Positions 1 through 64,000 of a DNA stretch of 64,000 nt are shown one piece after another; positions within the stretch are counted from its first letter, which is position 1; each line of letters begins with the position of its first letter. A model generated the notes under the pieces. It was given only the letters and a program-made list of their open reading frames with translations. It had not been told where the DNA came from and did not search any database. The translations under genes were made by a program, and so were the position numbers. This stretch comes from an uncultured Bacteroidales bacterium (GTDB taxonomy: Bacteria > Bacteroidota > Bacteroidia > Bacteroidales > WCHB1-69), in assembly GCA_900315245.1 (NCBI GenBank), contig OMYJ01000009.1, positions 14,775-78,774 of the forward strand, written 5' to 3'.

Positions 1-1
1 C

Positions 2-2836
2 ATTGCCATTATTGTTGAGAATAACGCTGTCGAAATCTTCAATGGCTTTTCTATTGATGAGAACACGAAGTTACTCCATTCAATAGGCGGTGTCGAAAAA
101 TTGGATGATTTCACCTATTTTGAACTGGTTACTGGAAAGACGTGGGAAAAGTATCAGAAAGACCTCAGCCATAAAAACAGGGTTGATTATAAATTGTTGG
201 AGAACATTGAGGCAGCACAAGGGTTGATGATGAATCTTGGTTTATCTCAAACTTTGGTCAATGCCTTAATCGGCAAAATTATCTTTTATCGCTATTTGAT
301 AGACCGCAAAGTAAGACTAAATTATCAGGGCAAGGAAAGATGGGATAATAGAGACTTGTGTGAATGTTTGGCTAACAAAGATAGTTTTTTTGCCTTTGTC
401 CGTCATTTGGAGAATAAGGATACAGGTTTTAATGGTGACATGTTCAGAATCACCCCTGAAGATTATCAACTAATTAGTCAGGATGCACTAAATGTACTTA
501 TTAGGTTATTAGAGAGTGAAGACCTTATGACAGGCCAACGCTCTTTGTTTGACTTATACGATTTCTCTATCCTTCCGATAGAGTTCATAAGTAATATGTA
601 TGAAAGGTTTATCGGAGTTGACAAACAAAACAAGGAAAGTGCATATTATACACCAACTTTCTTGGTTGATTACATTATTGCCGAAACGGTAGAAAAACAT
701 TTGAGTGCCGACGACAGCTATAACTGCCGAATATTGGATCCTTCCTGCGGGTCGGGCATTTTCTTGGTTGAGTCTTTGCGAAGAATCATAGAAAAATACG
801 TAAAGGTTAAGAAGATCAAGAATACAAACAGTGAATCGTTCAGGGAGGGACTTAAAAAGCTGGTTTGTGACAATATCTTTGGCATAGACAAAGACTATGA
901 CGCTATTCAGGTGGCAATATTCTCCATTTACCTGACCTTGCTTGATTATCAAGAACCAGCGGACATCGAAAAATTCAAGTTCCCAAATTTGTTCGGAAAG
1001 AACCTGATATGTAGTGACACTTTTGATGTTGACAACCCAGAATTAAAGGACCTGGAAGAAAGGAAACTGCAGTTTGATTACATTATTGGGAATCCGCCAT
1101 GGAAAGGTTCTGGCGGGGACCAGCAAGCAAAGGCATATCTTAGCAGCAGAAAGAAAAAAGAACACAGAGGAACGAATGCCATCGGAGTAAACAACAATGA
1201 ATTAGCTGAGTATTTTGTATTCAGAGTGAGCGACTTTTGTTCAACAAACACAGAAGTGGCTTTGATAATTCATAGTACATCTTTATATAATTCGAAAGAT
1301 GGAGTAAGTGTTTTCCGCAAGTATTTGCTTGATCAATTCTATATAAAAGGTGTAACAGAATTAGCTTGTGTAAGGAAAGAGGTTTTTGATAAAACTAACG
1401 ATAAAGATAAATCTAACGACAAATCAATAGCACCAGCCTGTGTTTTGTTTTACAAATATGCAAATGGCAATAATACAGATTCCAATGTTATTACACATAT
1501 TTCCATAAAGCCAAGCCGTTTCTTTTCTTTGTTCAAAGTTTTCTCAATTTGTAGAAACGACATCCAAAAAGTGCAGCAAAATCGTTTAAAGGAAAACGAT
1601 TGGTTGTGGAAAGTTCTGGTATATGGGTCATATTTGGATTTTATTCTGATTTCAAGATTAAAAAAGATGGATACGGTTGAATCGGTACTTAAAGATAACA
1701 ATCGGTTCATTCATGCTACGGGCGTAGAATTCAGTGAAAATGATGCAAAATATGATTCTTCATCCTGGACAGGTAGGTGTTTTGTTAATACACGAGCAGT
1801 AGATTGTTTTTTCTTGAATCCCGATAAGATAGAAACCACCCATGTACAGAAACTGAGGAGGAACAGAAGTACCCAGCAAGATATTTTCTTGGCACCGATG
1901 CTTCTTGTCAGGCATGGCTTGGATGTTGATAAACTAATAGCGAGATCTGTAATATCAAATAAAGATGCTGTTTTTAAGAAATCATTGTTGTCTATCAAGG
2001 CATACAAACCTGAAGATATTAATGTATTGAAAAGCATATCATGTTCCTATGCCTCTGAAATCTTCTCTTATTTGTCAATTCTTACCTTTTCTTCGGTGGG
2101 TATTGAACGAGAGAATGCCAAAACCCAGGAGTTGCTAGGAATTCCTTATGTTGAGGTTGACGATTGTTTTTACGATGAAATAGAATCTTTATATAATCTT
2201 GGTTATAAGGAAAACAAAAAGATTCCGATAGATGAGATAAAAACGTGTAAAATAAAAGAGGATATTAAAGAAAAAGAAAAGAGCCTTGATAAAGCGATAA
2301 AAACTACGTTAAAGTTAAGCGATGATGAATTGGATTTGATAGATTACGCATTAAATGTAAATCGTTATGTTGTTCAAATTAATAGCACCAATACTATTTC
2401 TAAAAGAATAGAATTATTGCATAATTGCCCTGCTTTTAATGTAATCAAAAAAGAAGACAAGCAGCTAATTGATTATGCTCAAGTGTATATTGACCGATAT
2501 TCCAATAGTTTCAATAGAAACGGAAAGCGTTTTATGGTTGATATTCATTACTCTGAACAAATGATTGGTATGTTTTTCAGAGTGATTGATGAAAAAGATT
2601 TTACCGAAGAAATACATGTTTCCCAGACAGACAACAATCTGTTAGCTTTGGCAACCAAACTATCGTCTCAACGAATAACGGACCGGTTGTTTGTTCAAAA
2701 AGACATTCGTGGTTTTGAAAAAGAGTTCTTCTACGTTTTCAAGCCAAACGAAAAGCGCTTGTGGCACAAGGCTATTGCCCATTTGGATGTGAATGAATTT
2801 GATGATGCAATGTTAAGAGCGGGGAGGAACAAGTGA
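2..2836 (+). CDS. N6-adenine DNA methyltransferase (Eco57I/Type IIG-like, N-6 DNA methylase family), 5'-truncated by the window edge
   Basis: YYTP, motif I ILDPSCGSGIFL, motif IV IIGNPPW. The frame is open from position 2 (IAIIVENNAVEIFNG...), so the TTG at 101 is probably not the true start. Confidence 0.85.
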   Translation: MAIIVENNAVEIFNGFSIDENTKLLHSIGGVEKLDDFTYFELVTGKTWEKYQKDLSHKNRVDYKLLENIEAAQGLMMNLGLSQTLVNALIGKIIFYRYLIDRKVRLNYQGKERWDNRDLCECLANKDSFFAFVRHLENKDTGFNGDMFRITPEDYQLISQDALNVLIRLLESEDLMTGQRSLFDLYDFSILPIEFISNMYERFIGVDKQNKESAYYTPTFLVDYIIAETVEKHLSADDSYNCRILDPSCGSGIFLVESLRRIIEKYVKVKKIKNTNSESFREGLKKLVCDNIFGIDKDYDAIQVAIFSIYLTLLDYQEPADIEKFKFPNLFGKNLICSDTFDVDNPELKDLEERKLQFDYIIGNPPWKGSGGDQQAKAYLSSRKKKEHRGTNAIGVNNNELAEYFVFRVSDFCSTNTEVALIIHSTSLYNSKDGVSVFRKYLLDQFYIKGVTELACVRKEVFDKTNDKDKSNDKSIAPACVLFYKYANGNNTDSNVITHISIKPSRFFSLFKVFSICRNDIQKVQQNRLKENDWLWKVLVYGSYLDFILISRLKKMDTVESVLKDNNRFIHATGVEFSENDAKYDSSSWTGRCFVNTRAVDCFFLNPDKIETTHVQKLRRNRSTQQDIFLAPMLLVRHGLDVDKLIARSVISNKDAVFKKSLLSIKAYKPEDINVLKSISCSYASEIFSYLSILTFSSVGIERENAKTQELLGIPYVEVDDCFYDEIESLYNLGYKENKKIPIDEIKTCKIKEDIKEKEKSLDKAIKTTLKLSDDELDLIDYALNVNRYVVQINSTNTISKRIELLHNCPAFNVIKKEDKQLIDYAQVYIDRYSNSFNRNGKRFMVDIHYSEQMIGMFFRVIDEKDFTEEIHVSQTDNNLLALATKLSSQRITDRLFVQKDIRGFEKEFFYVFKPNEKRLWHKAIAHLDVNEFDDAMLRAGRNK

Positions 2837-3525
2837 TGGAAACAAGTTCAAGTTTAAACGCAACATCCTTCGTTTACTCTCAAACACGAAGAGATTCTTA
2901 CTTTGAATTAATTTTGACAACATGTGTTGATGTTTACCATGCTATTATTGGTTCTGCTATCCAATTAGCTAACGATGAGAATACAATAAGGGATGAGTTC
3001 TTGAAGTACTTACAAGACATGTGTTTTAAGCAAAGCCATGAATTGAAAAATTTGAAATTCGATAAAGAAACTGTTGAAAACTCAGGCCGTGCGGATATCC
3101 GAGTTTTGCCAACAAAAGATGAATATATTAACGATGAAGAATACTATCTGATTGAATGTAAGAGACTTGATTCAAAAAACCTAAATGGAATATATGGGCT
3201 TAATGCTGAATACATAAAAAATGGCATTTGCCGTTTTGTATCAGGTTATTATTCTACCTATTATGGATGTAATGCAATGTTTGGTTTTGTTGTAGAATCA
3301 GTTAATAATATTGATAAACTTGTAGGTGGCATAAATTCATTACTGAATACAACAATGACAAACGATCATGGATTTAATGTAAATGCAAAAGCAATAGATC
3401 CTTTGCAATATGCTGATTTCGCTGACCATTATCCATATTCATACATGTCTACACACACCCATATTTTAGGCAGCGAATTGGTCTTGTATCATCTAATGTT
3501 TGACTTTTCTAACAATATTATATGA
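2836..3525 (+). CDS. Hypothetical protein with PD-(D/E)xK-like nuclease motif
   Basis: GRADI...IECKRL pattern; the ATG overlaps the MTase TGA (TGATG) and its own stop overlaps the res ATG (ATGA). Confidence 0.6.
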   Translation: METSSSLNATSFVYSQTRRDSYFELILTTCVDVYHAIIGSAIQLANDENTIRDEFLKYLQDMCFKQSHELKNLKFDKETVENSGRADIRVLPTKDEYINDEEYYLIECKRLDSKNLNGIYGLNAEYIKNGICRFVSGYYSTYYGCNAMFGFVVESVNNIDKLVGGINSLLNTTMTNDHGFNVNAKAIDPLQYADFADHYPYSYMSTHTHILGSELVLYHLMFDFSNNII

Positions 3526-6194
3526 AACTCTCCTTCGAATCCAATCTTCAGTATCAGCAGGAAGCCATCCAAGCAGTTGTCGGACTCTTTGAGGGACAAT
3601 TGCAGGATGATGCTGTTTTTCAATATGATATAAATGAAAAACAGACAAGTCTGATTGATGGCATTGGCAACAAATTGGCTTTGTCGGAAGAACAGATTCT
3701 TTCCAATTTGCAGAAAGTGCAACGGCAGAATGAAATCACCCCTTCAGCGCAATTGGATGGTATGCACTTCTCTGTTGAAATGGAAACAGGAACAGGTAAG
3801 ACATACGTTTATTTGCGTACCATCTATGAGTTGAACAAGAAGTATGGCTTCAAGAAGTTTGTTATCGTTGTTCCTTCCGTCCCGATTCGTGAGGGCGTAT
3901 TGAAGAACCTGCAAATCACCCACGAGCATTTCCAGACGCTTTACGATAATACTCCGATGCGTTTTTATGTCTATGACCGCAACAAGATTTCGCAATTGAG
4001 AGGTTTTGCGGCAGGCGACAACATTGAAGTGCTGGTTATCAACATTGATTCTTTTGCCAAAGACGAAAATGTCATCAATAAGCCAAATGACAAACTCAAT
4101 GGTCAGGAGCCTATTAATTTCATCAAACAAGTTCAGCCTATTGTTATTGTTGATGAACCGCAAAACATGGAGTCGGAGAAGCGCTCGGCGGCCATCGCCA
4201 ACCTGAATCCGCTTTGCACCTTGCGTTATTCCGCCACGCATCGGAACTCTTATAACCTGATTTATTCGCTGAACCCAGTCAAAGCATACGATTTAGGCTT
4301 GGTAAAACAAATAGAGGTGGATTCCGTGTTGGAAGAGCATTCGTTGAACGGGGCTTTTGTGGAGTTGGTTTCCGTAACGGCGACCAAGACAAGGATCTCC
4401 GCCAAAATCACCATTGATTGCAATGACAAAAATGGTGTGAAGCGCAAAACGATTACGGTTAAAGCAGGCGACGATTTATATGAATTGTCCAATGAGCGGG
4501 AGATTTACCGCAACGGATACATTATAGAGGAGATTGATGCCATTGAGGGTTATGTCTCCTTCTCGAATAATGACATATTGTACAAAGGCGAAAAACGAGA
4601 CGACCTGAATGATGAGGTGATGAAAGCGCAAATGAGGAACACTGTTGAAGAGCACCTGAAAAAGGAGTTGAAACTCAACAAATCAGGCATCAAGGTGCTG
4701 TCTTTGTTTTTCATTGATCGCGTGGCCAATTATCGTTCATACAATGAAGACGGCAGTGAATCGAAAGGAAAGTTTGCCCTTTGGTTCGAAGAAATATACA
4801 ACGAATTGATCTCCAATCCCAAATATCAATCTTTGAACGTCTATTCTATTGACAAAATTCACAATGGCTATTTTTCACAAGATAAGAAAGGGCGTGTAAA
4901 AGACACTTCTGGAGAGACGCAAGCCGACGACAACACCTATAACTTAATCATGAAAGACAAGGAGAAGTTGCTGGACATGCAGAATCCGCTTCGTTTCATC
5001 TTTTCTCACACTGCTTTGCGGGAAGGCTGGGACAACCCTAACGTGTTCCAAATTTGTACCTTGAACGAGACCAAATCCGAAATGAAAAAGCGTCAGGAAA
5101 TCGGACGGGGTCTGCGTTTACCTGTCAATCAAGCGGGCGAACGGATTTATGACAAAAACATAAACCGTCTGACTGTCATAGCCAATGAATCATATAACGA
5201 TTTTGCCAAAGCTTTGCAAACCGAAATCTCAACCGAATGCGGTGTCGATTTTTCCGGAAGAATCAAGCCAAAAAGAGACAGAGTTGCTGTAAAATACCGA
5301 AAGGGCTTTGAAGCCGATCCCCGATTCCTGGAGATTTGGGACAGAATAAAGGGGAAGACGACCTATCGTGTTGTTTACGACACCGAGGAGCTCATAAAAC
5401 TGGCAGGTAAATCAGTAAAAGAGATGCCCGCTATCACCGCCCCTGTTATCCGCTCCACCAAAATGCGAATGAATATTACCGATGAAGGTATCAATGGAAA
5501 TTTGGCGAGCGATGTAACGGTGAAATATGAACGCTCCTATCCGATCCCGGACGTATTAGGTTATATCCAAAACCGAACAGAGCTTACACGTTTAACCATT
5601 TGGAAAATACTGGAAGTGTCAGGGAGAATGGACGATCTGCCAAGGAATCCGCAATTGTTTATGGATTATGCTGTCATTGCCATTAAAAAGGATTTGTATG
5701 CTTTGATGATTGACGGCATCAAATATCAGCGGATTGGCAACGAAAAGTATGAAATGCGATTATTCGAGGCACAGGAACTGGAAATTTACCTGAACGACTA
5801 CACCTTCAAAGTCAGTAATTCTGACAAAACCATCTATGAAGAATTTGTGCCGCTTGATTCAAGCGTTGAAAACCAGTTTGCCAAAGATTGTGAATCCAGC
5901 GAACAGGTGAAATTCTATTTCAAATTACCGGATTGGTTTAAAATACCCACTCCGATTGGTAACTATAATCCGGATTGGGCAGTTGTTTTTGAGGATGACA
6001 AAAAGATATATTTTGTCGCAGAGACAAAAGACACTGGCACAGGTATCGTTGATTTGACCAAACTACGTGAAAGTGAGCGACAAAAGATAAAATGTGGGGA
6101 AGCGCATTTTGGGCAATTTGATGATTTGGAATATTGTGTCACAAACAAAGTAAGCAATCTGACTCAGTCTTTAAAAACTAAAAAAACACACTGA
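3522..6194 (+). CDS. res: Type III restriction enzyme Res subunit (SF2 helicase + endonuclease)
   Basis: Walker A METGTGKT, DEPQ, LREGWDNPNVFQIC, QEIGRGLR, C-terminal YNPDW...VAETK nuclease motif. Confidence 0.92.
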   Translation: MKLSFESNLQYQQEAIQAVVGLFEGQLQDDAVFQYDINEKQTSLIDGIGNKLALSEEQILSNLQKVQRQNEITPSAQLDGMHFSVEMETGTGKTYVYLRTIYELNKKYGFKKFVIVVPSVPIREGVLKNLQITHEHFQTLYDNTPMRFYVYDRNKISQLRGFAAGDNIEVLVINIDSFAKDENVINKPNDKLNGQEPINFIKQVQPIVIVDEPQNMESEKRSAAIANLNPLCTLRYSATHRNSYNLIYSLNPVKAYDLGLVKQIEVDSVLEEHSLNGAFVELVSVTATKTRISAKITIDCNDKNGVKRKTITVKAGDDLYELSNEREIYRNGYIIEEIDAIEGYVSFSNNDILYKGEKRDDLNDEVMKAQMRNTVEEHLKKELKLNKSGIKVLSLFFIDRVANYRSYNEDGSESKGKFALWFEEIYNELISNPKYQSLNVYSIDKIHNGYFSQDKKGRVKDTSGETQADDNTYNLIMKDKEKLLDMQNPLRFIFSHTALREGWDNPNVFQICTLNETKSEMKKRQEIGRGLRLPVNQAGERIYDKNINRLTVIANESYNDFAKALQTEISTECGVDFSGRIKPKRDRVAVKYRKGFEADPRFLEIWDRIKGKTTYRVVYDTEELIKLAGKSVKEMPAITAPVIRSTKMRMNITDEGINGNLASDVTVKYERSYPIPDVLGYIQNRTELTRLTIWKILEVSGRMDDLPRNPQLFMDYAVIAIKKDLYALMIDGIKYQRIGNEKYEMRLFEAQELEIYLNDYTFKVSNSDKTIYEEFVPLDSSVENQFAKDCESSEQVKFYFKLPDWFKIPTPIGNYNPDWAVVFEDDKKIYFVAETKDTGTGIVDLTKLRESERQKIKCGEAHFGQFDDLEYCVTNKVSNLTQSLKTKKTH

Positions 6195-6199
6195 AATTT

Positions 6200-6958
6200 A
6201 TGCGCTACTTCCTCCACTTGGCATACAACGGCTCCGCGTTCTTCGGCTGGCAGATCCAACCGAACCACCCGTCTGTGCAAGAGACATTGGAGACCTGCCT
6301 GTCGCTACTGCTGCACGAGGAGCGCGTGGCGGTCACCGGCTGTGGCCGCACAGATACCGGCGTGAACGCCAGCTCTTTCTACGCTCATTTCGACACCGAG
6401 AAGGATTTCTCCCGAGACGAATGCCGGCAGTTGGTCCACAAGCTCAACAACTTCCTGCCGAAGGAAGTTGTTATCTTCGACCTGTTCGAGGTGGCTCCGG
6501 ACCTACACGCCCGTTTCGACGCCGAGAGCCGCACCTACCAGTACCACGTCTGTACCCGCAAAGATCCCTTCAAGCTCCAGTTCGCTTACCACTGCCACCG
6601 TGCCATCAACGTGGAGAAAATGAACGAGGCGGCGGCATTACTCCTTCAGAACGAAGACTTTACCAGTTTCTCGAAAGTGCATACGCAAGTCAACAACTTC
6701 ATCTGCCACGTTACAGAAGCACACTGGGACCGTGTGGGTGACGAACTCATCTTCACCGTCACGGCAAACCGCTTCCTGCGCAACATGGTCAGGGCGCTCG
6801 TGGGCACTTTGTTAGAAGTCGGCTTCGGCAAACTCACTATCCAAGATTTCCAAAACATTATCAACCAAAAAGATAGATGTGCGGCAAAAACTTCCGTTCC
6901 GGCGAATGCACTATTTTTGACGGAAGTACGTTATCCTCAAATGCTGAATGATGAATGA
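6200..6958 (+). CDS. truA: tRNA pseudouridine(38-40) synthase
   Basis: GWQIQPN, GCGRTDTGV catalytic motif, FLRNMVR. Confidence 0.95.
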   Translation: MRYFLHLAYNGSAFFGWQIQPNHPSVQETLETCLSLLLHEERVAVTGCGRTDTGVNASSFYAHFDTEKDFSRDECRQLVHKLNNFLPKEVVIFDLFEVAPDLHARFDAESRTYQYHVCTRKDPFKLQFAYHCHRAINVEKMNEAAALLLQNEDFTSFSKVHTQVNNFICHVTEAHWDRVGDELIFTVTANRFLRNMVRALVGTLLEVGFGKLTIQDFQNIINQKDRCAAKTSVPANALFLTEVRYPQMLNDE

Positions 6959-7000
6959 TGAATGCTGAATTATGAATTATGAATCATGAATTATGAATTA
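6940..7000. repeat. Heptamer tandem array (AATGATG/AATGCTG/AATTATG, about 8.7 units)
   Basis: Read directly; contains the truA stop codon and ends 2 nt before the next ATG. Confidence 0.9.
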
Positions 7001-7002
7001 AA

Positions 7003-8490
7003 ATGGGTCATTATAGAAACATACTGATAAGCACGATTTATTTGATATTAACGTTAACACTGGCATTCACCCTCCCAAGCTGTCACCGCAACAACAATGT
7101 GGAGGCGAAACTGGAGTTTTCGGCGGACACGGTGTTGTTCGACACAGTGTTCACCACTGTGACGTCAAGCACGCGAACTTTTGCTGTGCGTAACACGACT
7201 GGTTCGCCCGTGGAGGTTGATATCGTATTGGCAGGCGGAAAGCAGTCCTATTACAGCATCAACGTGGATGGCGTGGCGGGCACTGAGTTCCGCAATGTGG
7301 AGATTCCTGCACACGACAGCATTTTCGTCTTCGTGAAGGTAAATATAAATCCATCTGACCAAAATCTGCCCTATTTAGTGACTGATTCGGTAATGTTTTA
7401 TCAGAAAAACTGCACACAAGCGGTACAATTGGTGGCTTTCGGACAGGATGCTCATTTCATCGTCCCAAACCACGGCTCCTCCTCAATGCCTTACAGGATT
7501 ATCGCGCACGCTAACGAGCACGTTCACTGGACCAACGACAAGCCGTGGGTGATTTACGGCTGGGCGGTGGTGGATTCGCTCGGCAAGCTCACCATTGACC
7601 CTGGCACGAAGGTGTATGTACACCATGGTGGCGGCATCTGGGTTTATCGTTACGGCAACATCCACATCAACGGCACATTTGACGAGCCCGTGACCATCAC
7701 CGGTGACCGTCTGGAACCTTTCTTCGACCGTGATTACGCACAATGGAACGCGCTATGGATTAATGAAGGCAGTGAGGACAACCTCATCGAAAACGCCATC
7801 ATCTCAAATTCCTCGTATGGTATTCATTTAGAATCACTTGAAGAATTCACTGGCAACAAAACCATCATCAACAATTCAGTTATCCATAACAACCAAGTGA
7901 TGGGCATCCGGGCGGAGGGCGCTGTCTTGGAGATGAACAACTGCCAAGTCAGCAATAACGGCCAATACAGTCTTGCTTTGATGGTGGGCGACTTCACCTT
8001 CAATCACGTAACCGTGGCAAACTACTTCACACAATCCTCTCGCAAATCACCCGCAGTAGCGCTGACCAACAATTTTGAAAAGACGGAAGTTATTGGTGGT
8101 GCGGCGGTTAATGTTATTTATCTCGGTGATGCAAATGCCACCTTCAACAACTGCATCATCTACGGAACCTTAAGTAATGAATTCGGAACAGGTACAAAAA
8201 GCGGTGCAGAACTAAACTACACGTTCCACAACTGCATCGTCAAAAAAGACTCCATAGAGAACAATCATTTTATCAACTGCACAAACGCAAACCCCAAATT
8301 CATAGCCACTTACGGACAGAATTACAACATTGAGGAAAGTTCCCCTGCTGTGGACGCCGGCATGACCGGCTTGGGCATCAGCACCGACATTCTCGGTCGT
8401 CTGCGCAACGGCATTCCTGATATTGGAGCGTATGAGTATTATCCCATTCCAGAGGAAAAGGCTTATGTCAGAAACAGTGGTCGCTATTGA
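7003..8490 (+). CDS. Lipoprotein with right-handed beta-helix repeats and C-terminal choice-of-anchor-Q-like motif
   Basis: Lipobox-like LPSC after a hydrophobic stretch; Asn-rich beta-helix repeats; SSPAVDAG...DILGRLR..PDIGAYEY. Confidence 0.65.
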   Translation: MGHYRNILISTIYLILTLTLAFTLPSCHRNNNVEAKLEFSADTVLFDTVFTTVTSSTRTFAVRNTTGSPVEVDIVLAGGKQSYYSINVDGVAGTEFRNVEIPAHDSIFVFVKVNINPSDQNLPYLVTDSVMFYQKNCTQAVQLVAFGQDAHFIVPNHGSSSMPYRIIAHANEHVHWTNDKPWVIYGWAVVDSLGKLTIDPGTKVYVHHGGGIWVYRYGNIHINGTFDEPVTITGDRLEPFFDRDYAQWNALWINEGSEDNLIENAIISNSSYGIHLESLEEFTGNKTIINNSVIHNNQVMGIRAEGAVLEMNNCQVSNNGQYSLALMVGDFTFNHVTVANYFTQSSRKSPAVALTNNFEKTEVIGGAAVNVIYLGDANATFNNCIIYGTLSNEFGTGTKSGAELNYTFHNCIVKKDSIENNHFINCTNANPKFIATYGQNYNIEESSPAVDAGMTGLGISTDILGRLRNGIPDIGAYEYYPIPEEKAYVRNSGRY

Positions 8491-8538
8491 TTAATCAGAC
8501 ACCGCGAATAAACAGACATGTGATTTCGGAATAATTAT

Positions 8539-8546
8539 TACCTTTG
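8539..8546 (+). promoter_or_regulatory. Bacteroidetes sigma-70 -7 box (TAnnTTTG)
   Basis: TACCTTTG about 20 nt upstream of the DPP7 ATG. Confidence 0.6.
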
Positions 8547-8567
8547 CATTTTCAAATAAACACCTTT

Positions 8568-10712
8568 ATGAGTAAGAAAATCAACCTTTTATGCATCGCT
8601 TTGATGATGCTTGTTATGGGTGCGCGTGCCGATGAGGGTATGTGGCTCCCCTACTCCATCAATGGCCAGAATCTGGCTGATATGCAACGACTTGGCTGCA
8701 AGCTGACGGCAGAACAAATCTTCAGCTTCAACCAGCCCAGTCTCAAGGACGCCATCGTTCAGTTCGGCGGCGGCTGCACCGGCGAGCTGATTTCACCTGA
8801 GGGACTACTGCTCACCAACCACCACTGCGGCCTCGGCCAAGTGCAAGCCCACTCATCCGTGGAGCACGACTACCTGCAGGACGGTTTCTGGGCCCGCAGC
8901 AAGGCCGAAGAGCTCCCCAACGAAGGACTTACCGTCTCCTTCCTCGCTTACATTGAGGATGTCACCACGGCCATCCTGAAAGGTGTCACCGACGACATGT
9001 CCGAGGCCGACCGTGCCGCGAAAATTTCGGAGAACGGCAAGAAGCTGACTCTCGAGCGCAAAGGCAAACGCGATGTGGAGGTGGAAATCGTGCCGTTCTA
9101 CCACGGCAACCAATACATCTTGTTCGAATACGACGTCTATAGGGATGTCCGCCTCGTGGCCTGCCCGCCGTGGGGTATCGGCAAGTTCGGCGCCGACACC
9201 GACAACTGGACGTGGCCGCGCCACAAGGGCGACTTCTGCATCTTCCGCGTCTATACCGCCCCCGACGGCTCTCCCGCCAAATACAGCAAAGACAATGTCC
9301 CCATGAAATCGAAGCACTTCCTGCCGATTTCGCTGAAGGGAGTGCAACCCGGCGACTACACGATGATTCTCGGCTATCCCGGCAGCACCGACCGCTACTC
9401 TGCCTCCGGCGCCGTGAAGAACGTTATTGACCTCGAAGGACCCGCCATCGTGGATTGCCGTACCACCAAGTTAGAGCAGTACCGCAAGCACATGGACGCT
9501 GACCCCGCTGTCTTCATCCAATATGCCTCCAAACAGGCCAGCGTCAGCAACTATTGGAAATATTACATCGGCCAGGTGAAACAGCTGAAGCGCAACAAAG
9601 TGTATGAGAAACGTTTGGAACAGGAGCAGGCTTTCCGCCAGTGGGCCGCACAGGACAAAAACCGCAAAGCCAAATATGACGGCATTTTCGACGAAATGAA
9701 TAACTACTGGAACTACCAGTCCAAATACCAGAAGGCGCTGATCTATCACCGTGAAGCCGGCTGGCACGGCGGCGAGGCCGTGTCTTTCGCCCTGAGATTC
9801 AGACGGATAAACAGTGTGATTGAAAGCAAAGACAATAGTCAGAAAATCATCAACGCCCACGCCAACGGCTTGAAGAAAGCGGCTCAAGACTTCTTCAAGG
9901 ACTACAACAAAGCTCTCGACCGCGACGTCACCATCGCCCTGCTGAACCTGTTCTACAAAGATGTGAACCCCGCCCAGCTGCCCGCCACCATCAAAAAAGT
10001 GGGTGACAAAAACCACGGCGATTTCACCGCTTTTGTAGATAACGCTTTCGCCAAATCCATCTTCGTGGATCAGGCAAAGATGGAAGCTTGGTTGAACAAT
10101 CCAAAATCTCTGTCGAAAGACCCTGTCTATGCCCTGATGTACGACATCCTGCAGTCATATTGGAATTTGAGCGATCAGGCCGAAAAAGTGGAATGCGGCC
10201 GCGCTAACCGCCTCTATATGGAAGGGTTGATGGAGATGCAAAAGGATCGCAATTTCTATCCCGACGCCAACTTCACCATGCGCCTCACCTACGGCAGTGT
10301 CCAGGATTGCCAGCCGGCCGACGCCATCACCTACAACTACATCACCACCCTCGACGGTGTGATGGCCAAGTATAAACCCGGCAACTGGGAGTTTGACGTG
10401 CCGCAAGACCTCATCAAACTGTGGGAAAACCACGATTACGGCCGCTATGCCGACAAAAACGGTGATCTGGTCGTCAACTTCATCACCACCAACGATATTA
10501 CGGGAGGTAACTCCGGCAGCCCGGTCATCGATGCGCAAGGCAACCTCATTGGACTCGCCTTCGACGGCAACTGGGAAGCCATGAGCGGAGACATCGCTTT
10601 CGAAAATGAAGTCCAGCGCACCATCTGCATGGATATGCGTTACCTGCTCTTCATCATCGACAAGATGGCCAACGCCCAGAATTTGATGCAGGAACTGAAG
10701 ATTGTGCAATAA
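8568..10712 (+). CDS. dpp7: S46 family dipeptidyl-peptidase 7
   Basis: DEGMWLP, TNHHCG, TGGNSGSPV, and FDGNWE (Gly = DPP7 rather than Arg = DPP11). Start moved to MSKKINLL, downstream of the promoter box. Confidence 0.9.
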   Translation: MSKKINLLCIALMMLVMGARADEGMWLPYSINGQNLADMQRLGCKLTAEQIFSFNQPSLKDAIVQFGGGCTGELISPEGLLLTNHHCGLGQVQAHSSVEHDYLQDGFWARSKAEELPNEGLTVSFLAYIEDVTTAILKGVTDDMSEADRAAKISENGKKLTLERKGKRDVEVEIVPFYHGNQYILFEYDVYRDVRLVACPPWGIGKFGADTDNWTWPRHKGDFCIFRVYTAPDGSPAKYSKDNVPMKSKHFLPISLKGVQPGDYTMILGYPGSTDRYSASGAVKNVIDLEGPAIVDCRTTKLEQYRKHMDADPAVFIQYASKQASVSNYWKYYIGQVKQLKRNKVYEKRLEQEQAFRQWAAQDKNRKAKYDGIFDEMNNYWNYQSKYQKALIYHREAGWHGGEAVSFALRFRRINSVIESKDNSQKIINAHANGLKKAAQDFFKDYNKALDRDVTIALLNLFYKDVNPAQLPATIKKVGDKNHGDFTAFVDNAFAKSIFVDQAKMEAWLNNPKSLSKDPVYALMYDILQSYWNLSDQAEKVECGRANRLYMEGLMEMQKDRNFYPDANFTMRLTYGSVQDCQPADAITYNYITTLDGVMAKYKPGNWEFDVPQDLIKLWENHDYGRYADKNGDLVVNFITTNDITGGNSGSPVIDAQGNLIGLAFDGNWEAMSGDIAFENEVQRTICMDMRYLLFIIDKMANAQNLMQELKIVQ

Positions 10713-10734
10713 TTGAAGAGACCTGTTACAATTA

Positions 10735-10770
10735 AAGAAGGGATGCCGCAATGCTGCATCCCTTCTTCTT
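10735..10770. terminator. Hairpin between convergent genes, probable terminator
   Basis: GAAGGGATGC-cgcaatgct-GCATCCCTTC followed by TTCTT. Confidence 0.6.
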
Positions 10771-10830
10771 GTTATATGATTCACACGATGACTGACGTGT
10801 GGGTTGATTCGCGGGAGGAAACGATTCGTT

Positions 10831-10903
10831 GGGTGAATCAATTCGTTGAGCGAATCAATTCGCGGCGAATATTATTCGCAGGGCGAATATTATTCGCCCC
10901 TAC
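10831..10903 (-). repeat. Cluster of GTAG-class REP-like palindromes (GTAGGGGCGAATAATATTCGCCC and decayed tandem copies)
   Basis: About four GAAT-n-ATTCG units ending in CGCCCCTAC; the GTAG supplies the TAG stop of the minus-strand gene. Confidence 0.7.
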
Positions 10904-13900
10904 TGGAAGGCGTTCTCGCTCAGGCCGTCGCCGGAGATGGCGAGGCGCGACATGTAAGACGGGGCCTCCTTGCCGAGGTACTTATCGACGTAGATCTTGG
11001 CGAGGTACTGTCCCAACATAAAGCCATGGCCACGCATACCGACCAACAGGCCATGCTCGGGATCCACTATGTAGCGCGGCTCGGTGTAGTAACCGGCCCA
11101 CGTGGCCTGGAAGCTGACGTTCTTGAGCTGCGGAATCCAGTCGATGAACATCTCCGCGCACACCTGCAGGAACTCTTGCGTATTGTATTTCAGCTCCTTG
11201 CCGGCCTGCTGCTGCTCAGTCGCGGGCGACGCGCAGCCGATGATCTGGCCGGTCTCCGCGAACTGCTGACCATAGACGGCGGAGAAGCCTTTGTACTTCC
11301 GACGGTCGATGAGCATGTCCAAAGAGTCGCCGTCCTTACCCAGCATCGGCAGACGATGCGTGATAAAGGCCTGGTGTTTAATCGGATATAAGCCAAGATA
11401 CATACCCAACTGTTCTGCGAATTTGTTGGCGCTCGGTCCGAGGGAGTTCACGAAATGTTCGCAATGGTACTCCACGTACTCTTTGTCGTGGGTCTTCACC
11501 AACGCCATGAAACCCTTGGCGGTCTTGCGCACCTCTAACAGACGGGTGTCCTCCAGCAGCACGCCGCCGTGCTCAATGGCGATGTTGCGGATGTAGTTGA
11601 TGGTGGGACCCGGCGTGGCCTGCCAGCACGCATTGGTGATGCAGGCAGCTTGATAGGTGTTGAGGTTCGGGTTGAAGTAGGGCGAAACCTCCTTCACGAA
11701 GTCCTTCTTATCGACCATGTAGCCGTCGCTCCATTCGAGGGATTTCTCCAACGCCTTATAGTTGGCCTCGTCGTGGGCGAACCCGACATAGCGGGTCGGC
11801 TTGTAGTTGATGTTGGTGACCTTCTGGATGGATTCGAAGATGGCGCGGTTGTGTTCCGCGATGTCGGCGATTTCCGGTACAGAGAAGCTGGGACGACCGC
11901 CACCGATGCAGCGCCAGGAGGAGCCGCGTTCGGCGTTGCAGAGCACCACCTTCTTGCCGGCCTCGGCGAAGTAACGGAAGAGGCCGCTGCCCGTGATGCC
12001 GCCGCCCGCCACGAAGACGTCGCACTCGACCTTCTTGGTCGGATGGCCGTTGACGTTCGTCACGAAGACTTCGGGCTTGTCGTTCGGGCAGAGTTCGCCG
12101 ATGTTGAGCTGAGAGGAGAGCGGGCCGCGCGGGGTGGCGTCGCCCACGACTTCCACACCGTGGCCAGCCAGCAGCAGCTTCACGCGCGGGATGCAGCGTT
12201 TGCCGCGGCACGGACCCATACCGATGCGGGTGATATGCTTCAACTCATCCACGGAGATGATCTTCTTGCCCTTCACGGCCTCGAGAATAGTCTCAATCTT
12301 CACGTCGTCGCAATGGCAGACGAAGGCGGGATCTTCTTCTTTCTTATCCAGCTTTTGCCAGTTCAGCGGTTCGGGATAGTTCTCCTTCAGGATGAAACCG
12401 GTAACGTTCATCATTGCTTCACCGTTGATATCCAGGGCTTTCACGCGGGCGACGTGCGTCTTGTTCTCGCCCTTCGTAATTTTTTCGATGATACCTTCGC
12501 CAACCTTCTGGCCATTGTCATCCACCAAGTAAACCTCGGCGTTCTCCTCCGCATCGTACTCGAACGGCAGGAAGAGCCAGTTCTTCGGGATGTTGTAGCC
12601 GAATAGGGCCAAGCCGGGACAATGGTTGACGCACTTCATACAGCCGATACACTTGTCGTAATCGATCTGCGGCACGTGGTTGGTGGCGATTTTGGTGATA
12701 GCGCCTTGCGGGCAGGCGAACGTGCAAGGGTTGCAGGCGAAACCGTAGAGACAGTCGGCCATGACGAACGGCTTCTGCAGGCGGTCGCCGGAGGGACGGT
12801 TGGGTTTTTCAAGCACGCGCACAGGATGTTGCTGGGAATCAGCGTAATCCTTGGTCACGGCGAGGTAGTCGTCGTAGTTGAAACGCACGTTGAGCGCCTG
12901 GGCAATCTCCATGGCGGCCTGCTTGCCGCGCAACACGGCGCAAGTGCCCTCACCCACGCGGGTGGCGTCGCCAATGCCGTAGGTATTGAGCCCGAAAGTG
13001 ACCTTGCCCTTTTCAAGGATGAGGTTGTCAGGCTTCAGACCGGTACATATATTAATAAGGTCGATGTCTTTGATGACCTGTTCCGTGCCGGGCACGGGTT
13101 GGAAGTTCTTGCATTCGGCAATCACCGCACCGATCACGCCGGTATGGTCCTCGTTGGGGATGGCCTTGAGCAGCGTATGGGAAGTGATGATGGGGATGCC
13201 GAGACGGCGCACGCGGTTGGCCTGCACCGGGAATCCGCCTTCGTGGTCCATGGCCTCAACGATGGCCACCACTTTCGCACCCGCCTGAACGGCCTGATAC
13301 GAAGTAAGGTAGCCGATATTGCCGGCACCGATGGTGAGGATGCGCTTGCCGAGGAGCGTGTGCTGCAGGTTCATCATCTTCTGCACAACAGCGGCGGTAT
13401 AGACGCCTGGCAGGTCATCGTTCTCGAAGGTGGGCATGAACGGGAACGCGCCCGTAGCCACGACGAGGAAGTTGGCATCCACGAAGAAGATGCTGCCGTC
13501 CTCCATATTCTTGGCAGCCACGCGCTTGCCTTCGAGGATGTCCCACACGGTGCTGTTGAGCAGGATGCCGGAGTGGTCGTCACCAGCCAGCGTCTTGGCG
13601 ATGTCAAAACCGCGCATGCCGCCGTACTTCTGCTCCTTCTCGAAGAAGAAGAACTGGTGGGTCTGCATCGTGAACTGACCGCCGATGCGGTCGTTGTTGT
13701 CGATGACGATGTTGGGGATGCCGAACTTGTTGAGCTGTTCGCGGCAGGCGAGGCCAGCAGGACCCGCGCCGATGATGGCGACTTCGGTCTTATAGACTTT
13801 CGGGGCGGCGGCGGGTTTGTCGGCAGCAGTTTCGGGAAGATAGTTGTGGGCAATCTCCTCCACCTTTTTCACGCCATCGACGAGGGTGACGCAGATGCGC

Positions 13901-14130
13901 TTCACCACGCCATCGACGAGCATTTCGCAGGCGCCGCACTTGCCGATACCGCAGTCCATGCTGCGCTCGCGGCCTTTCAAACTGTGACTGTGGATGGGAA
14001 AACCCGCCTGATGCAATGCAGCGGCGATAGTGTAGCCTTTCGCGGCCTTAACTTGCTGACCCTTGTACTCAAAGGTCGTGATCTCCCTTTCGGGAATATC
14101 CAAAATGGGATGGTGTAAAATTGGATACAT
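10900..14130 (-). CDS. Multidomain FAD/Fe-S oxidoreductase (2Fe-2S + pyridine-nucleotide-disulfide + 2x4Fe-4S + BFD + DAO-type domains); fused sarcosine-oxidase/opine/proline-dehydrogenase-like subunits
   Basis: CGIGKCGAC..C, GAGPAG, GAGNIG, CNPCTFACP / CIGCMKCVNHCP, CHC...GMGPCRGKRC, GGGITG. Start set at MYPILHHP. Confidence 0.85.
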   Translation of the reverse strand: MYPILHHPILDIPEREITTFEYKGQQVKAAKGYTIAAALHQAGFPIHSHSLKGRERSMDCGIGKCGACEMLVDGVVKRICVTLVDGVKKVEEIAHNYLPETAADKPAAAPKVYKTEVAIIGAGPAGLACREQLNKFGIPNIVIDNNDRIGGQFTMQTHQFFFFEKEQKYGGMRGFDIAKTLAGDDHSGILLNSTVWDILEGKRVAAKNMEDGSIFFVDANFLVVATGAFPFMPTFENDDLPGVYTAAVVQKMMNLQHTLLGKRILTIGAGNIGYLTSYQAVQAGAKVVAIVEAMDHEGGFPVQANRVRRLGIPIITSHTLLKAIPNEDHTGVIGAVIAECKNFQPVPGTEQVIKDIDLINICTGLKPDNLILEKGKVTFGLNTYGIGDATRVGEGTCAVLRGKQAAMEIAQALNVRFNYDDYLAVTKDYADSQQHPVRVLEKPNRPSGDRLQKPFVMADCLYGFACNPCTFACPQGAITKIATNHVPQIDYDKCIGCMKCVNHCPGLALFGYNIPKNWLFLPFEYDAEENAEVYLVDDNGQKVGEGIIEKITKGENKTHVARVKALDINGEAMMNVTGFILKENYPEPLNWQKLDKKEEDPAFVCHCDDVKIETILEAVKGKKIISVDELKHITRIGMGPCRGKRCIPRVKLLLAGHGVEVVGDATPRGPLSSQLNIGELCPNDKPEVFVTNVNGHPTKKVECDVFVAGGGITGSGLFRYFAEAGKKVVLCNAERGSSWRCIGGGRPSFSVPEIADIAEHNRAIFESIQKVTNINYKPTRYVGFAHDEANYKALEKSLEWSDGYMVDKKDFVKEVSPYFNPNLNTYQAACITNACWQATPGPTINYIRNIAIEHGGVLLEDTRLLEVRKTAKGFMALVKTHDKEYVEYHCEHFVNSLGPSANKFAEQLGMYLGLYPIKHQAFITHRLPMLGKDGDSLDMLIDRRKYKGFSAVYGQQFAETGQIIGCASPATEQQQAGKELKYNTQEFLQVCAEMFIDWIPQLKNVSFQATWAGYYTEPRYIVDPEHGLLVGMRGHGFMLGQYLAKIYVDKYLGKEAPSYMSRLAISGDGLSENAFQ

Positions 14131-14182
14131 GATTCTTGTTCTTATATTTTTGATTATTGTTGATTCCAAAAATTACAAGTTG

Positions 14183-14228
14183 CAAAAATAGTTTTTTTTC
14201 AATTTCATCGCAAAAAATCGTATTTTTG
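14183..14228. promoter_or_regulatory. Divergent pair of Bacteroidetes -7 promoter boxes
   Basis: TATTTTTG on the minus strand at 14183-14190 and on the plus strand at 14221-14228. Confidence 0.6.
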
Positions 14229-14235
14229 CCGCCGT

Positions 14236-14310
14236 TTTGAAAGGGGTGCCGTATGGCTGAGATCAGACCCGTTGAACCTGATGCGGATAATGCCGCCGTA
14301 GGGAAATTCA
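14236..14310 (+). ncRNA. TPP (thiamine pyrophosphate) riboswitch
   Basis: GGGGTGCC...GGCTGAGA...ACCC.TTGAACCTGATGCGGATAATGCC.CCGTAGGGAA matches the THI-box consensus; lies between a promoter box and a TonB-dependent receptor. Confidence 0.92.
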
Positions 14311-14371
14311 CAACGTCCTCTTATCCCTCTTTCAGTGTGTTTAACTTATTAATAACCAAACTGTTAGAGCT

Positions 14372-16705
14372 ATGTTTAAAAATGTACAATGTACAATGAA
14401 CAATGTACAAAACACAATGCACGTAGATAATCCCACGAGACTCAAACGGAAACGTGGAATTATCAATTATCAATTATCAATTATCAATTTATTGCTGCTT
14501 TGCATGCCTGTAGCCCTCTTCGCGCAGCAACCGGACACCGTGCAGCAGGGTACGGTGCCGGAGGTGACCATCCAATTCACGAAGCCCACGGTGCAGCAGT
14601 CGGCGAACGTTACCACGATGTCGATGCCGCAGATCCGTGCACAGCAAGGTAACGGCAGCGTCAACAACCTGCTGGAGCTGATGCCCTCCGTGGTGGTCAC
14701 TTCCGAGTCGGGTAACGGGTTGGGCGCCACCTACATGTTCATCCGCGGCATCGACCAGACCCGTATCAACACCACTCTCAACGGCGTGACCATCAACAAC
14801 GCCGAGTCGCAAGGTTCGTGGTTGGTGAACCTGCCCGACATGGGAACTTATATCGAGAATGTGAGCGTGCAGAGCGGTGCCAACACATCCGACGGTAGTA
14901 CTTCCTATGGTGCCCGTGTCGATTTCGTGACCCGCGACATCCCGTTGAAACCTTTTGCCGAGGCACGCACCGCGTATGGTTCCTTTAACACTTTCCACAA
15001 TATGGTGAGCGCGGGTACCGGACTCATCGGCAAGCGTTTCTCCATGCTCGCCTCCTTCTCCGACATCCGCAGCGACGGCTACATCGACTATTCCGGTGTA
15101 CGCCTCAACTCGGGCTTCCTCACCGCGCAACTCGACCTCTATAATTTCAAGAAGAACAAGGACAACGGTAAACTGCGTTTTCATTTGCTCTTTGGCAAGG
15201 AGAATTCCGGCTTGGCTTGGAATGGTGTGCCATACGACAGTCTTGCCACCAACCGCACCTACAATTCCTGCGGCGAATATTACGATGACAACGGCGTGCG
15301 TCACTACTACGAAAATTCCTACGACCACTACACCCAGACTTTCTACCAGTTAGAGTATCTCAAGGATTGGATCCGTCAGGGAGGCCTCCAACACCACAGC
15401 TTGCAGGTGATGCCCTATCTGACGCGTGGCTTCGGCTATTATGAGCAATATAAGGATGACAAAAAAATCAACAAATACGGCTTAGTACAATTGCACGAGG
15501 ATCAGAATCGTACTGACTTGGTTACGCAAAAGTATTTGGACAACTACTACTATGGACTCCATGCACAATACACAGGTTCACAAGTGTTTAAAAACCATAC
15601 CGACCAAGGTTTGCGTTGGGTGGCCGGCGCTGATGTGAGCAACTACAACGGCAACCACTACGGAGACATCGTTTGGGTGCAATCCGACAGGGTGGTGGAG
15701 TGCCCGCCGATGTATGAGTGGTATCGCGGCACTGGCAACAAGTTGCAGTCTAAGGTGTTCGGTAACTTGCGTTACTTTATCAAGAACTTCAGTGTGACGG
15801 GTGAATTGCAGTACCGTCGGGTGGATTACACCATTGACGGCGTTAACGACGAACTGGCTCCTATTCCGCAGGAGTACCACTGGAACTTCGTGAACCCGAA
15901 AGTCGCGTTGCACTATTACCTGCCACGCCCGAAGGTGAAACATAGCTTCGACCTCTCTTTTGCAACGGCCAACCGCGAACCCACCCGCAACGACCTCGTG
16001 GGTGCCCCCGACGACCGCAAACCGGTACCGGAAACCCTTTACGATGTGGAGTTCAGCTATATGAACTATAATGACAAATACTTCTTCAACACTACATTAT
16101 ACGGAATGTACTATAAGAACCAGCTGGTGCGCACTGGCGAGCTTGACCAGACCGGTGACCCGCTCATGACGAATGTTGATAAGAGCTACCGCGTGGGTAT
16201 TGAGTTGTCTGCTGCCTACAAACCTGTGCGTTTCTTCACGTGGCACATCAACGGTGGCTTCAGCCTCAACCGCATCCTCAACTACACACACTATGTCGAA
16301 GATTGGGAGAACGGCGGCTACGTGGAGCAGCAGATCGGCAATACGCCCATCGCCTATTCCCCGAACATCGTGCTGGGCAACGACTTCACCTTCACCCCGC
16401 TCAAGGACTTCAACATCAGCCTGATCACCAAGTTTGTCAGCAAACAGTATCTCAACAACTCCGGCGACGCGGCTTACATTCTGAAACCTTACACATACAC
16501 CAATCTGCGTCTCTCCTACACCTTCCACTTCAAAGCGTTGAAGGATTTGGAACTGTTCCTGAACATCAACAACCTCTTCAACACGAAGTATGAGACCAAT
16601 GCTGCTCTGTATGAAGGTTACTATGGCGGCGAGATTTCGTATGATCCGTACTATTTCCCGCAGGCGGGCATCAATTTCCTCGGTGGCGTGAGAGTCCGGT
16701 TTTAA
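14372..16705 (+). CDS. TonB-dependent receptor, probable thiamine outer-membrane transporter
   Basis: Plug-domain motif IRGIDQTRINTTLNGV, beta-barrel, C-terminal aromatic VRF; TPP riboswitch upstream. Exact start uncertain (14372/14396/14417). Confidence 0.88.
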   Translation: MFKNVQCTMNNVQNTMHVDNPTRLKRKRGIINYQLSIINLLLLCMPVALFAQQPDTVQQGTVPEVTIQFTKPTVQQSANVTTMSMPQIRAQQGNGSVNNLLELMPSVVVTSESGNGLGATYMFIRGIDQTRINTTLNGVTINNAESQGSWLVNLPDMGTYIENVSVQSGANTSDGSTSYGARVDFVTRDIPLKPFAEARTAYGSFNTFHNMVSAGTGLIGKRFSMLASFSDIRSDGYIDYSGVRLNSGFLTAQLDLYNFKKNKDNGKLRFHLLFGKENSGLAWNGVPYDSLATNRTYNSCGEYYDDNGVRHYYENSYDHYTQTFYQLEYLKDWIRQGGLQHHSLQVMPYLTRGFGYYEQYKDDKKINKYGLVQLHEDQNRTDLVTQKYLDNYYYGLHAQYTGSQVFKNHTDQGLRWVAGADVSNYNGNHYGDIVWVQSDRVVECPPMYEWYRGTGNKLQSKVFGNLRYFIKNFSVTGELQYRRVDYTIDGVNDELAPIPQEYHWNFVNPKVALHYYLPRPKVKHSFDLSFATANREPTRNDLVGAPDDRKPVPETLYDVEFSYMNYNDKYFFNTTLYGMYYKNQLVRTGELDQTGDPLMTNVDKSYRVGIELSAAYKPVRFFTWHINGGFSLNRILNYTHYVEDWENGGYVEQQIGNTPIAYSPNIVLGNDFTFTPLKDFNISLITKFVSKQYLNNSGDAAYILKPYTYTNLRLSYTFHFKALKDLELFLNINNLFNTKYETNAALYEGYYGGEISYDPYYFPQAGINFLGGVRVRF
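14381..14489. repeat. Two heptamer arrays inside the receptor N-terminus: AATGTAC-type x6 (14381-14422) and AATTATC x4 (14458-14485)
   Basis: Read directly; translated as NVQCTMNNVQ and INYQLSIIN. Confidence 0.85.
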
Positions 16706-16732
16706 TCGATCAGATTTTTATTGACTATTATT

Positions 16733-16767
16733 GTAGAGACGTTTCGCGAAACGTCTCTACTTTTTTT
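16733..16767 (+). terminator. REP palindrome GTAGAGACGTTTCGCGAAACGTCTCTAC followed by a T-run; probable intrinsic terminator
   Basis: 28-bp perfect palindrome plus T7, about 27 nt after the receptor stop. Confidence 0.75.
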
Positions 16768-16834
16768 ATAATTCGTCATCTCATCGCTTCATTGTCTCAC
16801 CGAAAAAGTGTATTTTTGCACCAAATTTAAAAAG

Positions 16835-18031
16835 ATGAAAACATTACGACAAGAATTTTTAGCCCATATTGGTCAAACCTCGCCAGAGCCGCTCCTTATT
16901 GAGGTGGAACGTGCTGAGGGAGTGTACTTTTACACGCCCGAGGGCAAACGATATTATGATTTGGTTTCCGGTGTGTCTGTGAACAATGTCGGACACGCGA
17001 ACCCGAAAGTGACGGCCGCTGTGCAGCAGCAAGCGGCTGACTATATGCATATTATGGTCTATGGCGAGATGGTGGAGCGCCCGCAGGTGCAATACGCCAC
17101 TCAGATTGCCAACTTGTTGCCTGATCCGTTAGACAGCGTCTATTTCGTCAATTCCGGCAGCGAGGCGGTGGAGGGCGCTTTGAAGCTGGCCAAGCGCTAT
17201 ACTGGGCGGCATAAGATGATGTCCATGCACTGCGCCTATCATGGCTCTAACCATGGTTCCCTCAGCATGATGGCTTCTCCCGAGGGCGACACATGGAAAG
17301 CCCCGTTCCAGCCGCTGCTTCCTGACGTGGGATACCTGTGGTTCAACAACTTCGGCGACCTCAACCGCATTGACGACCAAACCGCCTGCGTATTGGTCGA
17401 GCCGGTACAGGGCGAGGCTGGCGTCATCCCTCCGGAAGACGGCTACCTACAAGCACTCCGTCAGCGTTGCGATGAAACCGGCACTATGCTGATATTCGAC
17501 GAGATACAGACAGGAATGGGACGCACCGGCACCATGTTCGCCATGCAAAAATACGGAGTGACCCCTGACATCGTTTGCCTTGCAAAAGCTTTCGGTGGCG
17601 GAATGCCCCTCGGCGCTTTCATCTCCTCGAAAGAAATAATGGACTCCCTGCAAAGCAATCCCGTGTTAGGCCATATCACTACCTTCGGAGGACATCCCGT
17701 ATGTTGTGCCGCTGGGCTTGCTGCTCTGAATTATATTATAGACAATCAGCTTGTTAAAGATGTTGAAAGAAAAGGGAAACGTTATGAAGATGCGTTGAGG
17801 AACGCTCCGAATGTGTTGGAGATCCGCCGCAGCGGTCTGCTTATGGCCATCGAACTCGGCACCTCCGAGAAACTCTTCAAAATGATGGCGCTTTTCAAAG
17901 AAAACGGTATCATGAGCGACTGGTTCCTCTTCTGCGACACCGCCTTCCGCATCTCCCCGCCGCTGACGATTTCCGATGAGGAGATTGATGACTCTTGCCA
18001 GATAATCCTGGAATGCCTGAACAAACTATAA
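16835..18031 (+). CDS. Class III PLP aminotransferase (acetylornithine aminotransferase-like)
   Basis: NSGSEAVEGALK, EPVQGEAG, FDEIQTGMGRTG, AKAFGGG, TTFGGHP; TATTTTTG box at 16811-16818. Confidence 0.88.
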   Translation: MKTLRQEFLAHIGQTSPEPLLIEVERAEGVYFYTPEGKRYYDLVSGVSVNNVGHANPKVTAAVQQQAADYMHIMVYGEMVERPQVQYATQIANLLPDPLDSVYFVNSGSEAVEGALKLAKRYTGRHKMMSMHCAYHGSNHGSLSMMASPEGDTWKAPFQPLLPDVGYLWFNNFGDLNRIDDQTACVLVEPVQGEAGVIPPEDGYLQALRQRCDETGTMLIFDEIQTGMGRTGTMFAMQKYGVTPDIVCLAKAFGGGMPLGAFISSKEIMDSLQSNPVLGHITTFGGHPVCCAAGLAALNYIIDNQLVKDVERKGKRYEDALRNAPNVLEIRRSGLLMAIELGTSEKLFKMMALFKENGIMSDWFLFCDTAFRISPPLTISDEEIDDSCQIILECLNKL

Positions 18032-18113
18032 CTATAAACTTAGACTTAGACTTAAACTTAGACTTAAACTTTCAACCCGCTTCAATAACCAATAACCCAT
18101 AACCAATAACCAT
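18024..18113. repeat. Hexamer arrays (AACTAT x2, A[AG]ACTT x6) followed by heptamer array (CAATAAC-type x4)
   Basis: Read directly; fills the gap from the aminotransferase stop to the recG ATG. Confidence 0.85.
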
Positions 18114-18117
18114 TCTA

Positions 18118-20232
18118 ATGACCACTACCGACATACTACAAACCCCCATCGAATTCCTGAAAGGCGTGGGTGAAAAACGCGGTGCTGTGCTCCGAAAAGA
18201 GTTCAACATCCAGACTTTTAATGACTTGCTCTACTATTTTCCCTATCGTCACATTGACAAATCGCATGTATATCATGTCAGCGACATTGTGAATGACGGC
18301 GGCTATATCCTGTTGCGCGGCTCCATCCAAAATATCCGGATTGTCGGGCAGATGCGTGCACAGCGACTGACTGCGATATTCTCAGACGAAACGGGGTCTA
18401 TCGAGTTGGTGTGGTTCAACGGTATCCGCTGGGTGCAGGATGTGTTGAAGTCTCGCAAGGAGTTTGTTATCTTCGGCAAACCGACTCTTTTTAATGGCCG
18501 GTGGAACATCACTCATCCTGAGCTTATTGACCCGGCGCAACAACAGAACTCGCCCGTATCTTTGCGTTTCCAACCACTGTATAACACCTCCGAGACCGCT
18601 AAGAAAAAGTCATTGGACTCCAAGGCGGTGGCCAAGTTGACGGCAAATCTGCTTGCACAAGTAAAGGACATTATTCCGGAGACAATGCCAATGGAGATGG
18701 TGGAGGAGCTGCATCTGATGTCGCTTCGTGATGCTTTGGTCAACATCCATTATCCTGAAGACAGCCAGAAACTGTCACAGGCCACCCTCAGACTAAAATT
18801 CGACGAACTGTTTTTCACTCAACTCAAGCTACTGAAGCTCAAACTGATAAACACTAACCGATTTGAGGGTTACCCGTTCAAACAGGTCGGTCATTATTTC
18901 AACACATTTTATAAGGAGTGCCTGCCGTTTGACCTGACCAATGCGCAAAAGCGGGTTCTTCGGGAAATCCGTGGCGATGTGGGCAGCGGTCACCAGATGA
19001 ACCGTCTGTTGCAAGGCGACGTGGGTAGTGGAAAGACCATTATCGCGCTGTTCAGCATGCTATTGGCTATAGATAACGGATATCAGGCCTGTATTATGGC
19101 ACCTACCGAAATTCTGGCTACCCAGCATTACGAGAAAATCAGCAAACAACTGGAGCCCTTGAACTTACATGTTGAGTTTCTGTCGGGATCCACCAAGACA
19201 GCCAAACGCAAGCAAATTCTGACGGATTTGCAGAACGGTGAGGTCAATATCCTTATTGGCACGCATGCTTTGATAGAGGACAATGTGGTGTTCAGCAAGT
19301 TAGGACTTGTGGTGATAGATGAGCAGCACCGTTTCGGGGTGGAGCAGCGGGCAAAGTTGTGGCGGAAGAGCGGAGCCACACCTCCTCACATTCTGGTGAT
19401 GACGGCCACCCCGATTCCACGCACTCTCGCCATGACGCTTTACGGAGATTTGGACGTTTCCGTCATTGACGAACTGCCAGCGGGGCGAAAACCTATCGTC
19501 ACGAGCCATTTTTACGAGAAAGACCGCCTCAAAATGTTCGGTTTTCTAAAAAAACAGATTGCGGAAGGTCGGCAGGTTTATGTGGTGTATCCGCTGATTC
19601 AGGAGTCCGAAGCGCTGGATTTGCTGGACTTGCAGGCCGGTTACGAGGCTTTCGAGCGCAGTTTTCCGCCTCCTGAATACAGCATCGGGGTGGTTCATGG
19701 CAGAATGAAGGCCGAGGAGAAGGACTACACCATGGGTTGTTTCAAAAAGGGGCAGATTCAGATTCTGCTCTCCACCACTGTCATCGAGGTGGGCATCGAT
19801 GTGCCGAACGCCACGGTGATGGTCATTGAGAACGCCGAGCGGTTCGGATTGTCGCAGCTGCACCAGTTGCGCGGGCGTGTGGGTCGCGGCGGCAACCAGT
19901 CATACTGCATACTCATGTCCAAGTACGAGCTTTCCACCGAGGGTCGCAAGCGGCTAAACGCCATGGTGGAGACCAACGACGGCTTCGAAATCGCCAATTT
20001 CGACCTGCAGCTGCGCGGTCCCGGTGACCTGCAGGGCACGCGGCAGAGCGGGATGTTGGACTTCAAAATCGCCGACCTCACCAAAGACGAGAAATTAGTG
20101 GCCTACACCCGCAACTACGCGCAACAGATTCTCGAAAAAGATCCGGATTTGACGCTCCCCGAGCACAAACGCCTTGCCGAAACGTTGGAGAAACAGATGC
20201 AACGGGACACGAATTGGAGTGTCATCAGCTGA
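18118..20232 (+). CDS. recG: ATP-dependent DNA helicase RecG
   Basis: QGDVGSGKT, DEQHRFGV, MTATPIPRTL, QLRGRVGRG, DLQLRGPG. Confidence 0.97.
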   Translation: MTTTDILQTPIEFLKGVGEKRGAVLRKEFNIQTFNDLLYYFPYRHIDKSHVYHVSDIVNDGGYILLRGSIQNIRIVGQMRAQRLTAIFSDETGSIELVWFNGIRWVQDVLKSRKEFVIFGKPTLFNGRWNITHPELIDPAQQQNSPVSLRFQPLYNTSETAKKKSLDSKAVAKLTANLLAQVKDIIPETMPMEMVEELHLMSLRDALVNIHYPEDSQKLSQATLRLKFDELFFTQLKLLKLKLINTNRFEGYPFKQVGHYFNTFYKECLPFDLTNAQKRVLREIRGDVGSGHQMNRLLQGDVGSGKTIIALFSMLLAIDNGYQACIMAPTEILATQHYEKISKQLEPLNLHVEFLSGSTKTAKRKQILTDLQNGEVNILIGTHALIEDNVVFSKLGLVVIDEQHRFGVEQRAKLWRKSGATPPHILVMTATPIPRTLAMTLYGDLDVSVIDELPAGRKPIVTSHFYEKDRLKMFGFLKKQIAEGRQVYVVYPLIQESEALDLLDLQAGYEAFERSFPPPEYSIGVVHGRMKAEEKDYTMGCFKKGQIQILLSTTVIEVGIDVPNATVMVIENAERFGLSQLHQLRGRVGRGGNQSYCILMSKYELSTEGRKRLNAMVETNDGFEIANFDLQLRGPGDLQGTRQSGMLDFKIADLTKDEKLVAYTRNYAQQILEKDPDLTLPEHKRLAETLEKQMQRDTNWSVIS

Positions 20233-20353
20233 TTTCTTGACGAATGATATTGGAAGGACCTTTATCAGAAAAAACATTTATCGTCATTGATTGCATCCTC
20301 GTTTTTTTCAACTTTTTTTGTACTTTTGCAGCCAAATAATTATATTTAGCAAT

Positions 20354-21817
20354 ATGAAAAGATTTTTTACTACAATGTTATTATGTTGTCTGACAGCGGC
20401 TTTCATACAGGCGCAGCCGGTGACACTGACGTTCACTGGGCGCGATGCTAGCAATCAATATATTCCTTTGACCCGTGTGGTCGCCAGCAACCTCACTAAG
20501 GGCTGGCAGGAGACGCTAGTGTGGCCCGACACCGTGTTGGTGATGACAGCCACGGGCATCGGGGATTTTGAGACGTTTCAGGAAACGTCTCTACGGCTGT
20601 CGCAAAACAACCCCAATCCGTTTGACGGTACCACGTTCGTAAATCTGCAGGTGGCGGAAAAGGGCGATGTGGCGGTGGAAATCACCGACATTGCCGGACG
20701 GGTTGTAGAGACGTTTCATGAAACGTCTCTACAAGCAGGGTGCCATCCGTTACGTATCACCCTTTCCTCGCCCGGTCTCTATTTTCTGACAGCGCGCCAG
20801 GACGGTCGCACCGCCTCGGTGAAGATGGTGAACAGAGGCAACGGTGGCGGCAATGCCGTTGCGTTTGCCGGCATTGTAGAGACGTTGCACGCAACGTCTC
20901 TACCGCAACCCAAAATTGCCCACCGAGGTGCTACCGACAACCCGTTCGACCTCGGCGACCAGATGGAATATGTGGGTTACGCTCTCATCAACTTTGAGGA
21001 GGTGGAGAGCGACCACGTAATGCAGGTACAGGATGCCTCGCAGACGGTGGTACTGACGTTCCCCAACTCGCAAAGTGACGGCTTACCGTGCCCCGCCACT
21101 CCCACAGTGACCGACCACGAGGGTAACGTGTATGCCACGGTGCAGATTGGCGACCAGTGCTGGATGCGCGACAACCTGCGGACCACCACCTCGCCGAGCA
21201 CGGGAACATATCTCATCCCAGCCGCGGGCACAGATTACACCTGCGCGGGCAAACAGGCGTTCTGGTACAACAACGACTCAGCGACGTATGCTCCGATGAA
21301 CTACGGCCTGCTGTACAACTGGAACGCTGCGGTGGACACGTTCAACACGGCCTACGGGGAGACGAGTGTGAACACGGACTACAACAATGCCGTATTCGTG
21401 ACCTTCAGCGGCCACCGCCGGGGCATCTGCCCGGCGGGCTGGCATCTGCCGAGCGATGCGGAGTTGACAGCACTCACCGACTATGTGAGCAGCCAGAGCG
21501 GATACATCTTTGGTGGCAACAGCAGTTTCATCGCCAAGGCGTTGGCCTCCACGGAAGGGTGGAACACAATCGATAGCACTTGTGCGGTGGGCAACGACCC
21601 GAGCTTGAACAATGCCACGGGTTTTTCCGCCGTTCCGGCAGGCTACTGCAGCGGTTCGTCGTTCGAAACCGCAGGCCACAGTGCCTACTTCTGGTCCTCC
21701 ACGGAGTACGGTATGATCCATGCGTGGATCCGCGGCCTGGACTACAACTACGCGGACGTGGTCAGGTACGAGAGCCTCAAGGGCTACGGCTATTCCGTCC
21801 GCTGCCTCCGCGATTAA
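20354..21817 (+). CDS. Secreted protein with an internal T9SS-CTD-like Ig domain and a C-terminal FISUMP (Fibrobacter succinogenes major paralogous) domain
   Basis: Signal peptide; LSQNNPNPF...GLYFL CTD-like segment; DHEGNVYATVQIGDQCWMRDNLR, YGLLYNW, CPAGWHLPS, GYSVRCLRD; TACTTTTG box at 20321-20328. Confidence 0.85.
   Translation: MKRFFTTMLLCCLTAAFIQAQPVTLTFTGRDASNQYIPLTRVVASNLTKGWQETLVWPDTVLVMTATGIGDFETFQETSLRLSQNNPNPFDGTTFVNLQVAEKGDVAVEITDIAGRVVETFHETSLQAGCHPLRITLSSPGLYFLTARQDGRTASVKMVNRGNGGGNAVAFAGIVETLHATSLPQPKIAHRGATDNPFDLGDQMEYVGYALINFEEVESDHVMQVQDASQTVVLTFPNSQSDGLPCPATPTVTDHEGNVYATVQIGDQCWMRDNLRTTTSPSTGTYLIPAAGTDYTCAGKQAFWYNNDSATYAPMNYGLLYNWNAAVDTFNTAYGETSVNTDYNNAVFVTFSGHRRGICPAGWHLPSDAELTALTDYVSSQSGYIFGGNSSFIAKALASTEGWNTIDSTCAVGNDPSLNNATGFSAVPAGYCSGSSFETAGHSAYFWSSTEYGMIHAWIRGLDYNYADVVRYESLKGYGYSVRCLRD
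20567..20594. repeat. REP palindrome, in frame in CDS (FETFQETSL)
   Basis: TTTGAGACGTTTCAGGAAACGTCTCTAC. Confidence 0.8.
20703..20734. repeat. REP palindrome, in frame in CDS (VETFHETSL)
   Basis: Perfect 32-bp palindrome TTGTAGAGACGTTTCATGAAACGTCTCTACAA. Confidence 0.85.
20876..20903. repeat. REP palindrome, in frame in CDS (VETLHATSL)
   Basis: GTAGAGACGTTGCACGCAACGTCTCTAC. Confidence 0.85.
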
Positions 21818-21863
21818 AAAAACAGACCCCAAAAGCGGGGAGCCGACGATAGGAGGCCTTTTC

Positions 21864-21890
21864 AATGTAGAATGTACAATGTAGAATGTT
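21864..21890. repeat. Heptamer array AATGTA[GC], about 4 units
   Basis: Read directly; same unit family as 14381-14422. Confidence 0.75.
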
Positions 21891-21997
21891 ATAATAGGGC
21901 GTGGCCGGTGGGGCTGCGCCTTTTATGGAGCCAGCTGCGTCCTCGCAGTTGGGCGTGTCTCGTTTCCGGTTGCCCTTGCGGGTCGGCACCCAGTAAC

Positions 21998-22026
21998 GAA
22001 AAGAGGGAGGCTCTCACCTCCCTCTT
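21998..22026 (-). terminator. Intrinsic terminator of infC-rpmI-rplT
   Basis: AAGAGGGAGG-ctctca-CCTCCCTCTT hairpin with a short U-run on the minus strand. Confidence 0.7.
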
Positions 22027-22072
22027 CGTATATAACAAATACAAATGAACTAAAAAAAACGGCGTTGTCGGT

Positions 22073-22417
22073 TTATTTTACCAAATCGACGATGGCCTTG
22101 AATGCCTCAGGATTATTCATCGCGAGGTCGGCGAGAGCTTTGCGGTTGAGCGCAACGTTCTTCTTTGCTAAATTGCCCATCAGGACAGAGTAAGACATTC
22201 CATATTCACGGGCACCGGCGTTGATACGGGTGATCCACAGGCTTCTGAAATTTCTCTTTTTCGCTTTTCTGTCACGATAGGCGTATTGCTGGCCTTTCTC
22301 CCACGAGTTTACCGCAACGGTCCAGACGTTTTTGCGTTTTCCGAAATAACCGCGGGTACGTTTTAAAATCTTTTTTCTTCTTGCTCTTGAAGCAACATGA
22401 TTAACTGATCTTGACAT
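22073..22417 (-). CDS. rplT: 50S ribosomal protein L20
   Basis: [34 protein letters not shown]. Confidence 0.98.
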
Positions 22418-22502
22418 AACTTTTTTTCCTTTCTGTTCGCGTCAGTGGCATAAAGCGCTTCGGGAACTGAACGTGAACGTTTTTGTTTGTTAATTAATTA
22501 AT

Positions 22503-22700
22503 TTAGCACTGTCCGAGCATTTGCTTGACGGTGCGATCCAGGTTTTGTTCGACAATAGCACTATAAGCCAGGTTACGTTTTCTCTTTTTGGTTTTTTTGG
22601 TGAGAATGTGGCTATGGTAAGCATGATGTCTCTTGATTTTTCCGGTGCCGGTCAAAGTGAATCTCTTCTTGGCAGCGGATTTCGTTTTAATTTTCGGCAT
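22503..22700 (-). CDS. rpmI: 50S ribosomal protein L35
   Basis: [24 protein letters not shown]; position between infC and rplT. Confidence 0.98.
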
Positions 22701-22743
22701 TTCTAATTGATTTTTAAGGTTTATATATAGTATTTGTTATATA

Positions 22744-23304
22744 TTACTTTTTGGGTTTCGGCACCATGAGGATGGTCATGTTGCGTCCAGTCAGGACCGG
22801 CATCTGATCTACTTTGCCGTAATCCTGGAGGCGTTCGGCGAATTTGAGGAGTTCCAGCTCACCATTGTCTTTGTAGATGATGCTGCGGCCGCGGAAGGTC
22901 ATGATGATCTTCACCTTGTAGCCGTCTTGCAGGAAACGGATGGCGTGGTTGCACTTGAACTCCACATCATGTTCGCTGATCTGCGGACTCAAACGTATCT
23001 CTTTAATCTCCGTCTTGGCGCTGTTCGCCTTGATCTCTTTCAGTTTTTTCTTCTGTTCGTACAGATATTTCTGGTAATCCATCACTTTGCACACAGGAGG
23101 ATTGGCCTGAGGGGAAATCTCCACCAGATCCAAGCCGTATTCATCAGCAATGGAAAGCGCCTCACGCAACGAGACGATTCGGGGTTCAATGTTGTCGCCC
23201 ACCACACGCACGACCTGCGCCGTGATATAGTTGTTGATACGGTGTTGGGCTTCTTTTTTGTTTTTAGGGCCGAAACCTTTGTTCGGACGGTTGTTCTGAG
23301 CGAT
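22744..23304 (-). CDS. infC: Translation initiation factor IF-3 (probable non-AUG ATC start)
   Basis: DLVEISPQANPPVCKVMDY, KEIRLSPQISEHD. A promoter box at 23358-23365 lies inside the track's N-terminus, and no in-frame ATG precedes the conserved domain. Confidence 0.93.
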   Translation of the reverse strand: MAQNNRPNKGFGPKNKKEAQHRINNYITAQVVRVVGDNIEPRIVSLREALSIADEYGLDLVEISPQANPPVCKVMDYQKYLYEQKKKLKEIKANSAKTEIKEIRLSPQISEHDVEFKCNHAIRFLQDGYKVKIIMTFRGRSIIYKDNGELELLKFAERLQDYGKVDQMPVLTGRNMTILMVPKPKK

Positions 23305-23434
23305 GACCAAATTCTTTCTTTTTAGTGTAAAAACTTTATTTATAATTTTTTGGGCGGCAAAAATACACAATTTTTAATTGTATAATTCGTTTTCTCATTT
23401 TTTTTATTTTTGCAGCCTTATATTTATACTGAAA

Positions 23435-24298
23435 ATGAAGAAGACGATTATCGCTATATTGGTGTTTTGCACAGCGTTGCTGACATTCCCCACTGCGCCT
23501 GTGCAAGCACAAAATTCAGAGGTGGGAGCTTGTGTGGGGACTATGTTCTACCTTGGAGATCTGAATCCGAAAAAGCTTTTCGCTCAGCCTCATGTGGCAG
23601 CCGGACTGGTCTATCGCTATAACATCTCCCCTCGTTGGGCTATCAAAGCGGACTTCATGTTCGGGAAAGTGTCCGCAAGTGACTCCCTGACCAACAACGG
23701 ATATGCCCGCAATCTCAGTTTCTCCTCCCCGATCACAGAATTTTCTGTTGTCGGCGAGCTGAACTTTTTTCAATTATACACCTCTACGGGAAAGAATCAC
23801 TTTGCCCCTTACATTTTTGCCGGTGTCACTGTCTTCTCTTTCAATCCGATGACAGAATACAATAACGAAACATACGAACTACAAAGCTTGGGCACGGAAG
23901 GACAAGGGCTGAACGACATGCCAAAGAAATATTCTCTGACACATTTCGCCTTACCTTTTGGCATCGGATTCCGCTTTAATATCGGAAGATATGTCAGTTT
24001 GGGCGCCGAATGGAGTTTCCGGTACACCTTCACCGATTATCTGGATGATGTGGGCGGAACTTATTACGACAACGAGCTGCTGCGGGAACAGCGCGGCGAC
24101 ATCATCGCTAACTTGGCAGACAGGTCTCCCGAACTTACAGATCCTGATGGAAATCCGCTCCCGTTGCACCAAGCAGGCGAACAAAGAGGCAATCCCACCA
24201 CACACGACCTCTATTCGTTTGCCGGCGCCACCCTGACCGTGAAATTCGGCAATTCGGACAGAACCTGCGAATTAAAAAAGAAACGTAAGAAATACTAA
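23435..24298 (+). CDS. DUF6089 / PorG-like outer-membrane beta-barrel protein
   Basis: Signal peptide, FYLGDLNP, LGTEGQ, RYTFTDYLDDV; typical position upstream of uppS-bamA-skp. Confidence 0.75.
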   Translation: MKKTIIAILVFCTALLTFPTAPVQAQNSEVGACVGTMFYLGDLNPKKLFAQPHVAAGLVYRYNISPRWAIKADFMFGKVSASDSLTNNGYARNLSFSSPITEFSVVGELNFFQLYTSTGKNHFAPYIFAGVTVFSFNPMTEYNNETYELQSLGTEGQGLNDMPKKYSLTHFALPFGIGFRFNIGRYVSLGAEWSFRYTFTDYLDDVGGTYYDNELLREQRGDIIANLADRSPELTDPDGNPLPLHQAGEQRGNPTTHDLYSFAGATLTVKFGNSDRTCELKKKRKKY

Positions 24299-24303
24299 TA
24301 AAT

Positions 24304-25026
24304 ATGGAAAAAGAGATCAAACACATAGCTATCATCATGGATGGCAACGGCCGTTGGGCTCAACAACACGGCCATGAACGTATTTACGGTCACTTGAAAG
24401 GCGTGGATTCCGCACGCGATGTCGTGAAAGGTGCCAATGCACTCCACATCCCCTACCTCACCTTGTATGCTTTCTCCACTGAAAACTGGAATCGTCCGAC
24501 AGATGAAGTCAACTATCTCTTCGAATTGATGGCTGAAACGTTCCTCAAGGAAATCGAAAACCTGATCAGAGACAACATCCGGGTTGTATTCTCCGGCCGG
24601 ATCGACACCCTTCCCGAAGCCACCAAAAAGGTCATCATGGACACGATTGAACAGTCCGCACATTGTACGGGCACCACGGTGAACATGGCCATCAGCTACA
24701 GCGGCCGGGCGGAACTTGCCGACACGGCCAAACAAATCGCCCGTCAAGTCGCCGAAGGCAAACTCAATCCTGAAGAGATTGACGAGCAAACCATTTGCCA
24801 AAACCTTTATCATCCGGAAATCCCCGATGTGGATCTGATGATTCGCACCGCCGGAGACCAACGTATCAGCAACTTCCTGCTGTGGCAACTGGCATACGCG
24901 GAACTGTTCTTCACACCAGTTATGTGGCCTGAATTCCGCAGAGAACACCTGAAGGAAATCATCGACCAGTTTTCCCACCGTGAACGCCGTTTCGGAAAAA
25001 CTGGCGAACAAGTCCGAGCACATTGA
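24304..25026 (+). CDS. uppS: Undecaprenyl diphosphate synthase
   Basis: HIAIIMDGNGRWA, YAFSTENWNRP, IRTAGDQRISNFLLWQLAYAE. Confidence 0.97.
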   Translation: MEKEIKHIAIIMDGNGRWAQQHGHERIYGHLKGVDSARDVVKGANALHIPYLTLYAFSTENWNRPTDEVNYLFELMAETFLKEIENLIRDNIRVVFSGRIDTLPEATKKVIMDTIEQSAHCTGTTVNMAISYSGRAELADTAKQIARQVAEGKLNPEEIDEQTICQNLYHPEIPDVDLMIRTAGDQRISNFLLWQLAYAELFFTPVMWPEFRREHLKEIIDQFSHRERRFGKTGEQVRAH

Positions 25027-25062
25027 TATTTTCACTATCTTTGCCGACTTTTCTTGAGAAGA

Positions 25063-27675
25063 ATGCGTTTGTTGCAAAATATTGTCCTAGTGCTGGTTAT
25101 ATGTCTCAGCACCCTCGCCGCCCGTGCACAAGTTGTGGTCGGGGGTGGTGTGCCTGACAATCCCTTGAAAATCGACTACTCGGATCCCAAGACATACGAA
25201 ATCGGCGGCATCACCTCCTCGGGAACCGCTCCGCTCGACCAACGGGTGCTTCCTTTCCATGTCGGTGATGTAATTGAAGTTCCTGGGGAAAAAATCTCCA
25301 AGGCTGTCAAAAGCTTATGGAACACCGGCTTGTACGAGGACGTGGAGATTACAGCCACCCGCGTGCAAGGAAACCTCATCTTCCTGGACATTCGGCTTGA
25401 AGACCGCTCCCGACTCAGCGCATTCGGCTTCAAGGGCACTACAAAAACCGAGGAAAACGACCTCCGGGAAAAACTGAACATCTCCCAGGGCAATATCGTG
25501 AATGACAATATGATCATCACGTGCAAGAACATCATCCGCAAATATTACATTGACAAAGGCTTCTTCGTATGCGATGTGGATGTGCAGCAGATTCCCAACG
25601 AGAAAATCAAAAATGCCGTCAACCTCCTTTTCGACATTCATAAGTCTAAAAAAGTCAAGATTGACAAAATCACCATCAATGGCAACAAAGGAGTCACAGA
25701 TGCCGTCCTGCTCCGCTCCATGAAGGAAACCAAAGAAAAATTCCGTTTCATGCCCCTTTACAAGGCGGACACTGCCATCGCATACCTCTTCAAACACAAA
25801 GGCTATTATCAATCCAAGGATATCAAAGACCATTTGGACAACTATTTTGCGGATCGTGTAAAGCTCAGAATATTCAAGCCTTCCAAATTCATTAAGGAAA
25901 GTTATGAAAAAGACAAGGTGAACCTTATCAACCGGTATAATGAACTCGGGTACCGCGACGCAGTCATCACTCACGACACCTTCTACGTCAAAAGGAACAA
26001 CATGTACATTGACATAGACGTTGATGAGGGTGCGCAGTATTATTTCCGGAACATCTCGTTTGTAGGCAATACCATCTACCCCACTTCGCTTCTCAAACAA
26101 CTGCTCGGCATCAGCAAAGGCGACATCTATAACCAGAGCCTGCTGACCAAAAACCTGACCATGAAGGAAGACGGCGAGGATATTGCCTCCCTTTACATGA
26201 ACAACGGTTACTTGTTCTTCAGCGCCAACCCCGTGGAAGTCGGTATTGATGGCGATTCCATTGATATCGAAATCCGTATCCGGGAGGGCAAGAAGGCCAA
26301 ATACAATCAGATTACGATTGCGGGCAACACCAAGACGAATGACAACGTGATTCTTCGTGAACTCACCACCATTCCCGGACAGCTGTTCAACCGCGCCGAC
26401 ATTATCCGTTCGCAACAGGTGCTGATGGCCATGGGGTACTTCAACCAAGAGAAGATGGACGTTCAGCCGCGCCCGAATGAAACCGACGGCACCGTGGACA
26501 TCAACTATGTGGTGGAGGAGACAACCTCCGACCAACTCTCGCTCTCTGCCGGATTCGGCGCCATGGGTTTCATGCTCACCGCCGGCATCGCCTTTAACAA
26601 TTTCTCCACAAAAAAGCTTTTCAAAAAAGACGCCTGGACCCCCATCCCTGGCGGTGACGGACAACGCATCGCCCTTAATGCCTCTGTCAGCACCAAATAC
26701 TACCAATACTACAATTTCTCTTTCACCGAACCCTGGTTGGGCGGAAAGAAACCCAACGCTCTTACTGTCGGCGCCTATTACCAAAAGCAGACCAACGGCT
26801 ATAACAAAAAAGATGACGACAAATACGCATACACCAGCATTGCAGGTGCATCTTTATCCATTGCCAACAAACTAAAATGGCCGGACGACTACTTCCAGAT
26901 GTCCCATACCTTGTCTTACGAATACTACAATGTGAAAAAATGGGGTTCCTTCATCTTCCCCACCGGCTATGCCCACAGCTTGAGCTATATTTTCACTATA
27001 TCCCGAAACTCAATCAACGCGCCTATCTATCCTCGTGAAGGTTCCGAAATCACCTTCTCCATGCAGCTGACACCGCCATATTCCGTCCTTTCGCATAAGG
27101 ACTACAGCAACGCCACTGACCAGGAGAAATACAAATTGTTGGAATATCACAAATGGAAACTCAGCGTGTCGTGGTTCACACGCATTGTGGACAACCTGGT
27201 GCTGAATGTGCGTATGAAAATGGGATTCATGGGGTGTTACAACAAAACCATCGGTATCTCCCCGTTCGGCAGATTCTATCTTGGCGGTGACGGCATGAGC
27301 AACTTCTCTTACGACGGCCGCGAGATCATCGGTATGCGCGGTTATGAAGACGATGTCCTCTCTCCCAATGTGAACGGCAGCGTCATCGGTGCCTCTATTT
27401 ACCAGAAATTCACCGCGGAACTGCGTTATCCGATCACCCTCAACCCATCGGCGACCGTTTATGTGCTGGCTTTTGTCGAAGCCGGTAAGGGCTGGATCGA
27501 CAAACGTGAGTACAACCCGTTCCAGATGCACAAGTCCGTCGGTTTAGGTGTGCGTGTCTATCTGCCGATGTTCGGCCTGCTTGGTTTCGACTGGGGTTAC
27601 GGTTTTGACCCCGTCCCCGGCATCTCCAACTGGCGGAAGCAGTTCCACATCTCCATAAACCAATCTATAGATTAA
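25063..27675 (+). CDS. bamA: Outer membrane protein assembly factor BamA
   Basis: POTRA repeats (GNTKTNDNVILREL), barrel with FYLGGDG...MRGY; synteny with skp; internal TATCTTTG box at 25036-25043. Confidence 0.93.
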   Translation: MRLLQNIVLVLVICLSTLAARAQVVVGGGVPDNPLKIDYSDPKTYEIGGITSSGTAPLDQRVLPFHVGDVIEVPGEKISKAVKSLWNTGLYEDVEITATRVQGNLIFLDIRLEDRSRLSAFGFKGTTKTEENDLREKLNISQGNIVNDNMIITCKNIIRKYYIDKGFFVCDVDVQQIPNEKIKNAVNLLFDIHKSKKVKIDKITINGNKGVTDAVLLRSMKETKEKFRFMPLYKADTAIAYLFKHKGYYQSKDIKDHLDNYFADRVKLRIFKPSKFIKESYEKDKVNLINRYNELGYRDAVITHDTFYVKRNNMYIDIDVDEGAQYYFRNISFVGNTIYPTSLLKQLLGISKGDIYNQSLLTKNLTMKEDGEDIASLYMNNGYLFFSANPVEVGIDGDSIDIEIRIREGKKAKYNQITIAGNTKTNDNVILRELTTIPGQLFNRADIIRSQQVLMAMGYFNQEKMDVQPRPNETDGTVDINYVVEETTSDQLSLSAGFGAMGFMLTAGIAFNNFSTKKLFKKDAWTPIPGGDGQRIALNASVSTKYYQYYNFSFTEPWLGGKKPNALTVGAYYQKQTNGYNKKDDDKYAYTSIAGASLSIANKLKWPDDYFQMSHTLSYEYYNVKKWGSFIFPTGYAHSLSYIFTISRNSINAPIYPREGSEITFSMQLTPPYSVLSHKDYSNATDQEKYKLLEYHKWKLSVSWFTRIVDNLVLNVRMKMGFMGCYNKTIGISPFGRFYLGGDGMSNFSYDGREIIGMRGYEDDVLSPNVNGSVIGASIYQKFTAELRYPITLNPSATVYVLAFVEAGKGWIDKREYNPFQMHKSVGLGVRVYLPMFGLLGFDWGYGFDPVPGISNWRKQFHISINQSID

Positions 27676-27729
27676 ACTTATGACAATATTATAGTCTTAC
27701 CAAAAGTTAACAATAAAAAAATATAAACG

Positions 27730-28263
27730 ATGAAAAAACAACTCTTATTCACAGGCTTATTGATGCTGATCGCGTTTTTCGGATTCGCACAGAAATATGC
27801 GTATATCAATTCCGAATACATTCTTTCCCAAATTCCTGAATACAAAGAGGCCCAGGCTGAATTAGACCGCGTGGCTGTGCTTTGGCAAAAGGAAATTGAA
27901 GCCAAATTCTCCACGATTGACTCCATGTACAAACGCTACCAGGTGGAGTCCATCACCCTTCCGGAGCAAATCAAACGGAGCCGTGAAGAAGCCATCATCG
28001 CCCAAGAAAAGGCTGCCAAAGATTTGCAAAAGAAACGTTTCGGTCAGGACGGCGACCTTTTCAAGAAACGCGAGGAACTGGTGAAACCCATCCAAGACCG
28101 TGTAATCAATGCCGTTAACGACTATGCCAAAGAAAAGGGTTATGCTTTCGTTTTCGACACCGCCGGCGATTTGACTATCATTTACGCCGACCCGAAATGG
28201 GACATCAACGAGCAGGTGCTCTCAAAAATGGGCATCTCCGTAAACAGAGATATGGATGAATAA
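27730..28263 (+). CDS. skp: OmpH/Skp periplasmic chaperone (copy 1)
   Basis: AQKYAYINSEYIL, LVKPIQD; downstream of bamA. Confidence 0.9.
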   Translation: MKKQLLFTGLLMLIAFFGFAQKYAYINSEYILSQIPEYKEAQAELDRVAVLWQKEIEAKFSTIDSMYKRYQVESITLPEQIKRSREEAIIAQEKAAKDLQKKRFGQDGDLFKKREELVKPIQDRVINAVNDYAKEKGYAFVFDTAGDLTIIYADPKWDINEQVLSKMGISVNRDMDE

Positions 28264-28292
28264 TATATAATAAGAACGTAAAGAAAATTTCA

Positions 28293-28790
28293 ATGAAAAA
28301 GATTGTTTTGATTTTGGCTATCGCCGGACTATTTTCTGTCCAAGCTGCCCATGCGCAAAAATATGGACACGTTAATTCAAGTGAAATTCTGGAAGTGATG
28401 CCGGGAATTGACTCTTTGCAAATCAAATTGCAAGCTTTCCAGCAAGATTTACAGTCTATGTATGAGAACATGATGACGGAATATCAAACTAAAAAGGAGA
28501 AATTTGACCGCGAAGTCGGTACCATGTCTTCCGCAGTGCGTCAAGTGCGTGAAAAAGAACTGATGGATCTGGGCAACCGCATTCAGGAATTCCAAGCCAG
28601 CGCGCAGGAAGACCTTGAGGACAAACAGTACGAGTTGGCCAAGCCTTTCCAAGATGCCATTCAAGAAGCTATCAACAAAGTGGCGAAAGCCAATGGCTAC
28701 TCCTACATCTTTGACACGAAAACGCTGCTGTACTACGGCACCTCCGATGATATCACCCCGCTGGTAAAAAAAGAACTTGGCATTAAATAG
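28293..28790 (+). CDS. skp: OmpH/Skp periplasmic chaperone (copy 2)
   Basis: AQKYGHVNS, GYSYIFD, DITPLVKKELGIK. Confidence 0.9.
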   Translation: MKKIVLILAIAGLFSVQAAHAQKYGHVNSSEILEVMPGIDSLQIKLQAFQQDLQSMYENMMTEYQTKKEKFDREVGTMSSAVRQVREKELMDLGNRIQEFQASAQEDLEDKQYELAKPFQDAIQEAINKVAKANGYSYIFDTKTLLYYGTSDDITPLVKKELGIK

Positions 28791-28798
28791 TGGCTATT

Positions 28799-29302
28799 AT
28801 GAAAAAAATCCTCATAATTTGCATTATTGCGGTGTGCTGCCTCACCGCCGGATATGCCCAAAAGGCGAAATTCGGGCATGTTGATTATGGCACTGTCATG
28901 AAGGAGATGCCCGGCATCGACACCGCACAACAAGCCTTGCTGGAATACCAGCAAGAGTTGGAAGCTGTGGGCAAACAGATGGCTGACGAGTTCAAGACCA
29001 AACAGGCCGAATACGCCAATCTGGCAAACACGACCACTTCCTCTGCCATCTTGAAAGTGAAAGAGGACGAATTGACGAAACTCTACACCCGACTTCAGGA
29101 TTTTGTTTCCTCCAGCGAGATGGATATCCAGAACAAACAAATCGAACTCCTCAAACCCTTCCAAGACAAACTTCTGGAGGCTATCAAAAAGGTGGCGGAA
29201 AACGGCAAATACACCTACATCTTCGACATCACCATGTGCGCTTACTACTCCGACACTGAAGATATTACCGCCGCCGTCAAGAACGAATTGGGTATCAAAT
29301 AA
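28799..29302 (+). CDS. skp: OmpH/Skp periplasmic chaperone (copy 3)
   Basis: KFGHVDY, YTYIFD, DITAAVKNELGIK; paralog of copy 2. Confidence 0.88.
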   Translation: MKKILIICIIAVCCLTAGYAQKAKFGHVDYGTVMKEMPGIDTAQQALLEYQQELEAVGKQMADEFKTKQAEYANLANTTTSSAILKVKEDELTKLYTRLQDFVSSSEMDIQNKQIELLKPFQDKLLEAIKKVAENGKYTYIFDITMCAYYSDTEDITAAVKNELGIK

Positions 29303-29328
29303 TTAAAACAGAAAAAAACGTATATCCC

Positions 29329-29358
29329 TGTAGAGACGCAAAATTTTGCGTCTCTACA
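29329..29358. repeat. REP palindrome TGTAGAGACGCAAAATTTTGCGTCTCTACA
   Basis: Perfect 30-bp palindrome just after the skp3 stop. Confidence 0.85.
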
Positions 29359-29410
29359 TTGTTTATATGACAATGTAACGATACTCTTGAAATAAACTAA
29401 CAACCCCAAA

Positions 29411-29467
29411 GTCTTACGTCTTACGTCTCACATCTTCAATAATCCATAACCTATAACCCATAACCAT
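29411..29467. repeat. Two abutting heptamer arrays (GTCTTAC-type, about 3.7 units; CCATAAC-type x4)
   Basis: Read directly; ends 5 nt before the dcp ATG. Confidence 0.8.
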
Positions 29468-29472
29468 TAAAA

Positions 29473-31515
29473 ATGAACCCTTTCACCCAAAACTGGACCA
29501 CTTTGCGGCAAACTCCGCCGTTCAATGAAATCAAAACCGAACATTATCTGCCTGCGTTTGAGCAAGCTATCGTTGCCGCGAAGCAGGATATAGAAAACAT
29601 TGTCAATCAGAAAGATGCGCCTGATTTTGAGAATACTGTCGTGGCGTTGGACCGTGCGGGAGAACAACTCGCCACCGTTGCCGATATTTTTTTCAACCTT
29701 TTGGAGTGTATTGGCGATGACGAGATGCAGGCCGTGGCGGAGAAGGTGCAGCCGCTATTGGTGCAGTACGAGAACGAAGTCTATCAACACCCCGGATTAT
29801 TCGCCCGCGTCAAGGCTGTGTATGACCGCCAAAAGCAGGAGGCTTTCCTGACTGGTGCGGACAAGATACTGTTGGACAAGACTTACGACGCTTTCGTGTC
29901 GGGCGGCGCAAATTTGCCGGAGGAGCAGAAAAAGCGTTTCGCCGAATTGAGTTTGGAACTGGCCACCCGACAACTTGACTTCGGGCAGCGTGCGTTGAAA
30001 GCCACCAATGCATGGTTCGTACATCTCGAAAAGGAGTCTCCGCGACTTGCGGGCATTCCCGAAAGTGCTCGCGCCCTCGCCGCACAAAAAGCATCCGAAA
30101 AAGGGTTGGAGGGCTATGTCTTCGACCTTTCCGCGCCCGACGTGAACACGGTGCTGACATACGCCGATGACCGTTCTCTGCGCGAGGAAGTCTATATGCA
30201 TTCCAGCAAGAAGGCATACGGCGGGGAGTTTGACAATTGCGACAATATCAAAGCCATTCTGAAATGCCGTGAAGAGATTGCGCATTTGCTTGGATATAAG
30301 CATTATGCAGACTATGCCTTGCGGAATCGCATGGCGAAAGATTTAGCGCATGTCTATAAACTTCTTGACGAATTGAAAGCCGCCGCCTTGCCCACCGCTA
30401 AACAGGAAATCGAAGAGCTGAGGCAATTTGCTCAAAAACAAGGCTTTAACGATACTTTCCAGCGTTGGGATCTGAGTTATTACATGGAAAAGCTCCGTCA
30501 GGAAAAATTCCAGTTAGAGACCGAGAAATTGAAAGTTTATTTTCCGCTGAATCAGGTAATTGAAGGTGTTTTCGGATTAGCCACCACGCTATATGACCTG
30601 CGTTTTGTAAAAACGAAAGATATTCAGCCGTATCATCCTGATGTTCAAGTATATGAGGTCTATCGCGGCGAACAGTTCATGGCGGTGCTCTATCTCGACT
30701 TCCACCCGCGCAGCACGAAACGCAGCGGTGCATGGATGACGGAGTTCCGCGACCAGCATGAGGACGCCAACGGAAACGACATCCGCCCGTGGGTGAGCCT
30801 GGTGATGAATTTCACCCCGCCGACGAAAGAACAACCAGCCCTGCTGACGGTCAACGAGGTCAACACGTTCCTGCACGAGTTCGGACACGCTTTGAACGGG
30901 ATGCTTTCCGAGGTGAAATACGCCACGCTTTCGGGCACGCACTCGCCCCGCGATTTCGTGGAACTGCCTTCGCAGCTAAACGAGAATTGGCTTACGGAGC
31001 CGGAATTCCTGCGCACTTTCGCCCGCCACTACCAGACCGGCGAGCTAATTCCTGACGAATATGTCGCGCAGCTGAAGAATATGAACAAGTTCATGGCGGG
31101 ATATTTGTGCGTGAGGCAGCTCTCTTTCGGCTATTTAGACATGATGTGGCATACGATGGCTGCCGATGAAGTGGATGACATTCTTCGTTTGGAACGTTCC
31201 ATATTTGACACGGTGGAAGTGCTGCCGGTGGTGCCGGGAGCCTGCATGAGCACCTCCTTCGGCCATCTCTTTTCGGGTGGCTACGCTGCCGGTTATTACG
31301 GCTACAAGTGGGCGGAAATGCTTGAGGCAGACGCTTTTGCATTGTTCAAAGAGAATGGTGTGATGAACCATGATACCGCGCAAAGGTACTTGGAGACCAT
31401 CCTTTCCAAGGGCGGCTCTGTGGATGCCATGGAGATGTTCGTCAATTTCCGCGGCCGCGAACCGAAAATCGATGCATTACTGGAACGTGACGGTTTGTTG
31501 GCTGTTAGCTGTTAG
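29473..31515 (+). CDS. dcp: M3 family metallopeptidase (peptidyl-dipeptidase Dcp-like)
   Basis: KRSGAWM, HEFGH zinc motif, DFVELPSQ, GYYGYKWAE. Confidence 0.92.
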   Translation: MNPFTQNWTTLRQTPPFNEIKTEHYLPAFEQAIVAAKQDIENIVNQKDAPDFENTVVALDRAGEQLATVADIFFNLLECIGDDEMQAVAEKVQPLLVQYENEVYQHPGLFARVKAVYDRQKQEAFLTGADKILLDKTYDAFVSGGANLPEEQKKRFAELSLELATRQLDFGQRALKATNAWFVHLEKESPRLAGIPESARALAAQKASEKGLEGYVFDLSAPDVNTVLTYADDRSLREEVYMHSSKKAYGGEFDNCDNIKAILKCREEIAHLLGYKHYADYALRNRMAKDLAHVYKLLDELKAAALPTAKQEIEELRQFAQKQGFNDTFQRWDLSYYMEKLRQEKFQLETEKLKVYFPLNQVIEGVFGLATTLYDLRFVKTKDIQPYHPDVQVYEVYRGEQFMAVLYLDFHPRSTKRSGAWMTEFRDQHEDANGNDIRPWVSLVMNFTPPTKEQPALLTVNEVNTFLHEFGHALNGMLSEVKYATLSGTHSPRDFVELPSQLNENWLTEPEFLRTFARHYQTGELIPDEYVAQLKNMNKFMAGYLCVRQLSFGYLDMMWHTMAADEVDDILRLERSIFDTVEVLPVVPGACMSTSFGHLFSGGYAAGYYGYKWAEMLEADAFALFKENGVMNHDTAQRYLETILSKGGSVDAMEMFVNFRGREPKIDALLERDGLLAVSC

Positions 31516-31642
31516 CTGTTAGCTTTTGGCTATTGGCTTAAACAATAACTATAACAATAACTATAACTATGACTATAACTATTGCCTGATCACTGATCAC
31601 TTTTGCCTATTGCCTATTGCCTTTTGCCTTTTGCCTTTTGCT
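31501..31642. repeat. Compound array: GCTGTTA-type 7-mers x5, AACTAT-type 6-mers x7, TGATCAC x2, T[AT]TTGCC x6
   Basis: Read directly; includes the dcp stop codon. Confidence 0.9.
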
Positions 31643-31725
31643 TAATCAAGAATAATCAAAAGTATGTCGGGCATTCGTGAATATTGTGTACATTTGCAGC
31701 GGTAAAATAATATTCTTAACTTATT

Positions 31726-32463
31726 ATGAATGAATTTGTTAGAGGTATAAAACGCGGGTTTCCCATCTGTTTGGGCTACATTCCCGTGTCTTTTACCTTT
31801 GGGTTGATAGCGGTTAAGATGGGATTTTCGCCGTTGCAGGCGACCTTGATCTCCCTGACCAACATGGCTTCCGCCGGACAATTTGCCGGAATCCGGCTGA
31901 TTGAGGGCGGAGCTCCCTATATTGAACTGATCATCACCACATTCGTCATCAATCTGCGCTATTTCTTGATGTCGCTGTCGCTATCGCAGAAGGTTAATCC
32001 AGAGATGCCGTTCTACAAGCGGGCGGTCATGGCGTACTGCATCACGGACGAGGTGTTCGCTTTGGCGGCCATGGAGCCCGACGAGGTGAGTTTCCCGTTC
32101 TTTGGCGGCTTAATGATTACTCCCATATTGGGTTGGACCTCAGGCACTTTGTTAGGTGCCATCGCCTCCAACCTGCTCTCTCCGATGATTCAGGGCTGTA
32201 TGGGTATTGCCTTGTACTGCATGTTCATCGCCATCATTATCCCGCCAGCGCGGAAGAGCCGTAAGGTGGCGTTAGCTGTAGTGGTGGCCGCCGCACTCTC
32301 CTGCATCTTCAAGTATGTGCCAGGCATCAACATGTTGTCAAAAGTCGGGGGTGGTGGCTGGGCCATCATCACCTCCGCTATCCTCGGCGCGGCCATCTGC
32401 GCCACCATCAAGGAGGTGAAACGCCGTCGCAGACGCGCCATGGCAGAAAGGAGGACAGCATGA
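31726..32463 (+). CDS. azlC: AzlC family branched-chain amino-acid export permease
   Basis: GYIPVSFTFG, SAGQFAG, INLRYFLMSLSL, ITDEVFA; TACATTTG box at 31689-31696. Confidence 0.9.
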   Translation: MNEFVRGIKRGFPICLGYIPVSFTFGLIAVKMGFSPLQATLISLTNMASAGQFAGIRLIEGGAPYIELIITTFVINLRYFLMSLSLSQKVNPEMPFYKRAVMAYCITDEVFALAAMEPDEVSFPFFGGLMITPILGWTSGTLLGAIASNLLSPMIQGCMGIALYCMFIAIIIPPARKSRKVALAVVVAAALSCIFKYVPGINMLSKVGGGGWAIITSAILGAAICATIKEVKRRRRRAMAERRTA

Positions 32464-32810
32464 GCTACTTAGTCATTTGTATGTTCCTGATGTTCCTGAC
32501 CACCTATCTGATCAGGGTGATTCCCATTGGATTTGTGCGTAAGAAAATGGAGAACGAATGGATCCAGGATTTCATCTACTATATTCCGTTTTGTGTGTTG
32601 TCGGCGATGACCTTCCCTGATGTGCTTTATTCGACCACAGCTACGGGCGTGGAACCGCACATCACGGTTTCCGCTGTTATTGCCACTGCGGTGGCTGTCA
32701 TCATGGCTTGGAGGAAACGCGGCCTTGTGGCAGTGGCACTCGTCGCCGTCTTGGTGGCCATTATCGTGGAGCTGGCAATGCCGGTGCTGATGACGATGAT
32801 GGCACGGTGA
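32460..32810 (+). CDS. azlD: AzlD family membrane protein
   Basis: TYLIRVIP, FIYYIPFCVLSAMTFP; ATGA overlap with azlC. Confidence 0.85.
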   Translation: MSYLVICMFLMFLTTYLIRVIPIGFVRKKMENEWIQDFIYYIPFCVLSAMTFPDVLYSTTATGVEPHITVSAVIATAVAVIMAWRKRGLVAVALVAVLVAIIVELAMPVLMTMMAR

Positions 32811-32835
32811 GACGGTGAGGCGATGAGACGATGAA
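32804..32835. repeat. Octamer array ACG[GA]TGAG-type x4
   Basis: Read directly; fills the gap between convergent stops. A decayed reverse-complement copy lies at about 16773-16802. Confidence 0.75.
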
Positions 32836-33417
32836 TCAGCAGAGATAATACACAACAAAACCAACCACGCCTGCCAGTACAATCAGCAGGATGGGGTTGG
32901 TTTTCCATTTCAGGGAGGCGAGGAAAGCGGTAGTAAAAAGCCCGATGCTGAGGACGAACTGCAACGGATTTTCCGCATAGGAGCCGAAAGTTTCCGTATT
33001 GACCAACAACACGGCGGCAGCGGCAATCAGTCCGATGACCGTCAGCTTCAGCACCGACATCACGGTCTTAACCACAGGATGGTCCTTGTATTTCAACAGG
33101 AAACGACTGACAATCAGCATCAGTAGGAATGGCAGCAAAATCACGGAGAAGGAGGCCAAGAACGCGCCCGCCACGCCCCAAATCGGGTCGTAACCCGCGT
33201 TAACCACAGAAGTGTAGCCCGCGTAGGTGGCCACGTTGATGCCGATGGGTCCCGGGGTGATTTGGCTGGTGGCCACAATGTCAGTAAATTCGGCCATCGT
33301 CATCCAGCCGTTCTTCTCCACCACCTCGTTCTGGATGAGGGCGATCATGGCATAGCCGCCCCCGAAGTTGAAGATGCCGATTTTACAGAACGTATAGAAC
33401 AGTTTCCAGAAAATCAT
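32836..33417 (-). CDS. chrA: Short-chain chromate transporter (CHR family), subunit 2
   Basis: FGGGYAM, SQITPGPIGINVATY. Confidence 0.9.
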   Translation of the reverse strand: MIFWKLFYTFCKIGIFNFGGGYAMIALIQNEVVEKNGWMTMAEFTDIVATSQITPGPIGINVATYAGYTSVVNAGYDPIWGVAGAFLASFSVILLPFLLMLIVSRFLLKYKDHPVVKTVMSVLKLTVIGLIAAAAVLLVNTETFGSYAENPLQFVLSIGLFTTAFLASLKWKTNPILLIVLAGVVGFVVYYLC

Positions 33418-33965
33418 GGCTGCACCTCCTTCTTTTCCAGATATTTACCATAAACAAAACCGCCAATGCCAGCCACTAAAATCACCCAAATCGGGGAAAT
33501 TCCGAGCAGCCATATCAGGAGGGTGGCGACCACGGGAATCCAGAAATTGTAACGGGAGATTTTCGCGGTTTTGGCCATGCGGAACACCGGTGCGGCGATA
33601 AGCGCGACCACAACAGGACGCACGCCCTTGAAGACAGCCTCCACGACTGCATTTCCTTGCAAATAGTGTAAACCCATCGCGAGAGCGAGAATGATCAGAA
33701 TCGGCACCAGAATGTTGCCGACCAAGGAGAATATCGCTCCCGGCACGCCACGCATCCGCCATCCCACATGCACAGCCATGTTCGCGGCGAAAATCCCCGG
33801 CATCGTCTGCGACAGGGCGATGATGTCCATGAACTCTTCGTTCGTCAGCCAGTGATGACGGTCCACCAACTCCTTCTCCATCAGCGGAATCATCGCGTAA
33901 CCTCCACCGAGCGTGAAAGTTCCTATCTTGAAAAAAGACCAGAAAAGCTGCAACAACGAGACCAT
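33414..33965 (-). CDS. chrA: Short-chain chromate transporter (CHR family), subunit 1
   Basis: FFKIGTFTLGGGYAMIP, SQTMPG; promoter box at 33987-33994. Confidence 0.9.
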   Translation of the reverse strand: MVSLLQLFWSFFKIGTFTLGGGYAMIPLMEKELVDRHHWLTNEEFMDIIALSQTMPGIFAANMAVHVGWRMRGVPGAIFSLVGNILVPILIILALAMGLHYLQGNAVVEAVFKGVRPVVVALIAAPVFRMAKTAKISRYNFWIPVVATLLIWLLGISPIWVILVAGIGGFVYGKYLEKKEVQP

Positions 33966-34011
33966 TACTCTTCTTCATTTGCGCGGCAAAGATACGATTT
34001 CCTGTGGAATC

Positions 34012-34039
34012 GTGGAGACGTGCAATGAAGCGTCTCTAC
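34012..34039. repeat. Degenerate REP palindrome GTGGAGACG...CGTCTCTAC
   Basis: Same arms as the other copies; lies between divergent promoter boxes (33987-33994 and 34119-34126). Confidence 0.7.
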
Positions 34040-34161
34040 AGATGCGTTATTATGGTCGTTTTGGCAAATGCGTATCGTTTTCGCTCCAGCAGAATAGTGA
34101 AGCGATACAAAAAATTCGTACCTTTGCGCCATTGTTTGTGCGAATTTATAAAACATTGAAT

Positions 34162-36294
34162 ATGAAAAGAATTACCTTGTTATTAAGCATCCTTTCCCTG
34201 ATGCTTTTGGTTCCCGTTTTCGGTCAGACCATCGATTTCACCAAACGCTACATCATCGACAACATCCGTGGCATCGCGTGGCAACCAGGCACCGACATGT
34301 ATTCCTATATAGATGATGACAGGAATCTGATGCTGGTGAATCCCAAAAACGGCAAAGAAACCGTGTTTCTCGCTGCTGCATCGCAAAAAGCGCATGAAAT
34401 TTCCAGCCCTTACGGTTACGAGTGGCTTGACGCCAATACCCTTTATTTCCCCAGTGACCACAAAACCGTGAACGTGGTGAAAGGCAAAATCACCACCGCT
34501 GAGTTCGACAAGGTGGATTGGGACGATGTGATCGACCAAGATGTCAAGAACAAGGTGTTCGTCACCAAGAACGACAAAGGAGTCTTCGTGGAGAGCGCGT
34601 TGAACGGCTACAAGCCGGTGCTGCTCTGTCCCGACACGGGCAAGAACATCGTTTTCGGCGAGTCGGTACACCGCAGTGAGTGGGGCATCAACGAAGGACA
34701 GTACATCTCCCCGAACGGCAACTTCATCGCCTTCTACCGCATGGACGAGAGCATGGTGGAGGATTACCCACTCGTGAACACAGGCACGCCCATCGCGACG
34801 GTCGAGAACATCAAGTACCCGATGGCCGGCCGCACCTCCCACGTGGTGACCCTCGGTATCTTCGACGTGGCCAAATCCGCTGAGAAAGGTGCTCCTGTAT
34901 ACCATTATATCCAAACCGACAAAGCCGACGGAGAATTCCTGACCAACGTCACTTTCTCCCCCGACGAAAAATACATCTACATTTCGCACCTCAACCGCGA
35001 ACAGAACCACGCCAAACTGATTCAATACGATCTGCAAACCGGTAAGAAACTGTCCACCCTCATTGAAGAGCGTGATAACCGTTACGTGGAACCGACTCAG
35101 CGCATGATATTCATGAAAAACGGCGATTTCCTCTGGTTCAGCGACCGCGACGGCTGGAACCATCTTTATTGGTACAGCGCTGATATGAAATTTTTTAAGA
35201 AGGTGGTGGATGGTAATTTTGACATTATCGAGTACTACGGCATGGACAAAGACGAGAAAAATATCTATTTTACGGCGTCTTTGGAAAAGCCTGTGAATCA
35301 ATACGTTTGTAAAGTAAATCTCAATACGGGCATCGGCAAAAACACGCTTACTTGTCTGGCCCACGCGGATGGTGTTCATCGCCCCGTCTTCAGCGAATCA
35401 AAAAACTATTTCATCGACTATTTCAGCAATCCGACCACGCCTCGCACTATCTCTCTGGTAGATAATAAAGGTAAGACACTCAAGACGTTACTTACAGCGA
35501 AAAGCCCATTTGGTGTGATGAAGTTGGGCGATACCCAAATTTTCCCCATCGTGAACAAGGAGGGCGATTCACTCTGGTGTCGCATGATCACGCCTCCAAA
35601 CATGGACAAGAGCAAAAAATACCCTGTGTTTATGTACGTTTACGGCGGTCCGCATTCACAATTGGTGACCAACCAGTACCTCTCTGGCGGACTTTTCCTC
35701 GAATTTATGGCGCAACAGGGCTACATCGTCTTCACGTTGGATAACCGAGGCACGGACAATCGTGGTGCGGAATTCGAAAAGTGCATTCACCGCAACCTCG
35801 GCGTGCGCGAGGTGGAAGACCAGATGTGTGGCGTAGAATATTTGAAATCACTGCCTTACGTGGATGCCAACCGCATCGGTTTGGATGGCTGGAGCTACGG
35901 CGGTTTCATGGTGTTGTCGCTGATTACTGCGCATCCCGATGTCTTCAAGGCGGCTTCCTGTGGCGGTCCAGTGGTCAACTGGGAATGGTACGAGGTGATG
36001 TACGGCGAGCGCTACATGGACACCCCGCAAGAAAACCCGTCAGGCTACGAGAACGCCAACATCATCCCGAAAATCAAGAACGTAAAATGTCCTTTGCTGG
36101 TGATGCACGGCGCGCAGGACCACACGGTAGTGCAACAGCACACGTTGGAGCTGCTCCGCCAGGCGGTCAGCGATGACATCGAGCTCGAATACTTCGTCTA
36201 TACCGTCCACGACCACAACGTCATCGGACCCGAGCGCAGACACCTCTACAACAAACTGCTGCGTTTCCACAACCAGAACACCAAGGGCGAATGA
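34162..36294 (+). CDS. S9B dipeptidyl-peptidase IV / prolyl tripeptidyl peptidase family
   Basis: DPPIV_N propeller, VYGGPHSQ, GWSYGG catalytic Ser, YGERYMDTP; signal peptide MKRITLLLS. Confidence 0.9.
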   Translation: MKRITLLLSILSLMLLVPVFGQTIDFTKRYIIDNIRGIAWQPGTDMYSYIDDDRNLMLVNPKNGKETVFLAAASQKAHEISSPYGYEWLDANTLYFPSDHKTVNVVKGKITTAEFDKVDWDDVIDQDVKNKVFVTKNDKGVFVESALNGYKPVLLCPDTGKNIVFGESVHRSEWGINEGQYISPNGNFIAFYRMDESMVEDYPLVNTGTPIATVENIKYPMAGRTSHVVTLGIFDVAKSAEKGAPVYHYIQTDKADGEFLTNVTFSPDEKYIYISHLNREQNHAKLIQYDLQTGKKLSTLIEERDNRYVEPTQRMIFMKNGDFLWFSDRDGWNHLYWYSADMKFFKKVVDGNFDIIEYYGMDKDEKNIYFTASLEKPVNQYVCKVNLNTGIGKNTLTCLAHADGVHRPVFSESKNYFIDYFSNPTTPRTISLVDNKGKTLKTLLTAKSPFGVMKLGDTQIFPIVNKEGDSLWCRMITPPNMDKSKKYPVFMYVYGGPHSQLVTNQYLSGGLFLEFMAQQGYIVFTLDNRGTDNRGAEFEKCIHRNLGVREVEDQMCGVEYLKSLPYVDANRIGLDGWSYGGFMVLSLITAHPDVFKAASCGGPVVNWEWYEVMYGERYMDTPQENPSGYENANIIPKIKNVKCPLLVMHGAQDHTVVQQHTLELLRQAVSDDIELEYFVYTVHDHNVIGPERRHLYNKLLRFHNQNTKGE

Positions 36295-36863
36295 AACGAC
36301 TGTTTATAGCCACACCGATAATCACGCTTTCGGCGGAGATCCAAAAAATCTCTGCCGATTTGCGTTTTCGTCTGCGCCACGACGACGTCGTTTGGGTGAA
36401 GGGGGAGGTGCAGCATCTGACAATGCGGTTTTTGGGTGCGACCCCTCCGCAGCTTGAGGCCGGCACACGAAGGGCGCTTGCGGACGCGTGTGCCAATCAC
36501 GCACCATTCACACTAACAATCAACAAGATAGGAGTCTTCGGCAGTCATTATCATCCGAAGGTGCTATGGCTGGGATTCGACCATTTCGAGCCATTCAAGG
36601 CTGTGTTCGAGGATTTGGAACCGAGGTTGCAATCACTTGGTTTTGAACCGAACAATGGCAATTTCGTGCCTCACATCACACTGGGCCGAATCAAAAACCT
36701 GCATTCCAAAGACAAATTCTGGGAAAGTGTTGAAGCGGTGCAACAGCAGCCGTTCGCGCAGGAGTTGCAAATCTCATCGCTTAATTTGTATCAGAGTTTT
36801 TTGCATAAAGAAGGACCTGAATATAAGGTGATCAGTTCGGCACGTCTAACAAATAAAATTTAG
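36291..36863 (+). CDS. thpR: RNA 2',3'-cyclic phosphodiesterase (2H phosphoesterase)
   Basis: KRLFIA, two HxT motifs (HLT, PHIT). Confidence 0.88.
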   Translation: MKRLFIATPIITLSAEIQKISADLRFRLRHDDVVWVKGEVQHLTMRFLGATPPQLEAGTRRALADACANHAPFTLTINKIGVFGSHYHPKVLWLGFDHFEPFKAVFEDLEPRLQSLGFEPNNGNFVPHITLGRIKNLHSKDKFWESVEAVQQQPFAQELQISSLNLYQSFLHKEGPEYKVISSARLTNKI

Positions 36864-36870
36864 AAACATC

Positions 36871-36896
36871 AGCCAACAGCCAATAGCTAAAAGCCA
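36871..36896. repeat. Heptamer array AGCCAAC/AGCCAAT/AGCTAAA (reverse complement of the GCTGTTA family)
   Basis: Read directly, between convergent genes. Confidence 0.7.
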
Positions 36897-36899
36897 GCC

Positions 36900-37967
36900 C
36901 TACTCCTTCGGAGCAACGGAGGCATTCTCCGCGTGTTTGTGGCGTTTCTGGCGTTGTTGCCAGCGCTCGCGGGCGTACTGTTGCATATCCGAGACCTCAT
37001 CGCTCTCGTCAATGATTTCCAACCCGAAGACCGTTTCTATGATGTCTTCCATCGTCAAGATTCCCTGGAAGCAACCGTACTCGTCAATAATCAGCGCAAT
37101 TTGCGACTTCTGCTTCAGCATGGAATCCCAGATGTCACTGATGGACTTGTCTTCGCTGAAGAAAGGCATCTCGCGTTTTATCTCGCCCAAGGTCATGTTG
37201 AACTTGTCCTCGGCAAGGTTCTCCAACGCATCGTCTCGGAGCACGTAGCCGGTAATGTATTCGGGTGACTCGGCATATACGGGGATTCTGGAGAAGTGAT
37301 CGTACTTGTCATCGTCGTAATACTCGCGCAGGGTCATGCTTTCCGGCGCCGTGGAGGCCACCACGCGGGGCGTCATCACCTCCTTCGCCTTCACATTGTC
37401 TAACTTGATGATATTTTGGATGATCTTATTCTCGTCTTTTTCGATGACGCCTTCCTCCTCGCCCACGTTGGCGATGGCGAGCACCTCTTCGCGGCTCACC
37501 ACGGCATCCTGTTCCTTCTTGGTTATCAGATGGCTCACCAGCTCGACCAGTTTCACGAACGGGAACATCAGCACAATCAGCACACGGATGGTCTTGCATG
37601 TAAAGCCCATCAGACTCTTCCAGCGGGTTGTCCCGATGGTTTTAGGGATGATTTCGGCAAAAATGAGGATGAGGATAGTAGTGATGGCGGAGACAAGGCC
37701 GAACCAACGGCTTCCGAACAGAAGGGTGGCCTGCTGGCCCACGCCGGCCGCACCGATGGTGTTGGCAATGGTGTTCAGCGACAGAATGGCCGCCAGGGGA
37801 CGCTCCGTGTCCGTCTTGTACTGCTTGAACAACGTGGCGGGCTTGTACCCTTCCTCCTCGCGCATCAGAATGTATGAAATCGGTGTGGACAGCAGACTCG
37901 ACTCCAGTGTGGAGCAGAGAAAAGAGATGGCCATCGCGCCCAATAAGAAGACTAATAATAAGGTCAT
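36900..37967 (-). CDS. Hemolysin-family CNNM/CBS-domain protein (CorB/TlyC-like)
   Basis: SFLCSTLESSLLS, AEIIPKT, VMTPR, FSRIPVY, DEYG. Confidence 0.88.
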   Translation of the reverse strand: MTLLLVFLLGAMAISFLCSTLESSLLSTPISYILMREEEGYKPATLFKQYKTDTERPLAAILSLNTIANTIGAAGVGQQATLLFGSRWFGLVSAITTILILIFAEIIPKTIGTTRWKSLMGFTCKTIRVLIVLMFPFVKLVELVSHLITKKEQDAVVSREEVLAIANVGEEEGVIEKDENKIIQNIIKLDNVKAKEVMTPRVVASTAPESMTLREYYDDDKYDHFSRIPVYAESPEYITGYVLRDDALENLAEDKFNMTLGEIKREMPFFSEDKSISDIWDSMLKQKSQIALIIDEYGCFQGILTMEDIIETVFGLEIIDESDEVSDMQQYARERWQQRQKRHKHAENASVAPKE

Positions 37968-38041
37968 TATGGTTTTTAAAAAATCGGGGCAAAAATACGA
38001 AAAATGTACATTGCCAAGAGGTTCATTTATAATATTTTTGA

Positions 38042-38096
38042 GCTGTTGGCTGTTAGCTGTTGGCCTTGGCTTTTAGCCATTAGCTTTTGGCTATTT
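38042..38096. repeat. Heptamer array GCTGTT[AG]/GCTTTT[AG], about 8 units
   Basis: Read directly, downstream of the tRNA-Gly terminator. Confidence 0.85.
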
Positions 38097-38104
38097 GGCG
38101 GTAT

Positions 38105-38133
38105 AAACAAAAAGAGACGCAATTAGCGTCTCT
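38105..38133 (-). terminator. Terminator of tRNA-Gly
   Basis: AGAGACGC-aatta-GCGTCTCT hairpin followed by TTTTTGTTT on the minus strand. Confidence 0.7.
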
Positions 38134-38141
38134 ATGGATTG

Positions 38142-38214
38142 AGCGGAAAACGAGACTCGAACTCGCGACCCCAACCTTGGCAAGGTTGTGCTCTACCAAC
38201 TGAGCTACTTCCGC
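38142..38214 (-). tRNA. tRNA-Gly(GCC)
   Basis: GCGGAAGTAGCTCAGTTGGTAGAGCACAACCTTGCCAAGGTTGGGGTCGCGAGTTCGAGTCTCGTTTTCCGCT; 73-nt cloverleaf, CCA not encoded. Confidence 0.96.
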
Positions 38215-38328
38215 TTGGGAAATCGGCGGCAAAAATACATTTTTTTTGATATGGTACGACATTTTAAGAAATTTTTTTTTGATGTCGTTTGTCGGTATTT
38301 TTTTTATCTTTGGCGGCTCAAATTTTAA

Positions 38329-39861
<1,533 letters not shown>

Positions 39862-39867
39862 CGGACT

Positions 39868-40104
39868 ATGAAATTAGAGATCATCACCCCCAGCAGCACC
39901 CTGTTCTCCGGCGATGTCACGCTGGTGCAGCTTCCTGGCATTGATGGGTTGTTTGAGATTCTGAAATCGCATGCCCCGCTGGTTTCCGCCTTGAAGGAAG
40001 GCCGCGTGAAAGTGGAGGATGCTCAGGGCCAAACGCAATATTTCGATATCCGCGGTGGCGTGGTCGAAGTCAGCCACGACAAAATCCTGTTGCTGGCGGA
40101 ATAG
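39868..40104 (+). CDS. atpC: F1F0 ATP synthase epsilon subunit (short form)
   Basis: LEIITP, LPGIDG.FEILKSHAPLVS; follows atpD. Confidence 0.92.
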   Translation: MKLEIITPSSTLFSGDVTLVQLPGIDGLFEILKSHAPLVSALKEGRVKVEDAQGQTQYFDIRGGVVEVSHDKILLLAE

Positions 40105-40148
40105 AGAAATCCTCAACCTGCCATCCTGAATAATGCCAGTACAACTCT

Positions 40149-40182
40149 ATACAGAATTGCATCTACATTCGTAATTCTGTAT
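40149..40182. terminator. Hairpin after atpC, possible terminator
   Basis: ATACAGAATTGC-10 nt-GTAATTCTGTAT; no clear U-tract. Confidence 0.45.
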
Positions 40183-40225
40183 TCTACATTATTTCGTATC
40201 TTTGCCACGAAAATATTTTGCGATT

Positions 40226-41521
40226 ATGATACCCCGTTATTCGCGTCCGGAGATGAGCGCCGTCTGGACTGAGGAAAACAAATTCGGCGCCTATTTGAAA
40301 GTGGAAATCGAAGCCGCCGCCGCGTGGAGCCAACTCGGCGTGATTCCGGCTGAAGACGTTGAGAAACTGCGCACAAAGGCCACCTTCGACGTACAACGCA
40401 TATACGAAATCGAAAAGGAGACGCGCCACGACATCGTGGCGTTCACCCGCGCCGTGAGCGAGAGCCTCGGCGACGAGAAGAAGTGGGTGCACTACGGCCT
40501 CACCTCCACCGATGTGGTCGATACCGCCAACGGCTACCTCATCAAGCAAGCCAACAACATCCTGCGCAAGGATCTCCAGCGGTTCATCGAGATTCTCAAG
40601 AAACGCGCATACGAGTTCAAGGACACGCCCTGCATCGGACGCACGCACGGCGTGCACGCCGACATCACCGCCCTCGGGCTGAAGTGGGCGTTGTGGTTCG
40701 AGGAGATGCGCCGCAACATCGAACGTTTCGAGATGGCCGCCGCCGATGTGGAGTGCGGCAAAATCAGCGGTGCCGTGGGCAACTTCGCCAACACCCCACC
40801 GTTCGTGCAGGACTATGTCTGCGAGCAACTCGGCATTCATTCCGCCCGCATCTCCACGCAGGTGCTGCAACGCGACCGCCACGCCCACTACATGGGCACT
40901 CTCGCGCTCATCGCTTCCACCATGGAGCAGATGGCCATCGAGGTGCGCCACTGGCAACGCACGGAACTCCGCGAGGCTGAGGAGGCCTTCGGCAAAGGGC
41001 AGAAAGGTTCCTCCGCGATGCCCCACAAACGCAACCCCATCGGCAGCGAGAATATGTGCGGATGCGCGAGAATCCTCCGCGGATATATGGTCAGCGCCTA
41101 CGAGAACATCCCGCTTTGGCACGAGCGCGACATCTCCCACTCCTCTGCCGAGCGCATCATGCTCCCCGATGCCACCATCCTGCTCGACTATATGCTCAAT
41201 CGCTTCGGCAACATCTTGGAGAACCTCGTCGTTTTCCCTGAGAACATGCTGAAAAACATCTACTTGACCCACAAAGTTATCTTCGCGCAGCGCGTCATGA
41301 CCGCCCTCATCAACAAGGGCTTCTCCCGCGAAAGCGCATACGACCTCGTGCAGCCCATCGCCATGAAGGCTTGGTTCGAAGGACAGGACTACAAGGAACT
41401 CCTCTCCCAAAACGAAACTGTCATGGCTCACTTCACCCCCGAAGAACTCGACCAGTGCTTCACGTTGGAATACTACCTGAAGCAAGTGCCCGCCATTTTC
41501 GAACGGGTCTTTGGCAATTAA
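40226..41521 (+). CDS. purB: Adenylosuccinate lyase (Bacillus/Firmicutes-type)
   Basis: [42 protein letters not shown]; TATCTTTG box at 40197-40204. Confidence 0.96.
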
Positions 41522-41600
41522 CAATTAGCAATTAGTAGTTAGCAGTTAGCAGTTGCCGTTCTAACATGAACTGCTAACTGCTAACTACTAACTGCTAACT
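41514..41600. repeat. Inverted pair of heptamer arrays (GCAGTTA-type x6 / AACTGCT-type x4.5) forming a long hairpin
   Basis: 41532-41554 is the exact reverse complement of 41569-41591. Confidence 0.9.
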
Positions 41601-41630
41601 AAAAAAATAACCACCATTAAAAATCGCATT

Positions 41631-42287
41631 ATGAAAAATCTAAACATTTTAGGAGCCCAAAACTCCCTTTTCAACGAGTTCATCTCGGAAGTCCGAAGTG
41701 CCGAGGTGCAGGTGGACAGCATGCGTTTCCGCCGGAACTTGGAGCGCATCGGCGAGATTTTCGCCTACGAAATCAGCAAGAACATGGCATACGCAGAACA
41801 GGAGGTGGTCACCCCGTTAGGCATTGCCAATATTCCCCGTTTGCAGGAAAAACCAGTGTTGGCCACTATCTTGCGCGCCGGGCTGCCACTGCATCAGGGC
41901 ATGCTCAACTATTTCGATCACGCCGACAATGCCTTCATCTCAGCGTTCCGTAAATACTATAAGGACGGTACCTTCGAGATCCAGATTGACTATCTCTCCT
42001 CTCCTGACTTGGACGAGAAAACGCTGATTCTTTGCGATCCGATGCTCGCCACCGGACAGTCACTTGCATTGGCATACGAGGAACTCATGAGCAAGGGTGA
42101 CCCGTTGCACACGCACATTGTGAGCGTCATTGCCAGTCGGCAAGGCCTTGATTATGTGATGAGCAAGCTCCCCACCGACAGCTGCACCTTCTGGATCGGA
42201 GCCGTGGATGAGGAACTGACCGCGCACTCCTATATCGTGCCCGGCCTCGGCGACGCCGGCGACCTCGCGTACGGCATCAAAGAGTAG
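41631..42287 (+). CDS. upp: Uracil phosphoribosyltransferase
   Basis: ILRAG, DPMLATG, YIVPGLGDAGD. Confidence 0.96.
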   Translation: MKNLNILGAQNSLFNEFISEVRSAEVQVDSMRFRRNLERIGEIFAYEISKNMAYAEQEVVTPLGIANIPRLQEKPVLATILRAGLPLHQGMLNYFDHADNAFISAFRKYYKDGTFEIQIDYLSSPDLDEKTLILCDPMLATGQSLALAYEELMSKGDPLHTHIVSVIASRQGLDYVMSKLPTDSCTFWIGAVDEELTAHSYIVPGLGDAGDLAYGIKE

Positions 42288-42311
42288 GATCTATTGCCTA
42301 TTGCCTAAAAA

Positions 42312-43730
42312 ATGGTTTTCAGCAGTAACGTCTTTCTGATACTGTTTCTGCCTGTTTTTTTGATATGCTATTTCGTATGTCCGAAAAAATGGCGAAATAT
42401 CATTCTGTTACTGTTTTCCATTGTGTTCTATGCATACGGAGCTCCGACTTTCATCCTGCTGCTGCTTGGCTCCACAATCATCAACTTCTTCCTTGTAAAA
42501 TTACTGTATAAGTCTGAAAATCTTATACATAAGAAATTATTAGCAGGGTTGGCCATTATGATCAGTCTGGGACTGCTGGGCTATTTCAAATATGCAAACT
42601 TTTTCGTGGATAATTTGAATGCCGTATTAGGGGCTTTCGGATTGCAGCCATTCACATTTGCGAAAGTGTTGCTGCCTATAGGCATCTCCTTCTTCACGTT
42701 CCAGTCCATTACCTATGTGGTGGATACCTACCGCAATGTCCATAAACCGATGGAGCGGCTCACCGACTATATGCTCTACATCATCATGTTCCCCCAACTG
42801 ATCGCAGGCCCCATTGTGCGCTATTGCGACATTGCAGACGAAATCCGAAGCAGGGAGCAAAACTGGTCGGAAATCCTACAGGGCTTTTACCGTTTTGTGA
42901 TTGGACTTTTCAAAAAGGTACTGATTGCGGATGTAATCGGCCGTCAAGTGGATATCCTTCTTGCGGGCGATTTGCTAACTATGGGTACCGGCACAGCATG
43001 GATCACTATCGTCGCCTACACCATGCAGCTCTACTTCGACTTTTCCGGTTATTCCGACATGGCCATCGGTCTCGGCAAAATCATGGGATTCCACTTTCCC
43101 GAGAACTTTGACAATCCGTACAACTCCGCAAGTGTCAGCGAGTTCTGGAGACGCTGGCACATCACGCTGGGTACATTCATGCGCAACTATCTTTACATTC
43201 CGCTCGGCGGTAACCGCTGTTCGAAACCGAGGATGTATTTCAACCTCTGGGTGGTGTTTCTCCTTTCAGGATTATGGCATGGCGCAAGCTGGAACTTTGT
43301 CATTTGGGGCGCTTACCATGGCTTCTGGCTCGTGCTGGAACGCATCGGCTTGGGAAAAGTTTACGAAAAGATGGGTAAAATCCCCAGCGTCATCATCACT
43401 TTCCTTATCGTAACAATAGGTTGGGCCATTTTCCGAATCGAAAACCTCTCGGACGCATTTACGTTCATTTCGCGGCTTTTCGCTTTTGATTTTCAGTCAA
43501 TTGTTCCCATAAACAGTTTGCATTTCTACGCTGTGCTAATCGTGGCAATGGCTTTCGCATTCTTCTCCCTGTCCCCGCTTGGAAAAAGAGGACAAACCTT
43601 TTTCTTTCATACCGAATACTCTAAAAAGCAGCATCTTGCGATTTGGCCGGTGAGTGTCTTGTTGTTCATCTTCTGCCTCGGCGCCCTCAATGCGTCTGGT
43701 TTCAGTCCGTTCATTTATTTTAGATTTTAA
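42312..43730 (+). CDS. MBOAT family O-acyltransferase (AlgI/PatA-like)
   Basis: LPIGISFFTFQ, FPQLIAGPIVRY, DFSGYSDMA, FWRRWHITL, GLWHGA, PFIYFRF. Confidence 0.92.
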   Translation: MVFSSNVFLILFLPVFLICYFVCPKKWRNIILLLFSIVFYAYGAPTFILLLLGSTIINFFLVKLLYKSENLIHKKLLAGLAIMISLGLLGYFKYANFFVDNLNAVLGAFGLQPFTFAKVLLPIGISFFTFQSITYVVDTYRNVHKPMERLTDYMLYIIMFPQLIAGPIVRYCDIADEIRSREQNWSEILQGFYRFVIGLFKKVLIADVIGRQVDILLAGDLLTMGTGTAWITIVAYTMQLYFDFSGYSDMAIGLGKIMGFHFPENFDNPYNSASVSEFWRRWHITLGTFMRNYLYIPLGGNRCSKPRMYFNLWVVFLLSGLWHGASWNFVIWGAYHGFWLVLERIGLGKVYEKMGKIPSVIITFLIVTIGWAIFRIENLSDAFTFISRLFAFDFQSIVPINSLHFYAVLIVAMAFAFFSLSPLGKRGQTFFFHTEYSKKQHLAIWPVSVLLFIFCLGALNASGFSPFIYFRF

Positions 43731-43739
43731 GATTCAACC

Positions 43740-45149
43740 ATGAGAAAGCATTTCCATAAGATATTGTTTTTTAGCACGATAGTGATCATGGTTGTTTTCC
43801 TGATCCAAACGGTTACCGGAGTTGTCAAACTTGAGCCGCTTCAAGGGGTCACCATTGAAACCGAAAAGCCAAAACTGACCTTGAAAAACTACACAGACGG
43901 TTCTTTTCAGAACGAATCGGAGAATTATCTGCGGGAACATTTCGGTTTTCGTGAGTGGTTGATCAGGGGCTACAACCAATTTCTTTGGGGATGTTTCCGG
44001 GAATCGAACAACGCCACTGTGGTGCGCGGGAAAAAAGACTGGTTGTTCGAGGAGACGCATGTCCGGGATTACTACGAGAGTCTGATGTACAACTATGCCG
44101 CCGACAACGATGAAATGCGTAGGACTTTCGAGACCGAAGTGCAGCGTTTCAAGAAAGTGCAGGAGTTGCTGGAAGAGTACAATATCCATCTTTTTCTCGT
44201 CATCGCCCCTTGTAAAGATGCGATTTATCCGGAGTATCTACCTAAAAACACATCGTATATCCGACCAGACGGGCTCCACGCCTACGATTATTACAAAAAG
44301 CGGTTTGATGAGACTGGAGTGAACTACATTGACTTCGTCTCCTATTTCAGAAGCATCAAGGATTCTGTGGATTATCCGCTCTTCCCGTCGGGCGGCACGC
44401 ACTGGAGCAATATTGCCTCTGTCTATGCCTTTGACTCCATTCTTCGATATATGGAAGTCTTAGGTAATCAGAATCTTATCAATCTGGATATTGGTGAAAG
44501 GTACCCGGCGGAAACCCGGGATCCCGACAATGATTTGGAAAAAGTCCTCAATTTAGCTTTCCCCATCAAGTCGCGGCCGAATGTTTACGCCGATGTGCGC
44601 GTCAAAGAGGACTCTATGGCGGAGAGACCGAATTTCCTGGCTGTTGGCGACTCCTATTTCTTTAATATTGCCGGCTCCACCCCGATATGGGAGATTTTCC
44701 AGAAATACCTCTACTGGTATTACAACAGCACCATTTATGGCGATGACGAGCATACGACCACGTTGGAGGTGAACATTGAGCAGGAATTGATGCGCCCAGA
44801 CTATATCATGCTCATCTATAATCCTGTGACACTCTATGAATTCAGCAGTTACTATTTGCCGAGAGCACTGTTACATCTTTGTTATGACCAAGCTGCCATT
44901 GATTCTGCTGCGCGCAAGATGATGAGAGAGATTAAGTTTTACAGTTATCCGGAATACTCCGAATATTTGTCAATTGCCAAAAAGAGCAACCGAAGTATAG
45001 ATGATGTACTGTATGACAATGTCTTATTTTTGTTCCGCACTAATCCTGAGGATTTCTTTGGAGAATTGAGCGACGATCAGCTTCCTGTCTCCAGGAACAA
45101 AAACCTGGCACGTATCCGCAAAAATGCTATCTTTGCCCGTTCAAAATAG
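43740..45149 (+). CDS. AlgJ/AlgX-like SGNH O-acetyltransferase partner
   Basis: N-terminal TM anchor, GKKDWLF, GTHWS, GDSY; directly follows the MBOAT gene. Confidence 0.72.
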   Translation: MRKHFHKILFFSTIVIMVVFLIQTVTGVVKLEPLQGVTIETEKPKLTLKNYTDGSFQNESENYLREHFGFREWLIRGYNQFLWGCFRESNNATVVRGKKDWLFEETHVRDYYESLMYNYAADNDEMRRTFETEVQRFKKVQELLEEYNIHLFLVIAPCKDAIYPEYLPKNTSYIRPDGLHAYDYYKKRFDETGVNYIDFVSYFRSIKDSVDYPLFPSGGTHWSNIASVYAFDSILRYMEVLGNQNLINLDIGERYPAETRDPDNDLEKVLNLAFPIKSRPNVYADVRVKEDSMAERPNFLAVGDSYFFNIAGSTPIWEIFQKYLYWYYNSTIYGDDEHTTTLEVNIEQELMRPDYIMLIYNPVTLYEFSSYYLPRALLHLCYDQAAIDSAARKMMREIKFYSYPEYSEYLSIAKKSNRSIDDVLYDNVLFLFRTNPEDFFGELSDDQLPVSRNKNLARIRKNAIFARSK

Positions 45150-45156
45150 CGAAATA

Positions 45157-46122
45157 ATGAAGAAAATATTAGGAATCGGCAATGCATTGGTTGACATTCT
45201 GGTGCATATTGATAATGATGAAATTCTCGACCGCTTAGGATTGCAGAAGGGCGGCATGGAAATGATTGACGCACAGCGGAAACGCGAAATTCTGGAGGTC
45301 ATCGCCGAAATGCCGCAAACACTGGCTACCGGCGGCTCCACTTCCAACACCATCCACGGTTTGGCCCGTTTGGGCGCTGAAGCCGGTTACATCGGTAAGG
45401 TGGGCAACGATGAAATGGGACAACTCTTCCGTGAAGGTTGTACTCGCTTTGGGGTGATTCCTCTTCTTATTGAATCCCAGGAAGATACCGGCGTCGCCAT
45501 CACGTTCATCTCCTCCAACGCGGAACGCACCTTCGCCACGTATCTTGGTGCGGCTGCCACCATGCAACCCAACGAAGTGGACGAGCAAATCCTTGATAAC
45601 TACGACATTATCCATATTGAAGGATACCTCATCTTCAACCATGAATTAATACTGACAGTTTGTCAGAAGGCCAAGAAACACGGACTTCAGATTTCCATGG
45701 ATATGGCCAGCTACAACCTGATAGAGAGTAACTTGGATTTTGTCAAGATGCTGCTGCGCGACTACGTTGATATCATCTTCGCCAACGAAGAGGAGGCCAA
45801 AGCTTTTGCCGGTGTGGAAAATGTGGAGGCATTGCACGTGCTGTCCGAATCGTGTCCTATCGCCATCGTGAAGGTCGGCAAAGACGGTTCCTACATCAAG
45901 ATGAACGGTGAGGTAACCGCCATTTCCCCCGTGGATGCACAACGTGTTGACACCACTGGCGCGGGTGACATCTACGCATCTGGATTCCTATATGGTTACA
46001 TCAACGGCTACAACGCTCTGAAATCCGGAAACTTGGCCTCATACCTCTCCTCACGACTCATTGAATATGTCGGTGCGAAGCTTCCCGACGAAGTTTGGTC
46101 AGAAGTGGAAAATTTGAAATAA
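45157..46122 (+). CDS. PfkB family (adenosine) kinase
   Basis: GIGNALVD, GGSTSNT, FANEEEA, DTTGAGD. Confidence 0.9.
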   Translation: MKKILGIGNALVDILVHIDNDEILDRLGLQKGGMEMIDAQRKREILEVIAEMPQTLATGGSTSNTIHGLARLGAEAGYIGKVGNDEMGQLFREGCTRFGVIPLLIESQEDTGVAITFISSNAERTFATYLGAAATMQPNEVDEQILDNYDIIHIEGYLIFNHELILTVCQKAKKHGLQISMDMASYNLIESNLDFVKMLLRDYVDIIFANEEEAKAFAGVENVEALHVLSESCPIAIVKVGKDGSYIKMNGEVTAISPVDAQRVDTTGAGDIYASGFLYGYINGYNALKSGNLASYLSSRLIEYVGAKLPDEVWSEVENLK

Positions 46123-46152
46123 AAAAAGAGGAAGCGATTGCTTCCTCTTTTT
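46123..46152. terminator. Bidirectional intrinsic terminator
   Basis: AAAAAGAGGAAGC-gatt-GCTTCCTCTTTTT between the convergent kinase and tRNA-Thr genes. Confidence 0.85.
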
Positions 46153-46156
46153 AATG

Positions 46157-46229
<73 letters not shown>

Positions 46230-46294
46230 TGGTTTTGCGCGGCAAAGATACACTTTTTTTCAATATCCGAAGATGCCGCGCGATTTTTTATTTC

Positions 46295-46558
46295 CTACTC
46301 TTGCGTGGCAGGAACGACAGAAACGTAAGATCTGTCTTTGTAGGTTTTCTTGAATTCGACAATGCCGTCACACAATGCGAAGAGCGTGTGGTCTTTACCC
46401 ATTCCCACGTTCTTGCCAGGGTTGTGAACGGTACCTCTTTGGCGGACGATGATGTTGCCAGCCTTGGCGAACTGACCACCGAAGATCTTCAAACCTAATC
46501 TTTTACTCGCTGATTCGCGGCCGTTCTGAGAACTACCGACACCTTTTTTATGAGCCAT
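46295..46558 (-). CDS. rpmA: 50S ribosomal protein L27
   Basis: [24 protein letters not shown]. Confidence 0.98.
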
Positions 46559-46589
46559 AAGTCTAAATTTTAATCGTTAATACTAATTT

Positions 46590-46901
46590 TTACAGAGCGA
46601 TGTTATCAATCTTGATGGAGGTCAAACATTGACGATGACCATTCAGTTTCTGATAACCTTTTCTTCTTTTCTTCTTGAAAACAAGAACTTTGTCACCTTT
46701 CAGGTGTTGGAGAACGGTAGCGGTTACAGCGGCACCGGAAACGGTCGGAGTACCCACTTTGACATCACCGTCATTATCCACTAACATTACGCGGTCAAAT
46801 GTGACTTGCGCACCTTCTTCAGCCTTGAGGCGCTGAACATAGACTCTGCGGTCTTTTTCAACCTTGAATTGTTGCCCGGCTATTTCTACAATTGCGTACA
46901 T
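46590..46901 (-). CDS. rplU: 50S ribosomal protein L21
   Basis: MYAIVEIAGQQFKV, FKKKRRKGY...GHRQ. Confidence 0.98.
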   Translation of the reverse strand: MYAIVEIAGQQFKVEKDRRVYVQRLKAEEGAQVTFDRVMLVDNDGDVKVGTPTVSGAAVTATVLQHLKGDKVLVFKKKRRKGYQKLNGHRQCLTSIKIDNIAL

Positions 46902-47026
46902 TTTGGTATAATTTTTGTTTGTAAATTTTTGGGCGGCAAAAATAAGATTTTTTTTGACACCACCATTTTAAATGCAATTTTTTTTTCACTTTTCCGTTAT
47001 AGAGCGGTTTTTAATGAGATCACTTA

Positions 47027-48151
47027 ATGAAAAATATGATAAATATGAAAGCAATCAATTGTTCTAAAGCACTGTTAATCGCAATTTTATCCATTTTTGT
47101 CTGCATAAACAGCGGATGTTCGCAACCGGAAAACCGTACGGCGAAATATGTGGATTTGACCGAGGCCGCGGAGTCGTCCGTGAATGCTGTCGTCTATATC
47201 AAGACTGAATTTACGCAGAAAAACTCCATGTGGGATGACTTTTTCGGCGGCACTATTTGGGAGCATTTCTTCGGTTCCGCACCAAGCACCTATCCGGTGC
47301 AGGCGGCTGGCTCTGGCGTCATCATTTCTTCTGATGGTTATATCGTGACCAATAACCATGTAGTGGAAGATGCTGAAAAAGTGACAATCACGCTGAACGA
47401 CAAGCGCGAATACGATGGCGAAATCATCGGTACCGACCCTGCCTCCGACCTGGCTCTTATCAAAATCAACGAAAGCCGCCTCCCCTATCTGAAGTTCGCC
47501 AATTCAGACTCGGTTCGCATCGGCGAGTGGGTGCTGGCCATCGGCAACCCTATGGGTCTCAACTCTACGGTCACCGCCGGCATCATCAGCGCAAAAGCCC
47601 GTCAACTTAGCACCGGCCGCAACACAATGTCCGATGAGGTCTATCTGCAGACCGACGCTGCCGTTAACTCCGGGAACTCCGGCGGCGCTTTGGTGAATGC
47701 CTCCGGGCAACTGGTCGGCATCAACACGGCCATCGCCTCCGGCAACGGCTACTACACCGGCTACTCCTTCGCCATCCCCTCCAATATCGTCCAAAAAATC
47801 TGCTACGATCTGGAACATTTCGGCACCACCCAGCAAGCCTACCTCGGCGTTTCCATCATGGAACTCAATGCCACTAACGCCAAAGAACTGAACCTCAACG
47901 ATGTAAAAGGAATCTATGTGGCCGAAGTCTCTGACAATGGCGCCGCCGCACAAAACGGATTCCAAGAAGGCGATGTCATCACCCATATCGACGACACTCC
48001 TGTAAACAGCCTTGCAGAAGTGCGCGGTGTGCTCAAAACAAAATCCCCTGGCGATAAAGTGAAGGTCATTTTAGTCAGAAACAAAGAAAAAATGACAAAA
48101 AATGTAACTTTATTGAATAGTAAAGGTACAACAGAAAAGGTTGAAAAATAA
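47027..48151 (+). CDS. HtrA/DegQ-family serine protease with one PDZ domain
   Basis: GSGVII, TNNHV, DLAL, QTDAAVNSGNSGG; start uncertain by a few codons. Confidence 0.92.
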   Translation: MKNMINMKAINCSKALLIAILSIFVCINSGCSQPENRTAKYVDLTEAAESSVNAVVYIKTEFTQKNSMWDDFFGGTIWEHFFGSAPSTYPVQAAGSGVIISSDGYIVTNNHVVEDAEKVTITLNDKREYDGEIIGTDPASDLALIKINESRLPYLKFANSDSVRIGEWVLAIGNPMGLNSTVTAGIISAKARQLSTGRNTMSDEVYLQTDAAVNSGNSGGALVNASGQLVGINTAIASGNGYYTGYSFAIPSNIVQKICYDLEHFGTTQQAYLGVSIMELNATNAKELNLNDVKGIYVAEVSDNGAAAQNGFQEGDVITHIDDTPVNSLAEVRGVLKTKSPGDKVKVILVRNKEKMTKNVTLLNSKGTTEKVEK

Positions 48152-48248
48152 CTGTCGGCTGTTAGCTGTTAGCTGTTAGCCTTTAGCTATTGGAAAAATA
48201 ACTAAAGGCCAATAGCCAAAAGCTAAAAGCCAAAGGCCAAAAGCTAAA
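48151..48248. repeat. Inverted pair of heptamer arrays (GCTGTTA-type x6 / CAAAAGC-type x6)
   Basis: Read directly; fills the htrA-rpoD gap from stop to start. Confidence 0.88.
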
Positions 48249-48251
48249 TAA

Positions 48252-49112
48252 ATGAGACAATTAAAAATATCGAAATCTATCACCAACCGTGATTCTGCAT
48301 CGCTGGAGCGGTTTTTGTCCGACATCAGCAAGGTGCAGATGATTGGCGCGGATGAAGAGGTGGAGCTGGCACGTAAAATCAAAGCTGGGGACGAGGATGC
48401 CCTCAACAAGCTGGTCACCACCAACTTGCGCTTTGTCGTGTCGGTGGCCAAACAGTACCAGAATCAAGGTATCGGGCTACAAGACCTTATTAACGAGGGC
48501 AATTTGGGACTTATCAAAGCCGCGCAACGTTTCGACGAGACGCGCGGCTTCAAATTCATCTCCTACGCTGTATGGTGGATCCGGCAAGCCATTCTGCAAG
48601 CTATCGCCGACCAGTCGCGCATCGTGAGACTGCCCCTGAACCAAGTCGGTGTCATCAACAAAATCAAGAAGGAGACTGCCCGTTTGGAACAGACCCTCAA
48701 TCGTTTGCCCACCACGGAGGAAATCGCCAATGCCATGGATATGCCCGTCTATAAGGTGGCGGAAATCATGAAGATGAACAACCACCCGCAATCCATTGAT
48801 TCCCCTATCGCACCTAACGAGGAAACCCGTTTCGTGGATGTCTTCGTCCATGACAATGACGAGAACACAGACACCACGCTGATGAAAGAGTCCCTCTCCT
48901 CGGAAATCAACGATTTGTTGAAAACACTGCCCGATAAGGAAGCGGATGTGCTTCGCCTTTTCTTTGGCATCGGTACATCACACGAACATACGCTGGATGA
49001 AATCGGCGACAAGCTGGAACTCTCCCGCGAGCGCGTGCGGCAAATCAAAGAACGCGCCCTGAAAAGGCTGCGCCAAAGTGCAAAAAACAAGAACCTAAAG
49101 AGCTATTTATAG
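48252..49112 (+). CDS. rpoD: Primary sigma-70 factor, Bacteroidetes short form
   Basis: MRQLKISKSITNR, NLRFVVSVAKQY, FKFISYAVWWIRQ, RERVRQIK. Confidence 0.92.
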   Translation: MRQLKISKSITNRDSASLERFLSDISKVQMIGADEEVELARKIKAGDEDALNKLVTTNLRFVVSVAKQYQNQGIGLQDLINEGNLGLIKAAQRFDETRGFKFISYAVWWIRQAILQAIADQSRIVRLPLNQVGVINKIKKETARLEQTLNRLPTTEEIANAMDMPVYKVAEIMKMNNHPQSIDSPIAPNEETRFVDVFVHDNDENTDTTLMKESLSSEINDLLKTLPDKEADVLRLFFGIGTSHEHTLDEIGDKLELSRERVRQIKERALKRLRQSAKNKNLKSYL

Positions 49113-49131
49113 GAAAGACATCTCCATTTTC

Positions 49132-49725
49132 ATGAAAAAAGCCCTGTTTTGTTTCCTGATAACGATGGGTTTATGCGTTTCCTTTTCAGCCTGTAAGCCG
49201 AAACCTCTTCCCGAGCCTAAGCCTATGGGCTATTTCCGTATCGACCTTCCCGGTCACCAATATCGGACAATAGACACAGCCCTTCCTTTCCGGTATGAGC
49301 AGTCCGTTTTTGCAAACACCACAATAGAGAGACAAAAGGACAACACTCTGTGGATGACCGTTTCCTATCCGGATTTGAAAGCTTCGCTCCGATTCACCTG
49401 TTTTGATGTCAAGAACGCCGACAGCCTGCGCAATCTGATGATTTCCGAAGACAAAATGGTGAAGTTCCATTATCAGAAGGCGGATGACGTGCAATACTCT
49501 GTCATCCAAGACCCTGAATCAAATTTATGGGGACAGACTTACGAGATTCTCGGCAAAGAGGTCGCCACTCCTTTCCAATTCTGGCTGACCGACAGCACCC
49601 ATCGCTTTGTCCGCGCCAATCTTTACTTCGACTGCGCCCCCAACAACGACTCCCTGCAGCCCATTATACAATTTCTAAAAGAGGATGCCCTGCACCTCAT
49701 AAACACTTTCGAATGGAAACCTTAA
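49132..49725 (+). CDS. gldD: Gliding motility lipoprotein GldD
   Basis: Lipobox FSAC, PKPMGYFRIDLP, ATPFQFWLTDS.HRF, PNNDSLQP. Confidence 0.82.
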   Translation: MKKALFCFLITMGLCVSFSACKPKPLPEPKPMGYFRIDLPGHQYRTIDTALPFRYEQSVFANTTIERQKDNTLWMTVSYPDLKASLRFTCFDVKNADSLRNLMISEDKMVKFHYQKADDVQYSVIQDPESNLWGQTYEILGKEVATPFQFWLTDSTHRFVRANLYFDCAPNNDSLQPIIQFLKEDALHLINTFEWKP

Positions 49726-50696
49726 ATCCGTTTTCGATTTTCCATATTCGCAACGATGCCGAATTCGAGCAATCGGCATTGTCCGTTTTTAGTTTCCAAT
49801 TCGACCACAACCCAACATATCGTTCTTATTGTCAACTGCTTAACATAAAAAAAGAAGACATTCATCATCTGGAGGAGATTCCTTTTCTGCCCATTTCTTT
49901 TTTTAAGACCCACGCTGTCAAAACCACAACATTTACTCCCGCATTGACTTTTCGGAGCAGTGGCACTACAGGGATGCAACAATCCAGACACTTCATCAAA
50001 GACGCAATTATCTACCAAAAGAGTCTGATTGAAGGATTCCGATATTTTTATGGAAACCCCTCCGAATACACTTTCCTGGCGCTGCTGCCTAACTATCTGG
50101 AACAGAAGCAATCTTCCTTGGTTTATATGATGGACTGGCTGATGCAGCAGTCAAGGTCCAATGACAACGGCTATTATCTTTACAACCACGAAGATCTGTA
50201 CAACAAGCTCTGCCAACTGCGTGATAATAAGCGGAAAACTATTCTTTGGGGAGTCACTTTCGCTCTATTGGACTTCGTTGAGCACTACCAACTGGATTTC
50301 CCGGATCTGATTGTGTTTGAAACTGGCGGGATGAAAGGACGCCGCAAAGAGATGGTGAAAGAGGAGTTATACGACACGCTCTGCAAAGCATTCGGCGTGC
50401 CCGACATCCATTCTGAATATGGAATGTGCGAACTGCTGTCGCAAGCATACAGCAAAGGAGGAAACATTTTTGCCACTCCACCATGGATGAAGCTGCGCCT
50501 ACGCAACGAAAAAGATCCTCTTGACGGCAGTGACTCCGTCAGCACCGGTGTCATCAACGTCATTGATTTGGCCAATATCTACAGTTGTTCGTTCATCGCC
50601 ACCGAAGACCTCGGCCGTCGCCACGCGCAAGGCATTGAAGTGCTTGGCCGTCTCGACCACGCGCAAATCCGTGGCTGTAACCTGATGGTGCTGTGA
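49713..50696 (+). CDS. LuxE-like acyl-protein synthetase / acyltransferase
   Basis: IPFLPISFFK, FRSSGTTG, ETGGMKGRR, SEYGMCELLSQAY, RGCNL. Confidence 0.8.
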   Translation: METLNPFSIFHIRNDAEFEQSALSVFSFQFDHNPTYRSYCQLLNIKKEDIHHLEEIPFLPISFFKTHAVKTTTFTPALTFRSSGTTGMQQSRHFIKDAIIYQKSLIEGFRYFYGNPSEYTFLALLPNYLEQKQSSLVYMMDWLMQQSRSNDNGYYLYNHEDLYNKLCQLRDNKRKTILWGVTFALLDFVEHYQLDFPDLIVFETGGMKGRRKEMVKEELYDTLCKAFGVPDIHSEYGMCELLSQAYSKGGNIFATPPWMKLRLRNEKDPLDGSDSVSTGVINVIDLANIYSCSFIATEDLGRRHAQGIEVLGRLDHAQIRGCNLMVL

Positions 50697-50783
50697 ATTC
50701 ATATTTTATTTGTACCTTTGCAACGTTCCCCATCCAAGGGAATATATTTTGTAAACTATTGTTAACCAAATGATTATAGAATT

Positions 50784-51191
50784 ATGAAAAAATGGTTGTA
50801 TGGAATTCTTTGCGTGGTGATGGTCGCCGTTGCTGCATTAGTGCTGATCTGCGCCACATCCGGTGATGACGTCATGACTAAGAAAAACGGCGTTTACATC
50901 GTGAACACCACCAAACTGGGTGCGGACATCCAAGGTTATAATGGCCCTACCCCGCTGAATATTTACATCAAAGAGGACAAAATCGAAAAAATCGAAGCGC
51001 TGCCCAATGATGAAACCCCGCGGTTCTTCGACATGGTGAAAACACACCTGCTTCACAAGTGGAACGGCATGACCGTGAAACAAGCCGCCACCGCTAACGT
51101 GGATGCTGTGACCGGTGCCACCTACTCCTCCAACGCCGTCAAAGAGAATGTGAAATTGGGGGTGAAATATTACCAGAAACATAAAAAGTAA
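50784..51191 (+). CDS. FMN-binding domain protein
   Basis: GYNGP, ETP, DAVTGATYSS flavinylation motif. Confidence 0.85.
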   Translation: MKKWLYGILCVVMVAVAALVLICATSGDDVMTKKNGVYIVNTTKLGADIQGYNGPTPLNIYIKEDKIEKIEALPNDETPRFFDMVKTHLLHKWNGMTVKQAATANVDAVTGATYSSNAVKENVKLGVKYYQKHKK

Positions 51192-52493
51192 ATGAGGCAT
51201 CGTTTGTTCTTGCGTTTGGCTGTTCTGGAACTGCTACTGTTCGTGGCGGTGAAGGCTGTTTTTGCCCAAGGTCCAGACACCATACGCATGATGCAATACA
51301 ATCTGATGTATTACACAACCACTTCAGGCGTTTCAGACTGCAATAGCATCAGCAACAACTTGGACACAAAAGACACCCACATCAAGACCATATTCCAATA
51401 TGTGAAACCTACAGTGTTTTGTGTCTGCGAGATGGGATCACAAAACCTGTACGCCGACCGTCTTCTCAACAACGCCATCAACACCGATGGAATCGACTAC
51501 TATCGCCGAGGCCCTCTCACCAATCAGTCGGGTGGGACTATCGCCAATATGATCTATTATGATTCGCGCAAACTGACGTTGTACAAATCCACCAATTTAA
51601 CCACCTCTTACAGAGATATTAACGGATACACTTTCTATTACAACGCAGATAATTTGGACTCCAAAGACACCATCTTCATGACATTCTGGATTGCACATCT
51701 GAAAGCTGGCGACTCCCCCAATAATGAGGAATTGCGATTGGTACAAGTACAAAAGCTGATGAGTCGTATCGCCAACTCCGGGTTACCAGGCAATTACACA
51801 TTTTCTGGTGATTTCAATATCTACTCAAGCAATGAGCCTGCATATCAAGAACTTACAGAGTACTCCAACAGCCTTTACCGCTTTTACGACCCTGTAAACA
51901 GTCCTGGAGTTTGGCATAACAATTCGCAATTTTCCTCTTTGCACACGCAATCCACGCACACTCAATCCACCGACTGTTTTTCCAGCGGCGGTTTGGACGA
52001 CCGGTTCGACATCATCCTTGTCTCGCCATACATCTACTATGGCAGTGATCGCATTCATCTTGTAGAAGGTTCCTATCACGCACTGGGTCAGGATGGTGCG
52101 CGCTTTAACGGGAGCATTCTCTCGCCCTCCAACAATTCTATCCCCTCTCAGGTGGCCAATGCACTCTACCAGCAATCCGACCACTTACCGGTCATTATGG
52201 ACATGACCATAGACGCACATGTAGGAGTTCCTGTTTACAAGCCTGATTTCAGAGTCAACATAGCCAATCCCGTGCGGGAAACGCTCCAGATTGATTTCCA
52301 ACACGACAAACCAGGAAAATACGGCATCAGCATTTATGCCACTGACGGGCACCTCGTTATGACCCGCCTCGAAGATTTGGACGCAGGTGTCCATCATTTG
52401 TCTTATCCTTTCCCTTTTCAAAAAGGTGTCTATTTTGCAGTATTCACCGATGAATCAGGTCAAAAATCAACCTTAAAACTGATTCATTATTAA
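51192..52493 (+). CDS. Secreted endonuclease/exonuclease/phosphatase-family protein with T9SS CTD
   Basis: QYNL, HLKAG, GDFN, RFD, SDHLPV; C-terminal NPV...GVYF CTD-like tail. Confidence 0.78.
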   Translation: MRHRLFLRLAVLELLLFVAVKAVFAQGPDTIRMMQYNLMYYTTTSGVSDCNSISNNLDTKDTHIKTIFQYVKPTVFCVCEMGSQNLYADRLLNNAINTDGIDYYRRGPLTNQSGGTIANMIYYDSRKLTLYKSTNLTTSYRDINGYTFYYNADNLDSKDTIFMTFWIAHLKAGDSPNNEELRLVQVQKLMSRIANSGLPGNYTFSGDFNIYSSNEPAYQELTEYSNSLYRFYDPVNSPGVWHNNSQFSSLHTQSTHTQSTDCFSSGGLDDRFDIILVSPYIYYGSDRIHLVEGSYHALGQDGARFNGSILSPSNNSIPSQVANALYQQSDHLPVIMDMTIDAHVGVPVYKPDFRVNIANPVRETLQIDFQHDKPGKYGISIYATDGHLVMTRLEDLDAGVHHLSYPFPFQKGVYFAVFTDESGQKSTLKLIHY

Positions 52494-52590
52494 TTTTACG
52501 CCTAAAAAACATCTCAGAAAAGGGTTACTGTATGAAAAAATTATATCTTTGCACCCTCAATTTTCATCACGAACAATAAACAAAACCATT

Positions 52591-52977
52591 ATGAGTGAAA
52601 TTGTTGTAAACCGTTATTCTGACGAAGATTTAGAAGAATTCAAAGTCTTAATAGAAAAAAAAATAGAAGAGGCAAAAAAGAACCTGGAAGTCTATCAGGA
52701 AGCATACAGTGGTGTCGGTAATGACACGAGAGACACTGCACCGACCTTCAAGAATCTCGAAGAAGGAAACCAAGTGCTTTCCAAAGAGGAAAACGGGCGT
52801 CTGATGTCTCGTTTGGTAAAATACATCTCCAACTTGGAAGCCGCCCTGGTACGTATCGAGAACAAGACCTACGGTGTGGACCGCATCACGGGCAAACTCA
52901 TCCCAAAAGAACGTTTGAGAATTGTCCCTCACGCCACGTTGGACATCGATACCAAACTGCAAGAAAAGAAAAAATAG
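52591..52977 (+). CDS. dksA: TraR/DksA family transcriptional regulator
   Basis: Coiled coil, ALVRIENKTYG..RITGKLIPKERL..VPHATL. Confidence 0.85.
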   Translation: MSEIVVNRYSDEDLEEFKVLIEKKIEEAKKNLEVYQEAYSGVGNDTRDTAPTFKNLEEGNQVLSKEENGRLMSRLVKYISNLEAALVRIENKTYGVDRITGKLIPKERLRIVPHATLDIDTKLQEKKK

Positions 52978-53008
52978 ACTACAACAACTTCTTTAATATG
53001 GGCATTCG

Positions 53009-54748
53009 ATGAATCCCCTTCTGAAAGTTGAAGATTTGTCACTCGAATTCCGACGTGACACACAGTGGAGCCCTATTCTGCATCATATTAACTTTTCTCT
53101 TGACGAAGGAGAAACTTTAGGAATTGTGGGTGAGTCAGGCTCCGGCAAATCCGTGACGGCGCTTTCCGTCATGCAGCTTCTGAATCCTAAAATAGCGCGT
53201 TATCCCTCCGGAAAAATCCTTTTCCGCGCACAAAATGATGACAAAACGCCAACATTGGATATCCTGAAAGCTTCTGAATCCACCATGCAGTCCCTTAGAG
53301 GAAACCAGATAGGCATGATATTCCAGGAGCCTATGACCTCTCTTAATCCTGTCATCCGTTGTGGTGAACAGATCTCCGAACAAATCATCCTGCACAAACA
53401 TATCAGCAAAAAAGAGGCGAAAGAACAGGTTCTCAATCTGTTCAATGAGGTGATGTTGCCCCGACCCAACCAGATTTTCGATGCCTATCCCCACGAGCTT
53501 TCCGGCGGACAGAAACAACGGATCATGATTGCCATGGCCATGAGCTGCAACCCGAAACTGCTCATCGCCGACGAGCCCACCACCGCCTTAGATGTCACCA
53601 TCCAAAAAAACATTCTTGAACTCATCCGCACTTTGCAACATAAGCACGGGATGAGCGTGCTATTCATCACTCACGATTTAGGGGTGATGGCGGAAGTCGC
53701 CGACCGCACCCTGGTGATGTACAAAGGTGACATCGTTGAAGAGAACAATGTGCGGGACATTTTCCTCAATCCTAAAAACCCCTACACTAAGCAGCTTATC
53801 GCATGCCGTCCTTCCATGAACCAACGGCTGAAAACGCTGCCGAAAGTGTCTGATTTTGTCGGAAACGACGACAAAGCAGTCCAAGACATTATCACCAAAC
53901 TGACCGTTCAGCCCGAAGAACGGGAGGCCGCGCATAAAGCACTTTACTCCGGTGACAAAATCGTCACAATCAAGAACTTAAACAAGGTGTACAAGCTCCG
54001 CAAACGCAAACTTTTCGAAAAACAACAGTTCCTTCATGCGCTGAAAGACATCAATCTTGACATTTATGAAGGCGAGACCTTGGGGCTCGTTGGTGAGTCC
54101 GGTTGCGGCAAGACCACACTGGGTCGCACCTTGTTACGTCTGATAGAACCATCCTCTGGCGAGGTCTGTTTCCGCGGCAAAAATCTCGTTCAACTCCCCG
54201 CTTCCGAGCTACGCAAAACGCGCAAAGACCTGCAAATCATCTTACAAGACCCGTATTCTTCTCTCAACCAAAGGCTTACCATAGGTGAGGCGCTCATGGA
54301 ACCTATGCGCGTACATGGCATCCTTCACAACGACAAGGAACGAAAAAAACGGGTTATTGAACTTCTGGAACGCATAAGTCTCAATGAATCACACTTCTAC
54401 AGATATCCTCACGAATTTTCCGGGGGCCAACGGCAACGCATCTCCATTGCTCGCGCCCTCTCCGTAAATCCCAAATTCATCATCTGCGACGAATCCGTTT
54501 CTGCCCTCGATGTCTCCGTGCAAGCGCAAGTACTCAACCTGCTTAACGAACTCAAAACCGAGTACCATTTTACCTACATCTTCATTTCCCACGACCTGTC
54601 TGTTGTGAAATTCATGGCCGACCGCATTGCTGTCATGCAGCAAGGAGCCATCGTGGAAATCGGTGAAGCGGACTCACTATGCGCACATCCACAAACCGAC
54701 TATACTCGCAAACTAATCGACGCTATCCCGAAAGGGGTTGTGTGTTGA
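53009..54748 (+). CDS. ABC transporter ATP-binding protein with two fused NBDs (peptide/nickel type)
   Basis: GESGSGKS and [16 protein letters not shown] / FSGGQRQR. Confidence 0.92.
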
Positions 54749-54817
54749 CAATAACTATAACTATAACCAGTTCGTTAAACAATCGCAAATCGTAAACCGT
54801 AAACCGTAAATCGTAAA
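54747..54817. repeat. AACTAT-type hexamers (about 3) plus AA[TC]CGTA-type heptamers x5
   Basis: Read directly; runs from the ABC stop to just before the next ATG. Confidence 0.8.
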
Positions 54818-54820
54818 ACA

Positions 54821-55729
54821 ATGAACATTCTCAAAATCATCATCCGCATTGGTATCGGCGTATTTTTCATCGCATCTGCCATCCTGAAATTGATTTCTAT
54901 CGATAATTTTGAACTTTACATCTACAGTTTCAACATTTTCAGTTTCACAATGAGCGGTTTGGCGGCACGTGCCATCATAGCATGCGAGCTTCTGGTCGGC
55001 ATCTTGCTGATTGCCAAAGTCAAATACAAGGAGGCGTGGTGGCTGACCATGTTGATGCTCGTCGGTTTCTCCCTTCTTCTCGTCTATGTAATTCTTTTCC
55101 GCAACGACAGTAACTGCCACTGTATGGGGGATTTAGTGGAAATAAAGCCGTTCCTGTCGCTCATCAAGAACCTTTTGGTCATCGCACTGATGTTGCTCAT
55201 CCGCAAGGAGGAGGATTACCGTTTCCGGGGGCGCGTTTCCGTGCTCGTTATCGCCATCCTGACCGCCATCGCAGTGCCTTTCGCGTTATTCCCGATGGAT
55301 AACATTTACAACCTTTTCTCCAAAACCAGCACCAAAAGCTGCAATGAAGCTGAGTTCAACAGCTTTCTGCAAGATTCCGTTATGCAGGACATCCATCTTG
55401 ACGAAGGAAATTTCATCGTCGGAGTCGTCTCTTCAGGGTGTAAATTCTGCCGCATTGGCTGTCTGAAAATGTCGGAAATGGTCACTTTCAACAAAATAGA
55501 CAGCACAAAAGTCTTGTATTTCATTTGGGGAGACAGTACTTCCGTGAAAGAATTCCGGAAAGAAACCAAAAGCGAACCCTTCCTATACGTGCCTATCAAT
55601 CCGGTAAAAGCCATTCGTATCACAGACGGAGCTTTCCCTTTGTTCCTGTTCATTCAAGATGGCGAGGTTCAAAGGACGGCCGACCTGAGACAATTAACCG
55701 AAAAGGAAGTTGTCTCCCATTTAAAATAA
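54821..55729 (+). CDS. DoxX/MauE-like membrane protein with C-terminal thioredoxin-like CxxC
   Basis: TM helices, NCHCMG, CKFC. Confidence 0.7.
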   Translation: MNILKIIIRIGIGVFFIASAILKLISIDNFELYIYSFNIFSFTMSGLAARAIIACELLVGILLIAKVKYKEAWWLTMLMLVGFSLLLVYVILFRNDSNCHCMGDLVEIKPFLSLIKNLLVIALMLLIRKEEDYRFRGRVSVLVIAILTAIAVPFALFPMDNIYNLFSKTSTKSCNEAEFNSFLQDSVMQDIHLDEGNFIVGVVSSGCKFCRIGCLKMSEMVTFNKIDSTKVLYFIWGDSTSVKEFRKETKSEPFLYVPINPVKAIRITDGAFPLFLFIQDGEVQRTADLRQLTEKEVVSHLK

Positions 55730-55795
55730 ATTTTTGTATTTTTGCCGCCTAATAACTGTATAATTTTAGGTATTTTCTTCTAAAAACTGCTACAA

Positions 55796-56344
55796 ATGTC
55801 TTTAACAACAAAAAAGAAACAAGAGATTTTTGACTACTATTCGGAAAATGGCTTTCATCACTCCACCGAACAAATAGTAAAACATTTAAAAATCTGCCAC
55901 AAAACTTTCTTTAATCGTTACGGAACCAAATCCCAGTCCATAGAAATAGCTTGGGAATATTGGCAAAACTTGTGCAAGGAAAAATGGTCACGCATTTTGG
56001 AAAACTGCAACCATTGCGTTGAAGAGTTGCTCATGATTCTCTATCACATGTACAAAACACGGGAATTTGACACTCATTATTACGAACTCACACGCGATAG
56101 CCGCAAATATCTCGATACCAGCTCCTACTTCTACTCCATAGTGTATTCTATTTTGGAAAAGGGGAAAAAGTGTTTTCATGTAAAGGAGAATCTGAACACA
56201 GATGCCTACACTTCTTTTGTCCTTAACAACATGTTTCTTATTGATTTTGAGAAAGATAAGAGGCGTATTACGTTGAAATTCATCTTGAATGCGGCTTTGA
56301 CCGAACGCGGGATGGAACTTTTCATGGAAACGCCCTTCGCTTAA
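55796..56344 (+). CDS. Putative TetR-like regulator
   Basis: N-terminal HTH-like segment (EQIVKHLKICHKTFFNRYGTK); size about 180 aa. Confidence 0.5.
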   Translation: MSLTTKKKQEIFDYYSENGFHHSTEQIVKHLKICHKTFFNRYGTKSQSIEIAWEYWQNLCKEKWSRILENCNHCVEELLMILYHMYKTREFDTHYYELTRDSRKYLDTSSYFYSIVYSILEKGKKCFHVKENLNTDAYTSFVLNNMFLIDFEKDKRRITLKFILNAALTERGMELFMETPFA

Positions 56345-56448
56345 TACGTCTGTCCTTCTGATTCACCTCGACTTATTAAACTTTTTTCTTTTACAGCAGT
56401 TGTTTTCTTTCAACTGAAATGTGTATTTTTGCCGTCAATTTTAAAACG

Positions 56449-57708
56449 ATGAAAAAAGCAGTTTTATTCTTGGGGATACTTTTACTTATGACAGCAGGTC
56501 GGGCCAGCTATCTGCTGATTCCCATGGATTTGGCACAAAGCAACCATTTGAAAGCTTACGGGATCGCTTACTTCGCTGTATCCCATCAAATTGACATGAG
56601 CTGGCTGCTGAACTATCGGGGAGGCAGTTTCATGTGCCCGTATAATGGGAGCGTGGAAAACGAATGCTTGGTCCGCGGTGTCTCCTTCGAAATCCTTGCT
56701 GACCTTCAGGCCACGCAAATCCTCAACGAAATCGCCGTGATTGAGAACAACATGAACGAAATCCGTTTGACTAAAGAGCCTAAAATCGCCGTTTACTCAC
56801 CAAAAAACAAACTCCCCTGGGACGACGCCGTCACGTTGGTGTTGACATACGCTGAAATCCCCTACACGGTGATTTATGACGAAGAGGTCATCAAAGGCGA
56901 ACTTCCCAAATATGACTGGTTACACCTTCATCATGAAGATTTCACTGGACAATATGGGAAATTCTGGGCGAACTACCGCAACGCCAAATGGTATCAGGAC
57001 GATGTGCGGGAAAACGAGGAACGTGCATCGCAGCTGGGATTCTCGAAAGTGTCGCAAATGAAACTTGCCGTGGCTAAAGGCATCCGTGACTTTGTGGCAG
57101 GCGGAGGCTATCTGTTCGCCATGTGCTCCGGTCCAGACAGTTATGATATTGCACTTGCTGCCGAAGGAGTGGATATTTGCGAAACCATGTTCGACGGCGA
57201 CCCTATGGATCCGCAAGCCCAAAGCAAACTCAACTACGACAACTGCTTTGCTTTCACTGATTTCAGAATTGAAACCAACCCCTACGTTTATGAAGTTTCC
57301 AACATTGACGTGAACCCGTCACAACATATCCAAAACAAATCCCACGACTATTTCACCCTCTTCGAGTTTTCCGCCAAATGGGATCCTGTTCCTACAATGC
57401 TGTGCCAGAATCACTTGCAAGTAATTCCCGGATTCATGGGACAGACCACCGCATTCCGGAAAGAACTCATTAAACCAACGGTGACCATTATGGGAGAATG
57501 CGCCTATTTTAATGAAGCTCGCTATATTCATGGAGAATACGGGAAAGGCACTTGGACTTTCTACTCAGGCCACGATCCGGAAGACTACCAGCATCTGGTC
57601 AACGATGCCCCCACAGATCTGAATCTGTTCCCTAATTCCGCAGGTTATCGTCTGATTCTCAATAACGTACTCTTCCCTGCCGCGAAAAAGCAGCAGCAGA
57701 AGACGTAA
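56449..57708 (+). CDS. Conserved Bacteroidetes exported protein (family often labelled asparagine synthetase B)
   Basis: Signal peptide, HLKAYG, PWDDAV, WLHLHHEDFTGQYGKF, FAMCS, GHDPEDY. Confidence 0.7.
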   Translation: MKKAVLFLGILLLMTAGRASYLLIPMDLAQSNHLKAYGIAYFAVSHQIDMSWLLNYRGGSFMCPYNGSVENECLVRGVSFEILADLQATQILNEIAVIENNMNEIRLTKEPKIAVYSPKNKLPWDDAVTLVLTYAEIPYTVIYDEEVIKGELPKYDWLHLHHEDFTGQYGKFWANYRNAKWYQDDVRENEERASQLGFSKVSQMKLAVAKGIRDFVAGGGYLFAMCSGPDSYDIALAAEGVDICETMFDGDPMDPQAQSKLNYDNCFAFTDFRIETNPYVYEVSNIDVNPSQHIQNKSHDYFTLFEFSAKWDPVPTMLCQNHLQVIPGFMGQTTAFRKELIKPTVTIMGECAYFNEARYIHGEYGKGTWTFYSGHDPEDYQHLVNDAPTDLNLFPNSAGYRLILNNVLFPAAKKQQQKT

Positions 57709-57724
57709 TACGTGAGGGCGTATC

Positions 57725-57741
57725 AGCTAAAAGCCAACAGC
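57725..57741. repeat. Short heptamer array AGCTAAA AGCCAAC AGC
   Basis: Same family and same convergent-gene context as 36871-36896. Confidence 0.55.
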
Positions 57742-57742
57742 G

Positions 57743-58567
57743 CTAAATCCCTGGCATCATATTATAAATCAGATCAACGACGTTGGGGCCAGTTTTGGCA
57801 GCGGCGGCCAGCACTTCTTCGTGAGAAGCTTTTTCCACCTTGCCTACAACACCGAGGTCGGTGATTACCGACAGTGCAAAAATTTCCAGACCAAGATAAT
57901 GCGCCATGATGGCTTCAGGTACCGTGGACATGCCCACGGCATCGGCTCCCATGATGTGAAACATCTTGTACTCCGACGGGGTTTCAAAACAGGGGCCAGT
58001 CACGCCGATGTAAACACCTTCCTGCAAATGAATGTTCCGACTCTCACTTGTTTGTCGTGCTAATTTCAGCAACCTATGGGAGTACACCTCACTCATATTC
58101 GGAAAGCGGGGACCAAGCGTGTCATCATTCGGACCCATTAAAGGATTGTTGCCGAACAGGTTGATGTGGTCGCGGATGAGCATGATATCGCCCACCTGGA
58201 ATGAGGGGTTCATACCGCCCGCAGCATTCGAAAGGATGATTGTTTTTACCCCGAGGCCAGGCAAAATCTGCTGTGGAAATGTCACCACATCCATCGGATA
58301 TCCCTCATAATAGTGGAAACGACCATTGAAGACCAGCACCTCCACATCGTTCAACCGTCCGAATATCATCGTTCCCTTATGACCTTGCACAGTAGAAATC
58401 GGAAAGTTGGGAATCTCTTTGTAAGGAATTTCATCCACAATGTCAATCTTTTGCGTTAAGCCGCCTAGTCCTGAGCCTAACACGATGGCAATTTTCGGAT
58501 TTATCGTTTTACGGTTATTCAGGTATCCAACCGTTTCAGCTATTTTCTTTCTTTTTTCCTCGAACAT
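57743..58567 (-). CDS. punA: Purine-nucleoside phosphorylase (trimeric type)
   Basis: VLGSGLG, GRFHYYEG, NAAGG, GP.FETP.E, VGMSTVPE. Confidence 0.95.
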   Translation of the reverse strand: MFEEKRKKIAETVGYLNNRKTINPKIAIVLGSGLGGLTQKIDIVDEIPYKEIPNFPISTVQGHKGTMIFGRLNDVEVLVFNGRFHYYEGYPMDVVTFPQQILPGLGVKTIILSNAAGGMNPSFQVGDIMLIRDHINLFGNNPLMGPNDDTLGPRFPNMSEVYSHRLLKLARQTSESRNIHLQEGVYIGVTGPCFETPSEYKMFHIMGADAVGMSTVPEAIMAHYLGLEIFALSVITDLGVVGKVEKASHEEVLAAAAKTGPNVVDLIYNMMPGI

Positions 58568-59627
58568 GATCTATCACTATTTGGTTAAAGCTATCCCGTT
58601 GATTTTCAGTGAGAAATTCCACTTCCACACGTATCACAAAAACGGGTAGCAAAGATACAATATTTCTAATATGTTTTGATTGCAAACGCATCCAATCTTT
58701 TTCCGTAGTAACCAGCACGCATTGATTGCCGATATTGTTAAAATGCTGATCATAAACAGCTTGTATCTCTTTTTCAGTAAAAGAATGATGGTCTGGAAAT
58801 TCGTGATGCCCCTCTATGTTATATGTTTTCTCCAAATGATTGATTAAAGGTTTTGGGTGGGCTATTCCTGTCAGAACCACGATGTCGCGGACCAACTGTG
58901 GGTCGATTTTTTCCGCCGCAGGAGTGACAGGAACCAGCTGTTCATAACGGTAGCGCGTGAAAAAGAGATGCTGATGGGTCCTTAAACGGAGTTTGTACCT
59001 CCATGTGGATTCGTCAGTGTTTGCTTTGTCGGGAACTTTTGTCACGATTATGACGTCAGCGAAACGTGCCGCACGCGGGAACTCCCGAAGCGTGCCTGTC
59101 GGCATTGGCATGTCAGGACGATAAGGGCGATTGTATTCGGTTAACAGGATATGGAAGCTTGGGCGGAAGCGCAGATGCTGGTAAGCATCGTCAAGAACAA
59201 CGACCTCTGTATCAGGATTTTCTGAAAGAAGATTGCGCACACCCTCACAACGGTCTCCATCCACAGCCAACGGCACGTCAGGATGTCGCAAATGAGTCAT
59301 AAAGGACTCATCCCCAAACATTTCTGCATTCCGATCTTGGAGATCTGTCTGCAAGACAGAATGATAACCTTTGGATTTCCGTCCATATCCACGACTTAAC
59401 GCCGCTACCCGGAACTCTCGTTTCAGCAATTCAATAACATATTGTGTATGAGGAGTTTTCCCCGTTCCGCCCACTGCCAAATTTCCGACATCAATAGCGG
59501 GTATCGGGGAATCCATCCCTTTCCAAAAGCCAATTCTGTACAAAAACCGGCGAATCGCGGCCAACAAACCGTAAATCAAGGAAAAGGGTGTCAACAACAG
59601 TCCTATGATGAGTTTAATCCGATCCAT
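58536..59627 (-). CDS. lpxK: Tetraacyldisaccharide 4'-kinase
   Basis: VGNLAVGGTGKTP, LSRGYGR, LDDAYQH, FPDHH, TTEKD. Confidence 0.95.
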   Translation of the reverse strand: MDRIKLIIGLLLTPFSLIYGLLAAIRRFLYRIGFWKGMDSPIPAIDVGNLAVGGTGKTPHTQYVIELLKREFRVAALSRGYGRKSKGYHSVLQTDLQDRNAEMFGDESFMTHLRHPDVPLAVDGDRCEGVRNLLSENPDTEVVVLDDAYQHLRFRPSFHILLTEYNRPYRPDMPMPTGTLREFPRAARFADVIIVTKVPDKANTDESTWRYKLRLRTHQHLFFTRYRYEQLVPVTPAAEKIDPQLVRDIVVLTGIAHPKPLINHLEKTYNIEGHHEFPDHHSFTEKEIQAVYDQHFNNIGNQCVLVTTEKDWMRLQSKHIRNIVSLLPVFVIRVEVEFLTENQRDSFNQIVIDHVRGKKKENS

Positions 59628-60639
59628 TTCCTGGTGCTTCACTGTGTTTTGCCGCCTCCCGTTCCTCACGTCTCTTGCGCAGCTGTTCTTCAACCTCATT
59701 CTCGTACGACTCGTAGCGGCTGATGATTTTGGTCACCAAATGATGTCGGACGACATCCTTATTGTCCATGTAAATGAAATCTATCCCCTTCACTCCGCGC
59801 AAAATACGATCTGCGAGAATCAATCCCGATTGTTGGTTTTTGGGGAGGTCTATTTGCGTGATGTCGCCGGTAATGAAGAATTTGGCGTTTTTCCCCATGC
59901 GGGTCAGGAACATTTTCAGCTGCGAAGAGGTGGCATTCTGTGCCTCGTCGAGAATCACGTAAGCGTTGTCGAGGGTGCGCCCACGCATAAATGCCAACGG
60001 CGCAATCTCAATGACCTTGTCCTCCATCATAGTCATCAGCTTCTGCATAGGCATCATATCCCAAAGAGCATCGTACAGCGGTTGAAGGTATGGATCAAGT
60101 TTGTCGCGGAGGTCACCGGGAAGGAATCCGAGGTTTTCCCCTGCCTCAACTGCCGGACGGGTCAAAATAATCCTTTTTATCTGTTTGTTTTTCAGCGCTT
60201 TAACAGCAAGAGCCACAGCAGTGTAGGTTTTACCTGTACCCGCAGGCCCCACCACAAAAACCATATCGTTTTTCTCTGCACTTTCCACAAGGCGTTTCTG
60301 ATTCGGGGTAATGGCTTTGATGACCTTGCCTTCCCTTCCATGCACAATCACATTCGCGTCCACCTGATTAAGGGCATAAAAGCTGTCGTCCTCCATTGCT
60401 GTAATGTTAATGATATCGGTTTCCGTCAGCTTTCCAAATTGTTCTATATGATTCTGTAACAAAGAGATACGGTTCTCAAACTCTTCCACATCGGCATCAG
60501 TTCCCGTGACTTTAATTTCATTGCCCCGTACAAACATCTTCAATTTCGGGAAGATGTGAGTAAGCATTTTGATGTTATTGTTTTGAAAACCAAGAAGCTC
60601 AACTGCGGTTTCAGGATTCAGTTCAATAATTTTATCCAT
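59614..60639 (-). CDS. phoH: PhoH family ATPase
   Basis: GPAGTGKT, RPAVEAGE.LGFLPG, MRGRTL, DEAQN. Confidence 0.95.
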   Translation of the reverse strand: MDKIIELNPETAVELLGFQNNNIKMLTHIFPKLKMFVRGNEIKVTGTDADVEEFENRISLLQNHIEQFGKLTETDIINITAMEDDSFYALNQVDANVIVHGREGKVIKAITPNQKRLVESAEKNDMVFVVGPAGTGKTYTAVALAVKALKNKQIKRIILTRPAVEAGENLGFLPGDLRDKLDPYLQPLYDALWDMMPMQKLMTMMEDKVIEIAPLAFMRGRTLDNAYVILDEAQNATSSQLKMFLTRMGKNAKFFITGDITQIDLPKNQQSGLILADRILRGVKGIDFIYMDNKDVVRHHLVTKIISRYESYENEVEEQLRKRREEREAAKHSEAPGNGSD

Positions 60640-60643
60640 GATG

Positions 60644-61558
60644 TTATTCAATGACAAGGTAATTTAAAGGATTGATGGGGAAACCATTGTACCATAACTC
60701 AAAATGGAGATGGTTTTTCTGCTTTTCAGAAGGGCTAAAGTCTCCTGTTTTGGCAATGGGCATGCCGCTTTTCACGCGTGCGCCCACCGTTTTCAGCAAA
60801 GCGGCATTATGCTTATAGATGGAAATCATGTTGCCGGGATGCTGCACAATTATCGTATATCCATCGGCGGAGGTGAAGTCTGCCGCTATCACCACCCCAT
60901 CAGCCACACATGAAACCGTTTTGTTTTCAGAGGTGACAATATCGATACCGTAATGGTTCTGAGAAGCATCAAAAAGGCGTGTCACAGCACCCATAGCAGG
61001 AGGATAGATAGAGATGTTGGTGATTTTGGCCTGTTCGATGTTAGGGACGCTTTGACTGGCAGGGGCATTGTTCTCAGAAGTTCTGCTAAGAATCAACCTT
61101 GCATCCTCCAATATCTCATTAACATGACCCCTCCGGGATTTGTCGCGCTCCACAGGATGCACATCAGGAGTGGTCTGAACGTCATCATCCTCATACACAA
61201 CACCGTCCTTTCCTTCCAATATGTTTGAAAAAGACTCCATATACTGCTGATTCATGGCATAATGTTTCTCCAAGGAATCTACCCTGGCCGCTGTCTGCTT
61301 GTATAACTTGTAATCCTTTTGATTCGTATATCCGGGAATATAAACCCGCAACGGGGTCAACGCAATCAAAATAGCAGTCAGCACAATAATGACAAAAGCA
61401 GCCAGAATAGACACGACAACCACCTTTTGAATCGTGATATTCCGAATCAAAAAGCTCTGCTCGTGCGTGTCCTCGTTGGAGAAAACAAGCCTATATCGTG
61501 TCTTCCATTCATTCACGACAAGCTTCCATACCTTTTTCACCTTCTCTAACTTACTCAT
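60644..61558 (-). CDS. M23 family metallopeptidase
   Basis: TM anchor, TPLR.YIPGY, HYGID, HLHFELW. Confidence 0.88.
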   Translation of the reverse strand: MSKLEKVKKVWKLVVNEWKTRYRLVFSNEDTHEQSFLIRNITIQKVVVVSILAAFVIIVLTAILIALTPLRVYIPGYTNQKDYKLYKQTAARVDSLEKHYAMNQQYMESFSNILEGKDGVVYEDDDVQTTPDVHPVERDKSRRGHVNEILEDARLILSRTSENNAPASQSVPNIEQAKITNISIYPPAMGAVTRLFDASQNHYGIDIVTSENKTVSCVADGVVIAADFTSADGYTIIVQHPGNMISIYKHNAALLKTVGARVKSGMPIAKTGDFSPSEKQKNHLHFELWYNGFPINPLNYLVIE

Positions 61559-61717
61559 TTTTGCCTCGTCTGCCTTTTTGCGGTGCAAAAGTAGCAAAAA
61601 TAGCGATATGATTTAATCGCAACTTTTATTTTATTGTCAATCAGCACATTACAAAAAGTAACAGACAAAAAGGTTAAAAGTATTTGATTTTAGTGTATTT
61701 TTGTAAAGAAATATTCG

Positions 61718-61725
61718 TATTTTTG
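61718..61725 (+). promoter_or_regulatory. Bacteroidetes -7 promoter box for the four-helix-bundle gene
   Basis: TATTTTTG about 31 nt upstream of the ATG. Confidence 0.55.
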
Positions 61726-61756
61726 CTGCCCGAAAAAATCAATAAAGTCAAGTATT

Positions 61757-62227
61757 ATGAACGAAAGAGACAACAATGTAAGTTTTTTCAGATTTGAGGA
61801 TTTAAGAATTTATGCAAAAGCCATGGACTATATTGTCTGGTTGTATCAGCAACTGCCCAAAGATGAGATGCATACGAACCAGAAGTTCATCCAGAAATCG
61901 TTTTTGAAGTCCGCACAAGATATTGCATTAAACACGGCAGAAGGGTCATCCCGCAACAGAACCCAATTCCTGTATTATTTGAAAATGGCGAAAAGTTCTG
62001 TACGGGAATGTGTCGTTCACACGGAAATCGCTTCCCAGATCGGCATATTGTCTGAAGAAAGCAAAGAACACTCACGTACCGAATTGATGGAACTGACCAA
62101 AATGATCGGTTCGCTTATCGCTTCCCTGCAGCGTTCTTCTCTTGGTATGTCTCATTCTGGAAGACCGACAGACGAATCTGACGACCTCAACATTCCGGAA
62201 TCTGATGATTTCGACGAGATGATCTAA
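61757..62227 (+). CDS. Four-helix bundle protein (23S rRNA IVP / bAvd-like family)
   Basis: FRFEDLRIYAKA, SA.DIALNTAEGSSR, F.YYL.MAKSSVREC; acidic C-terminal tail. Confidence 0.88.
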   Translation: MNERDNNVSFFRFEDLRIYAKAMDYIVWLYQQLPKDEMHTNQKFIQKSFLKSAQDIALNTAEGSSRNRTQFLYYLKMAKSSVRECVVHTEIASQIGILSEESKEHSRTELMELTKMIGSLIASLQRSSLGMSHSGRPTDESDDLNIPESDDFDEMI

Positions 62228-62273
62228 TTCACCTCAACCAATGAATTTCCATGCTATTTTTAGCATTTCATAT

Positions 62274-62305
62274 AAAGGGGTATCTTAGCTGATATTCCTT
62301 TTTTT
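62274..62305 (+). terminator. Intrinsic terminator after the four-helix-bundle gene
   Basis: AAAGGGGTATC-ttagct-GATATTCCTTT followed by a T-run. Confidence 0.65.
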
Positions 62306-62319
62306 AATTTCCACTCAAG

Positions 62320-64000
62320 ATGAAACACTTCAAAATTCTAATCTTATTACTCCTTTTTCCCGGTTTGACTATCGCGAAAACACTGACAAAAGACAGAATC
62401 ACCACGTTGGGAGTACGTGCGTTTCACCAAAAAGCCCAAACCATCTGTCCAGAGGCATGTTCATACTCTTTGAAATACTGCCAATACCTAAAAAACGATG
62501 GAGTTATTGACGTGGCAATTCTGCATTTCGATTCCGGCTTTTTGATTTTTTCGGCGGAAGATGCTGTTTTCCCTGTGTTAGCATACAGTTTCACCAATGA
62601 CATAGACCTGGACAATCCCGCACCAGGCATGAGTCTGTTCCTAACGCAATATCGCCAGGAAATTGCAGCAGCACGACGAAACCATTCCGTTGCGACCGAA
62701 CGGGTAAAGAAGGCGTGGGAAGAACTACTCCACCCCTCCAAAAACGTAACAGCTGAAACTATTGTCGCCCCTTTGCTGCACTCCACCTGGAATCAGAGCA
62801 AGTATTACAACGACCTGTGTCCCCAGGACGAGAACGCCCCGGGCGGATATGACGGGAAAGTTCCCAACGGATGTGTGGCTATTGCCATGTCGCAGATCAT
62901 GTACTATTACCGTTATCCTGAATCTGGCTCCGGGAGCCACACCAACTACACCGACTATGGAAACTTCTATGTCAACTTCGCCCAACAGCACTACAATTAT
63001 GATGTTATGTGCGACAAACTGAGCTTTTACAACAACGAAGTTGCCAAGTTGATTTTTCATTGTGGAACTGCCATAGACATGATGTATGGTCCCGACGGAT
63101 CGGGGGCCTATTCTCAAGATGTGCCGGAAGCCATGCACAACTATTTCAAATATAACTCAGACTCCTACTACTCATCCAAGCACTATCACTCCAACGATTC
63201 CTGGTGCGACATGCTCAAGGCGGATTTGGATGCCCGACGGCCGGTTTATTATTCCGGATACTCCGACGAAGGCGGTCACGCGTTCATTTGTGACGGATAT
63301 GACAGTGACAACTACTTCCACTTCAATTTCGGATGGGGCGGATCCAGCAACGGTTTTTACATCACCCAAAGCACTGACGCAGACAACAACGAAGTTGGGG
63401 GCTACGGCAACTGGCAGTCCGCGGTCTTCAACCTCCACCCCTTGGATGATGAATACCCCACGTATTGCAGCAACCACACCGTCACCGCATCAAGCGGCTC
63501 ATTGGAAGATGGTAGCGGCAATATGGACTATCTGAACAATGCTTTTTGCACTTACCTCATCGCTGACTACAGGCAATATGCTGTTAACATAACGATGAAA
63601 AAGATCTCCACCCAAGAGAACCACGACTATCTCCGCTTTTGGAATGGGAATCCTTCAAATGACAGTTTACTGTTAGAGCTTTCTGGTGATATTTTACACG
63701 AAATTTCCTACACCTTATATACTGACAGCCTGTTCATCACTTTTGAAACCGACGATTCCGTCTCTTCGGAAGGCTGGCATCTCACCTTCGAGACCCTGCG
63801 TGAAGGCGTTGGGTGTGGAATGCACCATATCAGAGAAAACAGCGGAACCATATCAGACAACAGTGGAGACGAAAATTATCGCAACAGCCAGAGCTGTTCC
63901 TGGATATGCCGGTTCAACGACATTGACCATGTAGTATTCACCTTTGAAGAGATGGATATAAGTCCTGAAGACCACCTTGACTTCTACAATAACATCACAA
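62320..64000 (+). CDS. C10 (streptopain/SpeB-like) cysteine protease with prodomain and CUB-like domains; 3'-truncated
   Basis: Translated by hand (absent from the track because there is no stop in the window): MKHFKILILLLL..., WNQ, NGCVAIAMSQ (catalytic Cys), GGHAFICDGY (His), FHFNFGWGG, then DGSG..Y.NN..C.Y.I CUB-like repeats. Confidence 0.9.
   Translation, partial: MKHFKILILLLLFPGLTIAKTLTKDRITTLGVRAFHQKAQTICPEACSYSLKYCQYLKNDGVIDVAILHFDSGFLIFSAEDAVFPVLAYSFTNDIDLDNPAPGMSLFLTQYRQEIAAARRNHSVATERVKKAWEELLHPSKNVTAETIVAPLLHSTWNQSKYYNDLCPQDENAPGGYDGKVPNGCVAIAMSQIMYYYRYPESGSGSHTNYTDYGNFYVNFAQQHYNYDVMCDKLSFYNNEVAKLIFHCGTAIDMMYGPDGSGAYSQDVPEAMHNYFKYNSDSYYSSKHYHSNDSWCDMLKADLDARRPVYYSGYSDEGGHAFICDGYDSDNYFHFNFGWGGSSNGFYITQSTDADNNEVGGYGNWQSAVFNLHPLDDEYPTYCSNHTVTASSGSLEDGSGNMDYLNNAFCTYLIADYRQYAVNITMKKISTQENHDYLRFWNGNPSNDSLLLELSGDILHEISYTLYTDSLFITFETDDSVSSEGWHLTFETLREGVGCGMHHIRENSGTISDNSGDENYRNSQSCSWICRFNDIDHVVFTFEEMDISPEDHLDFYNNIT

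Follow-up and report, generated by a model that had tools for sequence, protein, structure and literature searches.

The genome of an uncultured rumen Bacteroidales bacterium (3.05 Mb, 99.8% complete) carries a genome-wide, non-random system of tandem arrays with a period of seven nucleotides, which are packed against gene boundaries and follow a strand rule. These arrays are probably heptanucleotide long simple-sequence repeats (SSRs), made by slippage and filtered by selection.

A genome-wide system of seven-nucleotide arrays

TRF returned 58 rows in the window (the whole stretch of 64,000 nt that was analysed), 19 of them with period 7 and corresponding to 18 non-overlapping arrays; 841 non-overlapping period-7 arrays were found genome-wide. 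The original prediction had described dispersed tandem arrays at 16 positions, 14 of which match TRF arrays (6940, 14381, 14458, 18024, 21864, 29411, 31501, 32804, 36871, 38042, 41514, 42291, 48151 and 54747), and the other two, 16773 and 57725, are degenerate traces of 2-3 units under the TRF threshold. All eight units that it quoted were found again, AATCGTA as a variant within the array at 54787-54817, and Pfam agrees with the gene names given (TruA, class-III aminotransferase, M3 peptidase, AzlD, PurB, HtrA-like protease and ABC ATPase). The arrays are listed below, unstranded unless marked.

6940..7000: (AATGCTG/AATGATG/AATTATG)n, about 8 copies (TRF, Pfam); contains the truA stop (6956-6958) and spans the whole gap to 2 nt before ATG 7003; also present, with different unit variants, in the same-genus genome G008
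14381..14419, plus strand: (AATGTAC)4.3, inside a TonB-dependent receptor ORF, 9 nt past its conserved ATG (14372), with a TPP riboswitch upstream
14458..14489, plus strand: (AATTATC)4.6, same receptor ORF, coding for part of the signal-peptide region
18030..18071: (ACTTAG/ACTTAA)n, period 6/12/18, overlapping the aminotransferase stop (18029-18031)
18083..18112: (CAATAAC)4.3, sense strand A/C-rich, 5 nt before the recG ATG 18118
21863..21889: (AATGTAG)3.7, in a convergent gap, 46 nt after the stop at 21817
29411..29436: (GTCTTAC)3.7, with a GTAGAGACG..CGTCTCTAC hairpin upstream at 29330
29439..29465: (ATAACCC/ATAACCT)3.9, 7 nt before the M3 peptidase ATG 29473
31496..31539: (TTGGCTG/TTAGCTG)n, with the M3 peptidase stop (31513-31515) inside
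31541..31582: (AACTAT)7, period 6, mid-gap after the M3 peptidase
31586..31641: (CTGATCA)2.3 then (CTTTTGC/CTATTGC)6, in the gap after the M3 peptidase; other copy numbers in L002, L003, L007, L009 and L017
32804..32834: (ACGATGAG)3.9, period 8, with the azlD stop (32808-32810) inside, ending 1 nt short of the convergent gene's stop
36870..36896: (CAGCCAA)3.9, filling a 36-nt convergent gap
38042..38064: (GCTGTTG)3.3 plus a degenerate continuation, on the start side of a minus-strand CNNM gene; the strand leaving this gene is G>C
41514..41554: (GCAATTA/GCAGTTA)5.4, with the purB stop (41519-41521) inside; left arm of an inverted pair
41569..41600: (AACTGCT)4.6, reverse complement of the left arm
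42291..42307: (CTATTGC)2.4, between the upp stop (42287) and ATG 42312, 4 nt from the latter
48158..48188: (GCTGTTA)4.4, beginning 6 nt after the htrA-like stop (48151)
48202..48248: (AAAAGCC)6.4, 3 nt before the sigma-70 ATG 48252; partly complementary to 48158..48188
54751..54767: (ATAACT)2.8, period 6, beginning 2 nt after the ABC ATPase stop (54748)
54787..54817: (AAACCGT/AATCGTA)4.4, 3 nt before ATG 54821

Comparison with shuffled DNA revealed a large period-7 excess, with 894 rows in the whole genome against 65 in a Markov-5 shuffle and 737 rows in intergenic DNA (366,614 nt) against 13 (Markov-3) or 11 (Markov-5). Perfect period-7 runs of at least two copies numbered 800, compared to 32 in the control. 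The predicted preference for period 7 proved to be a sharp tuning, as enrichment over the Markov controls reached about 60-fold at period 7, compared to some 10-15-fold at periods 6 and 8. At least half of the row was intergenic in 778 of the 894 cases, though 87% of the genome is coding; gene coordinates came from a crude in-house caller based on ORFs and codon usage (2,393 genes covering 86.9% of bases), so that start positions are only approximate. Arrays occupy 8.1% of intergenic bases and are present in 566 of 1,663 gaps of at least 30 nt (34%), and the midpoint falls inside a called gene for 111 of the 841, 43 of these at the gene 3' end. Between 161 and 168 distinct units were counted genome-wide, the commonest being ATTGGTT, AATTATG, AATTATC and GGCTTTT, and the same units recur across many loci and across the genus.

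Placement and strand polarity at gene boundaries

Placement was assayed on 597 arrays in co-directional gaps, with random positions in each array's own gap ±20 nt as the null. A distance from stop to array of -10 to +5 nt was found for 34.7% of arrays (null 14.8%) and a distance from array to start of 1 to 10 nt for 19.6% (null 8.5%), supporting the predicted location at stops and just before starts, while overlap with the start codon was depleted (6.5% compared to 19.6%). Overall, adjacency to gene ends was about 2.3 times that of random placement. In the window, the contacts of at least seven arrays with an upstream stop (truA, aminotransferase, M3 peptidase, azlD, purB, htrA and ABC) hold; several arrays had also been said to end 2-5 nt before the next ATG, and this distance is found at five of six ATGs, with 7 nt at 29473. 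The proposal that the units supply stops in all three frames is arithmetically sound for stop-carrying units and does not extend to a general driver. Units carrying a stop make up 73% among stop-abutting arrays, compared to 49% when the opposite strand is read, and ATTGGTT, the unit seen most often on the stop side, is stop-free in every frame.

At starts and stops alike, G>C holds on the strand that reads outward from the closest gene end. On the start side, 105 arrays within 0-15 nt of the gene were G>C on the strand leaving it and 6 on the opposite one, and beyond 15 nt the numbers were 112 and 29. Arrays overlapping a stop gave 140 against 35, and on the stop side the polarity decayed with distance, with 94:22 for arrays 0-15 nt away and 40:41 for those farther off than 15 nt. 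This polarity is present in each of the four types of gene orientation, shows dyad symmetry around the gap, is kept in gaps with a single array (138:38 and 53:112), and is repeated in close relatives (25:1 at starts, 20:8 at stops).

Translation initiation in Bacteroidota is known to operate without a Shine-Dalgarno sequence. The strand read toward the gene is A/C-rich, G-poor and almost devoid of ATG, GTG and TTG: an NTG codon occurs on it in 11 of 125 start-proximal arrays, and on the opposite strand in 84 of 125. Folding predictions for start-side arrays give the sense RNA less structure than its complement (-0.029 and -0.064 kcal/mol per nt, respectively). Array-free leaders are already A-rich and G-poor, and Bacteroidetes initiation regions are described in PMC6847099 as A-rich, weakly structured and AUG-depleted. 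The start-side bias fits these known leader constraints. In array-free DNA after stops the G>C bias is absent (C 0.206, G 0.199), and arrays show it even in leaderless convergent gaps (20:7 and 25:8). Stop-codon content was considered as a cause of the stop-side bias and rejected, since 84 of 138 arrays lying 0-15 nt after a stop carry a sense-strand stop codon and 76 of 138 an antisense-strand one.

Variation between relatives and alternative readings

The read data compared were assembled contigs of DNA and RNA runs, not raw reads. Three changes of whole units were seen among samples and relatives: an additional CAGCCAA behind 36869 in one DNA run and one RNA run, an additional TTGCCTG behind 42293 in one DNA run (+7 nt in the upp-side array), and an additional AGCCAAT at 36892 in a relative. 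At three orthologous junctions compared over 5-20 relatives, arrays differed in copy number, had turned over in their units, had given way to a hairpin or were absent, and related species have other units at a shared junction. Five relatives have a common array order after the M3 peptidase, with different copy numbers, and others have a hairpin or nothing; in the gap before its ATG (29473), 11 of 18 relatives have a period-7-type TRF array, with differing units. Between close relatives, gaps with arrays vary in length from 35 to 318 nt, compared to only a few nt for array-free gaps; of 102 orthologous gaps without arrays, 98 remain so. The genome also has a separate GTAGAGACG..CGTCTCTAC hairpin family, which at orthologous junctions alternates with arrays.

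Inverted copies are commoner among neighbouring arrays than expected: of 159 pairs, 23 qualify at a Hamming distance of at most 1 (6.7 expected) and 51 at a distance of at most 2 (25.7 expected). In about one third of the pairs the two arrays are inverted copies and fold into a long imperfect hairpin, as do the arms 41514..41554 and 41569..41600, with a predicted stem of about 20 bp and -44.6 kcal/mol; this pair is absent or replaced in other strains. This excess, together with the dyad-symmetric polarity and the purB-upp gap, which is two-armed here and in G008 holds a two-armed array of different sequence, speaks for two-armed hairpin elements like REPIN/REP clusters, inserted or copied whole into intergenic gaps and leaving single arrays as decayed halves. 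REP units are palindromic, 20-40 nt long and multiplied as entire units, and the arrays share with REP, BIME and REPIN their abundance in intergenic DNA and the ability to form hairpins. Nevertheless, such an origin seems unlikely, as about two thirds of neighbouring pairs are not complementary, whole-gap folding is only modestly stronger than in a half-preserving shuffle (median z -1.17 with two arrays and -0.58 with none, n=45 each), single-array gaps are polarised too, and the units are 7-nt direct repeats with no internal palindrome. Moreover, strains differ by single-unit indels, one unit per step, with no whole-element insertions. The scars or landing pads of a mobile cassette, as originally proposed, would account for the junction location and for the recurrence of units at many loci and across the genus, but we consider them very improbable: the three junctions revealed no cargo genes between or in place of arrays in the 5-20 relatives, the genes on either side are ordinary housekeeping ones whose order is conserved, and the differences between strains are whole 7-nt units. 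Contingency loci, in which a one-unit change would shift the reading frame or alter a promoter (phase variation), are suggested by the two arrays inside the 5' coding region of the TonB-dependent receptor, whose ORF stays open through species-specific arrays (753-781 aa) in 13 of 15 loci, one of the remaining two being cut by a contig end and the other out of frame. A general role of this kind is nonetheless quite unlikely given how few array midpoints lie inside called genes, many of those being 3'-terminal, and that the arrays in the window flank the housekeeping genes truA, purB, upp, recG and sigma-70.

A possible though doubtful alternative is that the arrays are functional RNA modules of untranslated regions, presenting a long, unstructured, C>G, start-codon-free tract on any transcript that runs toward a gene. 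On the start side this tract would be a ribosome landing zone; at the gene 3' end it would load Rho and halt antisense or read-through transcription, and after the stop the G/U-rich sense tract would escape Rho loading. The tie of polarity to gene boundaries, with its stop-side decay, its identity in all four gene arrangements, and the lower structure predicted for start-side sense RNA than for its complement are in line with this, and the same strand rule in two other phyla suggests a common cause. The genome encodes Rho (630 aa), and rut sites are described in PMC9499579 as C>G, G-poor and unstructured. RNA-library contigs extend into arrays, but contigs cannot show transcript ends. Against such modules, the inward strand of array-free gene 3' ends is not biased to C>G, which gives no sign that such tracts are generally needed; close relatives lack arrays at the same junctions with no visible replacement, and a genome sample from the same genus has about 9-fold fewer arrays. 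In addition, according to PMC5314796, Rho binds adjacent YC dinucleotides that have to be set apart by spacers of 7 nt or more, which does not predict a 7-nt period as the Rho geometry. The suggestion of an RNA element bound by an oligomeric protein is not supported either: CSD and RRM, the two families that the literature puts forward as heptamer binders or that are plausible on other grounds, were not found in the 99.8%-complete genome, which removes two candidate binders.

Probable slippage and known heptamer repeats

Under the favoured reading of long SSRs, a class that also takes in the cyanobacterial STRRs and the heptamers of Xanthomonas and Nostoc, replication slippage in a 7-nt register would most likely generate and alter the arrays, which would gain and lose whole units while the unit sequence drifts. 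They would persist only at weakly constrained DNA, that is, between genes, over stop codons and in C-terminal tails, with one case of persistence inside coding DNA, the signal-peptide region. Inverted pairs may come from inverted duplication or template switching, and selection that filters array orientation may produce the polarity. The evidence consists of the expected products of slippage, not slippage itself, and a polymerase footprint as source of the 7-nt register is a published conjecture (PMC4679880, PMC4692102). MutS and MutL are encoded, so mismatch repair is not lost. The unit vocabulary is narrow: 834 arrays use 161 distinct units, where random local seeding gives a mean of 514 (minimum 484), and the top unit is found in 72 arrays, where the same null reaches 22 at most. 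Simple slippage on arbitrary seeds therefore falls short of a full account, which must also include either selection acting on the unit sequence or the spread of units from locus to locus.

Cyanobacterial STRRs are tandem heptamers that belong to a few families, are scattered over intergenic DNA and are not known to have a function. By analogy, the arrays would fit this already known kind of repeat; the host phylum is another one, and the likeness is one of description. The original prediction drew this comparison aptly, but in finding no explanation in Bacteroidales it overlooked the predominance of heptanucleotides among 5-11-nt SSRs in many prokaryotes (Mrazek 2007, via PMC4679880, PMC4692102), for which polymerase slippage is the proposed origin in the same accounts. 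The arrays resemble the SSRs of Mrazek, Guo and Shah (2007) in the over-representation of 5-11-nt repeats, the peak at 7 and the non-coding bias; the ten richest genomes of that survey, as relayed in PMC4679880, are from Burkholderia, cyanobacteria, actinobacteria and Xanthomonas, with no Bacteroidales among them.

The strand rule itself is already reported for the G-rich heptamers of Xanthomonas and Nostoc, GGGAATC and GGGGA(C/T)T (Rehm et al. 2015, PMC4692102). As described there, these are also tandem repeats of 7 nt with a strong intergenic bias, most common where the neighbouring genes are co-directional; within 50 bp of a stop or over it the G-rich strand is the sense strand, and upstream of ORFs it is the antisense strand. 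Many convergent (inverted) pairs are a further point in common, as is the extensive variation in length and sequence that close species show at shared junctions. Unlike those heptamers, the units found here have no G-tracts, so that no G-quadruplex is possible, and they reach 841 arrays in 3.05 Mb of a Bacteroidales host. Within the uncultured rumen genus of this host, one subclade carries the arrays at very high density.

TAACTGA direct repeats were described in marine Beggiatoaceae, cyanobacteria and five Bacteroidetes (MacGregor 2015, PMC4679880). Unlike that system with its one dominant unit, many units occur here, TAACTGA in none of 834 arrays, and its candidate binder, a cold-shock protein, was not found in this genome. 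Both are intergenic heptamer direct repeats; according to the same paper most TAACTGA repeats lie a few nt upstream of start codons in fixed orientation, and in some Bacteroidetes other heptamer arrays share the same gaps.

Heptamer arrays in the window and across the genome

In the window, TRF called 58 repeat entries, 19 of them with period 7, corresponding to 18 non-overlapping period-7 arrays. The original prediction had described short tandem arrays, mostly of 7-nt units, at gene junctions anchored on stop codons. Of its 16 named positions, 14 coincide with TRF arrays, and all eight of its quoted repeat units were recovered; at the other two positions, 16773 and 57725, only degenerate traces of 2–3 units were present, under the TRF threshold. 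Pfam matches upheld its gene names (TruA, class-III aminotransferase, M3 peptidase, AzlC/AzlD, PurB, HtrA-like protease and ABC ATPase), and the genes beside the window arrays are ordinary housekeeping genes. Contact with stop codons also held: arrays enclose the stops of truA, the aminotransferase, the M3 peptidase, azlD and purB, and those of the htrA-like and ABC genes precede their arrays by 6 and 2 nt, respectively. At the opposite gene end, arrays finish 2–7 nt 5' of the ATGs at 7003, 18118, 29473, 42312, 48252 and 54821, much as had been proposed. Further features of the window are listed below.

Features of the window
14232–14323: TPP riboswitch (RF00059, 68.1 bits), preceding a TonB-dependent receptor with a conserved ATG at 14372
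16733, 20705, 20876 and 29330: GTAGAGACG..CGTCTCTAC hairpins
38141–38214, minus strand: tRNA-Gly(GCC)
46156–46229, minus strand: tRNA-Thr(CGT)
54787–54817: array containing the AATCGTA unit as a variant

In the array behind truA (6955–7005), the units chain overlapping ATGA start/stop motifs into mini-ORFs of 5–7 codons, each TGA overlapping the next ATG, from the truA stop to a few nucleotides before the ATG of the next gene. Genome-wide, a sense-strand ATG was found in 25% of 338 stop-side arrays, versus 7% on the antisense strand. Directly upstream of truA (3522–6191), an 890-aa protein carries Type III restriction-enzyme res-subunit, DEAD helicase and C-terminal endonuclease domains.

The source genome (3.05 Mb in 21 contigs; hereafter G000) yielded 2,833 TRF rows, including 894 at period 7, 264 at period 14 and 99 at period 21, and a fifth-order Markov shuffle of the genome gave 65 period-7 rows versus the 894 real ones. 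Genes were predicted by a crude method based on ORFs and codon usage (2,393 genes covering 86.9% of bases). By these predictions, 778 of the 894 period-7 rows have half or more of their length in intergenic DNA, in a genome of which 87% is coding. The 366,614 nt of intergenic DNA held 737 period-7 rows, compared to 13 and 11 in Markov-3 and Markov-5 shuffles, so the predicted enrichment of period 7 over shuffled intergenic DNA is a clear excess. Neighboring periods were less enriched, about 10–15-fold for periods 6 (75 rows vs ~5 in the control) and 8 (150 vs ~15), and about 3-fold for periods 9–10. Perfect period-7 runs of at least two copies numbered 800, against 32 in the control. After removal of overlaps, 841 period-7 arrays remained, with 2–42 copies each and a total of 29,101 nt; arrays of period 7, 14 or 21 make up 8.1% of intergenic bases, and 566 of the 1,663 gaps of at least 30 nt bear an array. 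A preferred length of four units was considered and discarded: TRF copy numbers peak at 4, yet perfect runs fall monotonically, and the peak may thus be a detection effect.

The arrays show the traits of heptanucleotide long simple sequence repeats (LSSRs, 5–11-nt unit) that were tested, namely head-to-tail tandem organization, an excess peaking at 7, bias to non-coding DNA and change by whole units. They are a genuine and very dense case of a bacterial repeat of known type.

Placement and orientation at gene boundaries

Placement was evaluated for 597 arrays in co-directional gaps, each put at random within its own gap ± 20 nt as a null. Array starts fell between −10 and +5 nt of the upstream stop in 34.7% of cases (14.8% in the null), and array ends lay 1–10 nt before the downstream start in 19.6% (8.5%); overlap with the start codon was depleted, at 6.5% of arrays versus 19.6%. 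The junction placement originally claimed is thus real and above random expectation. Arrays were similarly frequent per gap in co-directional (557 in 1,587 gaps), divergent (86 in 272) and convergent (83 in 270) arrangements, which together with the placement excess indicates that both gene ends attract or retain arrays. Per kb, densities were 2.39 in co-directional, 1.47 in convergent and 1.12 in divergent gaps.

The orientation of the arrays follows a simple rule: read outward (5' to 3') from whichever gene end is nearest, start or stop, the strand carries more G than C (G>C). The rule was kept in all four gene arrangements, and the counts are given below.

Orientation of period-7 arrays (counts of conforming and opposite arrays, unless stated)
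Start-proximal, C>G on the sense strand: 119:25 in co-directional gaps, 14:4 in divergent gaps
Beginning after the stop, G>C on the sense strand: 68:14 co-directional, 20:7 convergent
Overlapping the stop, G>C on the sense strand: 150:39 co-directional, 25:8 convergent
Outgoing strand G>C, stop side: 140:35 overlapping the stop, 94:22 at 0–15 nt
Outgoing strand G>C, start side: 105:6 at 0–15 nt, 112:29 beyond 15 nt
Top strand, G>C:C>G: 232:48 in the left third of gaps, 57:200 in the right third

Gaps with a single array obeyed the rule (138:38 and 53:112), and it was weaker for arrays more than 40 nt from both gene ends. Nearly all unit families conformed, for example ATTGGTT (64:8), CTGTTGG (23:2) and ATTGGCT (21:1). 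Periods 9–13 showed no such rule, and periods 6 and 8 little of it. Close relatives gave 25:1 at starts and 20:8 at stops, many of these loci sharing junctions, and in more distant tiers the counts were small and mixed. Start-like codons (ATG/GTG/TTG) were present on the gene-ward strand of only 11 of 125 start-proximal and 18 of 138 stop-proximal arrays, versus 84 of 125 and 87 of 138, respectively, on the opposite strand.

The vocabulary of units was counted irrespective of strand in the 834 arrays with a consensus unit of exactly 7 nt. These use 161 distinct units, compared to a mean of 514 (minimum 484) for 7-mers drawn from array-free intergenic DNA, and the most frequent unit occurs 72 times versus a null maximum of 22. 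With such a restricted vocabulary, simple slippage on arbitrary seeds is not a sufficient explanation. The units do not share a strong consensus, as rotational alignment yielded a weak T-T-G-R-H-T-W (4.14 bits vs 3.46 when shuffled). The 50 commonest units listed contain no G-tract longer than GG, and TAACTGA was the unit of none of the 834 arrays.

Variation between strains and relatives

Relatives recovered through the M3 peptidase are metagenome-assembled genomes of uncultured Bacteroidales from ruminant and other herbivore guts. Period-7 density was 2.2 per 10 kb in 19 close loci, 0.95 in 28 loci at 58–73% protein identity and 0.69 in 33 more distant loci, with about 0.2 in the shuffled genome. 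Load also differed about 9-fold within one genus: a 120-kb sample (L108–L113) of G004, a same-genus genome, contained 0.33 period-7 rows per 10 kb versus 2.9 in G000. Candidate counts from a first look, a rough proxy, were 129–206 in array-rich and 26–88 in array-poor genomes of the genus. The array-poor genomes are mostly smaller (2.1–2.4 Mb; one of 3.0 Mb) and more distant by nucleotide identity, by which measure the rich and poor genomes appear to form separate subclades; any correlation of gene content with array load would consequently lack independence. Exact copies of the AATGTAC and AATTATC arrays of the window were found at many loci of same-genus genomes, and among the matches listed for 12 sampled genomes of other families none fell on array segments.

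Relatives share a conserved hairpin upstream of the M3 peptidase, and in most of them tandem units follow just before the ATG. The units themselves differ, being ATAACCC in G000 and CTTAAAC, CTTTAAC, the 8-mer CACTAAAC or about 25 copies of CCCTAAA/CCTTAAA in relatives. Downstream of the same gene, five relatives have the array order of G000 with other copy numbers; at this place others show either a GTAGAGACG..CGTCTCTAC hairpin or next to nothing. Among 17 gaps of the window region, those free of arrays in G000 were array-free in 98 of 102 orthologous copies and of near-constant length; two traceable array-bearing gaps had arrays in 19 of 35 copies and ranged from 35 to 318 nt. In the alignment with another same-genus genome, G008 (36,085 nt aligned at 90.2% identity), breaks occurred at arrays, and one array (36892) differed by exactly +7 nt. 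The purB–upp gap (41514–41600) bears a two-armed inverted array in both genomes, made of unrelated units (GCAGTTA/TAACTGC in G000 vs GACTTNN/NNAAGTC in G008).

Strain variants were sought in public runs from ruminant-gut samples; the 24 runs listed consist of assembled contigs throughout. An additional CAGCCAA was found behind 36869 and an additional TTGCCTG behind 42293, and one contig variant skips 41516–41602. Cross-joints between arrays in these contigs (e.g., 31539 to 36870) were read as shared repeat units and not as rearrangements. Contigs from RNA libraries extend into arrays; as assembled contigs, they carry no information on transcript ends, strand or level. The two tRNA genes explain the very high summed contig depth in their bins of the read layout.

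Microsatellites evolving by slippage are expected to show just these changes: indels of whole units, drift of the unit sequence, and loss or replacement. The original prediction had suggested, as one option, scars or landing pads of a mobile cassette; this reading is not supported, given that no gene-sized cargo was found at the three orthologous junctions compared and that strains differ by whole-unit indels.

The GTAGAGACG..CGTCTCTAC hairpin forms a family of its own, counting 39 complete copies plus 135 half-sites genome-wide; a T-run often follows. In some relatives it stands after the M3 peptidase where G000 has heptamer arrays, and the array units GAGACGT, AAGACGT and AAGTCTC resemble its arm. 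The hairpins at 20705 and 20876 lie inside the called ORF 20354–21817, so the 5' part of that gene may be miscalled.

Origin of the arrays, their orientation, and known heptamer systems

The arrays most likely originated by slippage, and a subset most likely arose by inverted duplication alongside it. Their orientation is probably filtered by constraints at gene ends, one on leaders, which is understood, and one at 3' ends. The start-side half of the strand rule has a grounded explanation in leader constraints. Initiation regions of Bacteroidetes, as described in the sections of PMC6847099 consulted, lack a Shine-Dalgarno sequence, need upstream adenines and low structure, and are depleted of AUG. 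Array-free leaders of G000 are already A-rich and G-poor; wrongly oriented arrays would breach these requirements for A-rich, weakly structured and AUG-poor leaders. Moreover, arrays end a few nucleotides before the ATG and leave the proximal leader positions untouched.

On the stop side, local composition does not account for the orientation, since array-free DNA after stops has C at 0.206 and G at 0.199. Backup stops in three reading frames, which the original prediction had pointed out, fail as a driver because stop codons are about equally frequent on both strands (84 of 138 post-stop arrays in sense vs 76 of 138 in antisense). Complementarity to a leader-side arm was likewise rejected: near-exact inverted copies occurred in only 23 of 159 neighboring pairs, although this exceeds the 6.7 expected, as do the 51 pairs at distance ≤2 (25.7 expected). 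Nor is a whole-gap hairpin the general architecture, folding being just modestly above a shuffle that preserves each half. As for proteins, cold-shock-domain or RRM proteins were dismissed as heptamer binders, as neither PF00313 nor PF00076 had a match in the 99.8%-complete genome, with a Bacteroides thetaiotaomicron control positive for both. Mismatch-repair loss is contradicted by the presence of MutS (three matches) and MutL. Rho is encoded, and the spacer between its YC dinucleotides is given as at least 7 nt in the portion of PMC5314796 available; such a minimum does not predict a 7-nt period, and the geometry of the Rho primary site was discarded as its reason.

A broader reading, which we regard as rather improbable, takes the strand rule as the mark of a general orientation-coded process at bacterial gene boundaries instead of lineage-specific junk. 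In one variant, the arrays may provide long, unstructured, C>G and start-codon-free tracts on every transcript heading into a gene, which would let ribosomes land at 5' ends and, at 3' ends, trap antisense or read-through transcription by loading Rho. In the other, they may be laid by polar DNA synthesis extending G/T-rich 3' ends toward the gap center.

The arrays were also compared with described repeats. Heptanucleotides were reported as the most abundant class of long simple repeats in most prokaryotic genomes, and a link to the polymerase footprint has been proposed (Mrazek 2007, as cited in the consulted parts of PMC4679880 and PMC4692102). The extracts of PMC4692102 (Rehm 2015) describe GGGAATC in Xanthomonas and GGGGA(C/T)T in Nostoc as strongly intergenic and preferring co-directional genes. 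In that account each Xanthomonas genome has 70–75 convergent pairs, close species differ extensively, and no function had been identified. As in that account, in G000 the G-rich strand is sense at or after stops and antisense upstream of ORFs, inverted pairs are frequent, and density is higher in co-directional than in divergent gaps. Unlike those heptamers, the G000 units have no G-tracts, form no quadruplexes and fall outside GGGAATC/GGGGAYT. The strand rule therefore does not depend on quadruplexes, which speaks for a more general cause and against one based on quadruplexes. TAACTGA repeats lie just upstream of start codons in fixed orientation and occur in five Bacteroidetes, according to the parts of MacGregor 2015 (PMC4679880) consulted; G000 has no TAACTGA arrays, and the cold-shock domain proteins suggested in that work to bind them are missing from it. 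Cyanobacterial STRR heptamers are defined by specific units and a cyanobacterial host, and the host of the arrays described here belongs to the Bacteroidales. REP/REPIN elements are palindromic 20–40-nt units copied whole and linked to a RAYT transposase, whereas the arrays consist of 7-nt direct repeats that have no internal dyads, and just some of the arrays pair as inverted arms.

No report of heptamer arrays in rumen Bacteroidales was found in repeat-directed literature searches, supplements of the cited papers apart, which does not prove that none exists. The present analysis adds numbers for the strand rule relative to gene boundaries and shows that it agrees with the Xanthomonas/Nostoc report; the rule of quadruplex-forming heptamers thereby extends to units without quadruplex ability. 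No function has been accepted for heptamers, the most frequent long simple repeats of many bacteria, nor is there an accepted reason for their 7-nt register, and G000 offers an unusually dense case with many unit families and many sequenced relatives, including an array-poor genome of the same genus. Annotators of rumen Bacteroidales genomes should be prepared for such arrays, at which short-read assemblies break and start-codon calls go astray, and which change C-terminal tails and, in one case, a signal peptide.

That signal peptide belongs to the TonB-dependent receptor behind the TPP riboswitch, where two heptamer arrays lie inside the ORF directly after the ATG. At 13 of 15 loci, G000 included, the ORF stays open for 753–781 aa through species-specific arrays; of the other two, one is cut by a contig end (380 aa) and L090, a locus from a relative, is out of frame (39 aa). 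The receptor may be phase-variable and thiamine-related, and only here do the arrays have the outward form of a contingency locus; most of them flank housekeeping genes.
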